Positions 1 through 64,000 of a stretch of 64,000 bases of DNA are shown piece by piece. Each line of letters opens with the position of its first letter. Positions within the stretch are counted from its first letter, which is position 1. The DNA comes from Mucilaginibacter sp. GTDB taxonomy: Bacteria > Bacteroidota > Bacteroidia > Sphingobacteriales > Sphingobacteriaceae. Below the pieces are notes generated by a model. That model saw nothing but the letters and a program-made list of their open reading frames with translations, had not been told where the DNA came from and searched no databases. The stretch is taken from contig NZ_JBGCVY010000049.1 in assembly GCF_041088075.1 (NCBI RefSeq), positions 25,203 to 89,202 on the forward strand, written 5' to 3'. Position numbers and translations under genes: made by a program.

Positions 1-51
1 TGCCCATAAATTCTATTTTTGATATTGTACCGGTGCAAGCAAACAAAATGG

Positions 52-106
52 CACTGATTTTTAGGTGGTAAAAGAAGCATGGAATAAATTGGACAAAATT
101 TAAACA
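52..106. repeat. Family-1 right half (R-arm plus outer TTTAAACA box); the left half lies beyond the window edge
   Basis: CACTGATTTTTAGGTGGTAAAAGAAGCAT at 52-80 and TTTAAACA at 99-106. Confidence 0.8.
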
Positions 107-207
107 GTTGTACCGAAATATTAATTAAAAACCCGAGTTTAGACAGCTAACATATTTGCTACAAACCAAACTCCGCTTGCGCTCACATAAACCACATATA
201 AAATTAC

Positions 208-1020
208 ATGTCCGATCCTAAAAACCTTTTCTTCGATCACGCCACTACCATCCAGGTTACTTTGTTTGCCGTATTGCTAAGTTCTATCTGGGTGGCCGAA
301 GTGGTGTTTTGCGTAGATAAACTGGCAGTAAAATGGAAACATTCGGCCACTAACTTTTTGTTTATGTTCAGCGTGCTGCCGGTCCAGCTTTTGTTAACCT
401 TTTTTGTGGTTGCCATTTCTAATTGGGCCGGCCTACATCATTGGGGCATGCTTTCGTTTTTACCGCACCACAAACACGTCATCCTGTTCTATGTGTTGTC
501 TTTTTTATTGCTTGATTTTTTTGAATACGTCTATCATGTCGTGATGCACAAAGCCGGCCTGCTTTGGAAATTCCATTTGGTACACCATACCGATTTAGAT
601 ATTGATGTTTCTACTACCGTAAGGGAGCATCCGGGCGAGACTTTTGTGCGGGTTTGTTTTTTAATGGTTTGGGTATTTATCAGCGGTGCATCGGTAGGCG
701 TGCTTATTGTACGGCAAACCGTCCAAAGCGTGGCCAATATTTTTGCACATTCAAAAATAAGGTTGCCCTATAAAACAGAAAAACTCATCGGTACTGTTTT
801 TATCACCCCAAATTTGCACCATGTACACCACCATTACCAGCTTCCTTATACCGACAGCAATTATGGCGATGTGCTAAGTATTTGGGACAGGCTGTTCGGA
901 ACGTTCAGGCAATTAAACACAAACGATACCGTGTTTGGTTTGGATACCCACTTTGACCAGGCTACATGCGGCAGTTTTGCCAATGCAATTAAAATACCTT
1001 TTGCCCGTTTTAAAAAGTAG
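208..1020 (+). CDS. Fatty acid hydroxylase / sterol desaturase superfamily membrane protein
   Basis: 270-aa ORF with N-terminal TM helices and three His boxes (HVVMH, HLVHH, HHVHHH) typical of di-iron FAH enzymes. Confidence 0.8.
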   Translation: MSDPKNLFFDHATTIQVTLFAVLLSSIWVAEVVFCVDKLAVKWKHSATNFLFMFSVLPVQLLLTFFVVAISNWAGLHHWGMLSFLPHHKHVILFYVLSFLLLDFFEYVYHVVMHKAGLLWKFHLVHHTDLDIDVSTTVREHPGETFVRVCFLMVWVFISGASVGVLIVRQTVQSVANIFAHSKIRLPYKTEKLIGTVFITPNLHHVHHHYQLPYTDSNYGDVLSIWDRLFGTFRQLNTNDTVFGLDTHFDQATCGSFANAIKIPFARFKK

Positions 1021-1079
1021 GTTTATCCAAACGGCGCTTTAAACATTGTCCTTAAAATTAAATCAGCTTAAACGGCCAA

Positions 1080-1102
1080 CTTTAACCTGATAAAAGAAGC
1101 AT
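1080..1102. repeat. Family-1 solo R-arm (degenerate tail)
   Basis: Exact core TAAAAGAAGCAT at 1091-1102, 29 nt upstream of the CDS start. Confidence 0.7.
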
Positions 1103-1131
1103 CCTGTTGCCAATACCTGACCGTACCTTTT

Positions 1132-2352
1132 TTGAAAAAGCTGAAAATAATAGCAGTCGTCCTTGTTCAGGTTTTCTTCTTATTTAGAGGATACGCAAAA
1201 GAAAATATCGGCTTCATCAAAACTGCCGGTTTTCAATTTAACCAAGATACCGTTAAGGAAAAGGATATCATTGATATACTGCACTCTTTCAGCAAATCCC
1301 CAACTAAAACAGCGCGCCCTCCAAAACAGTTTAATTTTTCATTGGTGCCCTCTGCCGGTTATACTTTATCCACTGGTTTTGCGGTTGACCTTTCCGGCAA
1401 CGCGGTTTTTTATACCAACCCGGCCGATAAAGAAAAACTCTCGAACGTGTTTTCTAATGTTACTTACGATCAGCACAACCAGTTTTTGTTCCATACCAAC
1501 TCTACCATTTGGTCTAAAAGCGAAAACTATGTTTTTATTGGCGATTGGAGGCTGCTTAAATATCCCGAAAACACTTTTGGCCTGGGCAGTTTAACCACCT
1601 CCTCAACAGAAAACCTGGTTGATTACGATTACGTCCGTTTTTACCAAACTGTCCTCCGGAAAATCTTTACCAATTTCTATTCAGGTTTTGGCTACAACTT
1701 GGATTATCACTTTAACATTTCCGAGGCAGGCAATGCAGACCATTCTGTTTCGGATTATAAAAACTATGGTTTAAACCGTACAACTGTATCTTCCGGTATT
1801 ACTTATAATTTGTTGTACGATAGCCGTAAAAACCTTATCAACCCGATCAATGGCATTTATTCCGATGTTATTTATCGTTCCAACTTGCGGTTTTTAGGGA
1901 GTGATGAAAACTGGCAATCTTTAACCTTTGATTTCAGAAAATACTTTAAACTTTCCCCAAAAAACGACAATGTTTTTGCTTTGTGGATGTTGGATTGGTT
2001 TACGCTGAACGGCCAGCCGCCTTACCTTGATTTGCCCAGCACCGGCTGGGACACCAACGGAAATTCGGGCAGGGGCTATCCGCAGGGCAGGTTCAGGGGC
2101 AAAAGCATGCTGTACCTGGAAGGCGAATACCGCTTTAACATTACCCGAAACCACTTGCTTGGGGGCGTACTGTTTGCCAATGCAGAAAGCTTTTCGGCTT
2201 ATCCCGGCAACCAATTCCAGAAAATATTGCCCGGTTACGGGCCGGGGTTGAGGATTAAGTTTAATAAACAGTCGCGTACCAATTTGTGTATTGATTATGG
2301 CATTGGCCAGCATTCGCGGGGCTTTTTTGTGAATTTGGGCGAAGTGTTTTGA
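1132..2352 (+). CDS. Omp85/BamA-type (bacterial surface antigen) outer-membrane beta-barrel protein
   Basis: 406 aa with a signal peptide, alternating beta-strand pattern and aromatic C-terminus (GEVF); TTG start as given in the ORF track. Confidence 0.6.
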   Translation: MKKLKIIAVVLVQVFFLFRGYAKENIGFIKTAGFQFNQDTVKEKDIIDILHSFSKSPTKTARPPKQFNFSLVPSAGYTLSTGFAVDLSGNAVFYTNPADKEKLSNVFSNVTYDQHNQFLFHTNSTIWSKSENYVFIGDWRLLKYPENTFGLGSLTTSSTENLVDYDYVRFYQTVLRKIFTNFYSGFGYNLDYHFNISEAGNADHSVSDYKNYGLNRTTVSSGITYNLLYDSRKNLINPINGIYSDVIYRSNLRFLGSDENWQSLTFDFRKYFKLSPKNDNVFALWMLDWFTLNGQPPYLDLPSTGWDTNGNSGRGYPQGRFRGKSMLYLEGEYRFNITRNHLLGGVLFANAESFSAYPGNQFQKILPGYGPGLRIKFNKQSRTNLCIDYGIGQHSRGFFVNLGEVF

Positions 2353-2464
2353 TGAATCATCAATGTAACTTTATTGTTAATTACAGACTTAAATATCCTG
2401 TTTAAACCACAGTGATTTCTTCTGCAAATCATCCAATTTTCTACAAAATCTGTTTTTATTTTTA

Positions 2465-2493
2465 TCCAAATTTTTACCTGGTAAAAGAAGCAT
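2465..2493. repeat. Family-1 R-arm abutting the response-regulator start
   Basis: CCAAATTTTTACCTGGTAAAAGAAGCAT; its last T is the first base of the TTG start. Confidence 0.8.
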
Positions 2494-3167
2494 TGAAAAT
2501 ACTGATCATTGAAGACGAAACCGGCCTGCGCGAAAGTATAGAAGAATACTTTACCGAAGCAGGAAACATCTGCGAAACGGCCAGTGATTTCTTTTCGGCC
2601 AAAAACAAAATCAACTTGTACCGCTACGATTGTATTTTATTGGATATTACCTTGCCAAATGGCAATGGGCTGGAAATCTTAAAAACCTTGAAAGGGCAGA
2701 ATTATCCCGATGGTGTATTGATTATTTCGGCAAAAAACTCTTTGGATGACCGTTTGCAAGGTTTAGACTTGGGCGCGGATGATTATTTGGTAAAACCTTT
2801 TCACCTATCAGAGCTACGCGCGAGGGTTACGGCCATTATCCGCAGAAAATCTTTTGATGGAAATAACCTGCTTACTTTTAATGAAATACAAGTTGACCTG
2901 CTGGCAAAATCGGTAAAAGTACAAGGCAATATCACCAAACTAACAAAAAAAGAATATGCCTTGCTGCTGTATTTTATGGCTAATAAAGGCAAAGTAGTTT
3001 CTAAAAACGCCATTGCAGAACACTTATGTGGCGATGAAATTGATGCCGCCGATAATTTTGATTTTATCTATTCGCATATTAAAAACCTCCGTAAAAAGAT
3101 GATGGAAGCCGGTGGAACAGATTACATCAGGGCAGCATACGGCATGGGTTATAAGTTTACCGCCTGA
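2493..3167 (+). CDS. OmpR/PhoB-type response regulator
   Basis: Receiver domain (KILIIEDE...DCILLDITLP...K) plus winged-helix C-terminus. The ORF is open from 2412, but the family-typical N-terminus MKILIIEDE corresponds to the TTG at 2493. Confidence 0.85.
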   Translation: MKILIIEDETGLRESIEEYFTEAGNICETASDFFSAKNKINLYRYDCILLDITLPNGNGLEILKTLKGQNYPDGVLIISAKNSLDDRLQGLDLGADDYLVKPFHLSELRARVTAIIRRKSFDGNNLLTFNEIQVDLLAKSVKVQGNITKLTKKEYALLLYFMANKGKVVSKNAIAEHLCGDEIDAADNFDFIYSHIKNLRKKMMEAGGTDYIRAAYGMGYKFTA

Positions 3168-4426
3168 TGAAGCTTTTTGCCACTTATAACCGGGTAAACC
3201 TGGTTACAACCGTGATCGTGATCCTGATTACAGGGGTGGTCTATTACCAGGCCATCAGCCTCATCCTTACCAACCAATTGAACAAAGACCTGGAAGTAGA
3301 AGAGCAGGAAATATTAGATTTTGTAAAACTAAACCACCGGTTGCCGCAGGTTTTTGATTCGAAAGACCAGCAAATCGAGTTTAGGAAAGAACAAAATTTA
3401 CCGGTTAAAAGAAGCTTTATAAACACTTATTATTACAATAAAAAGGAACAGGAAAACGAGCCCGGCCGCGGACTGATCAGTTCTGTTGTGGTAAATGGAA
3501 ACCGCTATAAAGTTTTGATTGCCGAATCTACGGTAGAAACAGAAGACCTGATCAAAATTATTTTTATCATCACTATCGGGATTATTTTACTGTTGATCGC
3601 CATCCTGTTTTTCATCAACCGTTTTATCCTCAACCGCTTGTGGCAGCCGTTTTATGTTACTTTATCACGGATAAGTTCTTTTAATATTATGGATCAGAAG
3701 GAAACCCAAAGGCCGGAGACCAACATTGATGAGTTTAACCAACTAAACGAAGCCGTTGAAAAGATGTGGGCAAGGGTAAAAAAAGAATACCAGGAGCTTA
3801 AAAAATTTACTGAAAATGCTGCCCACGAACTGCTTACGCCAATTGCGGTGATCAATTCTAAATTGGATACGCTTATCCAAACCGACAATTTCAGCCAGCG
3901 GCAAAGCGAATTGTTGAGCGATCTGTATGGTACAGTTTCCAGGTTAAAAAGACTGAACAAAGCCATGCTGCTGCTGGTAAAAATCGAAAACGGATTGATT
4001 GAAGAAGAGCAAATGATCAGCCTGAAAGAAATGGTTACCGAAACCATTGCTTCTTTTCAGGAGCTTTTTTTGGATAAAGACTTGGAAGTGGGCTGCGAAC
4101 TGGAAAACAAAGAAATCAGGGCGAATAATTATTTGATTGAAGTATTGCTGAATAATCTAATTGGCAACGCGATCCGCCACAATTATGCCAACGGAAAAAT
4201 TAAACTCACTTTAAACCATGATTGCCTGATGATACAAAATACCGGTAAAAACATGGCTTTAAATGATAAGGAAATTTTTAGACGGTTTAATAAATCTTCC
4301 GGATCCGAAGGCAGCGGGCTGGGCTTAACCATTGCAAAACAGATTTGCGAAAATTATCATTATCAGTTTTCATACGCTTTTTACCCGCCTTTTCACACTT
4401 TTAAAATTCACTTTCAGCCTGCCTGA
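3167..4426 (+). CDS. Sensor histidine kinase
   Basis: Two TM segments, H-box AHELLTPIA, and N and G boxes (NAIRH, GSGLGLTIAKQ). Its ATG overlaps the response regulator stop (TGATG). Confidence 0.9.
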   Translation: MKLFATYNRVNLVTTVIVILITGVVYYQAISLILTNQLNKDLEVEEQEILDFVKLNHRLPQVFDSKDQQIEFRKEQNLPVKRSFINTYYYNKKEQENEPGRGLISSVVVNGNRYKVLIAESTVETEDLIKIIFIITIGIILLLIAILFFINRFILNRLWQPFYVTLSRISSFNIMDQKETQRPETNIDEFNQLNEAVEKMWARVKKEYQELKKFTENAAHELLTPIAVINSKLDTLIQTDNFSQRQSELLSDLYGTVSRLKRLNKAMLLLVKIENGLIEEEQMISLKEMVTETIASFQELFLDKDLEVGCELENKEIRANNYLIEVLLNNLIGNAIRHNYANGKIKLTLNHDCLMIQNTGKNMALNDKEIFRRFNKSSGSEGSGLGLTIAKQICENYHYQFSYAFYPPFHTFKIHFQPA

Positions 4427-4470
4427 TCCTTTAATGTTGATAAAACAAACTCATATATCTACTTTCCCTG

Positions 4471-4499
4471 ATGCTTCTTTTACCACTAAAAAATCATTG
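4471..4499. repeat. Family-1 L-arm
   Basis: ATGCTTCTTTTACCACTAAAAAATCATTG; a possible degenerate partner lies at about 4553-4571. Confidence 0.8.
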
Positions 4500-4713
4500 C
4501 CGATTAATCATTCGTTACGAAATTTATTAATGAACGGAAGGGTTTTTCTCCTACAATACCAAAAGAAACAATTAATCTTAACCTTGATTTAACAATTACA
4601 GGGTAAATCTACCAGTGTTGTTAAGCCGCGGTTATCAAATTATTACCATTTTGATCTTCCCGTTTTTTCGCTTTTCCGACTGGTAGGTTTGCGGCTTAAT
4701 CAACTTATTGCTG

Positions 4714-7542
4714 ATGAAGCTGCACCTGCTTGTACCTGGGAAACGATGCCTGGCCTTTTTTTTTCTGATCGCACTAATTAAAATCACCAATGCCCAAACT
4801 ATCAAAGGAAAGGTTTATGATTCGGCTTCTGGCGAACCTTTAACAGGTGCCTCGGTTGAGGCAGAGCAAGGCAGTTTTAAACAATATACTTCGGTAAACC
4901 TGGACGGCTCCTATACTTTTCGCAACCTAAAGCCGGGAAAATACGAATTAAAAGCCCGTTTTATCGGCTACAAAACCACCGAAGGACAAGTGGTCGAGCT
5001 GAAAGAAAATGCCACCCTTGTTGTAAACTTGAAAATGCTGAACTCCAGCACCAGCCTAAACGAAATAAAGGTTAAGGGGCAAAGCAGCAAAGAATCAGAC
5101 GGTTCGGCACGGGGAATTGAAAAAAATGCCAGCAGTATAGAAAACGTTCTTTCTGCCAATACCATCCAGCTTTTGCCGGATGTTACGGTAGCCAATGCTT
5201 TGCAACGGGTAAGTGGTGTTACGGTGCAACGGTCTTCAAGCGGTGAAGGGCGTTATGCCATTATCCGCGGGATGGACCAGCGCTACAATTCTACATTGGT
5301 TAATGGCATCAAAATCCCAAGCCCCGACCCTGCATTTCGTTTTGTGCCGATGGATGTTTTCCCTTCGGAGATGCTGGAACGTTTGGAAGTAATCAAAGCC
5401 CTGACCCCAAGCATGGAAGGCGATGCGATTGGCGGGGCAATGAATCTGGTAATGAAAAGCGCACCGGACAGGTTTGTTTTGAGCGCCAATATTTCGGGCG
5501 GATTTTCAAGTTTGTTCTCTTCATCAAGGCCTTTTTCGGCTTTTAGTGCATCGCCAAACAAAACATCGCCGGCAGCAGCAAATGGCAACAGTTATGCTGC
5601 AACTTATAGCGATTTTAATAACAAAGCCATTGCCAGCGATAAAAACCTATCCAGCCCTTTTAGTTCTACCGCCGGAATTACCATTGGCGACCGCTTTTTA
5701 AAGAATAAGTTAGGCGTTATCGTATCTGCCAGTTATCAAAATATTTACCGTGGCTCTAACTCAAAAGAGCTTACCCCAAATGCGCAGCCTTCAGCCATAC
5801 CGCTGCCCAACTCGCCGCAGTTTTCTGATGCTTACGACCGGACTTACTCTACCCAAACCGAACGTTTAGGTATTCATAATAAAATTGATTATGTCATCAA
5901 CGATAAAAACAGGTTGTCCTTATACAATTTATACATCAACCAAAACGAGTTTGAATCCAGGCTAACTTCGGATACTTTAGGCTTAGGTTTAAATTCAACA
6001 GGATTAAGCAAGCAGATCACAATTTTTAACAGGAGCACTTTAACCAAGCAAAACATTTATAACTCCACGCTGCATGGCGAACATATTTTAAGTAACAATT
6101 TAAGGTTTAACTGGAATGCTGTTTATTCTAATGCCAGCAGGCACCAGCCCGACCGTACTGAGTTTTCTTACGATGCCAACAAAGCTTTAAACAATGCGGG
6201 CGTGGTAACTACGGAGATTGACAACAACACGAAACTGACGCATCATTGGGAAAACAACAAAGACCAGGATGTGGCAGGATATGGCAACTTCGTTTACACA
6301 CCTAAAATTGCAAACCGCGATGTCGAGTTTTCTTTGGGCGGCTTGTACCGACACAAAAACCGGGATGCAGATTACATCACTTATTCTTTGACCGGTGGCA
6401 AATCTACTTTGTTTAACGATAATTTCAGTAATATTCCTTTTGGCTTTAATTCGACCGCAGATGGCATCGGTGCCAATAATCCTGACCTTCAAAACAATTA
6501 TACGGTTAAAGAAAACGACAACTCGGAATATTTGCAACTGAAGTTTGATATTGTCCCAAAATTGCAGGCAATAGGTGGTGTAAGGGTTGAAAACACTTAT
6601 ATGATTTATGCAACCCAATCGCCATTAACCGTTACGCAAAGAAGCGGCACCATCAGTTACACGGATGTTTTGCCAAGCATCCATTTAAAATATGCGCTTA
6701 CGGATAATCAAAATTTAAGGGCTTCTTATTTTGCTTCCATCAGCCGCCCTGGTTTTGGTGAAATTGTTCCGTACAAAGTTTCCGGCGAGTACTACGACCA
6801 GGTAGGCAACCCCGATTTAAAACACATTACGGCAGATAATTATGACGTCCGTTACGAACTTTTTCCCGGAGCTGCAGACCAGGTTTTGTTAGGTTCATTT
6901 TTTAAAAAGATACACAACCCGATCGAGTATTTTGTGGTAAGGGAAGGCGGCCCAAGTTCACAAGTTATTAAACCACAAAATGATGAAGGAGACGCCACCA
7001 ATTATGGTTTCGAAGCATTGGTAACCAAGTTTTTTGGCGTGGTTGGGTTTTCTGTTAACTATACTTATACGCATTCCAGGATTACAACAAACAAATTGCT
7101 TTATTATAACGACCCAACTTTAGGTTTGCAGCAATCTTTTGTGAATGAAAGCCGCCCGTTGCAAGGCCAGGCAAATAATGTTGGCAATGCTTCTGTTTTA
7201 TTTAAAAGTGCAAAAATCGGTTTGGATATGCAGGTTTCATTTGTTTTTACGGGAGAGCGGCTGGCACAGGTTTCCCCTTACTACAACTTGGATTTTTACC
7301 AGCATGCCTTTAACCAGTTGGATTTTTCTTTTGAAAAAACACTGCTAAAAAGAGTATCCTTTTACGGCAAAATCAACAACCTGACCAACACCGCCAACAA
7401 AATTTATTTAAAGTTTCCACATGGAAGTTTGGATACAAAACAGCAGGAGTTTTTAGGCAAACAGGATATAGCCGCGCAAACGCTGGTACAAAGCGATTAC
7501 TATAAAACTTTGTTTCTGGGCGGTTTCAGGTACAAATTTTAA
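4714..7542 (+). CDS. TonB-dependent receptor with N-terminal carboxypeptidase-regulatory-like domain
   Basis: About 940 aa with a signal peptide, CarbopepD_reg-like segment (IKGKVYDSASGEPLTGASV), plug domain and C-terminal barrel ending in aromatic residues (GFRYKF). Confidence 0.85.
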   Translation: MKLHLLVPGKRCLAFFFLIALIKITNAQTIKGKVYDSASGEPLTGASVEAEQGSFKQYTSVNLDGSYTFRNLKPGKYELKARFIGYKTTEGQVVELKENATLVVNLKMLNSSTSLNEIKVKGQSSKESDGSARGIEKNASSIENVLSANTIQLLPDVTVANALQRVSGVTVQRSSSGEGRYAIIRGMDQRYNSTLVNGIKIPSPDPAFRFVPMDVFPSEMLERLEVIKALTPSMEGDAIGGAMNLVMKSAPDRFVLSANISGGFSSLFSSSRPFSAFSASPNKTSPAAANGNSYAATYSDFNNKAIASDKNLSSPFSSTAGITIGDRFLKNKLGVIVSASYQNIYRGSNSKELTPNAQPSAIPLPNSPQFSDAYDRTYSTQTERLGIHNKIDYVINDKNRLSLYNLYINQNEFESRLTSDTLGLGLNSTGLSKQITIFNRSTLTKQNIYNSTLHGEHILSNNLRFNWNAVYSNASRHQPDRTEFSYDANKALNNAGVVTTEIDNNTKLTHHWENNKDQDVAGYGNFVYTPKIANRDVEFSLGGLYRHKNRDADYITYSLTGGKSTLFNDNFSNIPFGFNSTADGIGANNPDLQNNYTVKENDNSEYLQLKFDIVPKLQAIGGVRVENTYMIYATQSPLTVTQRSGTISYTDVLPSIHLKYALTDNQNLRASYFASISRPGFGEIVPYKVSGEYYDQVGNPDLKHITADNYDVRYELFPGAADQVLLGSFFKKIHNPIEYFVVREGGPSSQVIKPQNDEGDATNYGFEALVTKFFGVVGFSVNYTYTHSRITTNKLLYYNDPTLGLQQSFVNESRPLQGQANNVGNASVLFKSAKIGLDMQVSFVFTGERLAQVSPYYNLDFYQHAFNQLDFSFEKTLLKRVSFYGKINNLTNTANKIYLKFPHGSLDTKQQEFLGKQDIAAQTLVQSDYYKTLFLGGFRYKF

Positions 7543-7565
7543 CGGTTTTAATAAGATCATCAAAA

Positions 7566-8987
7566 ATGAACAAATCAATATATATTGTTTTAGTTACAAT
7601 AGTGGCCACACTTTCCGGCTGTAAAAAATGGGAAGGCGAACATACCGATATTTACACTTACACGCCTCCGGCAGCAAACCCGGTGAGTGATAAAGCGCCA
7701 TTGACTTGCAGCGGTGGCAGCACAGTTGTACCGATAAAAGGCACCATGCTTTCCGGCAAAACCTACAATGTTGCAGATGGATGCGATTTGGTTATCAATG
7801 CAAACGATACTTTGCTGATGCAACCTGGCGTAACGTTAAACATGGGCGCAGGCAGCAGTTTGATTGCATTGGGCACTTTGGTAAGCAACGGCTCCAAAAA
7901 CCAGCCAAACTTTATTACGGTTCCTGGAGTGGTTAAAAGTGATGCACCGGGCGGAGTTGCCCCGGCCGCAGACCCTGCTTTTGCCGGAAAATGGAAAGGA
8001 ATTGTAGGCGGCCCAACCTGCAATCTGATGGTATTGCGCTGGACGCATGTTGAATACGCCGGTTTAACAGAAGGCAAGGCCACTTCAACCATTGCGGGTT
8101 CTGGCACAGGAAACCAATACAGCATCTTGTTTGCCAATTATAAAGGCAACTTTATCATGGAAGATTCCTGGTTGTATGGCGGTGTGGATGACCCGATCCG
8201 TGTTTCGGCCGGTAAAATTGCCATCTTCCGCAATAATTTTGAAAAAAATGGCGTTAGCGGTGGCGATTGCATCAATGTAAAAGGAGGAACAGTGGGCACA
8301 ATGGCTTATAACTTTTTTATTGGCACCGCTACAAACGGACAAAAAGCCTCCAACAAAGGCCAGGCAACCGGTGCGCCGCAAACCAACATCGTGATGTACA
8401 ACAACACATTTGTAAATGGAGGCTACCGGCAGTCGCAAACTGGCCGCGGCGGTTGTATCAATTTTGAGGAAGGCGCGGCGGGTATGTATTATAACAATGT
8501 TGCCGTGAATTGTAAATATGGTTTCCGGGTTGTGGGCAGCCCGATTGCCGATGTGGCCCATCTTTCTTATGGCAACAATTTTCAATATGCAGATTCTTTG
8601 AGCGTGGCCAACCAGTTTTATCCAACCGGTTACATCACCCAGCCACAGGTTACAGATATTCCTTCGATCACAACTTCTGCTAAATATCTTCCTGCAAATT
8701 ATGCATTGGGTGCAATTTATGACGGAAGCGATGTTGTCCAAAAAAACAACCCCATGTTTCTTAATTTTCCGTTGCCAACTTTTGGCCATCCGTTGGCGCA
8801 ATACAGTGCGGTTGGTACATATAATTTCCGTTTGCAGGCCTCTTCGCCTTTAATTGGAAAAGGCAAAACCAATATCCAACCCTTAATTGTAGTGCCTTTG
8901 GATAAAATTTACGGCCTTTCGGAAGCTACTGCTGCCGGTTCAGATTTAGGTTGCTACCAGCTTAATGGCACTGGCAACCAGCACTAA
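7566..8987 (+). CDS. Lipoprotein, possible parallel beta-helix fold, partner of the upstream TonB-dependent receptor
   Basis: Lipobox LSGC; repeated NNxF/NG motifs; lies 24 nt downstream of the receptor; no SusD-like features. Confidence 0.5.
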   Translation: MNKSIYIVLVTIVATLSGCKKWEGEHTDIYTYTPPAANPVSDKAPLTCSGGSTVVPIKGTMLSGKTYNVADGCDLVINANDTLLMQPGVTLNMGAGSSLIALGTLVSNGSKNQPNFITVPGVVKSDAPGGVAPAADPAFAGKWKGIVGGPTCNLMVLRWTHVEYAGLTEGKATSTIAGSGTGNQYSILFANYKGNFIMEDSWLYGGVDDPIRVSAGKIAIFRNNFEKNGVSGGDCINVKGGTVGTMAYNFFIGTATNGQKASNKGQATGAPQTNIVMYNNTFVNGGYRQSQTGRGGCINFEEGAAGMYYNNVAVNCKYGFRVVGSPIADVAHLSYGNNFQYADSLSVANQFYPTGYITQPQVTDIPSITTSAKYLPANYALGAIYDGSDVVQKNNPMFLNFPLPTFGHPLAQYSAVGTYNFRLQASSPLIGKGKTNIQPLIVVPLDKIYGLSEATAAGSDLGCYQLNGTGNQH

Positions 8988-9077
8988 TTGTAAATGTTGT
9001 TTTGACAATCCTGTTGCCTTGTACTTTTTAATTTGTATTGATTTTATTATTCTAACTTGCATTAAAATTTCAGTACT

Positions 9078-9222
9078 TGTTTAAATATATTAGAGGAAAA
9101 ATTGCCAATGCTTCTTTTACCCTATAAAAATTGGTGCCTGCATCCATTTAAATAAAACGAATGTTTACCAGTTTTTAGGTGATAAAAGAAGCATGGATAT
9201 TTTATCAAGTAAATTTTAAACA
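9078..9222. repeat. Family-1 composite palindromic element (complete)
   Basis: TGTTTAAAT at 9078-9086, L-arm 9108-9136, loop, R-arm 9168-9194, TTTTAAACA at 9214-9222. Confidence 0.9.
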
Positions 9223-9248
9223 GGAACTTACAATTGTAAACTTAACCC

Positions 9249-9806
9249 ATGAAAAAAACGATAATTCCGCTGCTGCTTTTCACCATATTTTGCCTGGTAA
9301 AAGAAGCATCGGCACAAGCCGACAACCTTAAAATTGTATTTATCCGCCACGCCGAAAAACCTGCAAAAGGAGACAATTTAACCTGCCAGGGATTGAACCG
9401 CGCTTTGCAATTGCCAGAATTGATCCGCCGCAAGTTTGGCGTTCCAAACTTTCTTTTTGCTCCGGGTTTAGGTTTGGGCGAGGCAACCAAACATGCCCGT
9501 ATGTTCCAAACCATTGCCCCAATTGCAATCAAATATAATTTGCCTATCAACACCAGCCATGCCGAAAAAGATTCGATGTTGATTGCGCAAGATTTAAAAA
9601 GCCGGACAGGGACAATTATTGTTGTTTGGGAACATAAAGCCATTGCACCGATCGTCCGGTCTTTGGGTGTAACAGCATCAAATTTGATTTGGCCTGATGA
9701 CGATTATGACAGCATTTGGATTGTTGCTTTTGTAAACGGAAAAGCAGTTTTTTCAAAAGACCGGGAAGGCTTGCACCCCTCTGCTGATTGTAACTTTCAC
9801 CAATAG
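9249..9806 (+). CDS. Secreted histidine phosphatase (phosphoglycerate mutase-like) family protein
   Basis: RHAEK catalytic motif and a downstream WEH. The signal-peptide region is encoded by a full Family-1 R-arm (9281-9309). Confidence 0.7.
   Translation: MKKTIIPLLLFTIFCLVKEASAQADNLKIVFIRHAEKPAKGDNLTCQGLNRALQLPELIRRKFGVPNFLFAPGLGLGEATKHARMFQTIAPIAIKYNLPINTSHAEKDSMLIAQDLKSRTGTIIVVWEHKAIAPIVRSLGVTASNLIWPDDDYDSIWIVAFVNGKAVFSKDREGLHPSADCNFHQ
9281..9309. repeat. Family-1 R-arm inside a CDS (signal-peptide region)
   Basis: CACCATATTTTGCCTGGTAAAAGAAGCAT, encoding FTIFCLVKEAS. Confidence 0.8.
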
Positions 9807-9863
9807 TTGGCTTTCATCATCCAACACAGATAATTTTTTTCTATCAATCAAATAAAAAAAGCC

Positions 9864-10008
9864 TGTTTAAATCTGTGTTATAAAAATACACAATGCTTCT
9901 TTTATGCCTGTAAATTTAGTGCTTTGCATTACCACAAAAAATCACAATAGACCAATGATTTTTAGGCGGTAAAAGAAGCATGGAAAATAAACTGAAATAA
10001 ATTAAACC
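9864..10008. repeat. Family-1 composite element
   Basis: TGTTTAAAT at 9864-9872, L-arm 9893-9921, R-arm 9951-9981, degenerate outer box ATTAAACC. Confidence 0.85.
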
Positions 10009-10037
10009 AGATAGATATTTAAACTATTTTAACAAAT

Positions 10038-12194
10038 TTACACCAAACGGAATCCGTGCTTTTTAATTGGAAGTTCCCGAACCCTAAACCCTGTTGCGGC
10101 AAATATGGCATTGCACAATGCAGGTGCTACAGAGGGCACGGACGGCTCACCGCCCCCATCAGGTTTTTCTTCGCCAGCAACCAGGTCAATCTCGAAAGGT
10201 GGCATTTCGTTCATGCGCAATACCTGGTAATCATTAAACGACTGCTGGTTCACAATCCCGTTTGTGATCGTTATTTCGTTGTTGAACATCCCGCTTAAAG
10301 CCCAAACCAGGCTGCCTTCTATTTGTGCCTTTAAACCATCGGGGTCAATCACCAACCCGCAATCAACGGCTGCAACACAGCGGTGGATTTTCACAAGCTT
10401 GTCTTTGCTGACAGATATTTCCATGGCATGGGCCACAACTGCCCCGGAACGGCCATAAGGGCAAACGGCTATCCCGCGATAACGTCCGGTTGCCGGTTTT
10501 TCGTTCCAGCCTATTTTCTCGGCACATCGGGTCAATACGTTTTTCAGGCGTACATTGTCTTTTGGGTTGCCGTTGTTAAACAAGTTAAACCTGAAAATTA
10601 CCGGATCTATTTGGTGATGAACGGCCAGCTCGTCAATAAAACTTTCGATCACAAACACATTCTGACTGAATGAGATTGAACGCCATGACCCTATTGGTAT
10701 TGGCGATTCGACCGGATAAAATGCGCTTTGGTAATCGCCAACGGGATAGCAAAGATCGTTTGTTACGCCTCCGAAACTGTCCCATGGGCCTGATATTTCT
10801 TTGTTTGGAAACGTAGCGATCCCATATTGATGCCGCCAATGGCTGATTTGGTCTTGTGCACCTACTGCTGCCAAATGGTGATGGCTTGCTGGCCTGTAAA
10901 AATCGGCCTGGATATCATCGGTACGGTTGAACAACACCTGCACCGGCAAATCCAAAGCCTTGGTAAGCAGCATGGCTTCGGCCACATTGTCTATTTTTTC
11001 TTTTCGGCCAAAACTACCGCCCATCGGCATCAGGTTTACATTGATGGCAGAACTCTCAACCCCGAAAATTTTTGGCAAAACATTGTTGATAAACATCGGT
11101 GCCTGGAAGCCGCCCCAAACTTCATACTTGCCGTCTTTATGCCAGGCAGTACAGTTAACAGGTTCCATGGTGGCATGTCCAAGATAAGGCACTTCATAAG
11201 TAGCCTGGTAAACACCGGAATGATCATCAATGGTTTTGAATGGCGCATTTTTTTCTTTGCCATAAACCAGGGCTGGTTTAACGCTTGCAAACTCGGTTTT
11301 AAATTGGTTTGTAAGGTCTTTGTTGTTTTTTATTTTACCAAGTTCGTAGCTCCATTGTACTTTCAACAAACGCTTGCCTTCCTGGGCAGCCCAGGTATTG
11401 GTTGCAATCACCGCTACGGCATTTCTGTTAAGCGCTTCCGGTATTTGGTCAACCTGGATTACTTTAACAAACCCTTTTAAGCCTTTTAACGCGCTATCGT
11501 CCCAACTCTTTACCTTGCCACTAAATACCGGGCAGCGCACCAGTGCGGCATAAAGCATACCGGGCAGTTTAACGTCCATTGTATAGTCATACTTGCCCGT
11601 TACAATTGGTGCGATGTTTGTTTTGGTTATTTTTTGCCCGATGTGCTTAAAATCTTTTATATTTTTAAGCGGGGCCTTTTCCGGAGGGGTTAAAGCACTT
11701 GCTTCTTTTATCAGGTCTTTATAGTCTAAAACCTTGTTATTAACCGTATTGCTTACTTTACCATCCTTTGCCGTACAAGCCTCGACAGGCACTTTCCATC
11801 GTTCTGCAGCAGCCGTTATCAGCATAAGTTTAGCTGTGGCACCAACATGGCGCAGTTGCATCCACGTCCCTTTGATACTTCCGCTGGCCCAGGTGGTATA
11901 ATTGCCTGCATTTGATGCCTTGTAAGGCAGTGTTTCAACCGTTATTTCTTTTGGGTCAACTTCCAGTTCCTCTGCAATAACCAGCGGCAATGCAGTAATC
12001 ACGTTCTGGCCCATTTCCTGCTTGATCACGCTGATAACCACTTTGCCGGTATCAAATATCTTTAATAACGGGTTGGGCGAGAAAATCAAACCTTCAGGCG
12101 CAGTTACTGCCGATGAAGATACAGGCAAAGCATCCGTCAGGAGCCATGCACCTGCCGTAAATGTTGAAATACGTATAAAATCTCTTCTTTTCAC
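10038..12194 (-). CDS. Molybdopterin-binding oxidoreductase large subunit (aldehyde oxidase / IorB family)
   Basis: 718 aa with a Tat-type signal (MKRRDFIRIS) and resemblance to the xanthine-dehydrogenase-family Mo-binding domain. Confidence 0.85.
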   Translation of the reverse strand: MKRRDFIRISTFTAGAWLLTDALPVSSSAVTAPEGLIFSPNPLLKIFDTGKVVISVIKQEMGQNVITALPLVIAEELEVDPKEITVETLPYKASNAGNYTTWASGSIKGTWMQLRHVGATAKLMLITAAAERWKVPVEACTAKDGKVSNTVNNKVLDYKDLIKEASALTPPEKAPLKNIKDFKHIGQKITKTNIAPIVTGKYDYTMDVKLPGMLYAALVRCPVFSGKVKSWDDSALKGLKGFVKVIQVDQIPEALNRNAVAVIATNTWAAQEGKRLLKVQWSYELGKIKNNKDLTNQFKTEFASVKPALVYGKEKNAPFKTIDDHSGVYQATYEVPYLGHATMEPVNCTAWHKDGKYEVWGGFQAPMFINNVLPKIFGVESSAINVNLMPMGGSFGRKEKIDNVAEAMLLTKALDLPVQVLFNRTDDIQADFYRPASHHHLAAVGAQDQISHWRHQYGIATFPNKEISGPWDSFGGVTNDLCYPVGDYQSAFYPVESPIPIGSWRSISFSQNVFVIESFIDELAVHHQIDPVIFRFNLFNNGNPKDNVRLKNVLTRCAEKIGWNEKPATGRYRGIAVCPYGRSGAVVAHAMEISVSKDKLVKIHRCVAAVDCGLVIDPDGLKAQIEGSLVWALSGMFNNEITITNGIVNQQSFNDYQVLRMNEMPPFEIDLVAGEEKPDGGGEPSVPSVAPALCNAIFAATGFRVRELPIKKHGFRLV

Positions 12195-12206
12195 CTCTTG
12201 TAAATT

Positions 12207-12851
12207 TTAAGGGCTTACAGCACCTTTGCTAATCCATTCGTTAAATGCTTTTACAAATTCACGGTGCGACAAAGGCGGCTTTGCCAAACCTTGTGCCGGG
12301 TACCAGCCAGCCAGCACCAATGTGTCTTTAGTGATATGATCAATCAACGCCTTAATTGATTTTCTACCGTTCCTTTTTTTATCCAACAACTGCCCGGCCA
12401 ACTGATGGGCAGACCTGCCCTGGAAAACCATTGGCATGTTGGCAGGTGGCAAACCCCATTTTGGGTTTCCGGGCGGCATGTGCAAACCCGGAAGGTTGTG
12501 CGATTGGTGGCAATTGGCACATTTTAAAGCATAGATGCCTTTGCCGTCAGGGCCGCGCTTAACGCCTTGCAAATGCAAATGGCTGTCTTCGCCCTGCAAA
12601 GGAATATCCCCGGCAGGATGGCAGTTCATACACCTTGGACTCATCAAAACGGCATAAACTTTAAGGAATGCTTTTTTTGATGCGATGCTGTCCTTTTGTG
12701 TAAAAGGCGGCTTTTTGCTTGTAATTGATGAACCTTCCGGCCGGAAAGAAAAAACAACAACCATGCTCAACAAGGCAGCAATGGTTAATATAACAGAAAC
12801 CCCTTTTTTAGGATAGTAAGAACTTGTTTGTAAAATACGCTTAGGATGCAT
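12207..12851 (-). CDS. Membrane-anchored c-type cytochrome subunit of the Mo-oxidoreductase
   Basis: CMNCH and CANCH haem motifs and a TM anchor. The probable start MHPKR at 12851 overlaps the upstream stop by 11 nt. Confidence 0.7.
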
Positions 12852-13329
12852 TGCTAACTGATGATTTTTGAATATTGGCAGCGGTATGTATGGCTTGGCG
12901 TACCCGCAGGTAAGTACCGCAGCGGCAAATATTTCCGGATAGTGCGTCGTCAATATCACTATCTGTAGGATTGGGTTTTTCCTGAAGCAAAACGGCTGCC
13001 GACATGATTTGGCCCGACTGGCAATAACCGCATTGTGGCACGTTCACTTCGGCCCAGGCTTGTTGCAAAGGATGGTCGCCGTTTTCAGACAAGCCTTCAA
13101 TGGTTACGATTTTTTTTCCAATTGCACGGGAAACCGGTGTTACGCAAGAGCGTACCGCTTCGCCATCCAAATGTACAGTGCAGGCACCGCATTGCGCCAT
13201 CCCGCAGCCAAATTTGGTACCGGTTAAACCAACAATGTCTCGAAGGAACCACAGCAATGGCATGTCCGGTGAAACATCTGCTTTATACTTCTTTTTATTT
13301 ATAGTTAAATCCTGACTATTGCCAATCAT
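12841..13329 (-). CDS. (2Fe-2S)-binding small subunit of the Mo-oxidoreductase
   Basis: Motifs [22 protein letters not shown] and NICRCGTY. Confidence 0.9.
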
Positions 13330-13495
13330 AAAAGATAGGTAATTAAATTAAACAAATTGGAAACCAAATATAATGAAGTATTACCGAAACCCGGGCAACA
13401 GATATAACAAAAGTACAAATGATACAAAAATATGTATGATAATACAAGTATTAGTTAGTTGATAAGCATACTTTGGCTGAACGAATTGCAAGGCT

Positions 13496-13666
13496 TGTTT
13501 AAATTTTTGTTCAACCTGTTTCCGATGCTTTTTTTATCGCTTAAAATTACGGTTAAGTTTTTCATGCTTCTTTTACCGGCATAAAATTAAACTGTAAATT
13601 GTTGCCCTAAAAGAAGCATGGCGGTCAATCATAAATTTGTTGAACATTCTGGTTCGAATTTAAACA
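13496..13666. repeat. Family-1 composite element with a duplicated L-arm
   Basis: Outer TGTTTAAAT, variant L core at 13525, exact L core at 13564, R core at 13608 and TTTAAACA at 13659-13666. Confidence 0.85.
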
Positions 13667-13703
13667 GCCTTTTAATATTGTATTTTCTTAATTTAAAACA
13701 AAT

Positions 13704-14741
13704 ATGGTAAATTTATCTAAAGCTAAAATCAGCAGTTCCCGTCATTTTTATTTCGTATTAGCTCACTTGTCATTGCTTTTGTTAAGCATTCATGTTAGCA
13801 GTTTTGCACAACAGGTTGCAAATAAACCGGCATCCCCACAGGTATTGCCCGGAAAAGGCGCCAAACAATTTGATTTTTTTTATGCCGGCGAAGCAAAAGC
13901 ACGCAACATGTATATTGTGCGCAATGGCAAAATCACATGGTCTTATATAGATACAGTTGGCAAAGGGGAAATTAGCGATGCCGTTTTAATGACGAACGGG
14001 AACATCCTTTTTGCCCACCAGTTTGGCGTTACTTTAATCAACCCCGATAAAAAAGTACTTTGGAACTACGATGCACCTGCTGGTTATGAAACGCACACGG
14101 CGCAACCTATTGGAAAAAATCATGTCGTTTTTATTCAAAATGGCAATCCCGCCAAACTGTTTGTTGTAAATATCAAAACCAATAAAACGGAAAAAGAATT
14201 TGTGTTGCCGACTAAAAACCCGACATCTACTCACGGACAATTTCGCCATGCGAGGCTAACTAAAGCAGGTACGATCCTGGTGGCCCACATGGATATGGGC
14301 AAGGTATGCGAATATGATATTAACGGCAAAGAGCTTTTATCTATTGATGTTCCGGGCGTTTGGTCGGCCGAACCGTTGGACAATGGAAACATCCTTGTGG
14401 CTGGCAATAAAAAACTTGTTCAGGAAATCAACCGGAAAGGGGAAACTGTGTGGGAATGTACAACCGCCGATATCCCTGAATACCAATTTTCGTCCCCGCA
14501 AATAGCCCTTCGCCTGGACAATGGCAATATCCTGGTCAATAATTGGTACAACCAGTGGGGGCCTACCACAAACCAAAGCAGCCTGCCGGTACAAGCCATA
14601 GAAATTACGCCCGGCAAAAAAGTGGTATGGGCCTTGCGAGAATGGACTGCCCCTTTAAACCTCGGGCCATCAACTACCATTCAATTACTGGGCAAGCGTG
14701 GCGTTATTTCAGAAAACGTACATTTTGGCGATATTAAATAA
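13704..14741 (+). CDS. Secreted beta-propeller-like protein, function unknown
   Basis: Signal peptide; recurring NGNIL(F/V) blade-like motifs. Confidence 0.45.
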   Translation: MVNLSKAKISSSRHFYFVLAHLSLLLLSIHVSSFAQQVANKPASPQVLPGKGAKQFDFFYAGEAKARNMYIVRNGKITWSYIDTVGKGEISDAVLMTNGNILFAHQFGVTLINPDKKVLWNYDAPAGYETHTAQPIGKNHVVFIQNGNPAKLFVVNIKTNKTEKEFVLPTKNPTSTHGQFRHARLTKAGTILVAHMDMGKVCEYDINGKELLSIDVPGVWSAEPLDNGNILVAGNKKLVQEINRKGETVWECTTADIPEYQFSSPQIALRLDNGNILVNNWYNQWGPTTNQSSLPVQAIEITPGKKVVWALREWTAPLNLGPSTTIQLLGKRGVISENVHFGDIK

Positions 14742-14761
14742 CCGGGGTTAGTTTGGGCTAA

Positions 14762-14812
14762 AACACAAAAGCCTGCAATCAAACGATTGCAGGCTTTTGT
14801 GTTAATTTTGTT
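14762..14812. terminator. Bidirectional intrinsic terminator
   Basis: 19-bp perfect stem AACACAAAAGCCTGCAATC / GATTGCAGGCTTTTGTGTT with a 4-nt loop, followed by T-rich sequence. It sits between the convergent CDS and tRNA-Ser. Confidence 0.75.
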
Positions 14813-14823
14813 ATCAAACTTTG

Positions 14824-14910
14824 CGGAGAGCTAGGGATTCGAACCCCAGGAACCTTTCACAGTTCAACAGTTTTCAAGACTGCCGCAATCGACCACTCTG
14901 CCAGCTCTCC
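14824..14910 (-). tRNA. tRNA-Ser (anticodon UGA)
   Basis: 87-nt cloverleaf read on the minus strand: GGAGAGC acceptor stem, CT-TGA-AA anticodon loop, long variable arm and GGTTCGAATCC T-loop. Confidence 0.9.
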
Positions 14911-15035
14911 GGGGGTCAAAAGTACAAATCCCGGCGTAAACGGCAAATTTGAATGTTAAATTTTTATCATACTGTTTTTATCGGTGTAATCTGGTTAAAA
15001 TCAAGCATTTATTATCCAAAACAATTTTAGGGGCA

Positions 15036-15093
15036 TAAAAAAAGCATGTAAACTTAATGCCTACATGCTTCTTTTACCTGTGTAAAATTCGGT
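15036..15093. repeat. Family-1 compact tail-to-tail hairpin (R' then L)
   Basis: TAAAAAAAGCAT at 15036-15047 and ATGCTTCTTTTACCTGTGTAAAATTCGG from 15065. Confidence 0.75.
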
Positions 15094-16916
15094 TATTTCA
15101 CCGACAAGTCCACACTTCTTTGGATAAAGTTAGTGAGATCGGCACCGCTTAACATTCCTTGCGAAAGTAGAGCCAGGTCATAAGCTTGTTTGGCCAAGTC
15201 TTTTTTCACTCCTTCATCTGCTGCACTTAATATTTTTTGGATCAGCGGATGGTTAGCGTTTACCGCAACACTCAGCATTTCCGGCATATTGCCCATAAAC
15301 GACATACCGCCGCCGCCCATCGCCTGCATATCTTTCATACGGCGCATAAATTCAGGCTGCGTTACACTTACCGGCAATTCTTCGGGCGACATCGGTTCTA
15401 AAACCACTTTCCGGTCTTTGTTGTTGATGGCGCTTTCAAAAATTTCCTGCACCGCTTTTTCGTTTTCCGGGCTTAATAAACTTTCGGTTTTAGTGTCTTT
15501 TTCAATTAGTTTATCGGCTGTATCGGCATCTACCCTTTTCAGCGTAAATTTCTCCACTTTGCTTTCCAGCATTTGGATGAAATGACTGTCTATCGGGTGC
15601 GTAAACTCCAGCACATCATAGCCTTTGCGCTTGGCCGACTGGATGTAAGCGTCCTGTTTGTTTACATCAGTGGTGTACAACGCCACCAGGTTTCCGTTTT
15701 TGTCCTCCTGGTTTGCCCGGATATGCTCTTTATATTTATCCAATGTAAAGTACTGCTTATCAGTATCAATGTACAAACAAAAATCTTTCGCTTTGTCGTA
15801 AAACTTATCGTTGCTGATCATGCCGTACTTCACAAACAAACCAATGTCCGGCCATTTTTCGGCAAAAGCAGCTTCGTCTTGTTTGTGCAGTTCTGCCAGC
15901 TTGTCGGCCACTTTTTTGGTAATGTACGAATCAATCTTCTTCACGTTCGCATCCGCCTGCAAAAAGCTGCGCGAAACGTTCAATGGAATGTCCGGCGAAT
16001 CAATCACACCTTGCAACAGCATCAAAAACTCCGGCACAATGTCTTTTACTTCATCCGTAATAAATACCTGGCGCGAATACAATTGGATTTTATTGCGCTG
16101 AAACTCGAAATCGTTTTTCAGTTTCGGGAAGTACAAAATCCCGGTAAGGTTGAAAGGGTAATCCACATTTAAATGAATCCAGAATAACGGATCTTCAGAA
16201 AACGGGTATAAATCTTTATAGAAATTAATGTAGTCTTCGTCTTTCAGTTCGCTTGGGGATTTTGTCCAAAGTGGAACTGTATTGTTAATAATTTCGCCGT
16301 CAAACTCAATCGGCACAGGCAAAAACTTGCAATATTTTTTAAGGATTGCCTGGATGCGTGCTTTTTCTAAAAACTCTTTCGAATCTTCGGCAATATGCAA
16401 GATCACGTCCGATCCGCGGCTTGCTTTTTCTGTCGGGTCAATGGTAAATTCTGTACTGCCGTCGCAATCCCAAAGCACGGCTTCGCTGCCTTCTTTGTAC
16501 GAAAGCGTTTTGATTTCGACGTTGGAGGAAACCATAAAAGCCGAGTAAAAACCCAGACCAAAATGTCCGATGATTTCCTTGTTGTCGCCTTTGTCTTTGT
16601 ATTTTTCCACAAATTCTGTAGCACCGGAAAAAGCAATCTGGTTGATGTATTTCTTGACTTCTTCGCCGGTCATGCCAATTCCATGGTCAGAAATGGTGAT
16701 GGTTTGGTCTGCTTCGTTTATCGCAATTTTTATAGTGGTATCGCCCACTTCGCCGTTAAACTCGCCCATACTGGCCAGCCTTTTCAGCTTTTGTGTGGCA
16801 TCAACGGCGTTGGATACCAATTCCCGTAAAAAGATCTCATGATCAGAATAGAGGAACTTTTTGATGATCGGGAAAATATTTTCGGTGTGGATGGAGATAG
16901 AACCTTTTTCCTGCAT
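15093..16916 (-). CDS. htpG: Molecular chaperone HtpG (Hsp90)
   Basis: N-terminal GHKL ATPase motifs (ELVSNAVDA, GHFGLGFYSAFMV) and full-length HSP90 architecture. Confidence 0.95.
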   Translation of the reverse strand: MQEKGSISIHTENIFPIIKKFLYSDHEIFLRELVSNAVDATQKLKRLASMGEFNGEVGDTTIKIAINEADQTITISDHGIGMTGEEVKKYINQIAFSGATEFVEKYKDKGDNKEIIGHFGLGFYSAFMVSSNVEIKTLSYKEGSEAVLWDCDGSTEFTIDPTEKASRGSDVILHIAEDSKEFLEKARIQAILKKYCKFLPVPIEFDGEIINNTVPLWTKSPSELKDEDYINFYKDLYPFSEDPLFWIHLNVDYPFNLTGILYFPKLKNDFEFQRNKIQLYSRQVFITDEVKDIVPEFLMLLQGVIDSPDIPLNVSRSFLQADANVKKIDSYITKKVADKLAELHKQDEAAFAEKWPDIGLFVKYGMISNDKFYDKAKDFCLYIDTDKQYFTLDKYKEHIRANQEDKNGNLVALYTTDVNKQDAYIQSAKRKGYDVLEFTHPIDSHFIQMLESKVEKFTLKRVDADTADKLIEKDTKTESLLSPENEKAVQEIFESAINNKDRKVVLEPMSPEELPVSVTQPEFMRRMKDMQAMGGGGMSFMGNMPEMLSVAVNANHPLIQKILSAADEGVKKDLAKQAYDLALLSQGMLSGADLTNFIQRSVDLSVK

Positions 16917-17014
16917 AACTTTAAATTTTAGTTTATGTGGAAGGCGGAATCAACAATGGTTCCAAAGCGATTTTGGAGACATAAAAATGACAGGTTGACA
17001 GGGAAAGCAACCTG

Positions 17015-17043
17015 ATGCTTCTTTTATCGGGTAAAAATTGGTG
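17015..17043. repeat. Family-1 L-arm (left half of the element that hosts the MIC insertion)
   Basis: ATGCTTCTTTTATCGGGTAAAAATTGGTG. Confidence 0.85.
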
Positions 17044-17079
17044 TCTTTAATAAGTTTACTTAAATTTATGGGAGAAACG

Positions 17080-17101
17080 CACCCCTAACCCCTCTCAAGA
17101 G
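17080..17101. repeat. Left half of the 34-bp palindrome split by the MIC (includes the 12-bp duplicated target)
   Basis: CACCCCTAACCCCTCTCAAGAG; its partner GGGTTAGGGGTG lies at 18573-18584. Confidence 0.8.
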
Positions 17102-17152
17102 TAACTATATATGAGTTGGGATAAGATTTTTTTGATATTAAAAAAGCAGGTA

Positions 17153-17560
17153 TTAACGTATAATACCTGCTTCAATCATTGTGGATAGTTCAATCTCCGT
17201 CTTTTCTACACACTCATCAATATGACAATAAATTAGGTTGTCTTTTTTATTATCTACAAATATTTTTTTAGCAATACCATCCGTTAAACCAATTATGTTA
17301 TAATGGCAAGGATCGCCTTGCGAATCATCAAATTCTATTTGGCAATTTGGTAATAAGTCCCCACTGAATTTGAAATACATTGGAGGATTGGTGTGTTTTG
17401 GGAAATAGTTTCTAATATGGCTACACGTTCCACCTGACAATTTAATTGCACATTCTGAATCAATAACGGATATTCCGTTTTTACCCCTAAAGGCCATGCT
17501 GTTGAATCTTTTTCCTTTTGTTTCATAATGGTGTAAGGATAAAATTCTGATAAACTCCAT
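17153..17560 (-). CDS. Hypothetical protein (MIC cargo)
   Basis: 135-aa ORF that overlaps the upstream ORF by 226 nt in another frame, so its true start or a frameshift is unresolved. Confidence 0.4.
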   Translation of the reverse strand: MEFIRILSLHHYETKGKRFNSMAFRGKNGISVIDSECAIKLSGGTCSHIRNYFPKHTNPPMYFKFSGDLLPNCQIEFDDSQGDPCHYNIIGLTDGIAKKIFVDNKKDNLIYCHIDECVEKTEIELSTMIEAGIIR

Positions 17561-17982
17561 TGTGTTCTTTGATGTATTAATTCCTTTTTTAATCCCTCTA
17601 TGCTTAAAATATCTGATTGGTATAAATCATTATCTTCTTTGTCCATGATTGAAAAATGAAATTTGTTATCGTTTTTAACAAAAATCTCAACCGCTGAATT
17701 TAAAAAATATATTTTAATTAAAACTTCACCATCAAATCCAGGAAAAACGTCTATTGAGGTAAATAACATATTATAAAGGTAAAAACATAGATTTTTTGAC
17801 CTATCAATTGTTTCTATGTTAAATATTTCACCTTCTCCATAGTGCCAACCTTTCTTAAAGGTTAAGAATGTATCAAGCTTTTTAAAAATTGAATTCTTGC
17901 TTTCGCTTGGATTTAAAACAAATAATCCGTAGTTTATTTTATTTTGTTTCATCATCTCTAAGTTTAGCCATTGCCCGATCAA
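17335..17982 (-). CDS. Hypothetical protein (MIC cargo)
   Basis: 215-aa ORF; internal Met codons at 17955 and 17952 are more likely starts; contains a GWHYGEGE...FPGFDGEVLI motif. Confidence 0.5.
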   Translation of the reverse strand: MIGQWLNLEMMKQNKINYGLFVLNPSESKNSIFKKLDTFLTFKKGWHYGEGEIFNIETIDRSKNLCFYLYNMLFTSIDVFPGFDGEVLIKIYFLNSAVEIFVKNDNKFHFSIMDKEDNDLYQSDILSIEGLKKELIHQRTQWSLSEFYPYTIMKQKEKDSTAWPLGVKTEYPLLIQNVQLNCQVERVAILETISQNTPILQCISNSVGTYYQIAK

Positions 17983-18268
17983 TTACATCAGTAGTCATTA
18001 TTTCATTGTTTGAACTTGTTTCCAATCCTACAATTAATCCAGAAAGTTGCATAACAAGCGTTTTAGCAACACTCAAAGATAAGTTAAGTACAGCCTTAGA
18101 CTCATTATTTAGTTTTGCAAGTATTACTATATCGGCATTTGTCATTCCCGTTACAAATCCGTTAAAATAAAGCTTAGGTACATTAGGGTCTTTGTTCGCT
18201 TTGGGTAAATCGTTTACATCTGGCGTTGGTGGTGATATTTTTTGATATTTTAATGTTTTGTCAGACAT
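17939..18268 (-). CDS. Hypothetical protein, DUF3467-like (MIC cargo)
   Basis: 109 aa. The pattern YFNGF..(T/S)..D(I/V)V(I/L)......V.L.LS...AK.L...L matches my recollection of DUF3467; not verified by search. Confidence 0.45.
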   Translation of the reverse strand: MSDKTLKYQKISPPTPDVNDLPKANKDPNVPKLYFNGFVTGMTNADIVILAKLNNESKAVLNLSLSVAKTLVMQLSGLIVGLETSSNNEIMTTDVIDRAMAKLRDDETK

Positions 18269-18560
18269 AATTACTGTTTGATTGCTTACTATATAGGTTT
18301 ATTTTAAACAAAATACGAAAAGATTTTCTTTTTATTTGGTATAAATGTAATTACAATTACCACATTAAAGTGTATAAATTTTGTTAAGGTTTTTCTTTTT
18401 TTGTGTTTTCCTAAAAAATACTCTAATAGCCTCATCAAACTACCTTTGATAGCCATATCTCTTTTTTCATCTTTAACAGGAGGCGGTTTTTCTTTTTTCT
18501 CCTTTGCCGATACTGCATTAAAAAACGGTTCACACCCTTGTTCCAACTCGTATATAGTTA

Positions 18561-18584
18561 CCCTATCAAGAGGGGTTAGGGGTG
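18561..18584. repeat. Right target-duplication copy plus the right half of the split palindrome
   Basis: CCCTATCAAGAG followed by GGGTTAGGGGTG. Confidence 0.8.
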
Positions 18585-18607
18585 TGTCCTTTCAACAAAT
18601 ATTTAAT

Positions 18608-18657
18608 GCTATAAAAGCATCAGGTTCAAAAACCTTTCTCTATACAAAATTGGTGAC
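18608..18657. repeat. Degenerate Family-1 remnants (R-like GCTATAAAAGCAT, L-tail-like TATACAAAATTGGTG)
   Basis: Partial matches only. Confidence 0.4.
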
Positions 18658-19040
18658 TATTCCTTCTTCTCCAACTCCTTCTCCTTCACCTTAGCTTCCG
18701 TTTTTTCGATCTTGATGTCCAAGCGGATCAAGCCGTACAAACTCATGTAAATGTTGGCAATCCAAACCAGACTGAAACCGGCAATTAAATAGCCGCGCCA
18801 ACCATCAAACAACAATTTGTAACCGGTAATGATCAGCATAAAAATGGTGATGTAATGGCTGAAACAGTATTCGCAGGTAAACAAATAGAAAAACTTACGG
18901 GCGGCCAGTGTTTTTTGTTCGTGGCTGTTTTTCACGCAAAACTCCCGGATCTCTTTAAAAACTTCTTCGTGCGTAACCGTCCACGAAATGCAGGCAACCG
19001 GAATGGCCAGCACAAATAACATAACGAAAGGGTTGTACAT
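18657..19040 (-). CDS. Small integral membrane protein
   Basis: 127 aa with 3-4 predicted TM helices. A variant Family-1 arm ends 3 nt upstream of the ATG. Confidence 0.55.
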   Translation of the reverse strand: MYNPFVMLFVLAIPVACISWTVTHEEVFKEIREFCVKNSHEQKTLAARKFFYLFTCEYCFSHYITIFMLIITGYKLLFDGWRGYLIAGFSLVWIANIYMSLYGLIRLDIKIEKTEAKVKEKELEKKE

Positions 19041-19043
19041 GCG

Positions 19044-19072
19044 ATGCTGTTTTTATGCCTGTTTTTTAGTTA
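19044..19072. repeat. Family-1 variant arm (core ATGCTGTTTTTA)
   Basis: Same 2-mismatch variant as at 21193 and 44549; lies 3 nt from the minus-strand ATG at 19040. Confidence 0.65.
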
Positions 19073-20059
19073 GTTGTTTACCATTTTCATCGCATCTTCG
19101 TAGTAGCGTTCGCCCACATGCGGATAGGTTTTCAATATTTCTTCAATTTCCTGCAAGTCATTTTTCGATAAATTGACATCGGCCGCACCGGCGTTTTCTT
19201 CTAAGTATTTTCGTTTTTTAGTTCCTGGGATTGGGATGATCTCTTCGCCTTGCGCCAAAACCCAGGCCAAAGCCAATTGTGCAGGCGTAATTTCTTTGGA
19301 AGCTGCAAACTCTTTTAAGGCCGAAGCCAGTTGCTGATTGTTCTTTAAATATTGTTCTTCTTTAAAACGCGGCAGGGTTTTGCGGAAATCGTTGTCTTTT
19401 AATTGATCGGCAGAAACAGAAGCGGCCGTAAACAAACCGCGCGAAAGCGGACTGAACGGAATAAAAGAAATCTTCAATTCCTGGCACAAAGGCAAAACCT
19501 CTTTCTCCGGATCCCGCGTAATAAAAGAATATTCGGACTGCAAAGCCGAAATCGGATGTTCTTTGTGTGCTTTTCGGATTGAGGCCGGAGAAGCTTCCGA
19601 CAAACCTAAAAAACGCACTTTGCCTTCTTTCACCAGTTCGCCCATCGCGCCAACGGTTTCCTCCACAGGAACGTTCGGGTCAACCCGGTGCGCGTAATAC
19701 AAGTCAATCACGTCAACGCCCAAACGTTTTAAACTGCCTTCGCAGGCCTTTTTTACATAAGCCGGAGAAGCATCGAAAATGTTTTTAGAACCATCGTCAG
19801 ATTTGCGGAAACCAAACTTGGTGGCAATAAAAACCTCTTTGCGGTTAGGCACCAGCACTTTGCTGATCAGTTCTTCGTTGGTATGCGGGCCGTAAACATC
19901 GGCCGTGTCCCAAAAGTTGATGCCCAGGTCAATCGCCATATTTAGCGTCGCGATGGATTCTTCATCATTCGTTTCGCCGTAGGCATGGCTCATGCCCATG
20001 CAGCCCAAACCAATAACGGACAGTTTTTCGTTGGTGTTGCCCAGTTTTCTATATTTCAT
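19070..20059 (-). CDS. Aldo/keto reductase
   Basis: 329 aa with AKR signatures ([27 protein letters not shown]). Confidence 0.9.
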
Positions 20060-20063
20060 GCCA

Positions 20064-20137
20064 ATGCTTCTTTTATACCTGCAAAACGCATAAGCGGCAA
20101 TGCTGTTTTATAATATTTATGCCGGTAAAAGAAGCAT
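20064..20137. repeat. Family-1 short composite (L-arm ... R-arm)
   Basis: Exact cores at 20064 and 20126. The L core lies 4 nt from the aldo/keto reductase start codon. Confidence 0.85.
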
Positions 20138-20178
20138 AAAAAAAGCGCTTCCGTTTGGTGGAAGCGCTGATGTTTTTT
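20137..20178 (-). terminator. Intrinsic terminator (hairpin with flanking A and T runs)
   Basis: Stem AGCGCTTCC / GGAAGCGCT with a 7-nt loop. The A-run on the plus strand reads as a T-run on the minus strand, downstream of CDS 20196-20432. Confidence 0.7.
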
Positions 20179-20195
20179 AAAGGACAAGCCGGTGC

Positions 20196-20432
20196 TTAGT
20201 CGTTTCCTTCTAATTTTACCAATTTGTTATAAAGGCCCAACAGCAAAAATGGTGCTGGCCATTGGCCTACAAAAAGTGCGTTGTGCGGTTTGTTCATAAT
20301 TTTAAGGGCTAATGAAAGGCCGATGGAGCCTAAAGCTGCCCATAAAAAAATGTCGGAAGGGATTTTTGCGGTCTGGTTCTCAATTGCGGTTGCAACTGGC
20401 CCTTCGGTGTGTTCCGGGTGTTGGTTTGACAT
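20196..20432 (-). CDS. Small membrane protein
   Basis: 78 aa with two hydrophobic helices. Confidence 0.5.
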   Translation of the reverse strand: MSNQHPEHTEGPVATAIENQTAKIPSDIFLWAALGSIGLSLALKIMNKPHNALFVGQWPAPFLLLGLYNKLVKLEGND

Positions 20433-20641
20433 CGTTTTTTAGTTTAGTTAATAATTTAATTTTGGTTGATTCTTTTTTGTTCAAATTAAAACTGCCGGGT
20501 TTACACCAAATAAATTCAATTTAAACCCGGCAATCACTTTTTAATTATCAATAGCATAACACGCAATTGCAAAAATGTGTTTCTGCTAAACAAAAAATTT
20601 ATTGATTGCTTTTGATATATATTTATTAAAACCAAGAAACC

Positions 20642-21100
20642 ATGATAGAAAATACAGCAACTGTTGAAATTTTGAACGACCTCATCGAAATTAACAATGA
20701 CCGGATCGAAGGTTATGAAAGGGCGATTAAAGAATCAACCGAAGAAAATGCTGATCTGAAACCTTTGTTCGAGCACATGATCCACGAAAGCCACGAATGC
20801 AAGCTGGCTTTGGCCACCGAAGTTTTGGTTTTGAAAGGCGAAACGGCCGAAGGAACCACCAACAGCGGCAAAATTTACCGTACCTGGATGAAAGTGAAAG
20901 GCACATTTACCGGCCACGACCGCCATTCGATTTTGGCCGACTGCGAAAAAGGGGAAGACGCTGCACAAGCTGCTTATAAAACCGCTTTGGCCGATGAAAA
21001 CCTGCCGCATTATTTGCACGAGCTGGTTGCCCAGCAGCAGGCCAAATTAAAACTATCGTACGATAAGGTTAAAATGCTGCGCGATATGCAGCAGGATTAG
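20642..21100 (+). CDS. PA2169/DUF2383 family four-helix-bundle (ferritin-like) protein
   Basis: The N-terminus LNDLIEINNDRIEGYERA is typical of this family; 152 aa. Confidence 0.65.
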   Translation: MIENTATVEILNDLIEINNDRIEGYERAIKESTEENADLKPLFEHMIHESHECKLALATEVLVLKGETAEGTTNSGKIYRTWMKVKGTFTGHDRHSILADCEKGEDAAQAAYKTALADENLPHYLHELVAQQQAKLKLSYDKVKMLRDMQQD

Positions 21101-21122
21101 TTTTTGATTTTTTGTTTGAATG

Positions 21123-21151
21123 AAAGCCTTTTGATTTAGAAAGGCTTTTTT
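21123..21151 (+). terminator. Intrinsic terminator
   Basis: 8-bp stem AAAGCCTT / AAGGCTTT followed by a T-run, 22 nt after the stop at 21100. Confidence 0.65.
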
Positions 21152-21175
21152 GTTGGGAGGTTATTTTCGGTTTGA

Positions 21176-21204
21176 CACCAATTTTTACCCGATAAAAACA
21201 GCAT
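21176..21204. repeat. Family-1 variant solo R-arm
   Basis: CACCAATTTTTACCCGATAAAAACAGCAT. Confidence 0.7.
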
Positions 21205-21310
21205 TATCTAAAATCAATGTAAAACCTTGCGCCAGGACACAACCGCAAATGGTAGAAACCCAGTATATTTGTGTAGTTGCCTTACCCGGGTTTAGAGGCA
21301 CAAATAAATT

Positions 21311-21787
21311 ATGGCTACAAAAGTAATCATGAATGATGATGCTTTTTTAAAAAAAGGTTTCCTGATTTCTACCGATAAAACTTTGCTGGATGTTGCGCTG
21401 GTTCACCATTTTTTGGACCAGCTTTCGTATTGGGGCAAAGGCATCAGCTTGGAAACGGTGGAAACTTCTATACAAAACTCCTTGTGCTTTGGTGTTTACC
21501 AGCATCAAAAACAGGTTGGTTTTGCGCGTGTCATTACCGACGAAGCTACTTTTGCTTACCTCTGCGATGTTTTTATTTTGCCCGATTTCCGCAAGTTGGG
21601 ATTGTCAAAATGGCTGGTTCAAACGGTTCGCCATCATTCAACATTAAAAAATTTAAGACGTTTTGTTTTGGCTACGGCCGATGCGCACCGATTGTACGGG
21701 CAGTTTGGCTTTAACCCGTTAAAAAACCACGACCGCTGGATGGAAATTTTTCAGCCTTACCCGCAAAAGCCGGAGGAACCTGCATGA
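21311..21787 (+). CDS. GNAT family N-acetyltransferase
   Basis: 158 aa with an acetyl-CoA-binding-like motif (RKLGLSKWLV). Confidence 0.8.
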   Translation: MATKVIMNDDAFLKKGFLISTDKTLLDVALVHHFLDQLSYWGKGISLETVETSIQNSLCFGVYQHQKQVGFARVITDEATFAYLCDVFILPDFRKLGLSKWLVQTVRHHSTLKNLRRFVLATADAHRLYGQFGFNPLKNHDRWMEIFQPYPQKPEEPA

Positions 21788-22407
21788 ACATCAAAAGAAT
21801 GATTATGGAAGGCGAAGGCGTTGCGCAGGATTTTAAAAAAACCATCACCAGCTCCGAAAAAATTGCCAAAACTTTGGTTGCCTTTGCCAACAACAAAGGC
21901 GGCAAGTTGCTGATTGGCGTTTTGGATGACGGCACGATCAAAGGCGTAAAATCAGAAGACGAAGAAAAATACATGATCAACCGCGCCGCTACTTTTTTTT
22001 GCCGCCCGGTTTTAGAACCAACTTTCGAAGAAGTTTATGTAGATGACAAATTGGTTTTGGTGGCCGAAGTTGCACCGAGTGACTCGAAACCGCATTATGC
22101 TTTGGGCGAAGACGGCAAGTGGTGGGTTTACATTCGCATCAAGGATAAAAGTATGCTGGCCAGCAAAATTGTGGTCGAGGTTTTAAAGCGTTCCAACAAC
22201 AGCGATGGCGTGCTGATTGAGTATTCTTCCAAAGAAAAAGCGTTGCTGGAATACCTGCATTTGCAAGAGCGCATCACCGTAAAAGAATACTGCGAAATGC
22301 TGAACCTGAGCCGGCGGCGGGCGCAACGCATTTTGGTAAACCTGGTACTTTCGGGCGTAATCCGTGTGCATACCAACGAAAAAGAGGAATATTATACGGC
22401 TTCCTAA
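21784..22407 (+). CDS. AlbA_2 (Schlafen-like) DNA-binding domain protein with C-terminal winged helix
   Basis: The segment EGEGVAQDFKKT...LVAFANNKGGKLLIGVLDDGTIKGV matches the AlbA_2 signature. Its start overlaps the GNAT stop (ATGA). Confidence 0.65.
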   Translation: MNIKRMIMEGEGVAQDFKKTITSSEKIAKTLVAFANNKGGKLLIGVLDDGTIKGVKSEDEEKYMINRAATFFCRPVLEPTFEEVYVDDKLVLVAEVAPSDSKPHYALGEDGKWWVYIRIKDKSMLASKIVVEVLKRSNNSDGVLIEYSSKEKALLEYLHLQERITVKEYCEMLNLSRRRAQRILVNLVLSGVIRVHTNEKEEYYTAS

Positions 22408-22450
22408 GGAGTTGTAGGTTGTGAGTTGCCTGTTGCGCGTTCTTGGCGCT

Positions 22451-22532
22451 GTCATTTCGACCGTAGGGAGAAATCTTCTTTCAACCAAAACTACCGCTTT
22501 AAAAAAGATTCCTCTCTTCGGTTCGGAATGAC
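22451..22532. repeat. Family-2 hairpin repeat (GTCATTTCGACCG-AGGGAGAAATC type)
   Basis: Arms at 22451-22475 and 22507-22532, imperfectly inverted. Confidence 0.75.
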
Positions 22533-22544
22533 AAAATTAACCCA

Positions 22545-22573
22545 ATGCTTCTTTTATCACCTATTTTTTTGTC
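22545..22573. repeat. Family-1 L-arm (degenerate tail)
   Basis: Exact core at 22545-22556. Confidence 0.7.
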
Positions 22574-22640
22574 AACGATTTTTTACCAATTTGCATTCGT
22601 TGACTGCTAAAAGCTGAAAGCTGATACCTCAAACCTCAAC

Positions 22641-24017
22641 ATGAAAAAACTCTACGTCCTTTACCAGCCATTTTACCGCGATAATTTACGCCTGGCCATC
22701 CCGGTCGTGATTTCGCAATTGGGGCAGGTGCTGGTGCAAACTTCAGATAGTATTATTGTTGGTCAATTTGCCGGAACAACCGCTTTGGCTGCCGTTTCTT
22801 TGGTGAACAGTGTTTTTATTGTGATTTTGGTAATCGGGATTGGCATTGCTTACGGTTTAACGCCTTTGATTGCGCAGGAAAACGGACGGGAGAATTATCA
22901 GGCTTGCGGTAAACTGCTTTCGGGAAGCCTGACCATCAATATTATTTCCGGTGCTATACTGTTTTTATCGGTATATTTTGGGTCTGTGTTCGCACTAAAC
23001 CACCTCGACCAATCGCCGGCCGTCATCCGGGAAGCAAAACCTTTTTTAGTATTGATGGGCTTTTCCATCATTCCGCTGATGGTTTTCAACACCTTTAAAC
23101 AATTTGCCGAAGGTTTGGGCTTTACCAAACAAGCCATGATGATTTCCATTTGGGGAAATATCTTAAACATTTGCCTGGGGATTATTTTTGTAAAAGGCTT
23201 GTTTGGCATAACACCGATGGGCGTGCGTGGCGTAGGTTTAAGCACGGTGATAGACCGAAACGTCATGGCCATCGTCATCAGCTTTTACGTTTTCCGGTCG
23301 AAGCATTTTAAAAAATACCTTTCCGGCTTTCAATTATTCAAATTCAGCAAAAGTATTTCCAAACGCATTTTGGCCATCGGCGCGCCGGTTGCCATCCAAT
23401 ATGCTTGCGAAGTAAGCGCTTTCAGTGGTGCCGCTATTCTAATCGGAACAATTGGCGCGGTAGAACTGGCGGCACACCAGGTTGCCATCAACCTTGCTTC
23501 CATCACTTATATGATGGCCAGCGGAATTGCGGCCGCCGCAGCCATTCGTTCCGGCAATAATTTTGGCGCTAAAAATTATGCAATGCTTCGTTTATCGGCC
23601 ATTTCCAGTTACCACATCGTTCTGGTTTTTATGGCTTGTACGGCAATCATTTTCGCGCTTGCAAACCACCTCATTCCCTGGATTTATACCACCGACAAAA
23701 ACGTGATCAGCATTGCTGCCCAACTGCTTTTGATTGCCGCTTTTTTCCAGCTTTTTGATGGCATGCAAGTAGTTGGACTGGGCATTTTGCGGGGAATAGG
23801 CGACGTTGCCATTCCTGCCTGTATCACCTTTATCGCTTACTGGGTCATCGGTTTGCCGGTTGGCTATTTTTTAGGAATGAAGCTTGGTTTGGGCGCATCC
23901 GGCATTTGGTACGGACTAACGCTTGGGCTGGTGGTTGCTTCCCTGCTACTTTATTTCCGCTTTAATTATTTCAGCAAAAACCTGCAAAAAACTAATCTTA
24001 CAGAAACCTTTGTTTAA
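22641..24017 (+). CDS. MATE family efflux transporter
   Basis: 458 aa with 12 TM helices and a MatE-like N-terminus. Confidence 0.9.
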   Translation: MKKLYVLYQPFYRDNLRLAIPVVISQLGQVLVQTSDSIIVGQFAGTTALAAVSLVNSVFIVILVIGIGIAYGLTPLIAQENGRENYQACGKLLSGSLTINIISGAILFLSVYFGSVFALNHLDQSPAVIREAKPFLVLMGFSIIPLMVFNTFKQFAEGLGFTKQAMMISIWGNILNICLGIIFVKGLFGITPMGVRGVGLSTVIDRNVMAIVISFYVFRSKHFKKYLSGFQLFKFSKSISKRILAIGAPVAIQYACEVSAFSGAAILIGTIGAVELAAHQVAINLASITYMMASGIAAAAAIRSGNNFGAKNYAMLRLSAISSYHIVLVFMACTAIIFALANHLIPWIYTTDKNVISIAAQLLLIAAFFQLFDGMQVVGLGILRGIGDVAIPACITFIAYWVIGLPVGYFLGMKLGLGASGIWYGLTLGLVVASLLLYFRFNYFSKNLQKTNLTETFV

Positions 24018-24041
24018 AAAATTTCTGTAAGATTTATATTT

Positions 24042-24194
24042 TGTTTAAATTTCATCCAACGTATTTTCAATGCTTCTTTTACCACCTAAAAATCACTGTC
24101 TTTTTGTGGTTTTTGTACCGGGAAAATATCAAGACACCAAATTTATAGGCATAAAAGAAGCATTATAAATTTTTAAGATAGCAATTTAAACAAG
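24042..24194. repeat. Family-1 composite element (complete)
   Basis: TTGTTTAAAT outer box, L-arm 24070-24098, R-arm 24135-24163, TTTAAACA at about 24186-24193. An extra TTTGTTTAAA at 24009-24018 contains the MATE stop codon. Confidence 0.9.
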
Positions 24195-24197
24195 CTC

Positions 24198-24443
24198 TTA
24201 TTTAAATGCCAGTTTAATCCGGTTAGGAATGTTTGAGGAAAAAGTTTTGGCACGTCTCTTAATCTCCTCACGCCTTTTTTCCTGTTTAAAGTTTTCAACG
24301 CGGTCCACAACAGCTTCCCGTGTGGCTACATTGTATTTTACCATCGCCTGTTCAATCGAAACCAAACCAGCATTAATCTCTTTAACCATTTTTTTCATTT
24401 GATTTTCACGCATCAGCGTGGCCATCATATATAAATTTTGCAT
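24198..24443 (-). CDS. Hypothetical small protein
   Basis: 81-aa charged helical ORF; no family recognised. Confidence 0.35.
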   Translation of the reverse strand: MQNLYMMATLMRENQMKKMVKEINAGLVSIEQAMVKYNVATREAVVDRVENFKQEKRREEIKRRAKTFSSNIPNRIKLAFK

Positions 24444-24587
24444 AACAATTCTACTTTAATAACAACGGCTCTTCGTAAGCCGTTTTATACTTTTACGAAG
24501 AACAATCAAAAAGGTTGCCAATATTATTAAGCAATTAATTATTTAATATAAAATTGATATTAAAATTACTTTTTTGTTGAAGATTTA

Positions 24588-25490
24588 CTAAAAATACAAA
24601 TCAATCGCCGTTTTATAGGTATTGCAGTGCGCATCCACAATATCTTTAATGTCTGCCGAATAACCGCCGCCCATGCTTACCTGCACAGGTATTTTATTTG
24701 CCTGACATAATTGCAGTACAAATTCATCGCGCGCTTTGCAGCCTTCTTTCGATAAAGCCAATTTCCCTAATTTGTCCGTCGCCAGTACGTCAACGCCAGC
24801 CAGGTAAAAAATAAAATCAGGTTTAGTTTGATCAATCAATTTTGGCAATGCTTCTTTTAGCAGCATAAAATAAGCGTCGTCGCCTATTCCATCCAACAAC
24901 GGAATGTCCAAATCAGAACGTTCTTTTCGGTACGGGAAATTGTTGGCGCCGTGCATCGAAAAAGTAAAAACTTTGGGTTGATGTTGAAATATTTCGGCCG
25001 TTCCGTTTCCCTGGTGCACATCCAAATCAACAATTAAAATCGAGTCTGCCAATGCTTCTTTTAGCAGGTAATTTGCAGCGATGGCCTGGTCATTCAGCAT
25101 ACAAAAACCTTCGCCCCAATTGCTGCCGGCATGGTGCGTGCCGCCGGCAACGTTAAAAGCGATACCATTTTCGAAAGCGAAATGACAGCCATCAATCGTC
25201 CCCTGTGCAATACGGATTTCGCGTTCTACCAATTGCGCCGATAAGGGGAAACCAATCCTTCGTTGTTCTTTTGCTGGTAACGTTAAATCGCGCAGTTGCT
25301 GCCAGTAATATGCATCATGTGTCCACAATATTTTTTCTTCGGAAATTGGTTTTGGGGAGAAAATATTTTCTGCCGAAATCACGCCTTCATGCAGCAATTG
25401 CGCCGGGATCAGTTCGTATTTCAGCATCGGGAAACGATGGCCAGGCGGCAAAGGGTGCGCGTAAATTGGATCGAAAGCGATTTTCAACAT
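24588..25490 (-). CDS. Histone deacetylase / acetoin-utilisation family deacetylase
   Basis: Motifs GGTHHAG and DLDVHQGNG; 300 aa. Confidence 0.9.
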   Translation of the reverse strand: MLKIAFDPIYAHPLPPGHRFPMLKYELIPAQLLHEGVISAENIFSPKPISEEKILWTHDAYYWQQLRDLTLPAKEQRRIGFPLSAQLVEREIRIAQGTIDGCHFAFENGIAFNVAGGTHHAGSNWGEGFCMLNDQAIAANYLLKEALADSILIVDLDVHQGNGTAEIFQHQPKVFTFSMHGANNFPYRKERSDLDIPLLDGIGDDAYFMLLKEALPKLIDQTKPDFIFYLAGVDVLATDKLGKLALSKEGCKARDEFVLQLCQANKIPVQVSMGGGYSADIKDIVDAHCNTYKTAIDLYF

Positions 25491-25556
25491 AAAAAATTAA
25501 AGGATTAAAATGCCTTCTTGTTGCATTAAATTTTTGTTTTGTAGTAGCTTTATTGT

Positions 25557-25769
25557 ATGAAACAAATCAAGCCAAAAGCACTTTTCATTTATTTTATAAT
25601 TGTAACACTTTCTATGTTTATATTGAATGTCCTCTTTAAAATTTATACCTTAAAGCAAGGCATCGTTCCAAGTATCTTTTCAGGTTTGTTGGCCACTTGT
25701 TTCTTTTACTTTTTTATCAAATTAAAATTGAAACGCGATAGCAAACTGGAGCAGGAAGAAGACGACTAA
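25557..25769 (+). CDS. Small membrane protein
   Basis: 70 aa with two TM helices. Confidence 0.4.
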   Translation: MKQIKPKALFIYFIIVTLSMFILNVLFKIYTLKQGIVPSIFSGLLATCFFYFFIKLKLKRDSKLEQEEDD

Positions 25770-25781
25770 TGGTTTTAACCC

Positions 25782-25810
25782 ATGCTTCTTTTACCACATA
25801 AAAAAAGGTG
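25782..25810. repeat. Family-1 L-arm fused to a terminator
   Basis: ATGCTTCTTTTACCACATAAAAAAAGGTG. Confidence 0.75.
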
Positions 25811-25833
25811 AACCAAAACAGTTCACCTTTTTT
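25800..25833. terminator. Bidirectional intrinsic terminator
   Basis: AAAAAA-GGTGAAC-caaaaca-GTTCACC-TTTTTT between convergent genes; it merges with the tail of a Family-1 L-arm. Confidence 0.75.
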
Positions 25834-25851
25834 CATTACAAATATTTTAAA

Positions 25852-26349
25852 CTACAATTGTATCTTTCCATGATCGCCCTGATCATATTTTTCGCCGGTA
25901 ATTGCGGCTTTTAGCATCTGGAAACCAACCACCATTTTGCTCGAATTGCTGTCCCAATATTCGGCTTCCTGTGTATCAATTTTTAGCAACGTTAATTTCG
26001 GGTCGTCCAAACCATCTGGGAAAAAAGCTTTGATGATCGGGTTCCACAATTGCTTCATTTTTTCGCGGTCATCCACCAAAGATGCCGTGCCTTTGATGCT
26101 CAAATACGTGTTGTTGTTTGGGTTGGAATACGTTACCACCACTTTGTTTTCGTGCGAAACTTCGTCAACTTTGGAAGAATACTCATTGGTAAAAAACCAA
26201 ATGTTGCCTTGCGCATCCACATCGGCCGTTCCCATTGGGCGGGCGTGGATTTCGTGGTTTTGGTTTACGGTTACCAGCATGGCAATCCGTACGTCTTCTA
26301 TCTTGTCTTTTAAAAATTTTAGCTGGTCTGCTTTTGGTTCCGTGCTCAT
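25852..26349 (-). CDS. Pyridoxamine 5'-phosphate oxidase family protein (general stress protein 26-like)
   Basis: PNPOx-like fold pattern. The ORF is open to 26373; the Met at 26349 is the likelier start. Confidence 0.7.
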   Translation of the reverse strand: MSTEPKADQLKFLKDKIEDVRIAMLVTVNQNHEIHARPMGTADVDAQGNIWFFTNEYSSKVDEVSHENKVVVTYSNPNNNTYLSIKGTASLVDDREKMKQLWNPIIKAFFPDGLDDPKLTLLKIDTQEAEYWDSNSSKMVVGFQMLKAAITGEKYDQGDHGKIQL

Positions 26350-26407
26350 AATTATCTGAATTAATTTATACAAGCTTAACCCAAAAACTTCAATTTTGAT
26401 TTAATAT

Positions 26408-27010
26408 TTATCGGTTTGGTTTGCTCACGTAAGGGTTTCCCTTCACATAAAAACGATAAGGCAGCAGCGCATCTTCTTTGGCATAAGCCACGCCAACGCG
26501 TGGAACGGCAGCAATTTGTTCATTATTATAGATAAGTCCTCGGTCTTCGATCCAAATTTCTTCGCCCAAAAAACTAAAACCATTCATTTTTCGGGAAATA
26601 CCCAAAGCTTTGGCAACAGAACCCGGACCGGCCGTCAAATTATTTTTGACAGACGGCATATTCCTTCTTTCCAGCATCAATTCAATACCTTCGGTTGGGT
26701 TGATGGCACGGATCAAAACGGCGTGCGGTTCGCCTTCCACCGAAGTTACCACGTTCAGCATTTCGTGGATGCCATAGCACAAATAAACGTAAGCAATGCC
26801 GCCGTTTTCATACATCGTTTTGGTGCGGTTGGTTTTGCGGTTGCCAAAAGCATGCGAAGCTTTATCAACGATGCCTGCATAAGCTTCGGTTTCTACAATA
26901 AAACCACCGCTCACTTCGCCGTTAATGTTGGTGAACAAATATTTGCCCAGCAAATCACGTGCGATTTGTGATACTTCTTTTATCAAGTAAAAATCAGTGG
27001 GTAGTTTCAA
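26408..27010 (-). CDS. mpg: DNA-3-methyladenine glycosylase (Mpg/AAG family)
   Basis: Motifs IVETEAYAG, SHAF, YVYLCYGIH and VLIRA. Residues 4-14 are encoded by a Family-1 arm. Confidence 0.9.
   Translation of the reverse strand: MKLPTDFYLIKEVSQIARDLLGKYLFTNINGEVSGGFIVETEAYAGIVDKASHAFGNRKTNRTKTMYENGGIAYVYLCYGIHEMLNVVTSVEGEPHAVLIRAINPTEGIELMLERRNMPSVKNNLTAGPGSVAKALGISRKMNGFSFLGEEIWIEDRGLIYNNEQIAAVPRVGVAYAKEDALLPYRFYVKGNPYVSKPNR
26971..27001. repeat. Family-1 arm inside the mpg coding sequence
   Basis: ATACTTCTTTTATCAAGTAAAAATCAGTGGG; on the gene strand it encodes PTDFYLIKEV. Confidence 0.75.
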
Positions 27011-27483
27011 AACTTTAACAGCTTTAATATTTGTTCCAGGTATTTGGCATCGGTTTCGTCAAACTCATTCAAATCAGCACTGTCCGCATCCAATACGCCA
27101 ACTACATTTTCTCCCGCAAAAACCGGCACCACAATTTCTGATCTCGACAAAGAACTGCAGGCAATATGCCCAGGAAAAGCGTCCACATCCGGCACAAGCA
27201 GCGTTTTTGCTTCTGCCCAGGAAGTGCCGCAAACGCCGCGCCCTTTTTGGATGCGTGTACAGGCAACCGGCCCTTGAAACGGGCCAAGCACCAATTGTGC
27301 TTCTTTTACCAGGTAAAATCCTATCCAAAACCAGTTGAATTGTTGTTTTAAAGCCGCCGCAATGTTGGCCAGATTGGCAATTAAATCCGTTTCGCCTTCA
27401 ATTAAAGCTTTAATTTGCGGAATCAGCGCTTCATATTGTTCTGCTTTTGTTCCGCTTCGCGTGATGGTTAAATCTTCTGCCAT
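27007..27483 (-). CDS. GAF domain protein (free methionine-R-sulfoxide reductase-like)
   Basis: Motifs KGRGVCGTSW and PGHIACSSLSRSEIVVPV; 4-nt overlap with mpg. Confidence 0.8.
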   Translation of the reverse strand: MAEDLTITRSGTKAEQYEALIPQIKALIEGETDLIANLANIAAALKQQFNWFWIGFYLVKEAQLVLGPFQGPVACTRIQKGRGVCGTSWAEAKTLLVPDVDAFPGHIACSSLSRSEIVVPVFAGENVVGVLDADSADLNEFDETDAKYLEQILKLLKF

Positions 27484-27574
27484 GGCGCAAAGTTAAAGAA
27501 CGCGCTGTCATGCCGGTGTCGGAATGAAAAACATTTGAAAAGCCTCCGCAAAATTTATCGTTAATTCGCTTGCT

Positions 27575-28309
27575 ATGATCGTGAGTTTAACCATCGTCCG
27601 TTACCCAAAAGCATTTGTCCCGCTGGCGCTGATGGCGATGGCGATACTTCGTTTACCGATGCTTTTTCAGCGTAAATGTTCTTTTTATAAATTGATGGGC
27701 AGCGGCAAAAACGGCACTTTCGATTTTCATCCCGACTGGCAACAATGGGCTTTGCTGGCCGTTTGGGAAGATGAGGAAAGCTTCAACCGTTTCGACCAAA
27801 ATTCCTTTGTTTCGAAGTGGTGGAAAAATTTAACTGCCGAAAAATGGACGGTTTTGCTTCAACCCATCCAAACACATGGCAAATGGGACAAACAGGAACC
27901 TTTTGGCGAACCCAACTTAACTGATTATCAAGGGCCAATTGCTGTTTTGACCCGCGCCACCATCAACTTAAACCGTTTAAAAAACTTTTGGCAAAATGCG
28001 GCCAATATTGCTTCGATCATGACTTCCGCGCCGGGTTATATTACGTCGCTGGGCGTTGGCGAAGACCCGTTTTTGCACCAAGCCACCATTTCTTTTTGGC
28101 AAGATTTGGAAGCAGTGAAAAACTTTGCCTACCGCTCGCCGAAACATGTAGAAGTGATCAAAAAAACGCGCAGTGAAAACTGGTACAGCGAAGAACTTTT
28201 TGCCCGTTTTGTTCCTTTAAAAGCTTGGGGAACGCTGCGCGGAAAAAACCCGTTGCAAGGTTTTGTTGATGATGCTGCAACGAAAAACGATGCTTCTTTT
28301 ACCGGCTAA
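27575..28309 (+). CDS. DUF3291 / spheroidene-monooxygenase-like family protein (assignment uncertain)
   Basis: 244 aa; N-terminal pattern recalled from that family. The last 7 codons and the stop lie inside a Family-1 L-arm. Confidence 0.45.
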   Translation: MIVSLTIVRYPKAFVPLALMAMAILRLPMLFQRKCSFYKLMGSGKNGTFDFHPDWQQWALLAVWEDEESFNRFDQNSFVSKWWKNLTAEKWTVLLQPIQTHGKWDKQEPFGEPNLTDYQGPIAVLTRATINLNRLKNFWQNAANIASIMTSAPGYITSLGVGEDPFLHQATISFWQDLEAVKNFAYRSPKHVEVIKKTRSENWYSEELFARFVPLKAWGTLRGKNPLQGFVDDAATKNDASFTG

Positions 28310-28318
28310 AAATCAACC
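28290..28318. repeat. Family-1 L-arm containing a CDS stop codon
   Basis: ATGCTTCTTTTACCGGCTAAAAATCAACC; it encodes DASFTG plus the stop. Confidence 0.8.
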
Positions 28319-28344
28319 TAAAACTTTATTTTTAAACTATTTAT

Positions 28345-28590
28345 ATGCGCGTTATTGCAGAATTGCCTCACCCGGAGTTTAAAGTTTCAATTTTTTACAT
28401 GAACGGGAAGTTCATTGCCAAGTTTGAAAAAGGCGTTTTTGAACAAACCTACAAAGTGGCCGAAATGGATTTGACCGACGGCGTAAACAGTGTTTTTGAA
28501 CTGCTGGACGAAGAATTTATGAAAACCGTTGCCAAACGTTTTGAAGAAATGCTGACTGATTTTAGGGCAACATATAAAAGGTATAATTAG
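28345..28590 (+). CDS. Hypothetical protein
   Basis: 81-aa ORF with a protein-like composition. Confidence 0.45.
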   Translation: MRVIAELPHPEFKVSIFYMNGKFIAKFEKGVFEQTYKVAEMDLTDGVNSVFELLDEEFMKTVAKRFEEMLTDFRATYKRYN

Positions 28591-28617
28591 CTTTTGCTGT
28601 CATTCAGGCTGCGCTTT

Positions 28618-28699
28618 GTCATTTCGACCGCAGGGAGAAATCCTCTTCGAAGCGGTTGTTCTGGTTGAAATAGGATTTCTCCCTTCGGATCGAAATGAC
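28618..28699. repeat. Family-2 hairpin repeat
   Basis: GTCATTTCGACCGCAGGGAGAAATCC at 28618-28643 and GGATTTCTCCCTTCGGATCGAAATGAC at 28673-28699. Confidence 0.8.
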
Positions 28700-28710
28700 A
28701 AAAAAAACAA

Positions 28711-29160
28711 TTACTTCGTTTCTTTTTCCTCCTTAATTTCCGGGTGTGGCTGCCCGTTGTGGCAAGTGTTGCAGTTGACGGCCGCCATCGCCATCATGCC
28801 GTCTTCGCCTTTTTTGGCATGAAAAAACTTTTTGTTGATCTTGCCGGTCATGGTAAACATTTGGCGCGCCATTTCTTTTTCGGGTTTGGCATCGCTTGCA
28901 AAATTGAGTTTACGCGGGTTGTCAGCAGAAGCGGCATGGCAGAAATTGCATTTCACGCCTAAAGCACCTTTCCACTCGTCCATCACTTTGCCCAGGTTTT
29001 CTTTGCTGATGTTTTTGGGCAGCACTTTTAAATTGCGTTTGGGCTGGGCAGCGGTTTCCTGCAAATTTGCCGATGCGCCCATGGCGGCAACGGCAGTGAT
29101 CAACAAAGAAAATATAATCGTTTTCGGCTTAATCATTTTGAACGGAATTTGGTGAAGCAA
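28711..29160 (-). CDS. c-type cytochrome (dihaem)
   Basis: Signal peptide plus CNFCH and CNTCH motifs. Confidence 0.7.
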   Translation of the reverse strand: MLHQIPFKMIKPKTIIFSLLITAVAAMGASANLQETAAQPKRNLKVLPKNISKENLGKVMDEWKGALGVKCNFCHAASADNPRKLNFASDAKPEKEMARQMFTMTGKINKKFFHAKKGEDGMMAMAAVNCNTCHNGQPHPEIKEEKETK

Positions 29161-29394
29161 GATAAAGATTAATCGGAAAAATAAAAGCCGGTAACAAAAT
29201 TATCAGAAAACGGTTGGCGCAAACGGTATAGTCAAATTTAAAAAATCGGAACATTTGATGCAGAAAAAACTGCTTTAAACTCCTATCATTGCCTGTTTGA
29301 AAGCTTTTGTTTTTTTACATGAAATTGAAAACGGGATCAGCATTTAAAGCATCAAGGGAAAAGTAAAGCAGCGCAAAAGTAAAATCAACCCATT

Positions 29395-30429
29395 TTGACA
29401 AAACCAATCCTCGTATTAAAATTTGGAACGGCCTCCATTACCCAAAAAAACGGGGAACTGGACGAAGCCGTACTTGCCGAGATTGCACGGCAGGTGGCGC
29501 AACTGCACGGGCAATACAACATTGTGCTGGTTTCTTCCGGTGCGGTTGGCGCGGGCAAACACTTCATCAAAAACTACAGCGGCACCATCAGTGAGCGCAA
29601 AGCGGCGGCGGCCATCGGCAACCCTTTATTGCTGGGCAGGTACGCATACTTCTTTTACCCCTATAAAATCAATATCGCGCAAAGCTTGTGCGAGCGGACG
29701 CATTTTTCTAACCGGAAACAGTTTTTGCAGTTGAAGAAAACGTATGAAGAATTGTGGGCGAACAACATCATTCCGGTTGCTAACGAAAACGATGTTGTAA
29801 GTGATCTGGAACTCAAGTTTTCGGATAATGATGAACTCGCTACGCTGATTGCCGTAGGTTTTGGCGCTTCGTTGTTGCTGTTCAGCACTTCTGTTCCCGG
29901 CGTTTTGGATGCAGATGGAAAAGTAATCCCGAAGATTGAAGTGATTGATAAAAACGCATTGTCTCTCGCCAATAAAGAAAAATCAACTTTAGGTTTAGGC
30001 GGAATGGTTTCCAAGTTGACTTTTGCACGATTGGCCACACAAATGGGTATTAAAGTAGTGATTTTTGGTGTGAGGACAGAAGACGGAATCCTGAATGCGA
30101 TACAGGAAAAAACCGGTACGCTTTGCCTGCCACAAGCTTGTACCATTCCGGCGCGAAAAAAATGGCTGGCCAGCGGCAGTTTAGTTACGGGGCGGTTGCA
30201 GGTTGATGCAGGCGCACAACAAGCTTTGCAAAACGGAAAAAGTTTGCTGGCCGTAGGGATTACTGAAATTATAGAAAAATTTGAAAACGGTGAAGTGTTT
30301 GAGATTTTAGACGGGCAAAACCAGGCTATTGCCGTTGCACGGGCGCGTGTGGCTTCGGATGAAATCCAATTGGATCAAAAAACAGAAAAAGTTACGGTGG
30401 CACATGCGGATGAGATTGTGTTGTTGTAA
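29395..30429 (+). CDS. proB: Glutamate 5-kinase
   Basis: Kinase motifs (VLKFGTASIT, VSSGAVGAG, NENDVV, SDNDELA) and a C-terminal PUA-like domain; TTG start. Confidence 0.9.
   Translation: MTKPILVLKFGTASITQKNGELDEAVLAEIARQVAQLHGQYNIVLVSSGAVGAGKHFIKNYSGTISERKAAAAIGNPLLLGRYAYFFYPYKINIAQSLCERTHFSNRKQFLQLKKTYEELWANNIIPVANENDVVSDLELKFSDNDELATLIAVGFGASLLLFSTSVPGVLDADGKVIPKIEVIDKNALSLANKEKSTLGLGGMVSKLTFARLATQMGIKVVIFGVRTEDGILNAIQEKTGTLCLPQACTIPARKKWLASGSLVTGRLQVDAGAQQALQNGKSLLAVGITEIIEKFENGEVFEILDGQNQAIAVARARVASDEIQLDQKTEKVTVAHADEIVLL
29646..29677. repeat. Family-1 arm-like segment inside proB
   Basis: ATACTTCTTTTACCCCTATAAAATCAATATCG, encoding YFFYPYKINI. Confidence 0.7.
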
Positions 30430-30444
30430 TAACGTTTGATTTTA

Positions 30445-30761
30445 CGTTCTTTTTGCTTGATGAAAAAGAACCAAAAATTCAAGACAAACCCGATCCCTCC
30501 GGGCGTTTTGTCGGGCCTTTCCGCACCTGGGCGGAGACCTGCCGCTTTGGGATATCAGCGGTTATCGTGCGCTTGTTGAACAACCTTTTTAAATGCTTCT
30601 TTTACCGGTATAAATTTGGTGAGATGGAAAGTAGCTTGTTGTTTTTTAGAAACATGCAAGGCCGTTTGCAGATAGCCGCCCAGGAGCGTGGGGCTGAATG
30701 CCGCCCAGAGGCGATCGGCATTCTTGATTTTTTGGTTCTTTTTGATCAAGCAAAAAGAACG
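30445..30761. mobile_element. Foldback (MITE-like) element between proB and proA
   Basis: 40-bp terminal inverted repeats with 38/40 identity (30445-30484 and 30722-30761). Each arm is itself a hairpin (GTTCTTTTT...AAAAAGAAC), and the inverted similarity continues inward. A Family-1 L-arm sits at the centre. Confidence 0.55.
30593..30621. repeat. Family-1 L-arm at the centre of the foldback element
   Basis: ATGCTTCTTTTACCGGTATAAATTTGGTG. Confidence 0.85.
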
Positions 30762-30888
30762 GACAAAAACAGGGCAACGACCCGTTAATTGTCATTTTAA
30801 CAAACCTTTGGTTGATTGATTTGACGTTCCTTTGTATCAAGACCAAAAAACGAACGCAAGCAACTTCTGGTTGCAAACAAAAAATAAT

Positions 30889-32136
30889 ATGCAGACCATC
30901 CAACCACTTTTAGAGAACGCTGCCAAAGCAACCCGTTTCGTCCGAATTTTGGCCGATATACAAAAAAAGCTGTTGCTCGAAAAATTAGCGCAGCAAATCC
31001 AAGCTTCTACCCAGGAAATTATCCGGGAAAACCAAAAAGATTTAGACCGGATGGACGATACCGACCCGAAAAAAGACCGTTTGCTGTTGAACGAAAACCG
31101 CATTCATAATTTGGCCGAAAGCGTTTTTGCGGTTTCTTTGCTCACCGATCCCACCAACCGGATTTTGTCTGAAAAAACTTTGCCCAATGGCTTGTTCATC
31201 CAACAAAAAACCGTTCCGTTGGGCGTTATCGGCATCATTTATGAATCGCGCCCAAACGTAACCATTGATGTTGCCACATTATGCATCCGTTCGGGCAATG
31301 TTTGCGTGCTGCGCGGCGGCACCGATGCTTCTTTTACCAATGTTTTTTTAGTCTCGCTGATCCGAAAAGTGCTGGAAGGTTTCGGGCTGGATCAAAACAT
31401 CGTGCAGCTTTTGCCAACTGACCGCAAGTTCATTATGGAAATGCTCACGGCGGTGAAATACATTGATGTTATCATTCCGCGCGGTTCGCAACAACTGATC
31501 AATTATGTGCGCGAACATGCCAAAGTTCCGGTCATCGAAACCGGTGCCGGCGTTTGCCACACTTATGTTGAACGTACGGCTGACTTGGAAAAAGCTACCG
31601 CCATTGTGGTGAATGCAAAAGTTTCACGCCCGTCGGTCTGTAATGCGTTGGATACCATTTTGGTGGATGAAAACATTGCCGAAAAACTACTGCTAAAAAC
31701 AGCATCGCAATTCAAGGAGTTTCAGGTAGAGATTTTTGCGGACGAACGCGCCTTTGCCATCCTCAAAAACAACAATTACCCCTACTTGCAACAAGCAAAA
31801 CCGGAAGACTTTGGCCGGGAGTTTTTGGATTTTAAATGCTCTGTAAAAATAGTATCCGGTTACGAAGAAGCGCTGGGACACATTGTACAGTTTTCCTCCA
31901 AACATTCGGAAGCCATCGTTTCGCAAGACCAAAACCTGTGCGAAGCCTTTTTAAACGACGTGGATGCCGCTGCCGTTTACGCCAATGCTTCCACCCGTTT
32001 TACCGACGGCAGCGAATTTGGCCTGGGTGCCGAAATTGGTATCTCTACCCAAAAACTACATGCCCGCGGCCCGTTTGCCCTGGAAAAACTGGTTACGGAG
32101 AAATGGGTTGTGCGGGGCGATGGGCAGGTGCGGTAG
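30889..32136 (+). CDS. proA: Glutamate-5-semialdehyde dehydrogenase
   Basis: Motifs IYESRPNVT, VCNALDT and NASTRFTDG. The ORF is open from 30832, but that extension overlaps repeat sequence. Confidence 0.9.
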   Translation: MQTIQPLLENAAKATRFVRILADIQKKLLLEKLAQQIQASTQEIIRENQKDLDRMDDTDPKKDRLLLNENRIHNLAESVFAVSLLTDPTNRILSEKTLPNGLFIQQKTVPLGVIGIIYESRPNVTIDVATLCIRSGNVCVLRGGTDASFTNVFLVSLIRKVLEGFGLDQNIVQLLPTDRKFIMEMLTAVKYIDVIIPRGSQQLINYVREHAKVPVIETGAGVCHTYVERTADLEKATAIVVNAKVSRPSVCNALDTILVDENIAEKLLLKTASQFKEFQVEIFADERAFAILKNNNYPYLQQAKPEDFGREFLDFKCSVKIVSGYEEALGHIVQFSSKHSEAIVSQDQNLCEAFLNDVDAAAVYANASTRFTDGSEFGLGAEIGISTQKLHARGPFALEKLVTEKWVVRGDGQVR

Positions 32137-32158
32137 GAAGTGGGGTATATAACTTTTT

Positions 32159-32187
32159 ATGTTAGATTTTACTATAAAAACCATTAC
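32159..32187. repeat. Degenerate Family-1 L-arm at the left edge of the AT-rich islet
   Basis: ATGTTAGATTTTACTATAAAAACCATTAC; gapped similarity only. Confidence 0.35.
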
Positions 32188-32241
32188 ACTTATGCCATTG
32201 TAACATTATTAAATAAACTTTTGTATAACTAAAGTTGTTAA

Positions 32242-32249
32242 TATATTTG
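32242..32249 (+). promoter_or_regulatory. Candidate Bacteroidota -7 box (TATATTTG) with TTTG at 32220-32223
   Basis: Matches TAnnTTTG, with an upstream TTTG after an 18-nt spacer. Confidence 0.3.
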
Positions 32250-32283
32250 TTTATCTCATTAACCAGGATGTTAAAGGAGAAAC

Positions 32284-32320
32284 GAAGCCGTTAAGTTTTC
32301 TTAGCGGCTTCAGCTTTTTT
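32284..32320 (+). terminator. Intrinsic terminator
   Basis: 12-bp stem GAAGCCGTTAAG / CTTAGCGGCTTC (one mismatch), loop TTTT, then AGCTTTTTT. Confidence 0.7.
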
Positions 32321-32335
32321 GTAAGCTTCGTATTC

Positions 32336-32614
32336 TTGCAGCAACCTTCTTTTTTTGTTAGGAAAGGTTGTTACTATGTATGCTATTCAAGAACGATGAG
32401 TACGAATGGTTTCAGACCAGTTGATGGTTTTAAACAACATTTGAATAATTGGATTGCACGATTTAAGTCGGTAAAAACAGTATCGCCCCAACAAAAAGTA
32501 ATTATTCCCGGCGAAGCTGAATTGGATCGAAAAGTAAATGGTATTCTTTTGGTGGATCCGGTGGTTAAAGATTTAAATGAATTGACCGAGAAGTTGTGTG
32601 TGGAAGGGTTATAA
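32336..32614 (+). pseudogene. Remnant of a malate/L-lactate dehydrogenase (Ldh_2) family gene, C-terminal part only
   Basis: The 92-aa ORF resembles only the C-terminal tail of Ldh_2 oxidoreductases (...IPGEAELDRK...GILLVD...); the N-terminal ~250 aa are missing. Recollection-based. Confidence 0.4.
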
Positions 32615-32785
32615 ATTATAAGTTACTTTTTATTGATTAGAAATTTATAGTTCTAAGATCGGAATTGCAAATCACGACAAGTATAAGGGGTTATAGTTAC
32701 AAATCCCATATAATAGATTAATCTTTAACAATTAAAGTATATTTGAAAGACGATGTATTAAAGTTTTAAAATTATTCTCATAATC

Positions 32786-33076
32786 ATGAATTATTCAAAT
32801 ACACAATTAAAAGTAGCAGTAAAATTTCTGGCTGCAGCTCAAGGTGACATTAAAGAAAGACTTTTAATAGCTTTTAACGGAACTTTACACAAACTTAATA
32901 ATGATGATTTTCCTGAAGACCAGAAAGAGGAATGGAAATTAATCTATAATGCTTTGACTACCAGGAATGGTAAAACAGAGAGTGTAGAAGAAATATTAAG
33001 GGAATTAGATTCAGAAAAATGCGTAGAAATTGCAAAAATGATTTGCATATTGTGTTTTAAAGATTGTGTAAAATAA
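32786..33076 (+). CDS. Hypothetical protein (AT-rich islet)
   Basis: 96-aa helical ORF. Confidence 0.4.
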   Translation: MNYSNTQLKVAVKFLAAAQGDIKERLLIAFNGTLHKLNNDDFPEDQKEEWKLIYNALTTRNGKTESVEEILRELDSEKCVEIAKMICILCFKDCVK

Positions 33077-33125
33077 ATTATGTTATGAATTAAAAACGTT
33101 ATTATGCTGGTCAGGATAAGTAATT

Positions 33126-33248
33126 CTAATTATCAAATACAAATGCGTGACTTGAGGTAAAGAAAAGTATAGCCAACAAAATAAGTACAACTACAGCCAT
33201 AATTGTTGAATGTAGCTTTAGTGGTTTTAAAGAACTCCAATTAACCAT
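33126..33248 (-). CDS. Possible 40-aa single-TM peptide
   Basis: Hand-translated as MVNWSSLKPLKLHSTIMAVVVLILLAILFFTSSHAFVFDN. Its ATG lies 1 nt after the stop of the upstream zinc-ribbon ORF. Confidence 0.25.
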   Translation of the reverse strand: MVNWSSLKPLKLHSTIMAVVVLILLAILFFTSSHAFVFDN

Positions 33249-33249
33249 A

Positions 33250-33498
33250 TTAAAATTTATAATGAATTATAAGTACGATTAATATTATGGCAACTATCCA
33301 TAAAACAACAATGCTTTGTATAAGTCTTCCTTTGTTAATAGAAAAAGCACAATCTTCACAGACACTTCTCAGTCCCGTATTTGTTCTCGTGCTGTAACTT
33401 GTTCCACGTTTACCATAATAGGTGCCACTTGATTGTCCTGTTATTACGCTTCTACGATAATTAGCACCATATCGTCCACAATTATAACAAGAAGCCAT
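33250..33498 (-). CDS. Zinc-ribbon protein with C-terminal TM anchor
   Basis: CxxC (CYNC) ... CxxC (CEDC) followed by a hydrophobic tail (IVVLWIVAIILIVLII). Confidence 0.45.
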   Translation of the reverse strand: MASCYNCGRYGANYRRSVITGQSSGTYYGKRGTSYSTRTNTGLRSVCEDCAFSINKGRLIQSIVVLWIVAIILIVLIIHYKF

Positions 33499-33775
33499 AG
33501 TAAAGTATGTAGTTAGTTTAAAAAAAGTGTAGCGTAGCTAAATTAAAAAATATTAATTAAAGAACGGTTAAAAATGTTATCTGCAAAAACTAATGTAAAA
33601 TGATTTTAAATCTATTTAAGTTAAAAAATAACACCCTACTGGTCGAATTTCATAATCTTGTTTTTTGAATCATGATCTACGAATCAGTCTATTAATTCAT
33701 AAGATTTTCATCCTGATCTATTTCCAACTAACTATTCTTTAAAATACAAAAGATGTAACCTCTCCGATTATACCT

Positions 33776-33804
33776 TTTATATTTTACACCGATAAAAGAA
33801 ACAT
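33776..33804. repeat. Family-1 R-arm (1 mismatch) at the right edge of the AT-rich islet
   Basis: ...TTTTACACCGATAAAAGAAACAT, 3 nt from the lepB stop. Confidence 0.6.
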
Positions 33805-33807
33805 TCC

Positions 33808-34920
33808 CTACTTAATCCCCATAAACAACCTGCTCCACCGAATCTTGTGCATAAAAGAAGCATTCTCGTCCCAGCTCATCCACACAAATAAAGCTTTGCC
33901 TACAATGTGGTCTTCGGGTACAAAACCCCAGAAACGGCTGTCTAACGAGTTGTGGCGGTTATCGCCCATCATCCAGTAATAATCCATTTTGAAGGTGTAC
34001 TGGTTGGTTTTGGTGCCGTTGATGAAAATATCGTTGCCGCGTTTTTCCAGCTTGTTGTTTTCGTACAGTTTGATGGCGCGTTCGTAGATCATGTAATTCA
34101 GCGAATCCAGCGTAACCGTCCAGCCTTTTTTCGGGATAATGATCGGGCCGTAATTATCCACGTTCCATTTCAAACGGGTATCGTGCGGAAAAACCTGCAA
34201 ATCGGCCTGGCCCGGCGGCTGGATATAAGGCGCAATGTAAGTGATGTTGGAGTACGATTTTAAAATGGGCACACTGGCGCGCGGCATAATCCATTCCAAA
34301 TCGGTGGCGTTAACCTGGCCATGCGAAGGATCAATATGCAAATCGTACAAAACTTGCGGGTTTAATTCCTGACCGTTGGTGCGAATTAAGTAAGAAGTCT
34401 GGCTTTCGGACGGCGTTTCGGCTGCTTTTCCGTTTACATAAACCTGCGTATTGATGAGTTTCAACGTATCGCCCGGCGTTCCCTGGCAGCGTTTGATGTA
34501 GTTTTCGCGCTTATCCACCGGGCGGTACAAAGGCGAGTCGGCATCCATCGGATAATTAAAAACAACGACATCACCTTTTTTAACATGACTGAATCCCGGC
34601 AAACGGTAATAAGGCAATTTCACGCCGTCCCAGTAGGATTTGATGTCGAACAGCGGCATGGTATGATGGGCAAACGGAAAAGAAATCGGTGTCATCGGTG
34701 TGCGTGCGCCATAGTTTACCTTGCTTACAAACAAGAAATCGCCAACCAGCAGCGAGCGTTCCATGGATGGCGTTGGAATGGTAAATGCTTCGATAAACAA
34801 ACCACGGATCAACGTAGCGGCGATGACGGCAAACACAATCGCATCAATCCATTCGCGCGTGGCGCTTTTCTTTTTTTTCTTGGTATCGGCAGCAGTTTTG
34901 TTCCAGAATCTCCAACTCAT
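33808..34920 (-). CDS. lepB: Signal peptidase I
   Basis: S26 motifs [27 protein letters not shown]. Confidence 0.9.
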
Positions 34921-34952
34921 TGTTTCTATTTTGAAGGGCGAAAGTACTGTTT

Positions 34953-35705
34953 TTAAGCGTTAAAATTAAACAGATCGGCGGCTGTAAAGAAACCTTTACG
35001 GTCTTTAACCCACTCGGCGGCCAGCACCGCGCCCAAAGCAAAACCTGAGCGATTGTGCGCCGTATGTTTAAACTCGATGCTGTCCACTTCCGAATCGTAA
35101 ACCACGGTATGCGTGCCTGGAACATTTTCGATCCGGTGCGATTCGATCAGCAATTGCTGCGGCGTAATGCTAAGCGGCGAAGCATCATTCAAAGTGCCCG
35201 AAACCACATTGACCCATGCTTCTTTTACCGGCATATTTTCGATGATGCCTTCGGCGATGGTGATGGCCGTTCCGCTTGGCGCATCTAATTTTTGGGTATG
35301 GTGGATTTCTTCGACCTGAACTTCGTAATCCGGGAAACGATTCATCACTTTGGCCAGCATTTTATTGATATGGAAAAAAATATTCACACCAACACTAAAA
35401 TTGGAAGCGTAAATCAGGGAAGCATTGCGCTGCAAACACTCAATTTTAACTTCCTGCAATTTTTCGTACCAGCCCGTTGCGCCAACCACAACCGGAATTT
35501 CGGCTTCAAAACAAAGCGCAATATTGTTTAAAACGGTATGCGGCGTACTAAATTCGATCGCAACGTCTGCTTTTTGCAGGTTTTCTAAAGTTAGTTCCTG
35601 CAAATTATCATGATCAATTTTCAGAACAATTTCGTGTTTGCGCTCCAGGGCAACCTGCTCGATCATCTTGCCCATTTTTCCGTATCCGAGTAAAGCTATT
35701 TTCAT
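34953..35705 (-). CDS. dapB: 4-hydroxy-tetrahydrodipicolinate reductase
   Basis: Motifs GYGKMG and [15 protein letters not shown]. Confidence 0.9.
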
Positions 35706-35807
35706 TTTTTTAGGTATGGGGTTTGAGGTATCAGCCCTGTAAATTTATCTGTTTTAATGATTGTTTAAAGTCGGTTGCAGTGCTCATACCTGATACCTCT
35801 TACCTCT

Positions 35808-36446
35808 TCACCTCAGCTTCACCGTTACTTTCAATCCGGGAACAAAACCACCGTAAGCAAACGCTGGCAAACTGAGCATCGTTGGCGTAACCTTAAAACC
35901 CAAATTGTTGTCCATCGTGTACGAATGCTGGAACTTGGCCGCGATATAAGCATCAATGGCCTGTATTCCCCAAAAAGCAACCGTACCGATGATGGTTAAA
36001 TCGCGGTTGCGGTGATAAAAATCTTTAAAAACAAGGATCGTCGCATTTTGACCGTTATAAATAGGATCTACTTTTCCTCCAACAGATTGGATTTGTGCCA
36101 CCTTTAAATACTTTTTGTAATTGGTTTGCGCCACATAATACGAATAACCTAAGCCAACAAACCCGCCATAAACAATGGGTAGTTTCCAATATTGGTGGTT
36201 GTAAATTTGCCCTAATCCCGGAAATACCAAAGATTTAATGACCGCTTTATGCGGGCTGTGCGTACTGTCCGGGTGGTAAACTTTATCTTTTGGCTGCTCG
36301 TTTTTGGGCTTAAAAGGCGACAAAACGGTTGTGGTATCACCCGTAACACTCACCGTATCGCGGCGGTTTTTGCGTGGTTTTTTTTGGGCATGAAGCACCT
36401 CTGCACAAAAAAACAGCAGTAAAAGAAGTATCAGGGATTTGTACAT
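35808..36446 (-). CDS. DUF5683 domain protein
   Basis: Motif PGLGQIYN; conserved position between parB and dapB in Bacteroidota. Confidence 0.65.
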   Translation of the reverse strand: MYKSLILLLLLFFCAEVLHAQKKPRKNRRDTVSVTGDTTTVLSPFKPKNEQPKDKVYHPDSTHSPHKAVIKSLVFPGLGQIYNHQYWKLPIVYGGFVGLGYSYYVAQTNYKKYLKVAQIQSVGGKVDPIYNGQNATILVFKDFYHRNRDLTIIGTVAFWGIQAIDAYIAAKFQHSYTMDNNLGFKVTPTMLSLPAFAYGGFVPGLKVTVKLR

Positions 36447-36447
36447 T

Positions 36448-37365
36448 TTACCAGTCGAGCATTTCCAGTATGCGGTTCAAATCGTCTTCAGACAAAAACG
36501 GGATTTCGATGCTGCCTTTTCCGTTTTGCCCCACTTTTAGTTTTACCGGAGAATTGAACTTGGAAGCCAGATCAGATTGTATCTTTTGCGCCTGAAAAGA
36601 AGGTTTAGGGCTTGGTTTGCCAATGCTGTTTTTAGCAGGTGTTTTTTGGAGTTCGCGCACCAGTTCTTCCACTTTACGCACCGATAAACCTTTTTCAATA
36701 ATCTGGTGATGGATAAAAAGCAGTTTTGCCGCATCTTCCACGTTGACCAAAGCGCGGGCGTGGCCCATTGTAATTTGCCCGTCGCGAATGGAAGATTGTA
36801 CCACCGGCGGCAATTTTAACAAGCGCAAATAATTGGTAACGGTTGATCGGTTTTTGCTAACGCGCTCGCCCAGTTCGTCCTGCTTTAAATTACATTCGTC
36901 AATCATCCGCTGAAAACTCAACGCCATTTCTATCGCGTTCAGGTTTTCCCGCTGGATATTTTCGATCAAAGCCATTTCCAACATCTGCTGATCGTTGGCG
37001 GTGCGCACGTAAGCCGGAATTTCTGTTAAACCAGCTATTTTAGAGGCACGCAAACGCCGTTCGCCGGAAATTAATTGGTAAGAACGCACGCCGGTTTTAC
37101 GAACGGTAACCGGCTGGATCAAACCCTGGACAGAAATTGAATCGGCCAGTTCCTGCAAAGCCTGCTCGTCAAATTCTGTTCTTGGCTGAAAAGGGTTTAC
37201 TTCGATCTCACTGATTTTAACGGCGTTAACCGATTTTAAACCTTCCGTTTCCGGCGCGGCAACAATCGGGGTTGCTTTTTTTGCAGCCGTTCCGTTTACA
37301 TAATCCGAATCGTTTAGCAAAGCGCCTAAACCTCTTCCCAACGCATTTCTCTTATCTGCACTCAT
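36448..37365 (-). CDS. parB: Chromosome partitioning protein ParB
   Basis: Motifs [20 protein letters not shown] and an HTH. Confidence 0.9.
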
Positions 37366-38171
37366 TTGCTCCCTACTTTCTTCAGCTTAACGTCTTCCTC
37401 TTTCACCATGCCGTTGTTGCGCAAAATTTCGCGAGCCAGGTTGAGGTAATTGATGGTGCCTTTGCAGGTGGCATCGTGCATAATTACCGACATGCCAAAA
37501 CTCGGCGCCTCGCTTAAACGCGTGTTCCGCTGGATGATGGTGTTAAAAACCAAATTCTCAAAATGCGTCCGAACTTCTTCCACCACCTGGTTGGATAAGC
37601 GCAAACGTACATCGTACATCGTTAACAAAATACCTTCGATATCCAAGGCCGGGTTTAAGCGGTTTTGTACAATTTTGATGGTGTTGAGCAGTTTTCCCAA
37701 TCCTTCCAACGCAAAATACTCGCATTGAACCGGAATGATGACCGAATTTGCAGCCGTTAAAGCATTGATCGTGATCAAACCCAACGAAGGCGAACAATCC
37801 ACAATGATAAAATCGTACTGGTCTTTGATTTTTTCCAACACCGCTTTCATCTTGTATTCGCGGTTGGTCAGGTTGATCATCTCGATCTCCGCCCCCACCA
37901 AATCAATATGCGCCGGCAACAAATCCAGGTTTGGCGTTTCCGTTTTCTGGATCGCTTCGGCCGGTTCAATATCGTTGATGATACACTCGTAAATGCTGTT
38001 TTTGATCGTCCGCGGATCAAAACCGATACCAGATGTCGAGTTTGCCTGCGGGTCTGCATCTACCAGCAGGGTTTTATATTCTAACACCGCTAAACTTGCC
38101 GCCAGGTTTATGGAAGAAGTAGTTTTGCCTACGCCGCCTTTCTGGTTAGCCAACGCGATTATTTTACTCAT
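37362..38171 (-). CDS. parA: Chromosome partitioning ATPase ParA
   Basis: Deviant Walker A ([10 protein letters not shown]); 4-nt overlap with parB. Confidence 0.9.
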
Positions 38172-38215
38172 TGATAGTCCTCGATATATAAATTACAATG
38201 TAAATTTTTGTGCCA

Positions 38216-38253
38216 TAAAAGAAGTATTGTGTTCATGAAAAATGCTTCTTTTA
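38216..38253. repeat. Family-1 compact tail-to-tail hairpin upstream of parA
   Basis: TAAAAGAAGTAT at 38216-38227, a 14-nt loop, then ATGCTTCTTTTA at 38242-38253. Confidence 0.8.
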
Positions 38254-38498
38254 TGCCTGCTTTTTTACAATTTTTATTGGTGCAAGATACCTACATTTTT
38301 ACAATTTGTAAGCCTTCATGTTTCCACATCCAACCGTGTTTCTCAAAGGGTTTATGTGGATAAGTTTGCTGTAACACTACAACGTTGCAATACGGCTTTT
38401 ATCTTAACGGCCATTACTTTTTACGCTGATTTAACCAAATCGTTTAAACTATTAATTAAAAGTGCTGTTATGCAACACATACACTAAACGATAAAACT

Positions 38499-38669
38499 AT
38501 GACAAACGGCGTTTTTGAAGCAGGCGAACGGGTAATTACCAAAGATGGCGAAGGAAAAGTGAACAAAAGCCAGGAGAAAAAGGAAGACCACATTGAAGTA
38601 AAATTGGATACCGGCGAAGTTAAAACCTATCCTCCAGCCGAAGTTTCGGACGATGCCGATGCGGGATAA
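38499..38669 (+). CDS. Possible 56-aa protein
   Basis: Hand-translated as MTNGVFEAGERVITKDGEGKVNKSQEKKEDHIEVKLDTGEVKTYPPAEVSDDADAG; below the ORF-track length cutoff. Confidence 0.35.
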   Translation: MTNGVFEAGERVITKDGEGKVNKSQEKKEDHIEVKLDTGEVKTYPPAEVSDDADAG

Positions 38670-38677
38670 AACGGGAA

Positions 38678-38857
38678 ATGGAAGAAGATAAAGAAGGTAC
38701 TTTTACCACCTTGAAAGGCTACAAGCTTTTGATTTTGCTTGTTTTTTTGCTGCTGGTTTTGGGGATTGGATGCTGGCTGGTTAAAAGGCGCGCACCAAAC
38801 TCCACCGAAGTGCGCAAAGATGGCGTGCTGCGGCAGTTGGACCAACGGACGAAATAA
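38678..38857 (+). CDS. Possible 59-aa single-TM protein
   Basis: Hand-translated as MEEDKEGTFTTLKGYKLLILLVFLLLVLGIGCWLVKRR...; begins 8 nt after the previous stop. Confidence 0.35.
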   Translation: MEEDKEGTFTTLKGYKLLILLVFLLLVLGIGCWLVKRRAPNSTEVRKDGVLRQLDQRTK

Positions 38858-38922
38858 CCCTCAGCTAAAGCCTCACCCAGAGAGAGGAATTAAGAAAACC
38901 TTAACTTTATCCTGTCAGAGCC

Positions 38923-39069
38923 TGTTTAAAATTTTCCAATTTATTTTCCATGCTTCTTTTACCCTATAAAAATTAGTAAATATTTGGTTTTTAGTTTATA
39001 AAAATTGATGCCGGCACCAATTTTTATAGGGTAAAAGAAGCATTGGCATTTTTCATATAAATTTAAACA
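38923..39069. repeat. Family-1 composite element (complete)
   Basis: TGTTTAAAA outer box, L-arm 38950-38978, R-arm 39015-39043, TTTAAACA at 39062-39069. Confidence 0.9.
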
Positions 39070-39105
39070 AGCTCTTAATATTCATTCCCAAACCAATACT
39101 TGCCC

Positions 39106-39627
39106 ATGCTCACCATTATTGCCGGCACCAACCGGCCCAACAGCAGTACTTTAAAATTAGCCAATTATTACCAAAAAAAGCTGGTTGAAAAAGGTGTTGA
39201 AGCAGCAATCCTATCTTTAGAAAACTTGCCGGACAACTTGCTGAAAACCGATCTGTACGGAAAACGCAGCGAAGCCTTTAAACCTATACAAGCGCAAATT
39301 GACGCTTCCGATAAATTCATTTTTATTATTCCGGAATACAACGGCAGCTTTCCGGGCGCGTTAAAAGTTATGATGGATGCCTGCGATTTCCCTGAAAGTT
39401 TTTTTGATAAAAAAGCGGCTTTGGTTGGTATTTCTTCGGGCAAATACGGCAATATCCGCGGCGTGGACCATTTTACGGGAGTTTGCAATTACCTGAATAT
39501 GCATGTATTTTCGCTTAAACTGCATATTCCTTTTATTCGAAAAGAAATGGATGCAGAGAACAATCTGACGCAGGAAGACACGATTAAATTTACCGAAGAA
39601 CAAATGGACAGGTTTTTGAAGTTTTAG
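39106..39627 (+). CDS. NAD(P)H-dependent FMN reductase family oxidoreductase
   Basis: Motifs GTNRPNSST and IIPEYNGSFPG. Confidence 0.8.
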   Translation: MLTIIAGTNRPNSSTLKLANYYQKKLVEKGVEAAILSLENLPDNLLKTDLYGKRSEAFKPIQAQIDASDKFIFIIPEYNGSFPGALKVMMDACDFPESFFDKKAALVGISSGKYGNIRGVDHFTGVCNYLNMHVFSLKLHIPFIRKEMDAENNLTQEDTIKFTEEQMDRFLKF

Positions 39628-39890
39628 GTTGATTTGTTTTTGATGCTTCTTTTATCGCATAAAAATCATTGTCTGGTATTTTCCAATAATGTTTTGGCTA
39701 AAGCCATTCGCCGATCTGCTTTAACCACGGCCTCAAGCCATGGCAATTGAAGTTTCTGAAGTTTTAGGTTGAATTGTTTTTGATGCTTCTTTTATCGCAT
39801 AAAAACATTGGCTGTATTTGCAAAAATGTTTTGGCTAAAGCCATTTGCCGGTCTGCTTTAACCACGGCCTAAAGGCCATGGCAATTGTAG
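39612..39890. repeat. Tandem direct duplication (2 x about 140 bp); each copy carries a Family-1 L-arm and a Family-4 half
   Basis: Copy 1 is 39612-39751 and copy 2 is 39752-39890. Copy 1 starts inside the last 16 nt of CDS 39106-39627. Confidence 0.8.
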
Positions 39891-39978
39891 CAAAATTTTG
39901 GGGAAGAAATTCGGTTATTTTCATTGCCACGGCCTTTAGGCCGTGGTTAATGTCGCTTAGCATTGGCTTTAGCCAAAA
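39829..39978. repeat. Family-4 long palindrome (TTGGCTAAAGCCA / AACCACGGCCTAAAGGCC modules)
   Basis: 39858-39885 pairs with 39923-39950, and 39829-39844 pairs with 39962-39978. Confidence 0.75.
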
Positions 39979-40025
39979 TAATCAGTGCCTTTTCATCTAC
40001 AACAAAATAAACAAATCAAGACTCT

Positions 40026-40715
40026 CTACTTCCCATTAATCAATTTTGCCACTACAAATGCCGCCGCCGCTGCCAGCGCGCCAATCACCACCACTTTTAT
40101 AGCTCCAGAAAACGGTGCCTGTCCGGTAACTTTACTTTTAAAATACCCAAAAACAAACAGGCAAAGCACCGTTACCGCACACGAATAATACAACGCCACG
40201 CCGGATTCAGCAATAAAAAAATAAGGCGACAAAGGAATAATGCCACCGGCGATGTAAGACAAACCGATGGTTAAAGCACTCTGCGAGGCGCGGTTAGCTT
40301 CCGGTTTTTCCAGGCCCAATTCGTAACGCATCATAAAATCTACCCATTTATCGGTGTCTTTTGCCATTTCATCGGCCACCTCGTTTTGCAATTGCGGCGA
40401 TAAACCAAAACCGGCAAATACTTCTTTTACCTCTGTTTTTTCCTGCTCGGGCACACGGGCAACTTCGTCGTATTCGCGTTGCAGTTCCGATGCGTAATGG
40501 TCGGCTTCTGTTTTTCCGGCCAAAAATCCGCCCAAACCCATCGCGATAGAACCGGCCACAATTTCGGCAATGCCAGCGGTGATGATAATGCTGGATGAAT
40601 TGACCGCGCCGCTTAAACCGGCAGCCAAAGCAAACGGAACGGTTAAACCATCCGACATACCGATCACAATATCCCGAATGGTATCCGAACTGCGCAAATG
40701 ATGTTCGTGGTGCAT
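40026..40715 (-). CDS. VIT1/CCC1 family iron/manganese transporter
   Basis: Motifs IVIGMSDGLTVPFAL and 5 TM helices. Confidence 0.8.
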   Translation of the reverse strand: MHHEHHLRSSDTIRDIVIGMSDGLTVPFALAAGLSGAVNSSSIIITAGIAEIVAGSIAMGLGGFLAGKTEADHYASELQREYDEVARVPEQEKTEVKEVFAGFGLSPQLQNEVADEMAKDTDKWVDFMMRYELGLEKPEANRASQSALTIGLSYIAGGIIPLSPYFFIAESGVALYYSCAVTVLCLFVFGYFKSKVTGQAPFSGAIKVVVIGALAAAAAFVVAKLINGK

Positions 40716-40829
40716 CCGTCAAAAGTAGGAAGGTTTAGGCAAGGTGCCGAAAATAATTGCTATTTGGGATTGGTCTTGATTCAGGAAAATTTGATTATTT
40801 TGACTTTCTTTAGTGATAGAAAAAACGAC

Positions 40830-41381
40830 ATGAAAAATAGCTTTCTTATCCTCTTCATTGCTTTGATTGCAACCGGGTTTTATAGCTGTTCGGGAAACGG
40901 CAAAAACGCTTCAACCGATAGCACGGCGACAACATCTGCTAAACAACCGATGGATACGGCGGATACACATTTGGCAAAAGACCTTTCTATATTTTGCAAC
41001 AACCAGGTTGAAGCAGCGAAACTGGCCCAAACCAAAGCTTCAACCCAAAAGGTAAAAACTTTTGCCAAGCAAAACGAACAGCTTTACGCCCAATTAAGCA
41101 ATCATTTGAACCAAATATCAGAAAGTTACAATATCAAATTACCGGCAGAACAATCGGCAACCGCGCAAAAAAACCTGCAAGATTTAAAGGCTGTAAAAGG
41201 TTCTTCTCTTGACCATGCTTATTTGCTGCGGATGTTAAAAGATCATAACGCAACCATTCGTGAATATAATGCGGCAAAAAATATCCAATGTATCCCGTTG
41301 AAAATGTTTGTGGGCAGTAATCAGGCAGCCATTATTAAACAGGCTTATGCGATTTCGGATTTGAAGGATAAGACGCCGTAG
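40830..41381 (+). CDS. DUF4142 domain lipoprotein
   Basis: Lipobox FYSC and a DHAYLLRMLKDH-type motif. The ORF is open from 40698, but the signal peptide begins at 40830. Confidence 0.65.
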   Translation: MKNSFLILFIALIATGFYSCSGNGKNASTDSTATTSAKQPMDTADTHLAKDLSIFCNNQVEAAKLAQTKASTQKVKTFAKQNEQLYAQLSNHLNQISESYNIKLPAEQSATAQKNLQDLKAVKGSSLDHAYLLRMLKDHNATIREYNAAKNIQCIPLKMFVGSNQAAIIKQAYAISDLKDKTP

Positions 41382-41511
41382 TTAAACTTAAAGTGATTTG
41401 AATTGATGGTTTTGCTTTTTTAGATTTTGCCTGCTATCAATAAAAAGCGGTTGATTTTTATAACTTAGCTATCTGTACTCACCGATAAATAAAGAAACTT
41501 ATTTAATAATT

Positions 41512-42318
41512 ATGTTCCGATACGAAGAATATCAAATAAGGAGAGAACTATCAGTATTTATTAAAAAGCTATGGACACTAAATAACTTGAATGATTCATT
41601 ACCAGTACTTAATAAATCTGTATTGCCAAATGGCTGCTTTAACATAGCGTTTATACAAGGGCTTGGATTGCAAATTAAGCATCAAAACATAGATAAGCTC
41701 CTACCAGCAGGCGTTTATTTTTGCGGACAAATGACCGAAGCACTAAGTGTTAGCATTGAACCATTTACCAAGGCAACAATGGTTCAGCTTTACCCTTGGA
41801 CACCCGTACATTTTATATCCGCTAATTTAAGCCTTTATACCGACCAGATCGTACCCACCACTGATATGGGTTTTGTGCCTTTCAACAACCTGAAAATTGT
41901 AGAAGGTTTAACCTATTCATCAATCTGCCGTCAGGTAATAGCAGCCTTTAACCCCTTGTTAAACTTTAGTACAGCCAGCTCTTTAATTTTAAGGGGTACC
42001 CAAATGATTGTAAATACCCATGGTAATACAACTATTATAGAAGTAGCAACTACCCTAAATTGCTCGGTACGATACCTGCAAAAGTTATTTAAAACATATA
42101 TCGGTTTAACCCCTAAACAACTCGCTGTTATCATCAAGCTGCGTGATGCAGTAGATGATATTGCTTATCCTGGTAGCGACAGTGCTACGCTGACCAGGCT
42201 TGCACTGGCCAACCGGTTTTACGACCAAGCGCATTTTAACAATACCTTTCAGGCTATTGTAAAGACTTCGCCTAATAAATTTCACGTGCCTGACTATTTT
42301 TTATCATTTAAAAATTAA
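41512..42318 (+). CDS. AraC family transcriptional regulator
   Basis: C-terminal HTH_18 (VRYLQKLFKTYIGLTPKQ ... FYDQAHFNNTF). Confidence 0.8.
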   Translation: MFRYEEYQIRRELSVFIKKLWTLNNLNDSLPVLNKSVLPNGCFNIAFIQGLGLQIKHQNIDKLLPAGVYFCGQMTEALSVSIEPFTKATMVQLYPWTPVHFISANLSLYTDQIVPTTDMGFVPFNNLKIVEGLTYSSICRQVIAAFNPLLNFSTASSLILRGTQMIVNTHGNTTIIEVATTLNCSVRYLQKLFKTYIGLTPKQLAVIIKLRDAVDDIAYPGSDSATLTRLALANRFYDQAHFNNTFQAIVKTSPNKFHVPDYFLSFKN

Positions 42319-42395
42319 ACTCCCCTGTTCGCATTTTTCCAATTACCGTTTAAACAGCAATTCTACCTTTGGCAGTATATATTTCTACTGTTATT

Positions 42396-43937
42396 ATGAA
42401 CTTAGCATACACAAGCCTTATTAAGAAAAATGTTTTACCCAGTTGCAGGTTATTAAAAAAGATAGGCTATGCCGTTTTGATAGCTGTAGCTATGGTAGCC
42501 AGCACTTCCGTCCAAGCCCAGGTCAGCACGTCCTCCGCTTTGTATCAAACCTTAAAAAAGCAGGACAGCCTTTTATTTAATGTCGGCTTTAATACCTGCA
42601 ATCTGCCAACATTTGAGATGCTGGTCAGCGATAACTTCGAGTTTTACCACGACCAAGCCGGTATGATGCTTACCAAAGCCTCCTTCATTAACAGTGTAAA
42701 AAACAATGTTTGCGGACTAAATTATAAAGCAGTCAGGACGTTAGAACCAGGCAGCATGGAAGTGTACCCACTTGAAAAAAACGGAGTGTTATATGGGGCT
42801 ATTCAAAATGGCGTACACCGCTTTTATGCTATTGAAGCCGGAAAGCCTGAGTATTTTACCAGCCGTGCCAAATTTAGTAATGTATGGAAACTGGAAAGCG
42901 GCAGTTGGAAGCTGATCCGAAGTTTGAGCTATGACCATCAGGAAACAGAAGCCGGAGTACCTAAGCTTGAAGATGTAGCTGGTGTTGAAGCATGGCTAAA
43001 GCAAAATAAAGTACCGGCACTCGCGCTCGGCCTGATTAATCACGGTAAATTACAGGAGATTAAAGTTTACGGTGAACTGGACAAAGGACGGCCTGCTTCT
43101 TACAATTCCATCTTTAACGTGGCCTCTTTGACCAAAACGGTAACAACGATGTTAACTTTACGCTTAGTAACGCAAGGCAAGTGGTCCTTGGACGAACCGC
43201 TTTACAAATACTGGACAGACCCGGATGTAAAGGCTGACCCCCGTAGCAAAACACTAACAACGCGGCATATTCTTACCCAGCAAAGTGGCTTTCCAAACTG
43301 GCGCTGGCAGTTAAAAGATAAAAAGCTGGCTTTCCAGTCGAATCCGGGAACAAAATACGAATATTCAGGTGAGGGCTTTGAGTATTTGCGCAGGGCACTG
43401 GAGGCTAAGTTCCATAAACCACTAGACCAGTTAGCGGATGAACTCATTTTTAAACCTCTAAGCATGACTGACAGCCACCTTACCTGGGATGCACGGATGG
43501 ATGAATCCAGGTTTGCCGTTCCGCATGATACTAGTGGCAAAGCAATGCCTATCGAGAAAAACAAGGTTCCCAGCGCAGCCGACCAGTTGAAGACGACGAT
43601 CGCAGATTATGGAAAGTTTATGATTGCAGCAGCAAACCACGAAGGAATATCAGAAGAATTCTTTCAACAGATGATCAGCCACAATACCAAAACCAAAGAC
43701 GGCCGTTATATCGGTTTGGGCTGGTTTATTTACGACCCTTTAGGCGATGGTGAATATGCGATTTCGCATGGTGGCGATGATCCAGGCGCCCACTCCATTT
43801 GTTTTCTTTTACCTAAATCAGGGCAAGGCATTATCATCTTTACCAATTCAGAAAACGGAACCAAGCTTTATATCGATCTCATTAGAGCCTATTTAAAGGA
43901 AAAGGGACAGGCAATTCTTGATATCGAACTGAAATAG
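42396..43937 (+). CDS. Serine hydrolase (beta-lactamase/transpeptidase-like) with N-terminal SnoaL/DUF4440-like domain
   Basis: SxxK motif (SLTKT), a YSGEGF motif and a signal peptide. Confidence 0.8.
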   Translation: MNLAYTSLIKKNVLPSCRLLKKIGYAVLIAVAMVASTSVQAQVSTSSALYQTLKKQDSLLFNVGFNTCNLPTFEMLVSDNFEFYHDQAGMMLTKASFINSVKNNVCGLNYKAVRTLEPGSMEVYPLEKNGVLYGAIQNGVHRFYAIEAGKPEYFTSRAKFSNVWKLESGSWKLIRSLSYDHQETEAGVPKLEDVAGVEAWLKQNKVPALALGLINHGKLQEIKVYGELDKGRPASYNSIFNVASLTKTVTTMLTLRLVTQGKWSLDEPLYKYWTDPDVKADPRSKTLTTRHILTQQSGFPNWRWQLKDKKLAFQSNPGTKYEYSGEGFEYLRRALEAKFHKPLDQLADELIFKPLSMTDSHLTWDARMDESRFAVPHDTSGKAMPIEKNKVPSAADQLKTTIADYGKFMIAAANHEGISEEFFQQMISHNTKTKDGRYIGLGWFIYDPLGDGEYAISHGGDDPGAHSICFLLPKSGQGIIIFTNSENGTKLYIDLIRAYLKEKGQAILDIELK

Positions 43938-44102
43938 TCATTAGGCAATAGTAATGAAACAGTTGTTACGATCTGGTGATTATCCAGCTTCTAACAGTAT
44001 ATTCCTTTGTAGGTTTAACCGCTATTTATGCCTGTTAACAGTTTTCTTGTAATTTTGATCCATTAACCCACACGGTAGTAATGTGTTTGCATTTATAAAG
44101 CC

Positions 44103-44272
44103 TGTTTAAGTTTCTACAAGAAAATATGTTAATGCTTCTTTTAGCCTATAAAAATTGGTGTTTGCATCTGCGTAAACAAACACAAAACCAGGTACACACC
44201 AATTTTTACGTGGTAAAAGAAGCATTATGATCAATCCTGAACATGTTGAAGGATATGGTATAAATTTAAACA
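44103..44272. repeat. Family-1 composite element (complete)
   Basis: TGTTTAAG outer box, L-arm 44132-44160, R-arm 44197-44225, TTTAAACA at 44265-44272. Confidence 0.9.
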
Positions 44273-44301
44273 GGCGTCAGATCCTACTTCAAAACCAACC
44301 C

Positions 44302-44544
44302 CTACTTCTTAATACTATTCGCAATATAAAACTCCAGTGCCAGTTGTTTTACGCGTTCGTTTTTCTCGCCAAAAATTTCGTCGGTTGTTTTTTGTTGCAG
44401 CAAAGCCAGGATTTCTACCTGCATCTGGTAAATCATTTCTACTTTAGCGCTGTTGATGCCCAGCTCTTTGATTAAAATCGTGTTGATGTCAAATTCGCTG
44501 GCGGCACTGGTTGCTGGTGTATTTTCTCCTTCGGTTGGGTTCAT
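44302..44544 (-). CDS. Hypothetical protein
   Basis: 80-aa ORF, preferred over the antisense ORF 44227-44475. A variant Family-1 arm ends 4 nt upstream of the ATG. Confidence 0.4.
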   Translation of the reverse strand: MNPTEGENTPATSAASEFDINTILIKELGINSAKVEMIYQMQVEILALLQQKTTDEIFGEKNERVKQLALEFYIANSIKK

Positions 44545-44548
44545 GGCA

Positions 44549-44580
44549 ATGCTGTTTTTATCGGTATAAAATTGGTATTG
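44549..44580. repeat. Family-1 variant arm abutting a start codon
   Basis: ATGCTGTTTTTATCGGTATAAAATTGGTATTG, 4 nt from the minus-strand ATG at 44544. Confidence 0.7.
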
Positions 44581-44594
44581 TTTCCGGTCTGGTT

Positions 44595-45284
44595 TTACTT
44601 TTTGTAAAGGTCTCTTAACGTTTGTTTCAAAGTTTTAACAGCGGGTACGGCCGAAGGTTTTTTATTGGCAAACAAAGCTGCGGCATCATCTTCGGCACCA
44701 TAAAAAGCATCGTTGGCTTTTTGGTCAATATCCAACGAAGAACCACTTAAACTGATCCCGGCAAAAAGCCCCTTGCTGCGCGAATAAGTATAAACTTCGG
44801 ATTCCAACTTGTAATCCGTTCCGGCAGAAGAAGTTCGGCCAAGCGGACCGGCAGCCACAGAAATATCGCCGCCCAGCGTAAAACTGCTTTTTTCAATTTC
44901 TAACAAGGAAGTTTTGTTGAGGAAAACCAGCACCAGATCAACCGATTGGATACCAGCCTGGAAACCAAAACTGCCACCCGTCATGGTCAAAAAAACCGGG
45001 TTGCTCCAGGTTCCGTTGTCGTTTTTAACCATCGCGATGCCTTTTCCGCGCTTGCCGCCAATCATAAACCCTGCGTTGATGAGGCCCGGGATAATGATGA
45101 TGCCTTCTGTTTTTTGCATTAGTTGTTTGGGGATGCTTTCGCGCAGCTTGCCAAATTCCTGGATCACGCGGATGGAAGCATCGAGTTTTTGCTGCTGCTT
45201 GTCTTGCGCCTGTACCGATGTGGTAAACGAAAAAAATAGTGCTAAAAGAAGTACGCGGTGTTTTAGAGAGAGAAAAAAGTTCAT
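44595..45284 (-). CDS. SYLF (Ysc84-like, DUF500) lipid-binding domain protein
   Basis: Motifs GGSFGFQAG and signal peptide from MNFFLSL. Confidence 0.75.
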   Translation of the reverse strand: MNFFLSLKHRVLLLALFFSFTTSVQAQDKQQQKLDASIRVIQEFGKLRESIPKQLMQKTEGIIIIPGLINAGFMIGGKRGKGIAMVKNDNGTWSNPVFLTMTGGSFGFQAGIQSVDLVLVFLNKTSLLEIEKSSFTLGGDISVAAGPLGRTSSAGTDYKLESEVYTYSRSKGLFAGISLSGSSLDIDQKANDAFYGAEDDAAALFANKKPSAVPAVKTLKQTLRDLYKK

Positions 45285-45338
45285 GGTGAATAGATAATGG
45301 TTGAACAATAACACACAACCCGGCGTTTTATTGCGCGG

Positions 45339-46091
45339 CTACATTTGCGTGTACCAGTTGCGTAAACGCACATCTATTTTAGGGTTTTTATCATTCACCA
45401 ATTTTTTAAACTGCTCGATGTCGCTCAATTTATTGCCCGGCTGGCGGTAGTGGTACGGGTAAACCACGGCCGGTTTAAACGCCAGAACGGCATCGGCAGC
45501 AGGCGCAACATCCATGGTATAAGGCGGGTTCATGCAAACAAAAGCAATATCAATGTTTTTCAGGCTACGCATATCCGGCGTGCCATCGGTATCGCCGGAA
45601 ATGTAAACGCGTTTCCCGCCAAAATTCAAAACATAACCGTTGCCAACGCCTTTTTTGTGCCTGGCGGTTTCTTCGGGGATGTTGTATGCGCCAACCGCTT
45701 CGATTTTAATGTTTTTATAAGTTGAACTTTGGCCGTTTCCTAAAACCGTAACCTTGGCAAAACTTTTGTTTTTAAGCTGATCCACTACTTTTTGCGGCGC
45801 AATCAATTCTGTTTTGCTTAGGTCGAGGCTGCTTAAAGTAGCTTCGTCCAAATGGTCGCCGTGTTCGTGGGTGATGAGGATCAGATCAGGTGCTTTCATA
45901 CCTTTATACCTTTCGGCCCCGCCATAAGGATCGGCAAAAACGGTTAAACCATTCCATTGCAAAACCAAAGCGGCATGAAAAACAGGCGTGATTTCGAGGT
46001 TGCCTTTTTTTGTCGGGAAAACATCAGCCTGGGCAAAAACCGAAAAAAACGGCAGTAAAAACAGTACGGCAAAAAGAAAATGCTTCATCAC
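45339..46091 (-). CDS. MBL-fold metallo-hydrolase
   Basis: Motif HEHGDH and a signal peptide. Confidence 0.8.
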   Translation of the reverse strand: MMKHFLFAVLFLLPFFSVFAQADVFPTKKGNLEITPVFHAALVLQWNGLTVFADPYGGAERYKGMKAPDLILITHEHGDHLDEATLSSLDLSKTELIAPQKVVDQLKNKSFAKVTVLGNGQSSTYKNIKIEAVGAYNIPEETARHKKGVGNGYVLNFGGKRVYISGDTDGTPDMRSLKNIDIAFVCMNPPYTMDVAPAADAVLAFKPAVVYPYHYRQPGNKLSDIEQFKKLVNDKNPKIDVRLRNWYTQM

Positions 46092-46115
46092 GTTGTTTAA
46101 TTTTTTTTAGAGATT

Positions 46116-46218
46116 GACCTTTTATACCATCAATTGGTGTAGCTATCTAAAAAGAAAAATGGCCGAAAAAGTTTTGATACTTATCGGCCATGCTTCTTTT
46201 ATCGGTATAAATTACATT
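46116..46218. repeat. Two tandem Family-1 L-arms
   Basis: A degenerate arm ending CAATTGGTG at 46139, and an exact core at 46190-46201. Confidence 0.7.
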
Positions 46219-46493
46219 TTGGCCGGCTTGGTTTTGTTGGCTTTGTAGCGCATATCGGGTGTGCCGTCTTTTTTCATCGGTCCGGCTGCCATTGGTTTTG
46301 CGGACTGGTAGGCTTTGTAGCGTTTGTCGGGCGTGCCGTCTTTTTTCATTGGTGCGGCAGTCTGTTTGGTTGTTGCCGACCTGGAACTCATTTTTGCAGT
46401 GGTTTGGCTGGAAGTTGCTTTTGCCGGAACTTGTGCGAAACCAGCAGTTGCCATAAAAGCAAGTAACATCAAGGCGCTGAATAATTTTTTCAT
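46212..46493 (-). CDS. Small secreted protein with internal tandem repeat
   Basis: Signal peptide, then PMKKDGTPDKRYKA and GPMKKDGTPDMRYKA. Confidence 0.5.
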   Translation of the reverse strand: MKKLFSALMLLAFMATAGFAQVPAKATSSQTTAKMSSRSATTKQTAAPMKKDGTPDKRYKAYQSAKPMAAGPMKKDGTPDMRYKANKTKPAKM

Positions 46494-46649
46494 GTTGTTT
46501 TGGTTTTTAGTTTGCCTAATATACGTTTTTAATTGTTCGTTTGTGCATCACAAAAAATATCAATACTGTTTTTACCAGGTAATTTTTGGTGAAGCAATAC
46601 CTCAGCGTTTTACAAGTTTTAAAGGAATGCGTATCATTGCAAAAAATCA

Positions 46650-46722
46650 GACTTCGTAGCTCAGCTGGTAGAGCAAGTGACTCTTAATCACTGGGTCCAG
46701 GGTTCGATCCCCTGCGGGGTCA
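46650..46722 (+). tRNA. tRNA-Lys (anticodon CUU)
   Basis: 73-nt cloverleaf: GACTTCG acceptor stem, AGCTCAGCTGGTAGAGC D-arm, CT-CTT-AA anticodon loop and GGTTCGATCC T-loop. Confidence 0.9.
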
Positions 46723-46731
46723 TTAATTTGG

Positions 46732-46770
46732 GGACAAGCGTAAAAAAATTACGGCTTGTCCTTTTGTTTT
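46732..46770 (+). terminator. Intrinsic terminator after tRNA-Lys
   Basis: Stem GGACAAGC / GCTTGTCC followed by TTTTGTTTT. Confidence 0.7.
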
Positions 46771-46837
46771 AAGGCTCGTTTAAGTTAGAAATTGTTTATG
46801 GATTATGGTTCATAGATCCTGGTTCATCATATACAAA

Positions 46838-46866
46838 CACCAATTTTACAGGCATAAAAGAAGCAT
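46838..46866. repeat. Family-1 solo R-arm
   Basis: CACCAATTTTACAGGCATAAAAGAAGCAT. Confidence 0.85.
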
Positions 46867-46907
46867 TAACAATTATTTTGTAAGGATATTTATCTTGCCA
46901 CCATATT

Positions 46908-47237
46908 TTGTGTAGGTTGTACTTTGGCTTTTACCGGCAGTTGATGCAAACAAAACAACCTTCCCACCAAAGGCTCAACTTGCGTACACCAAAAGACTAT
47001 GCCGACCGCCTGGCCGTACACGTAAACCACCTCAACAAAGTGCTGAAAGAAACTACCGGCAGCACCACTACCGAAACCATCAGCAAAAGGTTGATCCAGG
47101 AAGCCAAAATCTTGCTGAAACAAACGCACTGGAGCGTGGCAGAAATTGCCTACACTTTAGGTTTTGATGATTTGGCGCATTTTTCCAATTACTTTAAAAA
47201 ACAAACTACTTTGGCGCCCTTGGCCTTTCGGGCCTGA
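46908..47237 (+). pseudogene. 5'-truncated AraC-family regulator (HTH_18 domain only)
   Basis: 109 aa containing only the C-terminal HTH (YADRLAVHVNHLNKVLKE...EIAYTLGFDDLAHFSNYFKK); no ligand-binding domain. Confidence 0.55.
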
Positions 47238-47253
47238 TGGTGTTGAAATTTTG

Positions 47254-47388
47254 ATGCTTCTTCCCTCCTCTTTCTGGTGATGCTTCTTTTACCGCACAAA
47301 AATCAGTGTTGACAGCCTCAGCCCAACCTTTTTTAAAATAGAGAAAGCCTGCTACACTTTCACTAATTTTATGCGGTAAAAGAAGCAT
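47254..47388. repeat. Family-1 composite (partial L, full L-arm, R-arm)
   Basis: Partial ATGCTTCTTCC at 47254, L-arm 47280-47308 and R-arm 47361-47388. Confidence 0.85.
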
Positions 47389-47394
47389 CGGCAT

Positions 47395-47474
47395 GTCATC
47401 CTGAACTTGTTTCAGGATCCCTCAGGATAGGAGTAAAACTTTTCTGTGGGATGCCGAAACAGGTTCGGCATGAC
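47395..47474. repeat. Family-2-related hairpin repeat (GTCATCCTGAACTTGTTTCAGGATC / GATGCCGAAACAGGTTCGGCATGAC)
   Basis: Inverted arms at 47395-47419 and 47450-47474. Confidence 0.7.
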
Positions 47475-47486
47475 AAAAGCACAACG

Positions 47487-47515
47487 CACTGATTTTTATA
47501 CGATAAAAGAAGCAT
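47487..47515. repeat. Family-1 solo R-arm
   Basis: CACTGATTTTTATACGATAAAAGAAGCAT. Confidence 0.85.
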
Positions 47516-47700
47516 TGCTCCCTTCGCGTTTAAAAAATTCCGGCTTGCTCCTTTTTATAAAATATTGATAATTTAGCCACCGGAACCTTTTTTAAAACCT
47601 GTTCATCAACACCAATTACTGACTGATTAATTTCATTTTCCAATTTGGCCAACAGCTATCGCCCAGCCAAAAGGCATGACCTTAACTAACCCCGACCAAC

Positions 47701-48732
47701 ATGCGCATCAGCTTGTCAAAACTTGTAATTGCATTAACCGGCATTAGCATCGCGCTGTCCATTGCCGGGTGCAACCCAAAACCGCAAGGCAGCACCACGA
47801 ATACGCGGTTGCAGCCTTCCATCACAAGCAAAAAAGACCTTTCTAAAATCACGGTTGGCTACTGTTCGCCTTCGCTCAACGCTTCTTTTTACGTTGCCTT
47901 AAACAAAGCCGTACAGGCCAATGTAGAATCGTACGGCATGAAGTTTATTTCGGTGGACGGGCAGGGCGACATCACCAAACAAATCACCGGGATTGAAGAC
48001 ATGGTGGCCAAAGGCGTTAAAGTTTTAATCATCAACCCTTTGGATTACAAAGCATTGGTTTCAACCGTAAACGCTGCAACCCAGGCTGGCGTAGCGGTGT
48101 TTATTTTGGATAGTTATATTGACCCTTCTGCGCATTATGTTTCTTCGGTTTTTGCAAACAATACGTTGAACGGCGAACTGGTTGGCGAATGGGTGGCCGA
48201 AAAAATGGCCGGCAAAAAAATCAACGCGGCCATTATCAGCGGAAACCAGGGCAACGAGGCCGGAAAAGAAAAACGCCTGGGCTTTTTGAGCGGCCTTGCC
48301 GAAGGGCAATTGCGGACGCAGGGAAAAACAAACTTCACGGTCATTTCGCAGGGTTGGGGCGGCTGGGCCAACAACGAAGGTTTAAAAGCGATGGAAGACA
48401 TCCTTTCGGCACACCCGGACATCAATGTTTTGATGGCAGAAAACGATGCCATGGCTTTGGGCGCTTTGCGGGCCGTTAAAGAACTGGGGAAAGAAACCAA
48501 CATTATGGTGGTGGCTTTTGATGGGCAAAAAGAAGCATTGAAACTGATCAAACAAAACAAATATGGCGTTGCCGCTTTAAACAGCCCGAACCGTTTGGGG
48601 AAATTGGTGGTCGAATCGGCGGTGCGCTACCTGAACGGCGATAAATACCTGGACAGGGTAATGTACACACAATCCATACTGATTGACAAAAACAACGTTG
48701 ACCAGTTTTACGATGAAAAAGCTGCCTTTTAG
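47701..48732 (+). CDS. Sugar ABC transporter substrate-binding lipoprotein (ribose-binding type)
   Basis: Lipobox IAGC and a Peripla_BP-like pattern. Confidence 0.85.
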   Translation: MRISLSKLVIALTGISIALSIAGCNPKPQGSTTNTRLQPSITSKKDLSKITVGYCSPSLNASFYVALNKAVQANVESYGMKFISVDGQGDITKQITGIEDMVAKGVKVLIINPLDYKALVSTVNAATQAGVAVFILDSYIDPSAHYVSSVFANNTLNGELVGEWVAEKMAGKKINAAIISGNQGNEAGKEKRLGFLSGLAEGQLRTQGKTNFTVISQGWGGWANNEGLKAMEDILSAHPDINVLMAENDAMALGALRAVKELGKETNIMVVAFDGQKEALKLIKQNKYGVAALNSPNRLGKLVVESAVRYLNGDKYLDRVMYTQSILIDKNNVDQFYDEKAAF

Positions 48733-48761
48733 TCCATCCTTCAACCTAAAACCCTAACCAC

Positions 48762-50264
48762 GTGGAAAATAAAAGTTTAACAAACCGGGTTGAGCTGCGC
48801 AACATTGCCAAATCTTTCGGCGGCGTTGCTGCCTTAAAAGACGTTACGCTGAAAGCCTTGCCCGGAGAAATCCATGCGCTGATGGGCGAAAACGGTGCCG
48901 GCAAATCCACGCTGATGAAAATACTTTCGGGCGTGCACCAAAAAGACAAAGGCCAGATTTTTATTGACGGAGAAGAAGCGCATATCAAAAACACATTCGA
49001 CAGCAAAAAGCTGGGCATCGGCATTATTTACCAGGAATTTTCTTTGGTGCCCGATTTATCCGTTGCCGAAAACATCTTTTTAAACCGTTTGAGCGAAAAC
49101 GGTTGGTGGCTGAAACGGAAAAAGTTGAACCAGGAAGCCGCTGCTTTGATCGAAAGCATCGGTTTTACGATTGACCCTTCGGTAAAAGTAAACCGCCTGA
49201 GCATTGCACAACAACAGGTGGTAGAAATAGCAAAAGCTTTATCAGAAAACATTAAAGTGCTGATTTTGGACGAACCATCGGCGGTTTTAGGGCCGACAGA
49301 AGTGCTGAAACTGTTTGACACTTTGTTTAGGTTGAAGAAAAACGTCGTGGCCATCATCTACATCTCGCACCATTTGAGCGAGATTTTTAAAATCGCCGAC
49401 CGCGTAACGGTGATTAAAGACGGTGCTTCCAGCGAAACCCTGAACGTGGCCAGTACCGATAAAGACACGATCATCAGGATGATGCTGGGCAGGACTTTGA
49501 ACGCGATGTTCCCGCCGCGCGAAACGGCGGTTGGAAAAGAAGTGCTGCGGGCAGAAAACATCGGCATTGCCGGAAAAGTAAAAAATGTATCGTTGCAGGT
49601 AAACGAAGGGGAAGTTTTAGGGATTGCCGGTTTGGTGGGCAGCGGAAGGACAGAAACGGTGCGCGCTATTTTTGCCGCCGATAAACGCACTGCCGGTACT
49701 GTTTTTATCCATGAAAAAAAGGTGGATTTTGGTTCGTCGGTGGATGCCGTAAAACATGGGATAGGCATGGTGCCAGAAGACCGCAAGCTGCAGGGCGTTA
49801 TCCTTTCTTTGCCCATCAAAGAGAACATCAGCCTGACCAATTTAAAAGGCATTTCAAACGGGCTGGGCTTTATCAACGCTGCCAAAGAAACAGAAAATGC
49901 AGACAGCCTGATAAAAAAACTAAACATTAAAGCACAAAACGGAGACCTGGCAACCGGCAAACTGAGCGGTGGAAACCAGCAGAAAGTAGTTTTGGCCAAA
50001 TGGGCCAACACCAATTGCAAAGTGATGCTAATTGACGAGCCGACACGGGGCGTAGACGTGGGCGCAAAAGTGGAAATTTATAAACTGATCAACGACCTGG
50101 CTGCGCGAGGCGTGGCAACCATTGTTGTTTCTTCGGAAACGGCAGAACTGATGGGCATTTGCGACCGGATTTTGGTGATGCGCGAAGGGCAAATTCAAGG
50201 CGAGTTAAACAAAACAGAATTTACAGAAGAAAATATTTTGAGGCTTTCTATCGGTGCACATTGA
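48762..50264 (+). CDS. Sugar ABC transporter ATP-binding protein (tandem ATPase domains, RbsA-like)
   Basis: Two Walker A / signature sets (GENGAGKST, LSIAQQQ; GLVGSGRTE, LSGGNQQK). Confidence 0.9.
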   Translation: MENKSLTNRVELRNIAKSFGGVAALKDVTLKALPGEIHALMGENGAGKSTLMKILSGVHQKDKGQIFIDGEEAHIKNTFDSKKLGIGIIYQEFSLVPDLSVAENIFLNRLSENGWWLKRKKLNQEAAALIESIGFTIDPSVKVNRLSIAQQQVVEIAKALSENIKVLILDEPSAVLGPTEVLKLFDTLFRLKKNVVAIIYISHHLSEIFKIADRVTVIKDGASSETLNVASTDKDTIIRMMLGRTLNAMFPPRETAVGKEVLRAENIGIAGKVKNVSLQVNEGEVLGIAGLVGSGRTETVRAIFAADKRTAGTVFIHEKKVDFGSSVDAVKHGIGMVPEDRKLQGVILSLPIKENISLTNLKGISNGLGFINAAKETENADSLIKKLNIKAQNGDLATGKLSGGNQQKVVLAKWANTNCKVMLIDEPTRGVDVGAKVEIYKLINDLAARGVATIVVSSETAELMGICDRILVMREGQIQGELNKTEFTEENILRLSIGAH

Positions 50265-50325
50265 CCATAAAAATTGTTCAAACTTTTGTTTTTATGAGAA
50301 CAAGATTATTTACAACGACATCAAC

Positions 50326-50450
50326 TCATCCCCCTAACCCCCTTCAAAGGGGGGAAGCCTATCGCCTACCTTTCTAAAGTTCAAAAGATTGGGGATGAAA
50401 AGATATGCGCCCTGGTCCTTTTCCCCCTTTGAAGGGGGCCAGGGGGATGA
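50326..50450. repeat. Family-3 inverted hairpin pair (TCATCCCCCTAACCCCCTTCAAAGGGGG type)
   Basis: Arms at 50326-50354 and 50421-50450, each internally palindromic; located between the ABC ATPase and permease genes. Confidence 0.8.
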
Positions 50451-50479
50451 CCTTAATTTTTACCCGATAAAAGAAGCAT
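50451..50479. repeat. Family-1 solo R-arm
   Basis: CCTTAATTTTTACCCGATAAAAGAAGCAT. Confidence 0.8.
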
Positions 50480-50532
50480 CCGGAAATGAGTTTAAACGAA
50501 TTAAAATTAAACCAAAACCAAACCAACAAATA

Positions 50533-51477
50533 ATGGGGACAACCTTTAAAAACCCGGTCCAGTTTATTATCAGGCACAACACGATTGTCATTTTTTTGAT
50601 CATGTTGCTGGTTTCGGCCATGATGTCTGATGCTTTTTTTACCGCCAATAATTTGTCAAACTTGATCCGGCAGTTGGCACCGGTCGGCATCGTGAGCATG
50701 GGTATGTTGCTGGTTATTTTAACTGGTGGAATTGATTTGTCGGTAGGTTCAGTTGTAGCCATGGCTGGCGTATTGGTTGCCTTGTTTTCTCAATCCATGC
50801 CGCTTTCCGTGGCTATTTTGGCTGCACTTGGCTCCGGTATTTTGGCCGGAGCGGTTTCCGGTTACTTGGTTTCTTATCAAAAAATAGCCCCTTTTATTGC
50901 AACCCTTGCTTTGATGACGATCGTGCGCGGCTGCGGTTTTATTTTTTCAAAAGGCGCGCCCATTATGGTGGATGACCAAGCCGCAGCCTTGACTGATTTT
51001 GGCAGCGGAAGGACGCTCGGCATCCCAAACCCGGCAATTGTTTTATTTATCGTGTTTGCCATAACTGCCATCCTTTTAAAATACAATGTTTTTGGCCGAA
51101 TTTTAATTGCCACCGGCAGCAACGAAGAAGCGGTACATTTGTCAGGCATCAAAGTGCACCTTTATAAATTTAGCGTTTACGCAATTATTGGCGGGCTGGC
51201 AGCTTTGGCCGGGGTCATCAGTACGGCCAGGACTTCGGTAGGTTCGCCCAATTTGGGTGTGGGCATGGAACTGGATGTGATTGCGGCCGTAGTGATCGGC
51301 GGTACGAGTTTAAAAGGCGGAAAAGGTTCGGCCATCAATACTTTTTTGGGCGTGCTGATTTTGGGCATGATGGGAAACGTGATGAATTTGCTGGACATCA
51401 CCGCTTATTCCCAACAAATTATCAAAGGCGTAATTATCATTTTGGCAGTGTTGCTGCAAAGATTTCAAGATAAATAA
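50533..51477 (+). CDS. Sugar ABC transporter permease (RbsC-like)
   Basis: Multi-TM protein of the BPD_transp_2 type. The ORF is open from 50389, but that extension is repeat sequence. Confidence 0.85.
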   Translation: MGTTFKNPVQFIIRHNTIVIFLIMLLVSAMMSDAFFTANNLSNLIRQLAPVGIVSMGMLLVILTGGIDLSVGSVVAMAGVLVALFSQSMPLSVAILAALGSGILAGAVSGYLVSYQKIAPFIATLALMTIVRGCGFIFSKGAPIMVDDQAAALTDFGSGRTLGIPNPAIVLFIVFAITAILLKYNVFGRILIATGSNEEAVHLSGIKVHLYKFSVYAIIGGLAALAGVISTARTSVGSPNLGVGMELDVIAAVVIGGTSLKGGKGSAINTFLGVLILGMMGNVMNLLDITAYSQQIIKGVIIILAVLLQRFQDK

Positions 51478-51479
51478 CC

Positions 51480-52985
51480 ATGGAACAAAAGGCTGTAAAA
51501 CTGAATGTTGAAAATTTATCATCGCTGCCAAAAGCAGTAAAAGTTCCGGGATACGACCGGTCTAAAATAAAAACCGGGATTGTACATGTGGGCATCGGCG
51601 GTTTCCATCGGGCGCACCAGGCTTTTTACACCGACCAGTTATTGGAACTTGGCGTAACCGATTGGGGGATTTGCGGCATCGCTTTGTTGCAGCACGACAA
51701 AAAAATTTACGATACGCTGGTTGGGCAGAACGGGTTGTACACACTAATGATTACGGAAGCCGACGGCACCAGGACTGCGCGGGTGATCGGCTCAGTTACT
51801 GAATATTTGTTTGCGCCGGAAAACCCAAATGCCGTGATCGAAAAAATGGCGCACCCGGATACAAAGATCATCACGCTGACCATTACCGAAGGCGGCTATA
51901 ATTTCAATCCCGCCACCGGAAAGTTTATGGCCGATAACCCTGCCATCCAAACCGATCTAAAAAACCCGGACCGCCCTGCTACCATTTTTGGCTATCTTGC
52001 CCAAGCCTTGAAACGGCGCAAACAACGCGGTTTACAAGGCATTACCTTGCAATCCTGCGACAACATTCAGCAAAACGGAGCCGTGGCCAAAGAAATGCTT
52101 TTGGCTTATATTGCTTTGGCCGAGCCGGAATTATTGAACTGGGTGAACGAAAATGTTTCTTTTCCGAATGCCATGGTTGACCGCATTACACCGGTAACTT
52201 CTCCCGAAGCCATCGCCGAGCTTCAGGATCAGTTTCAGGTTGAGGATGCCTGGCCGGTGGTGTGCGAGCCTTTTTGCCAATGGATTATAGAAGATGATTT
52301 TGTAAACGGCAGGCCGGATTGGAACTTGGTTGGCGCGCAGTTTGTAAAAGATGTACACCCTTACGAAAAAATGAAGATCAGGTTGGTGAACGGCGGCCAC
52401 GTTGCCTTGGGTTTTACCGGTTTTTTAAACGGTTATCATTTTGTTGATGAAACCATGGCCGACCCTTTGTTTTTTAATTTTGTACATGATTTTTTGGATC
52501 AGGAAGTAACGCCGATTTTGGATGAGGTTCCGGGAATTGACATAAAAGCCTACAAAAAAATTTTGATGCAGCGTTTTGCAAACCCTTATATCAAAGATCA
52601 GCTTGCCCGCATTTTTTCGGAAAGCTCGGCCAAAATCCCTAAGTTTTTGTTGCCAACCATCCAGGAACAATTGGCCAAAGGCGTTACTTTAAAAAAGGCT
52701 GCTTTGATACTGGCGGCCTGGTGCCATTACCTGGAAATAGCCGGGCTTCCGGCCAATAATTTTGACGTGCAGGACGACATGAAAAAAACACTGGTAAAAG
52801 AAGCATCGGCATCTGTACAAGAAGATCCGCTTGCTTTCCTAAAAATAAAACCCATTTTTGGAGATCTGGCAGCATCGGAAAATTTTTCGGCGCAATATCT
52901 TTTCTTTTTAAATATAATACGAAAAGAAGGTATTGCAAAAGCCATCAGCGGGATTGATGGGGAAAAACAGGTTACGGCAAACTAA
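51480..52985 (+). CDS. Mannitol dehydrogenase family oxidoreductase (mannitol/fructuronate/arabinitol type)
   Basis: N-terminal GIVHVGIGGFHRAHQAFY; about 500 aa. Confidence 0.85.
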   Translation: MEQKAVKLNVENLSSLPKAVKVPGYDRSKIKTGIVHVGIGGFHRAHQAFYTDQLLELGVTDWGICGIALLQHDKKIYDTLVGQNGLYTLMITEADGTRTARVIGSVTEYLFAPENPNAVIEKMAHPDTKIITLTITEGGYNFNPATGKFMADNPAIQTDLKNPDRPATIFGYLAQALKRRKQRGLQGITLQSCDNIQQNGAVAKEMLLAYIALAEPELLNWVNENVSFPNAMVDRITPVTSPEAIAELQDQFQVEDAWPVVCEPFCQWIIEDDFVNGRPDWNLVGAQFVKDVHPYEKMKIRLVNGGHVALGFTGFLNGYHFVDETMADPLFFNFVHDFLDQEVTPILDEVPGIDIKAYKKILMQRFANPYIKDQLARIFSESSAKIPKFLLPTIQEQLAKGVTLKKAALILAAWCHYLEIAGLPANNFDVQDDMKKTLVKEASASVQEDPLAFLKIKPIFGDLAASENFSAQYLFFLNIIRKEGIAKAISGIDGEKQVTAN

Positions 52986-52989
52986 GGGC

Positions 52990-53141
52990 CTTTTTAAATT
53001 TATACGAGAAAGAATAATGATGCTTCTTTTACCCTATAAAAATTGGTGTACGCATCAATCTAAATAAACCAGAATTGAATGTTTACGGTTTTTTAGGCGA
53101 TAAAAGAAGCATCGGAAAATATATTAAACAAAATTTAAACA
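52990..53141. repeat. Family-1 composite element (complete)
   Basis: L-arm 53020-53048, R-arm 53085-53112 and TTTAAACA at 53134-53141. The loop is homologous to the loop of the 9078-9222 copy. Confidence 0.9.
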
Positions 53142-53216
53142 GGGTTTAAATCAAGCAGCTTATCTTTATCAAAAACAAGAAATTTAGCTTTTAATTTACG
53201 CTTCCGAAATAAAAAA

Positions 53217-53873
53217 ATGAAGAATTTAACAATGGCTGCATTTGTATTGTTGCTTTTTTTGGCTGCTTGCAATCGAAAAAACACAAATGAAGGATCAATA
53301 GTTTACCAGCTTGAATACCAGTTGCCCGACAGCCTGAAACAATACGCGGAGTTTTTGCCCAAAGAGGCAATTGTTTATTTTAAAGGGGATTCTACCGTGA
53401 GCATCCAGAAAACCAATCAAGAATCAACCACCATTATTACCGACAAGAAAACAAATTTTATGCGTGTTTTGCTGAAATCCCCCGCCCGGCAGTTTGTGGT
53501 GGATTACAACAAAAACGACCAGGCCGAAGAGATTGGCCAGCTTCCGCCGCACACCATTGCCAGGCAAAACGAAACAAAAACGATCGTCGGTTATCAGGCC
53601 ACAAAGTATTTGGTGAAAGACAAACTATCCGACGAAACAACAGCGATGTGGTTTACAAAAGACATTTCCCTCATTCCAAACTCGTTAACGATGATGCTGG
53701 ATTCCACTTTGGGCGTGCCGCTTACTTTCAGCATCAACCAAAACGGGATGAAAACAAAAACGACGGTAAAAGAAATCAAGTTTGAACCGGTGCCTGCCAA
53801 TGTGTTCTCTACGCCTGCCGGTTACACGCCTTTAACGCCGCAACAGTTGCGGCAAATGCCGGTTGGAAATTAA
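53217..53873 (+). CDS. Lipoprotein, function unknown
   Basis: Lipobox LAAC; 218 aa. Confidence 0.5.
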   Translation: MKNLTMAAFVLLLFLAACNRKNTNEGSIVYQLEYQLPDSLKQYAEFLPKEAIVYFKGDSTVSIQKTNQESTTIITDKKTNFMRVLLKSPARQFVVDYNKNDQAEEIGQLPPHTIARQNETKTIVGYQATKYLVKDKLSDETTAMWFTKDISLIPNSLTMMLDSTLGVPLTFSINQNGMKTKTTVKEIKFEPVPANVFSTPAGYTPLTPQQLRQMPVGN

Positions 53874-53915
53874 AATCTATAAAAAGTTTTTTGCTTTAGA
53901 TTGTACAAGCTAGCT

Positions 53916-54212
53916 TTAATGGTTCAGCATATGGCCGAAGATTTTTCCCTCCGGAAAAAAATGGTCAAAAGTTACCAGGCATTTTTTACGGATATAATCC
54001 GGCAGGTCAGAATCATCATGAAACCCAAAATAAGCCGTTTCGTTAATCATTTCAAACCGGTAATGGTTTTCCAGCTTGTCCATTTCATCCTCTTGAAATT
54101 TAGGTTCGCGGATCAGAAAAAAAGCCAGGTTGTCTGCATCAATTTTGTTTAATGCGGTTAAAAATTGTTTAGCGTTTTTTTCCATATCAGCCATATCAGT
54201 ACCGTTAATCAA
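53916..54212 (-). CDS. Hypothetical protein
   Basis: 98-aa acidic ORF. Confidence 0.4.
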   Translation of the reverse strand: MINGTDMADMEKNAKQFLTALNKIDADNLAFFLIREPKFQEDEMDKLENHYRFEMINETAYFGFHDDSDLPDYIRKKCLVTFDHFFPEGKIFGHMLNH

Positions 54213-54273
54213 ATTTAAGACTGTTTGTTGATGAAATTAAGGGCATGTTCAAATTTATACAAGAAAAAATGCA

Positions 54274-54474
54274 ATGCTTCTTTTATCGTATAAAAATTGG
54301 TGCCCGTATCAATTCTTATAAACCAAAACCAAAGGTTCACCAATTTTTAGGTGGTAAAAGAAGCATCGCAAATAAGTTCAACAGAATTTAAACAAGCTCC
54401 AAATGTTCACCAATTTTTATAGGGTAAAAGAAGCATCGCAAATAACTTCAACAAAATTTAAACAAGCTTTTCTA
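54274..54474. repeat. Family-1 composite element with a tandemly duplicated right half
   Basis: L-arm 54274-54302; R-arms 54338-54366 and 54408-54436; 70-bp units at 54335-54404 and 54405-54474. Confidence 0.9.
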
Positions 54475-55369
54475 TTTGAAATTTTTTAACCACGCGCCTG
54501 AATGCTATTTTTTTTGCAAAGTAAGAACGGCCTTCCAATGCCATGAATTTTTCAAAACATTGTTTTACTTCGGCGGTCATTGCCGGAGCATATTGCTTGT
54601 AAAAAAGGCGGGCCAGTTCAAACCGGATGGAAAGGAAATCGTCTTTGCCCCGGATGACTTTAAACAATTGTTCTGTAAGGGTACGGTAACGGTTCCTTGG
54701 TTTTGTATTGGTTTTGATAGTTACATTGTTATCGTGTTTGCGGTATTTAACAAGCGGCTCTTTAATACTTGCAACTTTTCCGAAAGCAAAGGCAGCTACG
54801 GCTATCCAGTCGTCGTGGTGAAAACGAACTTTATCGGGAATGTTTTTAAACATTTGCCTCAATGCCGGATTGAGTATGGTAGTACATCCGTTTACAAATT
54901 GCCCGAACAATAACGTTTGCAGGTTATGCCGATATTTTTCCTGTTGCCCTACTTCGTTCCAAAACGATGCGTTCAATAGCTTTTCATCCCGGTCAACCAG
55001 CATCAAATCAGAATAAACCATGCAAGGTATAGCTGCATCATCTATTTCTTTTAATCGTTGGATGGATTTTTCTAATTTTTCCGGCATCCATTCATCGTCC
55101 TGGTCGGCAAGTGAAATATAATTACCGGGCGCCGCCAGGGAAACGGCTTTAACAAAGTTGTTGATAACCCCCAACTGGGATGGATTAACCACATAAATTA
55201 GCTGCGACAGCTGCCTGTATTTTTCTAAAATATTGATGGTGCCATCGGTTGAACTGTCATCGCACACAATAAATTCGTCAGGTTTTAAGGTTTGGCCGAG
55301 TATTGATTTGATTTGTTGTTCCAGGTACTTTTCGCCGTTGTAAGTAGCCATTACTACTGATATTTTCAT
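54458..55369 (-). CDS. Glycosyltransferase family 2
   Basis: Motifs ISVVMATYNGEKYL and DDSSTDGT with a DQDD motif. The stop codon lies in the outer TTTAAACA box of a Family-1 element. Confidence 0.85.
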   Translation of the reverse strand: MKISVVMATYNGEKYLEQQIKSILGQTLKPDEFIVCDDSSTDGTINILEKYRQLSQLIYVVNPSQLGVINNFVKAVSLAAPGNYISLADQDDEWMPEKLEKSIQRLKEIDDAAIPCMVYSDLMLVDRDEKLLNASFWNEVGQQEKYRHNLQTLLFGQFVNGCTTILNPALRQMFKNIPDKVRFHHDDWIAVAAFAFGKVASIKEPLVKYRKHDNNVTIKTNTKPRNRYRTLTEQLFKVIRGKDDFLSIRFELARLFYKQYAPAMTAEVKQCFEKFMALEGRSYFAKKIAFRRVVKKFQIEKLV

Positions 55370-56805
55370 GCCTTAATGGTTTTATCCATTTTCACCTTTA
55401 TAATATTGATAATAATAAATACAAAATTATTTTTAAATAAAAACATTTGTATGATTGTGTAAGCCAAGGCGCAGCCGCCTATTGAGATAATAAGCATATA
55501 GGCTAAAGGCAGTTCCAGTTGTTTTACCATCCAAATTAGTGGAATAAATATCAGCGCACTGATTACTGCCTTAACCAATAATGACCACTGGTAGGTAAAA
55601 GAAAAGTGTTTGGTAATGATATAAAAATACGATGCAGTAACCACTAATTCTGAACTTACATTAGCGATAGAAGAACCTACTTGCCTTAAAGAAGGTATTA
55701 AAAGAATATTTAACGCCAAACTCACTACTAAGCCCCCTATTACACATAAAAACATTTCTCTATTTTTTCCGGACGGCACCAGGATCAGGTATTGCAAAAA
55801 GCGCGAAAACCCTACAGTTAACGGTAGTACCGAAAGCAAACGCATACTGTTTGTTGCTTCTAAAAATTGCTTTCCCGAAAATAAAGCAATAAATTCGGGC
55901 GCCAGCAAGGCCAGGCCAAATACAATGGGCACGCCTAAAAATACCAGAAACTTAAAAGCCTGGTTTAGCGTATTTTGTACCGAAAGCATGTTTTTGTCTG
56001 CAAAATCTTTAGTTATTTGGGGCATTAATATTACAGCAAGAGAAGTTACAATCGGAATGCTGACCATACTTAATTTATCAGCGGCCGTATAAAGGCCAAC
56101 CGCTTTAACATCAGCGATAAAACCGAGCAAAACAGTATCCGTATCAGCCATGATTACGGCTATCGTTGTACCAAAAATAAAAAACAGCGGCATTAAATGT
56201 TTGCGCAACAACAGCCCCGAAAATAGCAGCCGTACCTTCCCTTTTAATAAAAAAATGCTGAGTACATTGTTTCCCAAAAAGGAAAACAACATCAAATAAA
56301 GATAAAGCTTGTAATCAGAAGCTGTTTTTATAAACAAAAACATCAGTAGCAAGCCGATTACTTTAAACAACACCGATCGTAAAGCAATAGATTTAAATTC
56401 CTCCATTCCTGTATATACCCACTCCATGTATGAACATCCGAGCAATATCAGCAATAAAGCTGCGAGGTACATATCCCTGTCTACCTTAAAATACGGGAAT
56501 GTGTAAACAACAGCTAAATACACAATAGATAAGCAAATGCTTGAGACTACATAAATGACGGTCAATTCTGAAAATACACGAGAGCGGCCCTCCTTATCAT
56601 CTTTGAAACGCGCAATTTCTTTCATCCCGTAAATAGGAATACCTAAACCTGCTATAATGGCGAAATAGTATGCAAATGAAAATATAAATTGCACTTTGCC
56701 TATACCATCCGGGCCTAAAACGCGCGAAATATAAGGAAAACTTAATATTGGAAATAATAAATTGGCTAATGTAAGAAGTAAATTATAAAAGTAGTTTTTA
56801 GCCAT
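55366..56805 (-). CDS. Oligosaccharide flippase (Wzx / polysaccharide biosynthesis protein family)
   Basis: 479 aa with about 12-14 TM helices; 4-nt overlap with the GT2 gene. Confidence 0.8.
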   Translation of the reverse strand: MAKNYFYNLLLTLANLLFPILSFPYISRVLGPDGIGKVQFIFSFAYYFAIIAGLGIPIYGMKEIARFKDDKEGRSRVFSELTVIYVVSSICLSIVYLAVVYTFPYFKVDRDMYLAALLLILLGCSYMEWVYTGMEEFKSIALRSVLFKVIGLLLMFLFIKTASDYKLYLYLMLFSFLGNNVLSIFLLKGKVRLLFSGLLLRKHLMPLFFIFGTTIAVIMADTDTVLLGFIADVKAVGLYTAADKLSMVSIPIVTSLAVILMPQITKDFADKNMLSVQNTLNQAFKFLVFLGVPIVFGLALLAPEFIALFSGKQFLEATNSMRLLSVLPLTVGFSRFLQYLILVPSGKNREMFLCVIGGLVVSLALNILLIPSLRQVGSSIANVSSELVVTASYFYIITKHFSFTYQWSLLVKAVISALIFIPLIWMVKQLELPLAYMLIISIGGCALAYTIIQMFLFKNNFVFIIINIIKVKMDKTIKA

Positions 56806-56844
56806 GCAATAGGTAAGATAAAAGTTGCGAAACCGATATTGATT

Positions 56845-57008
56845 TGTTTAAACTTTTTTTCCAGCCCTCTTTTTTTGGGCTGATGCTTCTTTTACCCTAT
56901 AAAAATTGGTGCCTGTATCGGCCTAAACAAATTAAAAACCGGGCAATGCCAATTTTTTAGGCGATAAAAGAAGCATGGTGCAAAGCATAAAAGAATAAGT
57001 TTAAACAA
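56845..57008. repeat. Family-1 composite element (complete)
   Basis: TGTTTAAAC at 56845-56853, L-arm 56884-56912, R-arm 56949-56977, GTTTAAACA at 57000-57008. Confidence 0.9.
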
Positions 57009-57040
57009 CTTCATTGCTAAATTGCAATATCAATAAAAAC

Positions 57041-57859
57041 TTATCTTATTATCTTTTTTATTGTCCTTAATAAAATAGGCGGAACGATATCATGTACAAT
57101 ATCTTTAAAAGTAACAGGTTCTTTAATCGTCTCTCCTTTCATATTTGCCCTGTCTTTAAAAATTGTAGCGTGCGGCCTGTTTACTTCGCTTTTTGGACGC
57201 CCGTTACTGTAATAATACAAAGCCAAAGATTTCCTGCTGCGGCCAGGAGGGCAAGTGAGGGCGTTGGGATGACCGTGATTAGAAAAATCCGTAGTAGAAA
57301 AAATGGCGATCCGGTTAAATACTGGCAATATCTTTTTAACTGCATTTTTCATCTCTTTGTCCCATAACTCAAAATGTCCGCCATAACTTTCGTCCCAATC
57401 TTTATTTAAATAAACCAGTAAATTCAGCCTCCGGTCAAGCAAGGTAAATTCATGTTTATTAAAATCAGAGTGCACCTTAAGTAAACCGCCAGGTTTAATC
57501 TCGTGATAGCCACCGCCGTTAAAATGAGGATCAGGTATCAGTGTTTCTTTTATGCCGGTAAGTTTTTGTAAAAATTCAAGAAAAGGCTGAGAATTAAGGT
57601 AGTGGGCAAACGATTTAGTGGTTTCACTAAAACTCCCTTCGCCCTTTGCCGCCAGCTTTTTCTCATTTGGGTTATCGTACACAATTATATCTTTCTTTTT
57701 TGAAAGGTCAGGAAAATCATCGGTTACCTTACTTAGTATATCTTCATTAAAAAAATCATCAATTACAATATTAGGAAATGGCTCAGCATTAAGATACTCT
57801 TTCTGTCTGTCCTCACCAAATTGATTAAGGTCTTTTATTAAAGGATTAAGATAATTCAT
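57041..57859 (-). CDS. 2OG-Fe(II) oxygenase family protein
   Basis: HxD...H facial triad candidates (HSDFN ... HGHP); prolyl-hydroxylase-like. Confidence 0.65.
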   Translation of the reverse strand: MNYLNPLIKDLNQFGEDRQKEYLNAEPFPNIVIDDFFNEDILSKVTDDFPDLSKKKDIIVYDNPNEKKLAAKGEGSFSETTKSFAHYLNSQPFLEFLQKLTGIKETLIPDPHFNGGGYHEIKPGGLLKVHSDFNKHEFTLLDRRLNLLVYLNKDWDESYGGHFELWDKEMKNAVKKILPVFNRIAIFSTTDFSNHGHPNALTCPPGRSRKSLALYYYSNGRPKSEVNRPHATIFKDRANMKGETIKEPVTFKDIVHDIVPPILLRTIKKIIR

Positions 57860-58014
57860 ATTTGTGTTTTGTTCAATTGCACAAATCTAAATAATTAAAA
57901 AATAAATAAAATAGGTATATCGAATGCCCTAAACTTGTTTTTTTGATTGTTTGCGCTTGTTTTTTTGATATGCGGTGTTATATTGCACGGTTACACAAAA
58001 ACCCTTTATACAAA

Positions 58015-58935
58015 ATGCCTAAAAAGGTTGCATTGATTTTGCTTAATTGGAATACTCCGATACATACCGCAAATTGTATAAAGTCATTAAAACAGTATTG
58101 CAACGAACAACTATTTGATATTATTGTAGCAGATAATGGTTCAACGGATGGTTCTCTTGCATTGCTCCAAAATCAATTTCCGGGCTTAGTTTACATTAAC
58201 AACGAGAGAAACCTGGGCTTTGCCGAAGGCAATAACCGCGCTTTGGTTTACAGTATTGAAAAGGGGTACACTTACTCGCTTGTAATTAATACGGATACCC
58301 TTGTTGATGAGGATATTGTTTTGGCGCTAAGTACACATTTAGATAATTATCCCCAAGCTGCTATTGTGCAGCCAGCCATTTATTGGATGCACGACAAAAC
58401 CCGGATATGGAATGGCAGAGGCTGTTTTAACCAGTTATCGGGTTTAATTTATTCTGAAAAAAAATGCCCGTCGCCTGTGAATGGTTTGGATAGTTTTGAA
58501 ATTGCCAAATGGGCAACTGGCTGTTGTATGCTTCTAAGGAATGCTGCCCTAATAAATAATGGCCTGTTTAATAAACAATTCTACTTATATTATGAGGATG
58601 TAGAACTTTCGTTCAGGATGCGTGGCAATGGTTACGAACTGCATTATTTACCGTCAAGCAAAATGTACCACGAGGCCGGTGCATCTGCCAAGGTTGAAAA
58701 AAAGGAAGGTGTGTTAAGCCCTGTTATTCACTATTATATCAGCAGAAACCGGTTATGGTTTTTAAGAAGATACGGTAACCCTGTTTATTACCCGGTTTAC
58801 ATCTTCGGAGGTTTTTTATATTATGCATCCCTTTGGATATACTTTAAATTACGTGGTAGAAACCAAAAGGCCACATTTTTAATAAAAGGCTTGAGGGACG
58901 GTATTTTTACCCCCAATCAGCACATTTGGAATTGA
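58015..58935 (+). CDS. Glycosyltransferase family 2
   Basis: Motifs LILLNWNT, ADNGSTDGS, INTDT and YYEDVELS. Confidence 0.85.
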   Translation: MPKKVALILLNWNTPIHTANCIKSLKQYCNEQLFDIIVADNGSTDGSLALLQNQFPGLVYINNERNLGFAEGNNRALVYSIEKGYTYSLVINTDTLVDEDIVLALSTHLDNYPQAAIVQPAIYWMHDKTRIWNGRGCFNQLSGLIYSEKKCPSPVNGLDSFEIAKWATGCCMLLRNAALINNGLFNKQFYLYYEDVELSFRMRGNGYELHYLPSSKMYHEAGASAKVEKKEGVLSPVIHYYISRNRLWFLRRYGNPVYYPVYIFGGFLYYASLWIYFKLRGRNQKATFLIKGLRDGIFTPNQHIWN

Positions 58936-58944
58936 AAATATCAC

Positions 58945-59817
58945 TTATTTTTCAGCGACTATAAAAAGTAGCGTATCCAATATCAACTTACTGATATCAT
59001 AACCCGTAACTATCTTTACCGATGTAAATCCAGCATCCCGGAAGCTATCCAGCAGGTCCCACCCAAAATGATAATAACAAAGAATGCCTTTAAGCAACAA
59101 TGGGTCTCCGTGATAATCTGGCGGCAGCAAATGCGCAATTTCACCCTTTTCATTAATGGTTGCCCGCACAATTGTTTTATCATTTTCAAAGATAATAGGT
59201 GTACTTAATAAAACGTGGCCACCAGGCTTGGTAACCCTGTATAGTTCTTTAATAGCTGTTTCGTAATCAGGTATGTGCTCTATATCTTCAAACGACATGC
59301 ACAAATCAAATGAGTTATCCGGAAAAGTAAGTTTAGTTAAATCCTGGTGAAGAACATCTCCGGGTCTGTACGTGCTGGTAATTAAACCCTGGGGGCGCAG
59401 TTTTTTTATATTTTTATGATACAGCGTATCGTGTTCTGTAAGATATATTTTTTTAGCATCCGAAAAACAATGCTTCATAATTTCTAAACTAAAGCGCATG
59501 CGCGAGTTTAAACCTGTATGATCAGTACACGCTTCCCGGAAAGAGAAATTTCCATAAAATCTGTTAAAATGGTACAGTGTGCCCAACAACTTTACATAAG
59601 AAGCGTTGGTAAATTTCAAAAGGTTTTTCTCAAAAGATTTACGAAACCCGGTGTACTCGTTATAATTCTCGAAATCTTCTTTTTTATCCAATTGGGCTAT
59701 CAGGCTGTTGTAAGGAGAATCTTGGTATAGATGATCAATATTGCGTGCAAGTGCCTTTTGTACAACAGTCCTGATTTTTCTTAACTCTTTTTTTACCGGT
59801 TTAATCATCCTATGCAA
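58945..59817 (-). CDS. Class I SAM-dependent methyltransferase
   Basis: C-terminal methyltransferase-like block (FDLCMSFEDIEHIPD ... KPGGHVLLSTP). Confidence 0.7.
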   Translation of the reverse strand: MHRMIKPVKKELRKIRTVVQKALARNIDHLYQDSPYNSLIAQLDKKEDFENYNEYTGFRKSFEKNLLKFTNASYVKLLGTLYHFNRFYGNFSFREACTDHTGLNSRMRFSLEIMKHCFSDAKKIYLTEHDTLYHKNIKKLRPQGLITSTYRPGDVLHQDLTKLTFPDNSFDLCMSFEDIEHIPDYETAIKELYRVTKPGGHVLLSTPIIFENDKTIVRATINEKGEIAHLLPPDYHGDPLLLKGILCYYHFGWDLLDSFRDAGFTSVKIVTGYDISKLILDTLLFIVAEK

Positions 59818-59853
59818 GTATAATTTATTAAAGGTGGAAACAAAATTGCAGTC

Positions 59854-60030
59854 TGTTTAAAAATGTCATATCCAAGAGCGTGTTTAAAAATCATCCTGTT
59901 GATTTTCTATACTTCTTTTACCGGCTTAAAATCACGAAAGCTTTATCCTTTCTATGATTTCATCTCAGGCAAAAACAAAAATCACCAGCATAAAAGAAGC
60001 AATATCAATTTTGAAATACAAATCTAAACA
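59854..60030. repeat. Family-1 composite element (diverged cores, duplicated outer box)
   Basis: TGTTTAAAAATG at 59854 and TGTTTAAAAATC at 59881; ATACTTCTTTTA at 59909; TAAAAGAAGCAA at 59991; outer box TCTAAACA. Confidence 0.75.
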
Positions 60031-60132
60031 GGCGCTAATGTATATATGCTTAATTAAAATTTTGAAAGATGTATTTCAGTGCAAAAAACCTAATTTGGCC
60101 CGAAGATACTTAATAGAGTAGTACCCTAAAAA

Positions 60133-61542
60133 ATGTTGTTCATTTTCCCGCTTATTTTTATTACTTCTTTCATTATTGCACTTAAAGATATATTGAATGG
60201 AAGAACCAGCGGGATACTTGTATTTATGATTTTCGGCCTATCCATATATACCACCGCAATGTCGGTTACATTTATGCTGGGTTTGAAAGGTTTTATCCCT
60301 TACATGCAGGGTTTTAAAGAAGCACTTGTTCTTACTGTACTTTTTTTAAATATAGCAAGCTTAAAACACCGCCCCAGGTTTCATCTTATAGATTACCTGA
60401 TATTTGCTTTTTTGCTATACCTCATTATCTACGCCATTTTGCCTATTGGTGAGCAGGGATTTGTGAATCGGCTAATGGCTTTAAAAGGTCTTTCTTTTTA
60501 TATTATGGTTTATTTTATGGGACGTTTTTTTGATCCTAAAACCATTTACATCAATAAATATTTCAGTTATATTATATTACTGACTATCGCGGCCGGGGCC
60601 ATACTGCTTGTTGAGGTAGCTGCCCAAAGTCCTTTGCAATTTCATTCCGGTTATTTTGATTACAGCTATTACTTCTTCAATCTCGACTCAAGTGGTGCTT
60701 ATGGGCTGCAAACATCTTTTACCTCTGATAGTGGCTACATCCGTTTCGGCAGCTTTTTTACCAACCCGCTTGAACATGCCACCGCCACGCTGCTTGCCCT
60801 TGCCGTAATTGCCGGCCTATACACCAGGGACGACAATAAACTAAACATCAATGGCATCGGTCTGCTTGCCCTCGGCGCCACATTTTTGTCTATCCTGTTT
60901 GCCTTATCGCGCGCGCCATTGGCCAGCTATTTTATTATGATCTATGTATATGCATTGGTTACCAAAAGAAAAATGATTGTCAATGCGATCCAAACGTTGT
61001 TGGGTTTAAGCGCAGTTTATATTGCCTATTTGTTTTATCAATTTGAAAACAACCACAGTGGTATTATTGCGGTTATTTTGAATACGATCGATTTTAGCGA
61101 CCCATCCAGCGTGGGGCATCTTTTAGCTTGGGTAGAAGGAATTGCATCCATCATCCAATATCCTTTCGGGCTTGGGTTAGGGTCATCAGGAAGGGTTGGT
61201 GCTACTTTAGATCAAAATATAGGCGGCGAAAATCAATTCATTATCATTGGCGTTCAGGCCGGAATCATAGCTATGGTTTTATACTTATTGGTTTACGTAA
61301 TGTTTATTAAAACAAGCTTAAAATGGCTCCCTTTGTTAAAAGGAAAGGAAAGAAAAGTGTGCATGACTGTTTTTTTGATAAAAATTGGACTTTTGATCTC
61401 TACCTTAACTTCGGAAATAGAGTCGTCCACGTATTTATCCTACATGAACTGGTTTTTGTCCGGTTTATTAATCAACATGATTATGCAGGTAAAAACAGCA
61501 CCGGCACCCAAACCCGAATTAGCAGAAGCCCATGTTTATTGA
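60133..61542 (+). CDS. O-antigen ligase / polymerase (Wzy_C) family membrane protein
   Basis: About 12 TM helices with a central loop (SRAPLASY). Confidence 0.7.
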
Positions 61543-62221
61543 AAACCTGATCCGAAAGCTAAAAAACAACCCGGACTACAAATGGGAAAGCGAATATTCC
61601 TTCCGGGATTTGATGGGCATCACCGGCGTTCGTTTGGTGCAGCTTGCACGGGGGTTGTTGCTGAAGCCTTTTTTAAAGCAATCGTCCGGGTTTGTTTTTT
61701 TGGGAAATAATGTAAAAGTTCGCCATGCTTATCAGTTAAGTGCCGGAAAAAATTTGATTTTGGAAGACAACGTAAGCATCAATGCACTTTCTGCAAACGG
61801 GATTGTTTTGGGCGATGATGTTTCTATCGCACGCGATGGTATTTTGTTTTGTACCGGAATTATCGCCCAAAAAGGAACCGGAATTACGATCGGAAACCGA
61901 ACCGGGATCAGCGCGCGGGTTTATCTGGCCGGACAAGGCGGGATCACGATTGGCAATGATGTTATTTTTGGGCCAAACGTGCAGGTGTTTTCAGAAAACC
62001 ATAATTATGCCGATCAGGAAAAAACGATCAAAGAACAAGGTGTTGCCAAAAACCCAGTGTTTATTGGCAACAATTGCTGGATTGGCGCCGGGGCAACTAT
62101 TTTGGCAGGCGTAATTATTGGCGATGGCTGTGTGGTTGCGGCCGGAAGCGTAGTTACCAAATCCGTTCCGGCAAATTCGATTGTGGCTGGCGTTCCGGCA
62201 AAAATATTAAAGGAAAGATAA
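61532..62221 (+). CDS. Hexapeptide-repeat (left-handed beta-helix) acyltransferase
   Basis: Repeats [31 protein letters not shown]. Confidence 0.8.
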
Positions 62222-62239
62222 AAACATTTGGGTTGATCA

Positions 62240-62326
62240 ATGCTTCTTTTACCACCTAAAAATTAGTGTGATCGAAAGATATTTTCCAAATTGAACACAC
62301 CAAAATTATACCGATAAAAGAAGCAT
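62240..62326. repeat. Family-1 short composite (no outer boxes seen)
   Basis: L-arm 62240-62268 and R-arm 62298-62326. Confidence 0.85.
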
Positions 62327-62364
62327 TCCATGAAATTGGCTCAACTTCTATTCAAAATAAAACC

Positions 62365-63495
62365 ATGCGCAAACCGCTAACCATTGGTGTAGATATCCGC
62401 GATTTGCGTGTGGCCAAAACCGGCACCAAAACTTACCTGGAAGAGTTGTGCAAAGCGTTTAAGCAGATGGATCAGTCGAATATTTGCTTTCATTTTTTAG
62501 ATACCAGCCTTCCCATTTACACCGGCAACAACAAAATTTTAAAATGGATTGAGCATTTTAAATATCAGCTTTGGAAGCAACTGGTTTTGCCGCTGAAAGC
62601 TTTTTTTAAAAACTGCGATGTGGTTTTTTGCACCGATAATTTTGTCCCGTTTATCCATTTGGGCTATCAAACCGTTCCTGTTTTTCATGATGCCTTCTTC
62701 TTTGAAAACCCCGAAAACTACGGCAAGTTGTGGTTGTGGCTGTATAAAAAAATGGCAATCCCGGCAGCAAAAAGGGCGGCATTTATAATTACGCCGACTG
62801 AATATGCCAAACAACAAATCCATCGTTTCACACAAATCCCAAACGAAAAACTGGTGGTGGTTTATGAAGGCCCGAAATCTTTAAACGAAACCAAAAGCAA
62901 CAATCAACCCGAACAATTGCTCAAAGCCTTTTCGATATTGCCTTTGCAGTACATCTTACACGTAGGTTCGATGTTTAAACGGAAAAATATTCCAACCTTG
63001 ATTACTGCTTTTGCCAAGGTAAAAAAAGCCGGGTTTGAACATTTGAAATTGGTTTTGGCCGGGCCAATTCCTCCGGCTGCAAATGAAACAGATTATAAAT
63101 TGATTTTGGAGGCCATCAAAAAAAACCAGCTTCAAAACGAGGTTGTCCTGACAGGATATTTGCCGGATACCGCTTTAAGCCAGCTTTATCAAAACGCTTT
63201 GCTGTACGTTTTCCCTTCGGTGAACGAAGGTTTCGGGATACCGGTTTTAGAAGCTTTTGCACACAATATTCCCGTTTTGGTTGCCAACAACACCTGCCTG
63301 CCCGAAGTTGGCGGCGATGCCGTTTTGCAATTTGACCCTTTTGATACCGATGCTGTTTTTACCGCCATAAAAACAGTATTGGAAGATGCGGAACTTAGAA
63401 AAGAAATGATCCGGAAAGGGCAAATACGTTTACAGAGGTTTTCCTGGGAAAAAACAGCCCGGCAAATTGTTGAAGTATTCAAAAAAGCGGTTTAG
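62365..63495 (+). CDS. Glycosyltransferase family 4 (GT-B)
   Basis: Motif FPSVNEGFGIPVLEAF (E-x7-E). Confidence 0.85.
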   Translation: MRKPLTIGVDIRDLRVAKTGTKTYLEELCKAFKQMDQSNICFHFLDTSLPIYTGNNKILKWIEHFKYQLWKQLVLPLKAFFKNCDVVFCTDNFVPFIHLGYQTVPVFHDAFFFENPENYGKLWLWLYKKMAIPAAKRAAFIITPTEYAKQQIHRFTQIPNEKLVVVYEGPKSLNETKSNNQPEQLLKAFSILPLQYILHVGSMFKRKNIPTLITAFAKVKKAGFEHLKLVLAGPIPPAANETDYKLILEAIKKNQLQNEVVLTGYLPDTALSQLYQNALLYVFPSVNEGFGIPVLEAFAHNIPVLVANNTCLPEVGGDAVLQFDPFDTDAVFTAIKTVLEDAELRKEMIRKGQIRLQRFSWEKTARQIVEVFKKAV

Positions 63496-63503
63496 CTAAA
63501 ACC

Positions 63504-64000
63504 TTAATAAGCACCTTTTAAAGCACTAAACTGTTTCAAAGTGTCGTGGTTTATTTTTTCCCTGCCGCGGTCAAAAAACCAACCCCATTTATTAAAATAG
63601 TAAATGGCCGACTTTAAATAGATTTTAAATATTTTAAAATCTACAAAAGATTTTCTTTCATGGTCATGGTACACCGATACGCTTGGAAAAAACATACACC
63701 GGTAGCCCAAATCTATGATCCTTCGGCAGATATCAATATCTTCGGTGTACATAAAAATATTTTCGTCAAAAGCGCCAATCTTTAACAAGGCACTTGTACG
63801 AAATATGATAAAACAACCGGAAAGGAAAGGAACATTAAACGACCGGTTATAACCCGATTTCCGTAACTCAAAACGGTTATCAATTTTATTTCTGATAAAA
63901 TCAAAAGGTATAAACCTACGCACAATAAAATCTAAAGGCGTAGGCAAAAGTTTTGCTAAATATTGTGTCCTGCCGTCCGGATATAAAATTTTGGGCATTA
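63504..64000 (-). CDS. Glycosyltransferase family 2, C-terminal part (runs off the window)
   Basis: YTEDIDICRR-type motif; the N-terminus lies beyond position 64000. Confidence 0.65.
   Translation of the reverse strand, partial: MPKILYPDGRTQYLAKLLPTPLDFIVRRFIPFDFIRNKIDNRFELRKSGYNRSFNVPFLSGCFIIFRTSALLKIGAFDENIFMYTEDIDICRRIIDLGYRCMFFPSVSVYHDHERKSFVDFKIFKIYLKSAIYYFNKWGWFFDRGREKINHDTLKQFSALKGAY

Follow-up and report, generated by a model that had tools for sequence, protein, structure and literature searches.

The window, by which we mean the whole 64,000-nucleotide stretch of Mucilaginibacter DNA analysed here, holds among other genes htpG, proB, proA, dapB, parA and parB, and it is strewn with one short word. 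An exact search finds ATGCTTCTTTTA 49 times, 27 times on the plus strand and 22 times on the minus strand, where 0.02 copies are expected and where none of 100 dinucleotide-preserving shuffles contains more than one. The hyper-abundance and the near-equal orientations reported by an earlier, sequence-only reading thus hold, as do its exact start positions, except for two that need shifting by one position (56884 becomes 56883 and 56966 becomes 56965). The edges of the word are sharp, with 49 copies of the 12-mer against 26 and 13 for the best 14-mers. Sequence logos confirm its place at the core of a 29-bp arm, ATGCTTCTTTTA-YC-N3-TAAAAATTGGTG, in which YC and three free bases are followed by an A- or T-tract of 5-6 bp.

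The window also contains 16 one-mismatch copies, among them all fifteen listed before (the one placed at 40428 lies at 40418) and an extra one at 3406. The variant ATGCTGTTTTTA had been taken for a decayed copy; its reported starts at 19044, 21193 and 44549 are right and three more lie at 31694, 36623 and 63350, but it represents a second permitted spelling of the word. The degenerate form is AT[GA]CT(TC/GT)TTTTA, then YC-N3, then an A- or T-tract, and this context is common to all four allowed forms, while sequences midway between the TC and GT cores are less frequent than either of them. Together the four forms amount to 66 copies in the window and 635 in 642 kb, or about one word per kb.

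Many copies sit in pairs, and the expectation that arms pair within an element of about 150 bp was borne out by full elements of about 150-165 bp. The sites in the window are given below, with L numbers for relatives.

9072..9229, full palindromic element of about 165 bp, 12-mers at 9108(+) and 9183(-); nhmmer model 3-164, E=1e-35; long hairpin fold, z=-3.9/-4.9
9859..10010, full element, diverged, 12-mers at 9893(+) and 9970(-); nhmmer model 5-160, E=9e-17
24042..24199, full element, 12-mers at 24070(+) and 24152(-); missing at the orthologous site of L026
38916..39076, full element, 12-mers at 38950(+) and 39032(-); nhmmer E=2.5e-38; flanks TCA/TTA; empty site in L071
44097..44276, full element, 12-mers at 44132(+) and 44214(-); nhmmer E=6e-33
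52984..53147, full element matching the model, 12-mers at 53020(+) and 53101(-); target duplication TAA/TAA
54239..54400, full element, 12-mers at 54274(+) and 54355(-); nhmmer E=5e-38
54400..54470, half element abutting the previous one, 12-mer at 54425(-); nhmmer model 95-165, E=1.5e-11
56844..57012, full element, 12-mers at 56883(+) and 56965(-); nhmmer E=2e-32
59875..60037, degenerate full element, one-mismatch words at 59909(+) ATACTTCTTTTA and 59991(-) TTGCTTCTTTTA; nhmmer E=6e-12
15..107, partial element (one arm plus centre) from the model search, 12-mer at 69(-)

These elements are copies of a MITE: a palindromic transposable element of the DDE type, old and non-autonomous, about 165 bp long. 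Its consensus, from the alignment and the model, reads TAAGGGCCTGTTTAAATTTATACAAGAAAAAATGCTA-ATGCTTCTTTTA-CCCTA-TAAAAATTGGTG ... CCAATTTTTA-GGTGA-TAAAAGAAGCAT-GGAAAATAAATT...TTTAAACAGGCTCTAA, so that each element holds the 29-bp arm twice, in opposite orientations. The MITE ends in terminal inverted repeats, GAGCCTGTTTAAA, and is flanked by a target duplication of 3 bp, TAA/TTA, which matches in 11 of 14 clear cases. One relative (L071) preserves an empty site, seen on alignment with the 38916..39076 locus, and two non-orthologous copies in one genome are 94.7% identical. Mobilisation by a RAYT or IS200/IS605 enzyme, as had been suggested, does not fit, because terminal inverted repeats with a 3-bp target duplication are the behaviour of a DDE transposase; RAYT-type mobilisation leaves no target duplication. 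A Pfam scan of about 60 ORFs agrees with the sequence-only reading that the window encodes no transposase or RAYT domain, and across 642 kb we found neither a transposase nor a multi-copy ORF.

The word is nevertheless more than a piece of this element, as which it had been described: only 148 of 433 exact copies (34%) lie in full MITEs, and 134 (31%) have no MITE similarity beyond the word itself. The intergenic sites of the window outside the MITEs, paired and solitary, are as follows; the four inverted pairs lack MITE ends.

13564..13619, inverted word pair 44 bp apart; one-mismatch copy at 13525
20046..20143, inverted pair, 20064(+) and 20126(-); kept in L060 but missing from L026; 4 nt separate the end of the 20064 word from an aldo-keto reductase start codon
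47275..47407, inverted pair with long centre, 47280(+) and 47377(-); listed with it, a solitary arm at 47504(-)
62228..62329, inverted pair, 62240(+) and 62315(-)
15036..15076, back-to-back pair TAAAAAAAGCAT-N17-ATGCTTCTTTTA directly after the HtpG stop codon
38216..38253, back-to-back pair upstream of parA, 38216(-) with one mismatch and 38242(+); both exact in L071
1091..1102, minus, solitary word (exact search)
2482..2493, minus, solitary word with arm, adjoining the 5' side of a likely TTG start of a response-regulator gene
4471..4482, plus, solitary arm (exact search)
14969..14980, plus, solitary variant ATACTGTTTTTA
17015..17043, plus, solitary 29-bp arm; word kept at the orthologous site of L060 and L026, flanks differ
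19044..19055, plus, solitary variant ATGCTGTTTTTA with T-tract
21193..21204, minus, solitary variant ATGCTGTTTTTA with full second box TAAAAATTGGTG
22545..22556, plus, solitary word with T-tract; the L026 orthologue is ATGCTCCTTTTA
25782..25793, plus, solitary arm
30593..30604, plus, solitary arm between proB and proA
32472..32483, minus, solitary variant ATACTGTTTTTA
39643..39654, plus, solitary arm 16 nt 3' of the FMN-reductase stop, kept in L071; second copy at 39783-39794 from a 140-bp tandem duplication
44549..44560, plus, solitary variant ATGCTGTTTTTA with arm
46190..46201, plus, solitary word
46563..46574, plus, solitary variant ATACTGTTTTTA
46855..46866, minus, solitary arm downstream of tRNA-Lys

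Conservation of the two words reaches 98-99% in 35 MITEs that the search pattern had not selected, against 70-73% for the terminal repeats and 63% for the remainder. Orthologous sites tell the same story, with 96.4% identity in the core and 79.9% in the flanks; 19 sites are shared, while 5 carry substitutions and 11 fall in indels, and orthologous sites swap between allowed forms through substitution. In all nine related Mucilaginibacter/Sphingobacteriaceae species-level assemblies ATGCTTCTTTTA is the commonest 12-mer once runs of N are left out, tied with ATACTTCTTTTA in two, and this excludes a local duplication artefact; densities are also high in the relatives, although biased upward since their loci were selected for containing the 29-bp pattern. 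Nor is it an already catalogued repeat: Rfam has no family matching word or element, the word was not found in the literature searched, and the view that it is not REP/BIME, ERIC or Correia stands. It is absent from viral contigs and plasmids.

Outside long ORFs, where about 80% of exact copies are found, the density is about 2.6 per kb; deep within genes the exact word reaches 0.11 per kb and the whole family 0.27 per kb. Yet, by crude ORF calls, genes contain 18 of the window's 66 family copies.

9298..9309, minus, copy in the signal-peptide region of a 185-aa protein (..CLVKEASAQ..); kept in L066
22956..22967, plus, variant ATACTGTTTTTA in a MatE transporter gene
24848..24859, plus, copy in an HDAC-like gene (MLLKEALPK), gapless against PDB homologues; kept in L026
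25052..25063, plus, another copy in that HDAC-like gene (YLLKEALAD), again without gaps against PDB homologues; the L026 orthologue is ATGCTGTTTTTA
26971..26982, plus, variant ATACTTCTTTTA 28 nt into the annotated 5' end of an MPG glycosylase ORF
28290..28301, plus, copy in a DUF3291 gene (..DASFTG*), 8 nt 5' of the stop
29646..29657, plus, variant ATACTTCTTTTA in proB
31325..31336, plus, copy in proA (GTDASFTNV), gapless against PDB 8zok (GGKETCRTN)
31694..31705, minus, variant ATGCTGTTTTTA in proA
33852..33863, minus, copy near the 3' end of a signal peptidase I gene (DENASFMHK)
35216..35227, plus, copy in dapB (MPVKEAWVN), ungapped at the copy against PDB homologues; kept in L071
36420..36431, minus, variant ATACTTCTTTTA 15 nt inside a DUF5683 ORF; same in L071
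36623..36634, plus, variant ATGCTGTTTTTA in parB
40418..40429, plus, variant ATACTTCTTTTA in a VIT1 gene; same in L071
50468..50479, minus, copy 79 nt into an annotated ABC-permease ORF, possibly just 5' of the true start
52795..52806, minus, copy in the variable C-terminal part of mannitol dehydrogenase (TLVKEASAS)
63350..63379, inverted variant pair ATGCTGTTTTTA-ccgcca-TAAAAACAGTAT in a GT4 glycosyltransferase gene

How did the word come to lie within conserved genes? In the four copies checked against solved homologues (two in the HDAC-like gene, one each in ProA and DapB) residues are replaced and no length is added. Deep in ORFs of at least 150 aa there are 55 exact copies, and 45 of them keep to a single frame in each orientation. 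From the peptides and codon usage 1.4 copies are expected and 49 are seen, an excess of about 35-fold, and exactly ATGCTTCTTTTA encodes xKEAx in 24 of 27 compatible peptides and xASFx in 15 of 16. If only CDS sequence is considered, the four word forms are the four commonest distinct 12-mers, the other top entries being overlapping shifts. The ATGCTGTTTTTA core, in the same context, is as common in genes as the main form but rare in MITEs. Genic copies also retain the YC and an AT tract (80-99% A/T), and since this tract is either an A-run or a T-run, what matters appears to be DNA shape rather than base pairing. As a pattern, then, the word is kept intact chromosome-wide and independently of the MITE by a force working directly on the nucleotide sequence, inside decaying MITEs as well as in solitary intergenic copies and in conserved genes. 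Two layers are thus superimposed, the MITE and a word maintained on its own.

One might suppose a purely selfish repeat, in which all copies descend from the MITE or a REP/REPIN-like element, transposed and then decayed, the 12-mer being a transposase-binding part with no host role. Such a history would suit the genuine MITE, with its target duplication, empty site and recent duplicate, and the predominance of copies outside long ORFs, and solitary arms could be deletion remnants. However, the checked genic copies arose by substitution, not insertion, which largely refutes it, and we judge it distinctly improbable: genic copies are also frame-locked, the word outlasts the very terminal repeats that transposition requires, almost a third of copies share nothing else with the MITE, the ATGCTGTTTTTA core matches the main form in frequency within genes but is rare in MITEs, 642 kb yielded no transposase or multi-copy ORF, and the target duplication speaks against a REP/REPIN-like origin. 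Short-patch gene conversion, or very-short-patch-like repair, could instead turn near-matches into the word without any function, much as a methyltransferase link has been proposed for the cyanobacterial HIP1 palindrome. While the ratio of exact to one-mismatch copies (49 to 16), the switching of orthologous sites between allowed forms and the scarcity of TC/GT intermediates are all consistent with such a drive, conversion from MITE templates would copy the flanks and second box too, which genic copies lack, and we know of no repair system that recognises a 12-bp non-palindromic word plus an AT tract of either polarity; we regard it as rather improbable.

A signal in transcription or RNA (promoter, intrinsic terminator, small RNA or RNA-protein binding site) seems to us very improbable. 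Paired elements do fold as long hairpins (z from -3.9 to -7.3), several copies lie just 5' of start codons, '- +' word pairs peak at 20-29 bp spacing, and about a dozen back-to-back pairs form a GC-containing stem followed by a T run; the pair after htpG is terminator-like on both strands because its stem, GCATGT/ACATGC, precedes a T run. But orientation relative to genes shows no preference (91 anti, 73 same), convergent, divergent and tandem spacers have similar densities (3.7, 2.7 and 3.3 copies per kb), genic copies occur in both orientations, and Rfam gave no match. Inverted pairs mostly have the MITE arrangement, are not terminator-like, and are as frequent between divergent genes as elsewhere; a terminator scan stayed at background at the words and found the genome's ordinary terminators elsewhere. 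The word is also unlike the sigma-70 consensus and the Bacteroidota -7 consensus, TAnnTTTG. We give next to no credence to a Chi-like or KOPS/SRS-like polar word that organises the chromosome and is read by a translocase or helicase-nuclease: over-representation in coding and non-coding DNA would fit, but words of this kind strongly favour one strand in each replichore, and the lack of skew here (27:22 in the window, 167:173 among 340 solitary copies, with no over-dispersion among loci) refutes it. This strand neutrality, with similar densities across intergenic types, leads us to infer that the word is recognised as double-stranded DNA. An abundant intracellular host protein acting in nucleoid organisation, replication/repair or global regulation could do so, with ordinary selection keeping its sites and the MITE carrying or having captured two of them. 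Core conservation, the codon test, the architecture of word plus AT tract and strand neutrality support this as well as they support uptake, and ParAB is encoded in the window, yet parS differs in sequence. Sites for IHF, Fis, SlmA, Noc and MatP are degenerate or rare; we know of no nucleoid or regulatory protein that requires over 2000 12-bp sites in a genome, nearly all identical and some of them written into housekeeping genes, and per-copy selection strong enough for 96-99% identity is hard to envisage. We consider such a protein unlikely, though by no means negligible.

Our preferred reading, to which we would give somewhat less than an even chance, is that the word is a DNA-uptake or self-recognition sequence. 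The earlier statement that it is not a known USS/DUS is correct as to sequence, but its behaviour is USS/DUS-like, matching the signature of DUS in Neisseriaceae and USS in Pasteurellaceae. DUS and USS alike share its density and frame bias, and they too form inverted pairs and dialects (bioRxiv 10.1101/2025.10.24.684340). In those families inverted pairs lie mostly in terminators, whereas here they mostly follow the MITE, and the intergenic excess is greater here than is known for DUS or USS. The word would be bound by a DNA receptor belonging to the competence machinery, at the surface or in the periplasm, the AT tract helping the DNA to bend, and word-bearing fragments would be preferentially taken up and recombined. 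Over time such a bias could lead to about one word per kb wherever it is tolerated; in the checked genes it was written in by substitution, and it falls chiefly into the one or two reading frames whose peptides are tolerable ([LIV]KEA-x, [DN]ASF-x), and the two-tag MITE would be taken up along with the word. An abundant sequence-specific DNA-binding protein, or biased repair, would leave much the same footprint, and our literature search found no paper linking Mucilaginibacter to natural transformation. Competent Bacteroidota (Riemerella) do favour their own DNA, by a mechanism described as unknown (PMC7965970).

If uptake is indeed what maintains the word, Mucilaginibacter and its relatives would possess a self-tag in a phylum for which, to our knowledge, none is known, such tags otherwise coming from two proteobacterial families.

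In the window the 12-mer ATGCTTCTTTTA (reverse complement TAAAAGAAGCAT) occurs in 49 exact copies, 27 on the plus strand and 22 on the minus strand, and in dinucleotide-preserving shuffles of the window it appeared 0.02 times on average and never more than once. This bears out the hyper-abundance reported by the sequence-only reading, whose start positions were right apart from two that were off by one (really 56883 and 56965) and one typo (40418, not 40428). That reading gave at least 15 copies with one mismatch, of which we count 16, and it recognised the variant ATGCTGTTTTTA, although this form has six copies in the window rather than three. The word is sharply bounded, with the 12-mer occurring 49 times in the window and its best 14-mer extensions 26 and 13 times. 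It is also the core of a 29-bp arm, as had been proposed: after the word come YC, three free bases and then TAAAAATTGGTG.

More generally, the word is one of a family of four forms. The top 12-mers when only coding sequence is counted are ATGCTTCTTTTA (47 copies), ATGCTGTTTTTA (28), ATACTGTTTTTA (21) and ATACTTCTTTTA (11), the remaining high-ranking ones being overlapping shifts of these four. Over all our data, that is, the window plus 77 loci from related genomes (642 kb), the four forms number 433, 65, 75 and 62, giving a family total of 635. All four share the context YC-N3-AT-tract, and the TC and GT cores are both commoner than the single-step intermediates that link them. Of the 66 family copies in the window, 17 are in the palindromic MITE discussed below, 31 are otherwise intergenic and 18 lie in genes. 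The coding sequence of a GT4 glycosyltransferase contains, at 63350-63379, two variant words that together make a short perfect palindrome, ATGCTGTTTTTA-ccgcca-TAAAAACAGTAT. This arrangement suggests that the arm's second box, of the form TAAAAAT[TC][GA]GTG, is the word itself in degenerate, inverted form.

For the relatives, one genome per species was scanned with the 29-bp pattern, giving at least 77 loci, with nine assemblies among the matches listed. These matches come from MAGs of lichen-associated Sphingobacteriaceae/Mucilaginibacter, the cultured Mucilaginibacter arboris HMF7410 (WPIK01), a complete 3.70-Mb Mucilaginibacter MAG chromosome (NZ_OZ241747) and two MAGs labelled Janthinobacterium lividum; the best stretches orthologous to the window in the scanned genomes are 69-90% identical to it. 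In nine of the nine assemblies among the matches listed the word is the commonest 12-mer (runs of N excluded), and in two of them ATACTTCTTTTA ties with the main form. Its density there is 0.25-0.62 per kb with the seed matches removed, a range that is biased upward because the loci were picked for containing the pattern. Since the same word ranks first in all nine, it is a property of the lineage and not the artefact of a local duplication that the sequence-only reading had kept in view. Four loci in this set, L004 and L055 (JBPBQV01) and L008 and L029 (JBPBQN01), lie on 'Janthinobacterium lividum' MAG contigs of 39% G+C that carry both the Mucilaginibacter word and the MITE, and the taxonomic labels or the binning of the two MAGs are almost certainly wrong.

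Searches of catalogued material returned little. At gathering score Rfam identifies only two tRNAs over the whole window and has no match for the word, and under relaxed settings four elements gave best E-values of 0.17 and 0.57, to eukaryotic miRNA and snoRNA models. The word had 0 matches among viral contigs (scanned with a 22-nt pattern) and the MITE consensus none among plasmids; a literature search for the word and its complement as strings gave nothing but unrelated primers, and the literature searched for uptake sequences or repeats in Bacteroidetes or Mucilaginibacter yielded nothing relevant. Neither Rfam nor the searchable literature describes the independently maintained word, while the MITE itself is of an already known type.

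How much of this abundance is due to the MITE? Inverted word pairs, plus followed by minus, show a strong spacing peak at 70-89 bp, and 25 such pairs aligned with their flanks define an element of ~165 bp whose terminal inverted repeats, GAGCCTGTTTAAA...TTTAAACAGGCTC, are also those of the HMM consensus. Just beyond the ends, three bases are repeated directly (TAA...TAA or TTA...TTA) in 11 of the 14 clear cases, where an extension of the inverted repeat would give TAA...TTA, and hence we read them as a target-site duplication. Presence and absence differ between species: the copy at 38916-39076 is missing from the orthologous spacer in L071, a locus 90% identical in this region, where a single TTA is kept as an empty site; the copy at 24042-24199 is absent from L026, also orthologous to part of the window; and further copies are present in one species and absent in another. 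Recent copies exist as well, two non-orthologous ones in OZ241747 being 94.7% identical. The element of about 150 bp suspected earlier is therefore real, and its HMM detects nine full copies in the window along with half elements and pairs that lack the ends. The copies fold into long hairpins, as would be expected of any palindrome.

The element is thus a genuine non-autonomous DDE-type element, with terminal repeats and a duplication that seem to resemble those of the IS5/PIF-Harbinger type, and on its own it is an ordinary finding. Like the bacterial MITEs with TA or TAA duplications (IS5-family and IS630-type; Tourist-like, PIF/Harbinger; Correia of Neisseria), it is non-coding, has terminal inverted repeats and is present in dozens of copies. 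Unlike them, it is best conserved internally, in its two 12-mers, and not at its termini, and whereas the Correia element carries no DUS, this one carries two words. Among the 642 kb there is no autonomous partner, only 5 stray matches resembling its terminal repeats and no multi-copy ORF; no transposase or RAYT domain occurs in any of the roughly 60 window ORFs scanned, in agreement with the earlier reading. A RAYT (Y1) mobiliser, which that reading had suggested looking for, does not suit the data, since a target duplication is present and there is no Y1 transposase domain among the window ORFs.

The word is nevertheless preserved by something other than transposition. Among its 433 exact copies in the 642 kb, 148 lie in full MITEs, 62 in partial ones and 89 in arms only, while 134 have no similarity to the MITE beyond the word. 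Among 35 MITEs chosen independently of the search pattern, conservation is 98-99% for the two words, against 70-73% for the terminal repeats and 63% for the rest. Orthologous sites of the word tell the same story at the nucleotide level: 19 are shared, another 5 differ by substitutions alone and 11 fall in indels, and the core is 96.4% identical where the immediate flanks are 79.9% identical.

The copies inside genes bear most directly on how the word is maintained. We find 55 exact copies deep within ORFs of at least 150 aa, 45 of which use one frame per orientation, and the favoured frames read [LIV]KEA-x or [DN]ASF-x. Genes with family words in the window include parB, proA (two), proB, dapB and an HDAC-like gene (two). 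When compared with solved homologues, the two HDAC-like copies and the ProA copy align without gaps and the DapB copy has no gap at its position, so all four are substitutions; a copy in a mannitol dehydrogenase lies in a variable C-terminal stretch with a 4-residue indel. The homologue alignments, with no gap at the copy, rule out insertion in frame such as occurs with RPEs. From the codon usage of these genes and the peptides they encode, we would expect 1.4 in-gene copies and observe 49; of the peptides compatible with the word, 24 of 27 with the form xKEAx and 15 of 16 with the form xASFx are written with it exactly. This excess over codon usage indicates that the constraint acts on the DNA sequence and not on the protein, and a favoured KEA or ASF peptide as the cause is ruled out by the same test. 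Entry into coding sequence is thus substitutional and frame-biased, as it is for DUS and USS. In-gene copies also retain the YC and a tract of 5-6 bp that is 80-99% A/T, either an A-run or a T-run, and a tract of either polarity points to the shape or flexibility of the DNA, rather than to base pairing or base-specific contacts.

The orientations are equal, as had been noted, with 27:22 in the window and 167 of 340 solitary copies on the plus strand (over-dispersion of strand among loci, p=0.11). The word is recognised as double-stranded DNA, without polarity. About one copy per kb, far above chance, and equal orientations with no replichore skew are both features by which DUS and USS are known. 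The same strand neutrality rules out a polar word of the Chi or KOPS kind, for which a strong replication-linked skew would be expected. Between genes the word occurs at 3.7 copies per kb where they are convergent, 2.7 where divergent and 3.3 where tandem, and its orientation relative to the neighbouring gene is even (91 vs 73). A promoter is excluded, there being no match to a sigma-70 or Bacteroidota -33/-7 consensus, no gene-directed orientation and the highest density between convergent genes. A role as general terminator fails because the density is equal between divergent genes and a terminator scan stays at background. Inverted word pairs are very common; most are in the MITE arrangement, they are equally frequent between divergent genes, and the terminator scan misses them. 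About a dozen back-to-back pairs (TAAAAGAAGCAT-N14-17-ATGCTTCTTTTA) do resemble bidirectional terminators, for example at 15036-15076 after htpG. Strong conventional intrinsic terminators at 14762-14803 and 17143-17173, with stems of 19 and 13 bp and T runs, carry no copy of the word, indicating that termination in this genome does not depend on it.

Other readings of the word can be set aside more briefly. A small peptide (ATG CTT CTT TTA, MLLL...) is inconsistent with the frames and with the stop codons after the spacer, an integron array of the attC/VCR kind is inconsistent with neighbours that are syntenic housekeeping genes, and a resemblance of the second box to an IHF site, judged by eye, is unconvincing. 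Words at 2482-2493, 20064-20075, 50468-50479 and 36420-36431 (in TAAAAGAAGCAT orientation) end 0-15 nt upstream of likely starts, those of genes for a response regulator, an aldo-keto reductase, an ABC permease and a DUF5683 protein. In a phylum that makes no use of Shine-Dalgarno sequences, an A-rich word so placed might influence translation initiation.

The window is ordinary Bacteroidota chromosome, with genes for a SusC-like TonB-dependent receptor, HtpG, ProB, ProA, signal peptidase I, DapB, ParA, ParB, an ABC sugar transporter and a polysaccharide-synthesis cluster. No replication origin or terminus is evident in it, and the cumulative GC skew falls steadily with no switch. Several local features stand out:

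32137-33807: 1.7 kb between proA and the signal-peptidase gene, holding only small ORFs without Pfam matches; zero copies of the main word and one of ATACTGTTTTTA, where other spacers have ~3 copies per kb
36448-38171: parA-parB operon, with family words at 36623 (inside parB) and at 38216/38242 (upstream of parA)
39612-39890: tandem duplication of ~140 bp, with the last 16 nt of an FMN-reductase gene, one arm (39643, 39783) and a hairpin; in L071 the corresponding orthologous region carries this unit once
39693-39706, 39830-39843 and 39964-39977: TTTGGCTAAAGCCA, a second small palindromic repeat, unrelated to the word; 3 copies vs 0.07 expected
39858-39950: 28-nt inverted repeat TTAACCACGGCCTAAAGGCCATGGCAAT, accompanying TTTGGCTAAAGCCA; a similar TTTTGGCTAAAGCCAA adjoins a MITE in L038, a locus from a related assembly
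56965-62240: polysaccharide-synthesis cluster of low GC (36-39%), with no exact copy of the word over 5.3 kb and one degenerate MITE (59875-60037)

The spacer at 32137-33807 may be recently acquired or degenerating DNA, and the 5.3-kb gap would fit a depletion of the word in horizontally acquired DNA. TTTGGCTAAAGCCA and TTAACCACGGCCTAAAGGCCATGGCAAT may represent another short repeat family of the clade.

Which known system does the word most resemble? Like the DUS of Neisseriaceae (10-12-mers, for example AT-DUS ATGCCGTCTGAA), it is a 12-bp word at about one per kb in equal orientations, with many intergenic inverted pairs, few in-gene frames and a core much better conserved than its surroundings; it is also shared by at least nine related assemblies, with variant forms that may correspond to dialects. 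Density, orientation, pairs, frames and dialects are described features of DUS, and Neisseriaceae, with DUS, and Pasteurellaceae, with USS, are the only two families known to have such sequences (bioRxiv 10.1101/2025.10.24.684340). Unlike DUS, the word belongs to another phylum and is unrelated in sequence, most of its pairs lie in a MITE and not in terminators, and it requires a flanking AT tract. In the USS of Pasteurellaceae a 9-mer core, AAGTGCGGT, has flanking AT-rich tracts: here too a core is followed by a helically placed AT-rich tract of no fixed sequence, and the match extends to density, strand neutrality and frame-biased coding copies that arise by substitution. Unlike USS, the word has one clear AT tract only and a much lower in-gene fraction, that of Haemophilus USS being about two thirds, and its intergenic excess is stronger than in either DUS or USS.

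Other abundant repeats share fewer of these features. REP/REPIN sequences, mobilised by RAYT, are likewise abundant, mostly intergenic and arranged in inverted doublets that form hairpins, but here the units are not short palindromes, have no GTAG-type head, occur in genes and come with a target duplication. The earlier judgement that this is not REP/BIME therefore stands, since 18 of the window's 66 family copies lie in genes, so that the family is not strictly extragenic, and the arm is no stable palindrome. HIP1 of cyanobacteria (GCGATCGC) is likewise hyper-abundant both within and outside coding sequence; its orthologous sites are conserved, and it too is maintained at the nucleotide level. 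However, it is an 8-bp palindrome, with proposed methyltransferase links, whereas the present word is a non-palindromic 12-mer with a flanking AT tract. The palindromic elements of Rickettsia (RPE) also occur within protein-coding genes, but they insert whole and in frame, adding residues, whereas the in-gene copies checked here replace residues and leave protein length unchanged.

Thus the signature to be explained is a 12-bp word at about one per kb with a nearly invariant core and an AT tract, frequently in intergenic inverted pairs, entering genes by substitution in a few tolerated frames, and shared in variant forms by at least nine related assemblies. From this comparison with known systems, the most likely mechanism appears to be a DNA uptake or self-recognition tag, partly amplified by a MITE with two tags, though we would lean on it with slightly less than even confidence. 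We infer that the maintaining force would then be biased uptake with subsequent recombination. Much the same footprint would come from an abundant intracellular DNA-binding protein, which we consider unlikely as the cause. A similar footprint is also to be expected of a biased conversion or repair process, which seems to us distinctly improbable. We rate a purely selfish MITE or REP slightly lower still, as an explanation that cannot account for the in-gene substitutional copies or for the conservation profile.

If the uptake tag is the correct explanation, the chromosome of a lichen- and soil-associated Mucilaginibacter clade would be marked at intervals of about 1 kb by AT[GA]CT(TC|GT)TTTTA and an AT tract, tagged DNA would be taken up preferentially through a receptor unrelated to ComP, the DUS receptor in Neisseria, or to ComN, the one predicted in Pasteurellaceae, and the MITE would have spread by carrying two tags. 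We propose only tentatively, and as something we would sooner doubt than assert, that this is the first DNA uptake or self-recognition sequence outside the Proteobacteria, with such an unrelated receptor and with a MITE that spread via its two tags. Among the window ORFs there is no competence or pilin domain, and the literature searched holds no link between Mucilaginibacter and natural competence. Two members of the same phylum, Riemerella anatipestifer and R. columbina, have natural competence and show an unexplained preference for their own DNA (PMC7965970). This self-preference makes sequence-selective uptake in Bacteroidota plausible, if undescribed.

To our knowledge, only two families, both proteobacterial, have sequence-specific DNA uptake, the classic example of molecular drive in which recombination machinery shapes the genome that encodes it. 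Were there a third and independent case in another phylum, the same solution would have evolved more than once, and a new receptor would be expected; such a case would also provide a candidate mechanism for the self-DNA preference measured in Riemerella, and a tag added to donor DNA would be a practical handle for manipulating Mucilaginibacter and its relatives. Because M. arboris HMF7410 is a cultured carrier of the word, the hypothesis is directly testable. Whether or not uptake is involved, the persistence of a 12-bp word at 96-99% identity, even in housekeeping genes where codon usage disfavours it, amounts to a strong, unexplained constraint on genome sequence.

Follow-up and report, generated by a model that had tools for sequence, protein, structure and literature searches.

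The window (the whole 64-kb stretch of Mucilaginibacter DNA that was analysed) carries, among others, a histidine kinase gene, an HDAC-family gene, dapB, lepB, parA, parB and an ABC permease gene. A 12-base word, TAAAAGAAGCAT, is repeated within and between these genes, as single units, as inverted pairs and as copies inside coding sequences (Table 1). Pooled data refer to 823 kb, made up of the window and 11 related assemblies.

Abundance, architecture and placement

The word is real and its over-representation is extreme, far above chance. The window features 49 perfect 12-mers (about 0.05 expected from a third-order Markov model), as well as 16 one-mismatch and 27 two-mismatch forms, of which 1.6 and 22 are expected. 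Dinucleotide shuffles predict 3.7 copies of the 8-mer AAAGAAGC, which is present 58 times. The strands are used nearly equally, with 28 plus and 30 minus copies, and the density of 0.77-0.9 per kb agrees with the value of about 0.8 per kb in the initial annotation, whose cited examples were all found in place. We know of no description of such a 12-base genome-wide word in the phylum Bacteroidota. The word is the core of a bipartite unit of about 25 nt, ATTTTTA-N5-TAAAAGAAGCAT, in which an AT-tract lies one helical turn upstream of the specific core and is separated from it by a free N5 spacer. The main form coexists with the related variants ACAGCAT, ACAGTAT and GAAGTAT, which swap at orthologous sites. 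The allowed family, TAAAA(GA/AC)AG(C/T)AT, has pooled counts of 494, 81, 77 and 81, and the intermediates are rare (23, 6, 1 and 2).

About 74% of the copies are intergenic, in 16% of the sequence, which corresponds to 3.1 per kb against 0.20 per kb in CDS and to a bias of about 15-fold. Copies are enriched near gene 3' ends in convergent and tandem regions, the enrichment peaks between convergent genes, and use is independent of orientation. The initial annotation saw no motif in two AT-rich islands of about 1.5 kb (17102-18560 and about 32190-33776; GC 29.9% and 29.7%). This is true of the main type, however, one ACAGTAT variant lies at 32472, and the absence is not significant within the window, whose normal-GC DNA holds ten other motif-free gaps of 2.3-4.3 kb. 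In the pooled data the flank density beside low-GC genes is only about two-fold lower, a weak indication of depletion in foreign DNA.

Table 1. Copies of the word and of its variants in the window, by position
Position	Strand	Feature
69-80	+	Single intergenic unit
1091-1102	+	Single intergenic unit
2482-2493	+	5' edge of response-regulator-like ORF, LVKEAL; likely TTG start just after
3406-3417	+	Histidine kinase, TAAAAGAAGCTT, KRS frame, PVKRSF
4471-4482	-	Single intergenic unit
9108-9194		Outward pair ATGCTTCTTTTA ... TAAAAGAAGCAT; two ~30-nt arms, variable spacer
9298-9309	+	185-aa ORF, sense, LVKEASA
9893-9981		Outward pair, convergent intergenic region
11699-11710	-	Mo-cofactor oxidoreductase, sense, LIKEASA
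13564-13619		Short outward pair, cores 44 bp apart, between divergent genes
15065-15076	-	Single intergenic unit
17015-17026	-	Single intergenic unit
20064-20137		Outward pair; spacer holds ACAGCAT-type sequence
21193-21204	+	Second-variant unit caccaATTTTTAcccgaTAAAAACAGCAT, intergenic
22545-22556	-	Single intergenic unit
23583		MLRLS, Leu-rich frame, one-mismatch copy
24070-24163		Outward pair, 'TACAAAAACCACAAAAAG' spacer subfamily
24848-24859	-	HDAC-family gene, sense, LLKEALP
25052-25063	-	HDAC-family gene, sense, LLKEALA
25782-25793	-	Single intergenic unit
26971-26982	-	MPG glycosylase gene, GAAGTAT variant, LIKEVSQ
27297-27308	-	GAF gene, sense, LVKEAQL; kept in L101
28290-28301	-	DUF3291 gene 3' end, antisense strand, NDASFTG*; kept in L101
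30593-30604	-	Single intergenic unit; kept in L101
31325-31336	-	ProA-like gene, antisense strand, TDASFTN; kept in L101
33852-33863	+	Signal peptidase I (lepB), antisense strand, ENASFMH
35216-35227	-	dapB, sense, PVKEAWV; identical in L101-L103
36420-36431	+	DUF5683 signal peptide, antisense strand, GAAGTAT variant, LILLLLL; ACAGTAT variant there in L103
36623-36634	-	Second variant in parB, PAKNSIG; kept in L101 and L103 with C/T variation
38216-38253		Tight inward pair TAAAAGAAGTAT / ATGCTTCTTTTA upstream of parA; kept in L101 and L102
38950-39043		Outward pair, 'CCCTA...GCATCAAT' subfamily; folds -25 kcal/mol, z -7.5
39643-39794	-	Two single units (39643-39654, 39783-39794) in ~140-nt tandem duplication
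40418-40429	-	VIT1, GAAGTAT variant, EVKEVFA (VKEVF)
44132-44225		Outward pair
44549-44560	-	Second-variant unit TAAAAACAGCAT, intergenic
46190-46201	-	Single intergenic unit
46563-46574	-	Second-variant unit TAAAAACAGTAT, intergenic
46855-46866	+	Single intergenic unit
47280-47388		Outward pair, long spacer; third unit 47504-47515 (+)
48527-48538	+	Sugar-binding protein, sense, GQKEALK
50468-50479	+	ABC permease, 75 nt from called start, PIKEASG
50630		Permease, DAFFT, AAAGCAT variant, ASF frame
52795-52806	+	Mannitol-dehydrogenase-family gene, sense, LVKEASA
53020-53112		Outward pair; folds -17 kcal/mol, z -4.1
54274-54436		Outward pair 54274-54366 and extra unit 54425-54436 (+)
56883-56976		Outward pair
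59909-60002		Outward pair, variant arms GAAGTAT and GAAGCAA
62240-62326		Outward pair
63350-63379		Back-to-back second-variant copies in GT4 glycosyltransferase gene, ATGCTGTTTTTA-ccgcca-TAAAAACAGTAT

Copies within genes

The pooled CDS copies (78 sense, 67 antisense) occupy all five stop-free frames, each 70-300 times above a codon-usage model, with counts of 53 for xKEA, 43 for ASF, 25 for KRS, 21 for xLLL and 3 for CFFY. The sixth frame is excluded because the motif contains a TAA stop in that frame. The initial annotation had proposed that only a few frames are used. Usage is indeed non-uniform in the pooled 823 kb, in the order predicted from coding frequencies, however, apart from the TAA frame there is no special tolerance, and the rank of the frames tracks codon and amino-acid frequencies, that is, ease of coding. 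The statement that the R core on the sense strand always gives KEA is contradicted by the KRS copy in the histidine kinase gene and by the pooled KRS count. Some of the copies described as in-CDS lie at ORF edges; those at 2482 and 9298 are near 5' ends, and that at 28290 is seventeen bases from the stop codon.

Codon-level enrichment, rather than frame restriction, is the informative signal. VKEA is written GTAAAAGAAGCA in 28 of 33 cases (1.9 expected) and ASF is written GCTTCTTTT in 59 of 94 (4.4 expected), and the motif codons are likewise used for KRS in 29 of 54 cases (1.2 expected) and for MLLL in 17 of 22 (0.1 expected). Five control peptides are spelled at expectation, and the motif-encoded peptides themselves are 3-8 times over-represented. 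This result is stronger than the frame claim and shows selection or drive at the DNA level, with enrichment there rather than at the protein level.

Comparison with M. paludis indicates that the in-gene copies came by substitution and not by insertion. The dapB site reads PVKEAW in the clade and DSKTEW in M. paludis, without any indel, and in lepB the same NASF amino acids are written GCT-TCT-TTT in place of the GCA-AGC-TTC of M. paludis; 33 comparisons of orthologues showed no gap at any CDS copy. In loci retrieved without reference to the motif, identity between species is 0.93 in CDS motifs against 0.74-0.80 in their flanks and 0.90 in intergenic motifs against 0.73-0.78, and inside the motif the third-codon-position dips of identity vanish. 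All 100 of the genome matches listed fall within 11 Sphingobacteriaceae/Mucilaginibacter assemblies. In the M. arboris (crown) clade the density ranges from 0.43 to 0.81 per kb; a sister lineage has 0.19, and two outgroup loci (M. paludis and one other) have no copies. Across the sequences compared, the word is restricted to one clade, a small Mucilaginibacter group of soil and lichen bacteria.

Inverted-pair elements

Outward inverted pairs number 13 in the window and 66 in the pooled data. Most have cores 70-89 bp apart and no U-tail, which shows that these elements of about 100 bp are not tight stem-loop terminators, and tight pairs resembling terminators number only about 14 in the pooled data. 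The inverted pairs between genes in the initial annotation are therefore present, but most are not of the tight USS/DUS type; for DUS/USS, about half of the copies belong to predicted terminators (bioRxiv 10.1101/2025.10.24.684340). The pair spacers are subfamily-specific, and the same spacers recur at unrelated loci and across genomes. The pair elements are indel polymorphisms between genomes 86% identical and some reach palindromes of about 175 bp; one such segment, which holds the pair at 38950-39043, is absent from the comparison locus L101 and is thus an indel polymorphism. L101 also has only one copy of the tandem duplication around 39643-39794, and in L103 the ACAGTAT variant replaces both arms of the inward pair upstream of parA. 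Outward pairs are nearly as frequent in divergent as in tandem intergenic regions. The two arms carry 7-nt spacers that for the most part do not complement each other, so there is no maintenance of a hairpin, and no target-site duplications were found at the pairs.

A possible, although somewhat unlikely, explanation is a family of mobile palindromic elements of REP/REPIN or MITE type, in which the motif would form the protein-binding part. Their movement or upkeep would depend on a transposase, either Y1/HUH (RAYT-like) or of another type. Single units would be solo arms, and in-gene copies would either serve this protein as secondary sites or have arisen where it acted on near-matches present by chance. 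The intergenic share and density, the preferred core spacing of the 66 doublets, the spacers common to subfamilies, the indel polymorphism with its long palindromes, the enrichment near gene 3' ends and the coexisting variants all favour this explanation. REP/BIME/REPIN systems with RAYT (TnpA_REP) similarly have mostly extragenic 30-35-nt units, often in inverted doublets of about 100 bp, several families per genome, a preference for the 3' sides of genes and vertically inherited positions, and one described TnpA_REP subclass (2.6), whose flanking structures are termed 'atypical', is specific to Bacteroidetes (PMC6006769). The pair elements, which are non-coding, 95-175 bp long with 30-55-nt terminal inverted repeats, and present or absent between close relatives, also resemble bacterial MITEs (Correia/NEMIS, RUP, ERIC). 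However, a unit on its own lacks both a stable palindromic fold (-1.2 to -3.8 kcal/mol, z about -1.5) and any GTAG or CGTC tag, the arm spacers do not co-vary, the pairs lack target-site duplications, and the pair interior is poorly conserved outside subfamilies. The core also occurs as hundreds of solitary conserved copies, and about a quarter of all copies are in CDS, substitution-born, with rewritten codons conserved across species, which insertional REPs and MITEs do not yield. A motif search of about 0.95 Mb of clade DNA, in which a single-copy gene is easily missed, found no RAYT or other Y1-transposase-like ORF.

Candidate readers of the word

It is unlikely that the motif is the site of an abundant chromosomal protein (nucleoid-associated, topology- or termination-related), each copy being preserved by ordinary purifying selection because it helps to organise the chromosome or to insulate gene ends, with no uptake or mobility. 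The bipartite unit has the typical build of a protein site, not of a hairpin, and the conserved orthologous positions, the preferred pair spacing around an unconserved spacer, the peak in convergent regions and the orientation-independent use point the same way. However, no nucleoid or topology protein is known to us whose sites run to thousands of near-perfect 12-mers with rewritten in-gene codons, strong per-site selection would be needed at about 3,000 sites, and the indel behaviour of the pair elements is left unexplained. A by-product of context-specific repair, methylation or gene-conversion bias, converting near-matches genome-wide, is very unlikely, since it would account for point substitution in all contexts, the sharp preference for the perfect word, the one-clade specificity and the discrete variants, but not for the 15-fold intergenic excess, the composite pair elements or a non-palindromic word of 12 nt (25 nt if the AT-tract is counted), which exceeds in length the short-patch repair and methyltransferase contexts known to us. 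Explanations of this type have been discussed for HIP1 (GCGATCGC), a hyper-abundant, clade-specific word of cyanobacteria that lies in and between genes and is conserved beyond coding needs. The Mucilaginibacter word resembles it in abundance, placement, orthologous conservation and clade specificity, however, HIP1 is palindromic, has 8 bp and is linked to methyltransferase sites, whereas the present word is asymmetric, has an AT-tract partner and lies within composite inverted-pair elements.

The best explanation, which we hold tentatively as plausible rather than probable, is that TAAAAGAAGCAT is a USS/DUS-like uptake signal read by the DNA receptor of a natural-transformation system. Members of the M. 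arboris clade would have in common a sequence-specific factor that recognises the word in double-stranded DNA. If this factor is, as seems most likely, the transformation receptor, then the word and its AT-tract would be analogous to USS and DUS, and these bacteria would be competent. Word-bearing fragments would be preferentially taken up and recombined, so that mutations creating or improving copies would be over-transmitted (molecular drive) and those destroying copies under-transmitted. Copies would accumulate at the lowest cost, in intergenic DNA first and then in the frames with the cheapest peptides, and short palindromic insertions with two copies would spread especially well. Riemerella columbina, of the same phylum, favours its own DNA in transformation, with no signal identified (PMC7965970).

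The DNA-level constraint or drive, the clade restriction and the coexisting variants are consistent with a USS/DUS-like mechanism; the 15-fold intergenic bias and the mobile pair elements fit it less well. Several points count against the uptake reading. The intergenic bias of USS and DUS is much weaker than the 74% found here, and the pairs of about 100 bp, with their subfamily spacers and gain or loss by indel, look like a mobile element and are almost as common in divergent as in tandem regions. A single receptor would not usually go with four variants in one genome. No competence gene and no receptor could be identified in the sequences analysed here, and competence in Sphingobacteriaceae has, to our knowledge, not been reported.

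The comparison with USS and DUS in the initial annotation is apt as to class and needs qualification as to frames, pairs and island absence. The USS of Pasteurellaceae (Hin-type AAGTGCGGT, Apl-type ACAAGCGGT) share with the Mucilaginibacter motif about one copy per kb, a sharp core with helically phased AT-rich flanks, equal strand use, and copies in and between genes, the in-gene ones substitution-born. Both also use frames by coding cost, avoid stop frames, measurably shift the proteome and have a clade-wide word with variant types. The Mucilaginibacter motif differs in its much larger intergenic share, in its dominant pairs with distant cores in place of tight terminators, in its four variants in one genome and in its phylum, Bacteroidota. 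The DUS of Neisseriaceae (ATGCCGTCTGAA and dialects; receptor ComP) is likewise a 12-mer of about one copy per kb, with dialects 1-3 bases apart between lineages, inverted pairs between genes and a density that tends to be lower beside low-GC genes of atypical composition. The distribution of DUS dialects is described as a means of finding integrative elements (PMC7371117). The pair architecture differs from that of DUS, and depletion in foreign DNA is only faintly indicated for the Mucilaginibacter motif. The genes of these bacteria have had codons and amino acids altered to spell the 12-base word, and the resulting pattern matches that of the DNA-uptake signals of Haemophilus and Neisseria.

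Abundance and architecture of the word

The GC content of the window is 41.5%, and the dapB protein it encodes has 100% identity to one that NCBI assigns to a Mucilaginibacter sp. MAG. The 8-mer AAAGAAGC occurs 58 times on the two strands of the window, whereas dinucleotide-preserving shuffles give 3.7 expected copies and none of 100 shuffles reached 58. The 12-mer TAAAAGAAGCAT occurs 49 times in 64 kb, compared with 0.05 copies expected from a third-order Markov model of the window, and its density of 0.77 per kb agrees with the value of about 0.8 per kb in the initial annotation. The mismatch spectrum in the window is sharp, with 49, 16, and 27 sites at zero, one, and two mismatches versus 0.05, 1.6, and 22 expected. 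The shuffles and the Markov model rule out chance or composition as the source of the word. Alignment of all copies revealed a longer unit, c-a-ATTTTTA-N5(G-R)-TAAAAGAAGCAT-(Y-G), that features an AT-tract about one helical turn 5' of the core, and the five intervening bases are free. The window holds 28 copies on the plus strand and 30 on the minus strand, intermixed along its whole length. The missing skew excludes a polar motif of the Chi/KOPS type, for which strong co-orientation with replication is the distinguishing feature. Rfam covariance models run against the window brought only two tRNAs to the gathering score, and the motif matches no known RNA family there. A literature search for the motif string returned only unrelated primer matches, none of which has the motif in this context.

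Two samples were used beyond the window. The pooled set consists of the window and 100 related-genome loci (823 kb) with 545 copies of TAAAAGAAGCA. Presence of the extended motif was the basis for selecting the 100 loci, which biases their densities; unbiased densities therefore come from the window and the six loci L101-L106 alone, the latter being from relatives and fetched through dapB homologues, independently of the motif. In the pooled set the word occurs as GAAGCAT (494), GAAGTAT (81), ACAGCAT (77), and ACAGTAT (81), all behind the same upstream architecture, and the corresponding window counts are 49, 6, 6, and 5. Intermediates are rare in the pooled set (AAAGCAT 23, GCAGCAT 6, and two control variants 1–2). 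The second word, TAAAAACAG[C/T]AT, features the same upstream ATTTTTA-N5 and is found as 11 perfect 12-mers in the window and 158 in the pooled set. It coexists with the main word and takes its place at some orthologous sites in L103. A tight pair upstream of parA has two GAAG-type arms in the window, L101, and L102 and ACAGTA-type arms in L103, and the copy in the DUF5683 signal peptide shows the same swap in L103. In L105, from a sister lineage, ACAGCAT outnumbers GAAGCAT by 5 to 2, a shift in the dominant variant that rests on small numbers.

Arrangement between genes and in low-GC regions

Genes were defined by simple long-ORF calls with ATG starts, a few of which are wrong (the call at 1921-2313 is spurious and the real ORF is 1132-2352). 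In the pooled set 74% of the copies fall at the edge of long ORFs or beyond them, where the density is 3.1 per kb versus 0.20 per kb in CDS. Convergent regions have the highest pooled density (3.8 per kb), followed by tandem (3.2) and divergent ones (2.25). Units in tandem regions show no orientation bias toward gene starts, facing starts and ends about equally (106 vs 87, pooled), and copies are also found between convergent genes and within genes, which rules out a promoter element.

Many copies form inverted pairs. Outward pairs, ATGCTTCTTTTA ... TAAAAGAAGCAT, number 66 in the pooled set and 13 in the window; their cores are mostly 70–89 bp apart, the arms of ~30 nt are conserved and the spacers are variable. 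Subfamilies with a shared spacer recur at unrelated loci and across genomes. Inward pairs (~14 pooled) are tight, 20–39 bp apart, and mostly located between convergent genes, where they look like bidirectional terminators. The initial annotation likened the inverted pairs to those of the uptake signals USS and DUS, which form tight stem-loop terminators 3' of genes; the likeness extends to the inward pairs but not to the outward ones. Folding of single units is weak (−1.2 to −3.8 kcal/mol; z about −1.5), with 15–20 of 200 shuffles folding as well, and pairs reach −17 to −25 kcal/mol. A general intrinsic terminator is ruled out, as single units cannot fold and the outward pairs have no U-tail and also occur in divergent regions. 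Compared with L101 (86% nucleotide identity), single units are kept and pair elements show up as indel differences. Terminal inverted repeats and this presence/absence polymorphism are features of a MITE; however, none of 65 outward pairs checked is flanked by a direct repeat of at least 3 nt, and 2-nt repeats were found at four pairs versus ~6 expected, which rejects a MITE with target-site duplication.

A REP/RAYT-type system would explain the inverted pairs, yet it is a doubtful source of the word. REP/REPIN units are imperfect palindromes with a stable hairpin, unlike the single unit here, and carry at one end a conserved tetranucleotide tag, GTAG or CGTC (PMC3733652); neither tag is in the unit consensus c.aATTTTTA-N5-TAAAAGAAGCAT. 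Inverted doublets, a REPIN feature, are common here (66); REPIN doublets keep their arms complementary, and in 43 of the 66 outward pairs the 7-nt arm spacers match at 3 positions or fewer, so the hairpin is not maintained in these. REP sequences are extragenic and their rare genic copies are inserted, whereas 140 of the 545 pooled copies lie in CDS, with no indels relative to orthologues. REP repeats of this type also flank a cognate transposase gene; a motif search of ~0.95 Mb of clade DNA found no Y1 (RAYT) transposase gene, although a single-copy gene could escape such a search. Bacteroidetes-specific TnpA_REP genes with atypical flanking structures have been described (PMC6006769).

The two AT-rich islands had been taken as apparently foreign and motif-free. 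Neither contains a main-type copy, but there is an ACAGTAT copy at 32472, and ten other motif-free gaps of 2.3–4.3 kb occur in the window. The islands are also too short for significance and are therefore rejected as evidence of foreign-DNA depletion. In the pooled set, copies within 200 bp of genes number 0.42–0.60 per gene at GC <0.37 versus 0.76–1.1 at GC ≥0.40, and motif density in CDS shows no clear trend with gene GC. The lower flank density beside low-GC genes is only suggestive of depletion. A scan of viral contigs gave single matches per contig, consistent with chance. The second island contains an Ldh_2 remnant, and the gene is intact downstream of lepB in L102-L106; from these sequences the island has the look of a scar left by rearrangement or decay, and it is not clearly foreign. 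Further features of the window and the dapB-anchored loci are listed in the table.

Features of the window and of the dapB-anchored loci (positions are those of the window unless a locus is named)
Feature	Position	Observation
Counter-example copy	3406-3417	In a histidine kinase gene; reads PVKRSF
185-aa ORF	9249-9806	No Pfam match; flanked by outward pairs 9108-9194 and 9893-9981; motif copy 50 nt into the ORF
First AT-rich island	17102-18560	GC 29.9%
ORFs in first island (30% GC)	17335-18268	Two overlapping ORFs (206 and 109 aa), no Pfam match
Schlafen-type gene	21784-22407	Schlafen/AlbA_2 domain and winged-helix HTH, a combination that occurs in defence-related or regulatory proteins
Second AT-rich island	32190-33776	GC 29.7%
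Ldh_2 remnant	32396-32614	72-aa ORF; its sole match is the Ldh_2 C-terminus (E 4e-6, short of the Pfam cut-off)
Outward pair in palindrome	38890-39080	Inside ~175-bp palindrome with outer ends CTGTTTAAA(T/A)TTT
Palindromic segments	L101 1190-1350	~175 bp; some outward pairs embedded; presence/absence differs between window and L101
Palindrome end word CCTGTTTAAA		7 copies in window
Tandem duplication	39630-39900	~140 nt; each copy has one motif unit and short GC-rich hairpins (TGGCTAAAGCCA, GGCC..GGCC); single copy in L101
Second-word copies	21193-21204, 44549-44560, 46563-46574, 14969-14980, 19044-19055, 36623-36634, 63350-63379, others	
Polysaccharide-biosynthesis cluster	54458-63998	Low GC (35–40%); glycosyltransferases, flippase, Wzy-like protein, acyltransferase, methyltransferase, 2OG oxygenase; main-type copies almost only intergenic, the genic one being a weak partial match (60314, Wzy-like); second-variant copies within genes at 61490, 63350, 63368
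L101		dapB 93% identical to window; 0.74 copies per kb
L102 (M. arboris)		dapB 87% identical; 0.43 copies per kb
L103		dapB 83% identical; 0.63 copies per kb
L105 (sister lineage)		dapB 79% identical; 0.19 copies per kb
L106		dapB 74% identical; 0 copies per kb
L104 (M. paludis)		dapB 71% identical; 0 copies per kb

Copies within genes

Long ORFs of the pooled set contain 78 sense and 67 antisense copies. The sense copies read xKEA (53) or KRS (25), the antisense copies ASF (43), xLLL (21), or CFFY (3), and the sixth frame, which contains TAA, has none. A codon-frequency model expects 0.78 xKEA, 0.084 KRS, 0.26 ASF, 0.081 xLLL, and 0.018 CFFY copies in the pooled set; all stop-free frames are therefore enriched 70–300 times, and the rank of frame use is the rank of the expectation. 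The genic examples cited in the initial annotation are all present in the window. Its statement that sense copies always read GTA-AAA-GAA-GCA is incorrect, since the copy at 3406-3417 in the window is in the KRS frame. The restriction to a few frames can be put down to the stop codon in the sixth frame, to codon usage, and to the small sample; it is no sign of a special tolerance.

The informative evidence comes from the DNA spelling of the peptides. VKEA is spelled GTAAAAGAAGCA in 28 of 33 occurrences (1.9 expected from codon usage), and ASF is spelled GCTTCTTTT in 59 of 94 (4.4 expected). The motif spelling is also used for IKEA in 16/18 (0.5 expected), KRS in 29/54 (1.2 expected), and MLLL in 17/22 (0.1 expected). 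All five control peptides (KEL, KEG, KDA, AEK, and FSA) are spelled at expectation. A favoured KEA or ASF peptide is rejected as a protein-level cause because the motif spelling exceeds the codon-usage prediction 13–170 times and the controls do not. The peptides themselves are 3–8 times above the prediction from amino-acid composition, and the proteome is thus shifted.

Comparison with orthologues revealed how genic copies arise. The dapB copy is CCGGTAAAAGAAGCATGGG (PVKEAW) in the clade and GACAGTAAAACCGAATGGG (DSKTEW) in M. paludis, with the intermediate AKEAW in L105 and an indel in none. The NASF peptide of lepB is also found in M. paludis, and its codons changed from GCA-AGC-TTC to GCT-TCT-TTT. 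The word in the FMN-reductase gene arose in L103 and L105 only. None of 33 orthologous comparisons at CDS copies shows a gap, which rules out an insertional origin. The 8-mer core is unchanged in 36 of 50 orthologous comparisons of overlapping loci at 70–84% nucleotide identity. In the dapB-anchored loci, identity inside the 12-mer is 0.93 for CDS copies versus 0.74–0.80 in the flanks, and 0.90 versus 0.73–0.78 for intergenic copies; the periodic third-position dips in identity disappear within the motif. The 12-mer is conserved above its flanks, and the comparisons are partly non-independent but unambiguous in direction.

Distribution among genomes and possible function

In a one-genome-per-species scan for TTTTTANNNGRTAAAAGAAGCAT, all 100 matches listed fall in 11 assemblies. 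The carriers among them are Mucilaginibacter arboris HMF7410, Mucilaginibacter/Sphingobacteriaceae MAGs (one a lichen MAG), and three MAGs labelled 'Janthinobacterium lividum' (JBPBQN, JBPBPL, and JBPBQV; loci L006, L009, L014, L017, L027, L031, and others). The dapB proteins of these three MAGs are 85–88% identical to that of the window and their sequences group with this clade, and the MAGs appear to be mislabelled Sphingobacteriaceae genomes. Density in four independently fetched clade loci is 0.43–0.81 per kb, and the main word is absent from the two outgroup loci, L104 and L106.

The single most likely explanation, put forward tentatively, is that the word is a USS/DUS-like uptake signal. 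This reading was chosen because abundance, substitution into genes, cross-species conservation, clade limits, and variants are common to both. Like the motif, the Pasteurellaceae USS and Neisseriaceae DUS have a short core that recurs roughly once per kb, in hundreds to thousands of copies and far above chance, as near-perfect asymmetric 12-mers on both strands, without strand or replication skew and in both gene orientations. Substitution creates their genic copies, with altered codons and amino acids as the price; these copies avoid stop frames, favour cheap frames, and show enrichment at the DNA level and conservation beyond coding needs. They are likewise common to related species, absent in outgroups, and differentiated into lineage dialects. 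To our knowledge no mechanism other than uptake-driven molecular drive has been demonstrated for such accumulation of a word. Frame bias, stop-frame avoidance, and terminator residence of USS and DUS were recently re-documented, and one model put forward for accumulation of this kind is such a drive (bioRxiv 10.1101/2025.10.24.684340). The uptake reading is fitted less well by the 15-fold intergenic bias, by the dominant outward pairs, which behave like REPIN/MITE-type elements, and by the absence of competence machinery or cognate receptor genes in the 64-kb window.

The binding site of a chromosomal protein would fit the bipartite unit; such sites have no known precedent at this density and fidelity, and this explanation is unlikely. 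The substitution origin would suit a repair or methylation bias, the word length and the composite elements would not, and this reading is improbable.

If the word is an uptake signal, it could, with rather more reserve, be the first sequence-specific one in Bacteroidota or in any group other than the Pasteurellaceae and Neisseriaceae, with its own dialects and partly carried by palindromic elements. The dialect series would be GAAGCAT, GAAGTAT, ACAGCAT, and ACAGTAT, and small palindromic insertion elements may carry part of the copies, spreading by exploiting the uptake bias. Such a signal would imply a new DNA receptor in these bacteria, which, as far as we know, are generally without type IV pili. 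The motif also bears on Riemerella columbina, a member of the Bacteroidota that prefers its own DNA and for which no uptake signal was found, the candidates being only low-complexity A/T words (PMC7965970).

In our assessment the motif is a newly seen form of a known class, the genome-wide signature word. Hyper-abundant words under DNA-level selection are rare; the well-understood ones, USS and DUS, belong to two families of proteobacteria, and much of the knowledge of self-preferential transformation is built on them. One carrier, M. arboris HMF7410, has been isolated and cultured, which makes the question of function directly testable. Whether or not the word serves uptake, the clear codon rewriting and the proteome shift show that a strong non-coding constraint acts on the genes. 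A word of this kind in Bacteroidota would indicate a new receptor or some other genome-wide DNA reader, and in these genomes it would allow self and foreign DNA to be told apart by sequence.

Follow-up and report, generated by a model that had tools for sequence, protein, structure and literature searches.

Why does one short word recur, singly and in inverted pairs, along a stretch of Mucilaginibacter DNA? The window, that is the whole 64,000-nucleotide stretch analysed here (contig NZ_JBGCVY010000049.1), contains ten composite palindromes of ~160 bp whose homology spans their full length, and the arms of these palindromes are also scattered between and within genes. Two matters have to be separated, namely what the composite elements are and what maintains the word of which their arms consist. 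A Pfam scan of 20 proteins encoded in the window returned ordinary chromosomal genes, and neither a transposase nor a competence gene was found among these 20. Loci of relatives are given below by L numbers.

Composite Palindromes and Their Ends

All ten copies listed in the original prediction exist as real composite palindromes: the window holds 49 exact copies of the 12-nt arm core ATGCTTCTTTTA, where ~0.02 are expected, and 31 matches to the terminal repeat at up to 3 mismatches against 6.4 in shuffled sequences. In copy 1, spacers separate the outer boxes (TGTTTAAAT on the left, TTTAAACA on the right) from the left arm ATGCTTCTTTTACCCTATAAAAATTGGTG and the right arm CAGTTTTTAGGTGATAAAAGAAGCAT, which enclose a loop; an inverted-repeat finder placed its 40-nt arms at 9096–9135 and 9167–9206. 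This copy had been delimited as 9078–9222; the element stands, while its ends move slightly outwards to 9073–9227 when the terminal repeat G(A)GCCTGTTTAAAT is counted in full, and the ends of other copies were corrected likewise. The ten copies, none of which is assigned a strand, are as follows.

9073–9227: copy 1; terminal repeats 9073–9086 and 9214–9227; arms 9108–9137 (plus) and 9165–9194 (minus) with the loop between them; 3-nt flanks TCA and TTA
9859–10012 (right end approximate): copy 2; left terminal repeat AAGCCTGTTTAAAT, right end degenerate; arms at 9893 (plus) and 9981 (minus)
13491–13671: copy 3; 181 bp; arms at 13564 (plus) and 13619 (minus), with an additional 1-mismatch arm at 13525
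24037–24197 (both ends approximate): copy 4; flanks TAA and TAA
38918–39074: copy 5; 157 bp; arms 96% complementary; flanks TCA and TTA
44098–44277: copy 6; 180-bp length variant; flanks without duplication
52986–53146: copy 7; 161 bp; TAA/TAA duplication; loop homologous with that of copy 1
54241–54399: copy 8, with an additional right half to 54469 (an arm at 54436 and a terminal repeat ending at 54469)
56842–57010 (both ends approximate): copy 9; terminal repeats degenerate at both ends; small GC hairpin (CAGCCC...GGGCTG) inserted in the left spacer
59876–60035: copy 10; 160 bp; one mismatch in each arm; flanks CAA and TAA

Element lengths fall into two clusters, 154–163 and 174–182 bp, and are thus too short to code for a transposase. 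The inverted-repeat finder gave stems of 23–40 nt with 70–96% complementarity, where ~29 bp had been predicted. The loops at 9137–9167 and 53049–53084 are homologous, as had been proposed, and this homology extends to the loops of ~30 more copies in relatives, so that these copies form a subfamily.

A terminal inverted repeat of 13–14 bp, GAGCCTGTTTAAA(T), is present at both ends of the element. Target-site duplications of TA, TTAA or TTTAAA had been anticipated; the actual duplication is 3 bp, TAA/TTA. Identical 3-nt flanks were found in 17 of the 38 clade copies that have both terminal repeats, and the flanks of these 38 copies read TNA in 52 of 76 cases and TAA/TTA in 46 of 76. Terminal repeats are perfect in L004 (6302–6450), where the flanks are TAA/TAA, and are perfect at both ends in L093 and L146 as well. 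Elements with a different interior that share the ends and the duplication occur in another Mucilaginibacter locus (L029) and in Daejeonella (L074), that is, in other Sphingobacteriaceae.

An empty site in a relative had been suggested as a check on mobility, and one was found: L001, at ~90% DNA identity, precisely lacks 38918–39074 (junction 8476|8477, empty-site sequence TATCCTATTAATATT). Copy 5, the youngest-looking of the ten, is missing in L002–L004 too. This was the only clean empty site (window versus L001) across ~115 kb of orthologous alignment from an all-against-all comparison of clade loci. Copy 4 is missing at the HDAC–MatE gene junction of M. arboris (L202) and of L203. Copies 1 and 2 are fixed at ~90% identity; both are present in L201, where copy 1 is kept at the orthologous site with a G-C to A-T change in both of its arms. 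Because terminal repeats, a duplication of fixed length, an empty site and homologous copies are all present, 9073–9227 and its nine siblings are very likely MITEs, short non-coding DNA transposons. The same features, together with the homologous-loop subfamily, support the earlier view that whole units were copied and pasted.

Mobilisation would be provided in trans by a DDE transposase, probably of the IS5 / PIF-Harbinger kind, which would recognise the 13–14 bp repeat and insert the unit at TAA/TTA, thereby duplicating these 3 bp. Within IS5 we presume a placement near the IS1031 group of ISfinder, with its 3-bp repeats and the ends GAG. Canonical Harbinger elements, which are relatives of the IS5 family, leave duplications of 3 bp (PMC12730594). 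A search of 2.5 Mb of loci from relatives yielded no autonomous IS with the terminal repeats of the MITE; it covered terminal-repeat pairs at distances of 400–3500 bp and the combination of GAGCCTG...CAGGCTC with TNA duplications. Candidates of ~1.1 kb in L092, L096 and L151 proved to be two MITEs around an ordinary NAD(P)-binding gene, and those in L009 and L048 were chance matches within lepB and a radical-SAM-like gene. The MITE had no match in a plasmid collection.

Distribution of the Word

The word consists of the 12-nt core ATGCTTCTTTTA, a C at +13 and an A/T tract from +18 to +23, often with GGTG, and the consensus end of an arm is (C)(R)ATGC. A variant of the word, ATGCTGTTTTTA, also occurs. 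Allowing at most one mismatch, the window contains 65 matches to the core against 0.77 expected, and the numbers with 0, 1 and 2 mismatches are 49, 16 and 27, compared with 0.2, 0.4 and 11 in shuffled sequences. Exact copies lie on both strands (27 plus, 22 minus). In the Mucilaginibacter arboris-like clade, both variants together amount to 151 copies in 194 kb (0.78/kb), an unbiased figure since these loci were picked regardless of the word; densities in the metagenome loci, which were chosen for carrying the word, are inflated. Outgroups from 75 neighbouring species have 4 copies in 1.39 Mb (0.003/kb). No match to the arm pattern was found among viral contigs, and a literature search on both 12-mers returned only papers on unrelated subjects.

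Arms are located in MITEs (105), elsewhere between genes (280) and in ORFs (92); in the unbiased loci, 37 of the 151 copies lie well inside ORFs. Roughly one-fifth of arms are in MITEs and one-quarter within genes, and 63% of arms are unpaired. The original prediction regarded the MITE as made of such arms: the MITE holds, but the arms are not its product, only ~20% of them being in such elements. The earlier estimate that about 25 of roughly 45 intergenic regions carry an arm is close to our count of 25 among the 39 regions longer than 30 nt. Armless parts of the window are the low-GC segments at 17.1–19.0 and 32.1–33.8 kb and a window-specific segment at 41.4–44.1 kb, too small a sample to speak for or against the depletion in recently acquired DNA that an uptake sequence should show.

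Besides the MITEs, the window contains the following pairs and solo arms between genes.

20064–20137, no strand: convergent arm pair without terminal repeats; left arm 4 nt from the start codon of an aldo/keto reductase gene (minus strand)
47280–47388, no strand: convergent arm pair without terminal repeats; an additional solo arm at 47504–47515
62240–62326, no strand: convergent arm pair without terminal repeats; flanked by two genes of a glycosyltransferase cluster
38216–38253, no strand: arm pair upstream of parA, placed head to head so that the ATGC ends face each other; same site in L001–L004
15036–15076, no strand: another head-to-head arm pair; its neighbours are a tRNA gene and the 3' end of htpG
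46190–46219, plus strand: solo intergenic arm directly 3' of a terminator-like hairpin; present in L001 and L004
44549–44560, plus strand: arm with the variant word, upstream of a small conserved ORF on the minus strand and 4 nt from its start codon; identical in all four aligned relatives (L001–L004)

Orientation relative to genes follows no rule. The GCAT end had been described as always facing the flanking genes, yet it points the opposite way in the head-to-head pairs at 15036–15076 and 38216–38253 and in many solo arms. Solo arms downstream of stop codons number 45 in sense and 60 in antisense, and intragenic arms 57 in sense and 62 in antisense. Neighbouring solo arms share an orientation in 143 cases and differ in 105, a weak excess. 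No Chi/KOPS-like skew is apparent in this partial replicon: there is no overall strand bias, and the excess is weak. Distances from arms to start codons are scattered, except that a few arms overlap start codons; a start-codon context was also rejected as a general rule, the base after GCAT being variable. The Bacteroidetes promoter consensus is −33 TTTG / −7 TAnnTTTG, and a promoter made of arm and outer box was dismissed because spacing and conservation do not fit this consensus and the distances to start codons are scattered.

Arms Arising in Place

The arms inside genes spell the word in a limited set of reading frames, namely (V/L/I)K(E/T)A, (N/D)A(S/V)F, K(R/N)SI and MLLL. When eight coding sites were compared with outgroups, amino acids had changed to spell the word at seven, at poorly conserved positions; the named derived sites are in dapB, parB, the histone-deacetylase (HDAC)-family gene (three) and a phosphatase signal peptide. 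At the eighth site, in lepB, codon choice alone differs from the outgroups. The length of the genes at intragenic arms is unchanged relative to outgroups. The coding sites listed for the window are the following.

35216–35227, plus strand: arm core in dapB; coding strand GTA AAA GAA GCA T (VKEA); kept in four relatives; outgroups have DSKKE
36623–36634, plus strand: variant core ATGCTGTTTTTA in parB; L005 has the main word and L004 an intermediate; outgroups have PVKKEGK
24848–24859 and 25052–25063, plus strand: two arm cores in the histone-deacetylase-family gene, each encoding LLKEAL; derived versus outgroups
9298–9309, minus strand: arm core with extension in the signal-peptide region of a histidine phosphatase; VKEAS; derived versus outgroups

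Orthologous intergenic sites behave in the same manner. The site of the solo arm at 46190–46219 is alignable but armless in L002 and L003, so this arm was gained or lost via substitution. In L002, L003 and L203, the variant ATGCTGTTTTTA stands in place of ATGCTTCTTTTA at orthologous sites, and the pair upstream of parA has the variant in both arms in L002 and in one arm in L003. Both variants coexist in every genome sampled, L203 having 11 and 10 of them in 21 kb. Since point substitution creates, removes and switches arms at orthologous sites, genes included, mobility does not explain them, and transposition cannot produce the distribution pattern of the word. The MITE did not give rise to the arms within it, which are a clade-specific word in two inverted copies. 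We conclude that the word is very probably kept in place independently of transposition. The M. arboris-like lineage keeps the word at ~0.8/kb, in both orientations, between genes as well as inside them, through point substitution, and its upkeep inside genes costs amino-acid changes.

Processes That Could Maintain the Word

Sequence-biased DNA uptake followed by homologous recombination would act as a molecular drive that maintains the word, and we infer uptake because this is the one known mechanism giving such a pattern, as in the DUS of Neisseriaceae and the USS of Pasteurellaceae. The word would then serve a naturally transformable lineage of Sphingobacteriaceae as its uptake tag, and the MITE would be a transposon with two tags. 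Taken as a whole, this two-layer explanation of MITE and uptake-tag word appears to us evenly poised between right and wrong. That the process maintaining the word is DNA uptake is, from this analysis, a plausible proposal, if somewhat less likely than not. The more specific version is offered tentatively, as a conjecture that we would sooner doubt than trust: ATGCTTCTTTTA and ATGCTGTTTTTA may be the DNA uptake sequence of the M. arboris-like lineage, read by the Bacteroidota transformation machinery, and the MITE, having acquired two copies, may spread both by transposition and by preferential uptake.

A density of ~1/kb, the presence of both orientations, and tolerated frames at poorly conserved residues speak for uptake. 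Known uptake sequences lie in ORFs to 34.5–65% and prefer poorly conserved residues there (PMC2817400), and related species show dialects of them (PMC3630211). Counting against uptake are an intergenic bias of ~75%, which is stronger than in Neisseria (65%), the two variants within one genome, which are unusual for DUS dialects, and the slight preference of neighbouring solo arms for a shared orientation. Only Neisseriaceae and Pasteurellaceae are known to have uptake sequences (bioRxiv 10.1101/2025.10.24.684340). Within Bacteroidota, Riemerella columbina prefers its own DNA in transformation, with no defined tag known (PMC7965970), and the transformation apparatus of the phylum has been described as unique (PMC8459023). 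A literature search returned no report of natural competence in Sphingobacteriaceae.

Alternatively, the arms could be binding sites of an abundant DNA-binding protein, for example a nucleoid-associated protein, a condensin loader, an insulator or a domesticated transposase, with selection acting on binding and the MITE spreading ready-made pairs; we consider this unlikely. The bipartite shape of the arm, a 12-nt core followed by 5 variable nt, an A-tract and GGTG, resembles the footprint of a protein with a bend, intergenic enrichment is strong, and co-evolution with a factor acting in trans would suit the way in which variants switch in concert at orthologous sites. Many arm pairs also stand at a fixed spacing of 92–93 nt, but this spacing simply is the MITE, and neither a regularity of spacing nor a rule of gene orientation is seen. 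At 0.78/kb, a genome of a few Mb would have thousands of sites, and selecting each individually, some via amino-acid changes, is hard to conceive without drive. The third option of the original prediction, a target of a DNA-binding protein, may hold in a wider sense, be it for an uptake receptor or for some other protein that acts on double-stranded DNA.

The word might instead be an iterated word of the HIP1 kind, driven by a bias linked to repair, methylation or recombination other than uptake, a reading that we regard as distinctly unlikely. HIP1 originates within coding regions and has species variants, and the signature expected is identical to that of uptake, namely hyper-abundance, origin in place within genes and lineage variants; that no competence is known in Sphingobacteriaceae favours this alternative as well. 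Against it, HIP1 is a palindrome of 8 nt linked to a methyltransferase site, whereas the present word is 12 nt, non-palindromic and has an asymmetric 18-nt extension, and no repair bias with 12-nt specificity is known.

It is improbable that the arms are repetitive extragenic palindromes (REPs), their convergent pairs REPINs spread through single-stranded hairpins by a RAYT (Y1 HUH) protein, and the solo arms decayed remnants. The inverted doublets, their preferred spacing, the long hairpins and the lineage specificity of the arms would all be expected, the joint change of both arms in L201 kept the hairpin, and RAYT subclasses 2.4 and 2.6, with atypical flanking structures, exist in Bacteroidetes (PMC6006769). 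However, a single arm is not palindromic: five single arms folded at −0.8 to −1.8 kcal/mol (z = −1.5 to +0.3, that is around 0). Arms also lack the GTAG or CGTC tag by which REPs are defined (PMC3733652), ~25% of copies are intragenic and arose by substitution, and terminal repeats with a 3-bp duplication are the chemistry of DDE-type rather than HUH-type enzymes. Furthermore, a regex-level motif search of six-frame translations revealed no RAYT and no HUH/Y1 ORF in ~0.9 Mb of clade loci, which is weak evidence given that these loci come from partial genomes.

A role at the RNA level, with hairpins selected as bidirectional terminators, mRNA stabilisers or processing sites, is quite improbable. 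Whole elements fold at −32 to −42 kcal/mol, far better than shuffled sequences (z = −4.7 to −6.4), many lie 20–120 nt past stop codons, the G-C to A-T change in L201 is paired, and tight palindromic arm pairs exist 3' of genes, e.g. at 13969–13998 in L203. The unpaired 63% of arms can form no hairpin, though, and the block of 5 variable nt is unpaired, an internal loop that goes back to the master copy. The terminator or RNA-processing role put forward in the original prediction was not borne out: as read from the sequence, the AT-rich stems run into GGAAAATA-type sequence without a U-tract, solo arms follow no strand rule, and an Rfam search of the whole window at gathering thresholds matched only two tRNAs and no family at the element. 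We likewise rejected an intrinsic bidirectional terminator, on account of the AT-rich stems, the missing U-tract and the occurrence of elements between divergent genes, in promoter regions, in addition to 3' regions. Intragenic arms would moreover be harmful as terminators.

Hardly credible is a purely selfish origin, in which every arm would be the relic of a MITE insertion and the word would not be maintained at all: although about one-fifth of arms are demonstrably inside MITEs and some pairs without terminal repeats could be decayed copies, this reading is contradicted by the mismatch spectrum (exact copies outnumber 1-mismatch copies 3:1, while the same elements have diverged in their spacers and terminal repeats), by intragenic arms without length change versus outgroups, and by alignable orthologous sites at which substitution makes and removes arms.

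Significance

The origin and generality of uptake sequences is an old question, and the full genomic signature (density, in-place origin inside genes and variants) is here present in a soil Bacteroidota lineage. If the uptake reading is true, the word would be the first uptake tag outside Proteobacteria and would give a handle on the Bacteroidota transformation apparatus and on the self-DNA preference of Riemerella. The lineage has a cultured, sequenced member, M. arboris (GCA_009754915.1), which makes the hypothesis directly testable. Should the word not be an uptake tag, it would still be the second clear case, after HIP1, of an unknown process driving a word into genes. Taken by itself, the MITE is an ordinary one; it can serve as a strain marker, and it exemplifies a transposon whose structure centres on a host-wide signal.

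Comparison with Known Systems

Like REP, REPIN and BIME sequences, the arms are clade-specific intergenic repeats that often form hairpins as inverted doublets, and RAYTs exist in Bacteroidetes; they differ in that the single arm is not palindromic and has no GTAG/CGTC tag, one-quarter are intragenic and originated in place, the composite units are bounded by terminal repeats and flanked by a duplication, and no RAYT was found in the clade loci searched. The likeness to HIP1 of cyanobacteria lies in a hyper-abundant short word, in and between genes, that arises via substitution and has species variants, and the difference in a 12-nt asymmetric word with a directional extension in place of an 8-nt palindrome. 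With Tourist-like MITEs (IS5 / PIF-Harbinger), the element shares a size of ~160 bp, the lack of coding capacity, terminal repeats of 13–14 bp, a 3-bp TWA duplication, insertion polymorphism and many copies in AT-rich intergenic DNA; unlike in those, no autonomous partner was found in the 2.5 Mb of loci, and the interior is a long near-perfect palindrome of a host-wide word.

The word resembles DUS and USS in its short invariant core (12 nt, against 10–12 nt for DUS and 9 nt for USS), in a weaker AT-rich extension comparable to the ~29-nt extended USS, in ~1 copy/kb in both orientations with intergenic inverted pairs, in a sizeable ORF fraction confined to few tolerated frames at poorly conserved residues, and perhaps in lineage-specific dialects. 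It differs in belonging to Bacteroidota, a phylum without a known uptake tag, in its stronger intergenic bias, in having two variants within single genomes, and in that one-fifth of its copies ride in a MITE; we know of no description of MITE-borne copies of DUS or USS.

Correia elements (CREE) of Neisseria are MITEs of ~100–160 bp with terminal repeats, a short T/A-rich duplication and long hairpins, and they are abundant between genes in a genome that also bears an uptake sequence. The element described here is likewise an intergenic MITE of ~160 bp with hairpins and a short T/A-rich duplication. CREE duplicate TA and, to our knowledge, do not contain DUS, whereas the present MITE duplicates TWA and bears two copies of the word.

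The composite element is a MITE with a 3-bp target

The copy at 9078-9222 reads, in order, TGTTTAAAT, a 20-nt spacer, ATGCTTCTTTTACCCTATAAAAATTGGTG, a loop of about 30 nt, CAGTTTTTAGGTGATAAAAGAAGCAT, a second spacer and TTTAAACA. An inverted-repeat finder returned its 40-nt arms at 9096-9135 and 9167-9206, with similar pairs at the other predicted sites, and all ten copies of the original prediction were present in the window, their ends shifted by a few bases. An alignment of 13 composite copies showed homology along the whole unit and revealed the outer box as part of a longer inverted repeat, (A)GAGCCTGTTTAAAT ... ATTTAAACAGGCTC(T), which matched the window 31 times at ≤3 mismatches vs 6.4 times in shuffles. 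Arms lay in 25 intergenic regions, as predicted, but out of 39 regions instead of about 45, and the GCAT end was not always directed toward genes: the head-to-head pairs (15036-15076, 38216-38253) are arranged the other way round, as are a large number of solo (unpaired) arms.

We analyzed the copies with both terminal repeats from the Mucilaginibacter arboris-like lineage, hereafter the clade (n = 38). Their lengths clustered at 154-163 bp, and a 174-182 bp variant had an insertion of ~20 nt. Flanks of 3 nt were identical in 17 of the 38 copies; among the 76 flanks, 52 were TNA and 46 were TAA or TTA. A target duplication was thus found, but it was 3 bp long and of the TAA/TTA type, not TA, TTAA or TTTAAA as anticipated. 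In relative L004, the copy at 6302-6450 has perfect repeats flanked by TAA/TAA. One clean empty site was found in relatives: the uncultured MAG L001 is precisely without the copy at 38918-39074, its positions 8476 and 8477 being adjacent. The empty site reads TATCCTATTAATATT and the filled site in the window TATCCTG-TCA-[GAGCC...GCTC]-TTA-ATATT, indicating that a single TTA turned into TCA...TTA. Relatives L002-L004 likewise lack this copy, and M. arboris and clade locus L203 have no counterpart of the copy at ~24037-24197 at their HDAC-MatE junctions. The copies at 9078-9222 and ~9859-10012 are kept in L201, a relative at 91% protein identity, indicating that the family is old, with occasional recent movement. 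Whole-length homology, terminal repeats, the 3-nt duplication and the precise empty site bear out that whole units were copied and pasted. The composite element, whose ends and target are both defined, is with high confidence a MITE and an additional member of an already known class of element.

The same ends and duplication enclose unrelated interiors in Mucilaginibacter sp. L029 (TAA/TAA; interior palindromic but different) and Daejeonella L074 (TGA/TGA). A possible affiliation is with the IS1031 group, which has GAG ends and 3-bp repeats. Target duplications of 3 bp with the sequence TWA are characteristic of PIF/Harbinger elements, relatives of the bacterial IS5 family (PMC12730594). No autonomous partner with the MITE ends was detected in 2.5 Mb of fetched loci; candidates of ~1.1 kb were rejected, being MITE pairs around ordinary genes. 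At 9729-10843 of locus L092, the gene for a 217-aa NAD(P)-binding protein lies between two MITE copies, each followed by the same TAGATTYTGTTACAACTTTCTTAGATTYTGTTATTT repeat; the arrangement suggests that gene and MITE were duplicated locally, rather than forming a composite transposon.

Other repeats in the window:
50326-50356 and 50420-50450: second, unrelated inverted-repeat family, TCATCCCCCTAACCCCCTTCAAAGGGGG..., with 31-nt arms, 90% complementary and 63 nt apart, directly upstream of an ABC permease gene and adjoining the solo arm 50468-50479
within 39620-39950: ~140-bp tandem duplication; its two solo arms (39643, 39783) each follow a near-identical 25-nt flank
39858-39885 and 39923-39950: 28-nt inverted repeat TTAACCACGGCCTAAAGGCCATGGCAAT, after the tandem duplication

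A 12-nt word is held exact in one clade

The gene content of the window is that of an ordinary chromosome (parA, parB, dapB, lepB and htpG, polysaccharide genes, and genes for a two-component system and a TonB receptor), and an Rfam search returned two tRNAs and nothing else. The ParB of the window is 96% identical to that of L001, 85-87% to those of L002-L005 and at most 74% to those of named Mucilaginibacter species, which assigns the window to Sphingobacteriaceae. Since its histone-deacetylase (HDAC)-family protein is 90% identical to that of the cultured M. arboris, the clade includes this species. Note that the MAG records of L002, L003 and protein P0137 are titled 'Janthinobacterium lividum', a betaproteobacterium; these bins are probably mislabelled, as a GC content of 39%, the gene order, ParB and an HDAC-family identity of 86-90% mark them as Sphingobacteriaceae.

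The 12-mer ATGCTTCTTTTA, the main form of the word on which each arm is built, matched the window 65 times at ≤1 mismatch vs 0.77 expected. Exact copies numbered 49, vs 16 at one mismatch; 27 lay at two mismatches vs 11 expected. From base composition and these counts, chance gives ~0.02 exact copies per 64 kb. The exact copies yielded the arm consensus (C)(R)ATGCTTCTTTTA-YC-nnn-(T)AAAAAT-T(G)GTG. Because exact copies exceed one-mismatch copies while spacers, and even terminal repeats, have diverged in the very MITEs whose 12-mers stay exact, the sequences indicate that some process holds the 12-mer exact.

In 194 kb of clade loci picked via proteins and not via the word, we counted 151 copies (0.78/kb), 116 of ATGCTTCTTTTA and 35 of the variant ATGCTGTTTTTA, vs four in 1.39 Mb of outgroups (75 loci from other Mucilaginibacter, Pedobacter and Daejeonella). 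The word is confined to the clade. It had no match in 2.9 million viral contigs or in the plasmid collection, and we found no mention of either 12-mer in this context in the papers searched. A metagenome scan with ATGCTNNTTTTAYCNNNTAAAA gave 120 loci, the NN dinucleotide being TC in 374 matches, GT in 63, TT in 20 and others in few; L203 has both variants within one genome (11 and 10 copies).

A set of 811 kb of clade DNA, in which the density is inflated because loci were chosen for carrying the word, contained 514 exact arms: 105 adjoining a MITE terminal repeat, 280 in other intergenic positions and 92 well inside ORFs. The extension (C at +13, A- or T-run) is kept in all three classes. Only 188 of the 514 arms are paired, with a convergent-pair mode of 92-93 nt that is the MITE itself, and neighbouring solo arms share orientation in 143 cases vs 105 opposite.

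Different 10-mers are abundant in other lineages (L006-L080, outgroup Mucilaginibacter loci): at least seven loci have GTCATTGCGA/CTCGCAATGA, L029 and L041 share ATCTGCACAT, and L068 has AATTAGTGAAT. Lineage-specific repeat words may be general in Sphingobacteriaceae. Low-GC stretches of the window at 17100-19000 (0.36) and 32100-33800 (0.33) have no arms; all ORFs there are short or lack a Pfam hit, and the DNA has an accessory or foreign look. Such a pattern, if confirmed genome-wide, would agree with the word being depleted in acquired DNA.

The word arises in place

On crude longest-ORF calls, copies inside ORFs fall into a small number of frames: (V/L/I)K(E/T)A in 43 cases, (N/D)A(S/V)F in 38, K(R/N)SI in 19 and MLLL in 17. 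In the unbiased set, 37 of the 151 copies lie well inside ORFs. Where coding sites could be compared with outgroups, the word is derived and gene length unchanged.

Coding sites of the word in outgroups and clade
dapB: outgroups D(S/T/A)KK(E/G)WV; clade PVKEAWV
parB: outgroups PVKKEGK; clade PAKNSIA (variant word), SAKRSIA (main word, L005), TDKKSIS (intermediate, L004)
HDAC-family site 1: outgroups YLL(N/H/K)(N/K/H)(K/N/G)LA; clade YLLKEALA (YLLKTALA in L203)
HDAC-family site 2: outgroups IL(E/K)(R/Q)TLP; clade LLKEALP
HDAC-family site 3: outgroups and window differ; KNSI in several clade members
histidine-phosphatase signal peptide: outgroups LSASYAQ, ISEVKAQ, ...; clade (V/I)KEASAQ
lepB: NASF in outgroups and clade; the clade uses the codons that spell the word

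Between genes, the arm at 46190 is found in L001 and L004, and L002 and L003 are alignable there without it. Across species, positions are also stable for the arm pair upstream of parA and for the arm that lies downstream of lepB; the variant word occupies all three in L002 and one of the two parA arms in L003. These in-place coding and intergenic patterns cannot come from insertion of a mobile element, and the word is very probably maintained independently of transposition. That the arms are pure relics of MITE insertions is scarcely credible. In outgroups L006-L031, a conserved TGTTTAAATccgTATCTTTAgcaCCggATAAAAACTTT followed by a hairpin lies ~85-110 nt before the parA start, near the clade arm position; similar to the arm and also to the MITE outer box, it may represent a seed sequence or else a conserved leader with no relation to them.

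Possible functions of the word

The word is clade-specific, kept in place, present in both orientations, genic and intergenic, and has two variants. Because biased uptake with recombination appears to be the only characterised process with this signature, we tentatively read the word as a DNA uptake tag. Uptake biased toward word-bearing DNA, followed by homologous recombination, would maintain the word; the MITE ancestor would have held an inverted tag pair and then amplified, so that about a fifth of present tags would be copies from the MITE.

It is rather unlikely that the arms are instead sites of a DNA-binding protein, and somewhat less likely still that a HIP1-like process of unknown nature drives the word. 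A REP/RAYT system (repetitive extragenic palindromes with a Y1 HUH transposase) is improbable: a single arm does not fold and lacks the GTAG or CGTC tag, about one copy in four lies within a gene, the composite is bounded by terminal repeats and flanked by a duplication, and no Y1 ORF was seen in the fetched loci, the last being weak evidence. An RNA-level role is more doubtful again. The composite folds well, and in L201 (9813-9995, orthologous to window 9060-9242) both MITE arms are altered at a paired position (left ATGC to ATAC, right GCAT to GTAT), so that G-C became A-T and the hairpin was kept, a change for which selection on the stem and intra-palindrome conversion are both possible causes. 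However, the stems are AT-rich without a U-tract, 63% of arms are unpaired, and solo arms follow no strand rule (45 sense vs 60 antisense after stop codons; 22 vs 42 before start codons), which disfavours the classical terminator or RNA motif originally suggested. We also rejected a promoter (-33/-7 geometry missing, no fixed distance to start codons) and a Chi- or KOPS-like motif (no strand skew; 12-30 nt is too long).

The uptake sequences of Neisseriaceae (DUS) and Pasteurellaceae (USS) have a core with an AT-rich extension and form inverted pairs. They occur at ~1 copy/kb, with 34.5-65% in ORFs, favouring poorly conserved residues and certain frames (PMC2817400). Within Bacteroidota, Riemerella is naturally transformable with unusual machinery (PMC8459023), and R. 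columbina prefers its own DNA, with no tag known (PMC7965970). A tight perfect palindrome at 13962-14005 of L203, downstream of a DUF2383 gene, consists of two variant words around a 6-nt loop (CCTGCAG-ATGCTGTTTTTA-TACCGG-TAAAAACAGCAT-CTGCAGG) and resembles Neisseria DUS inverted pairs that act as terminators. Dialects exist among relatives for DUS (PMC3630211); those are clean, whereas both variants coexist within genomes here. If the inference holds, the word would be a new variant of uptake sequence, and otherwise an unexplained driven word.
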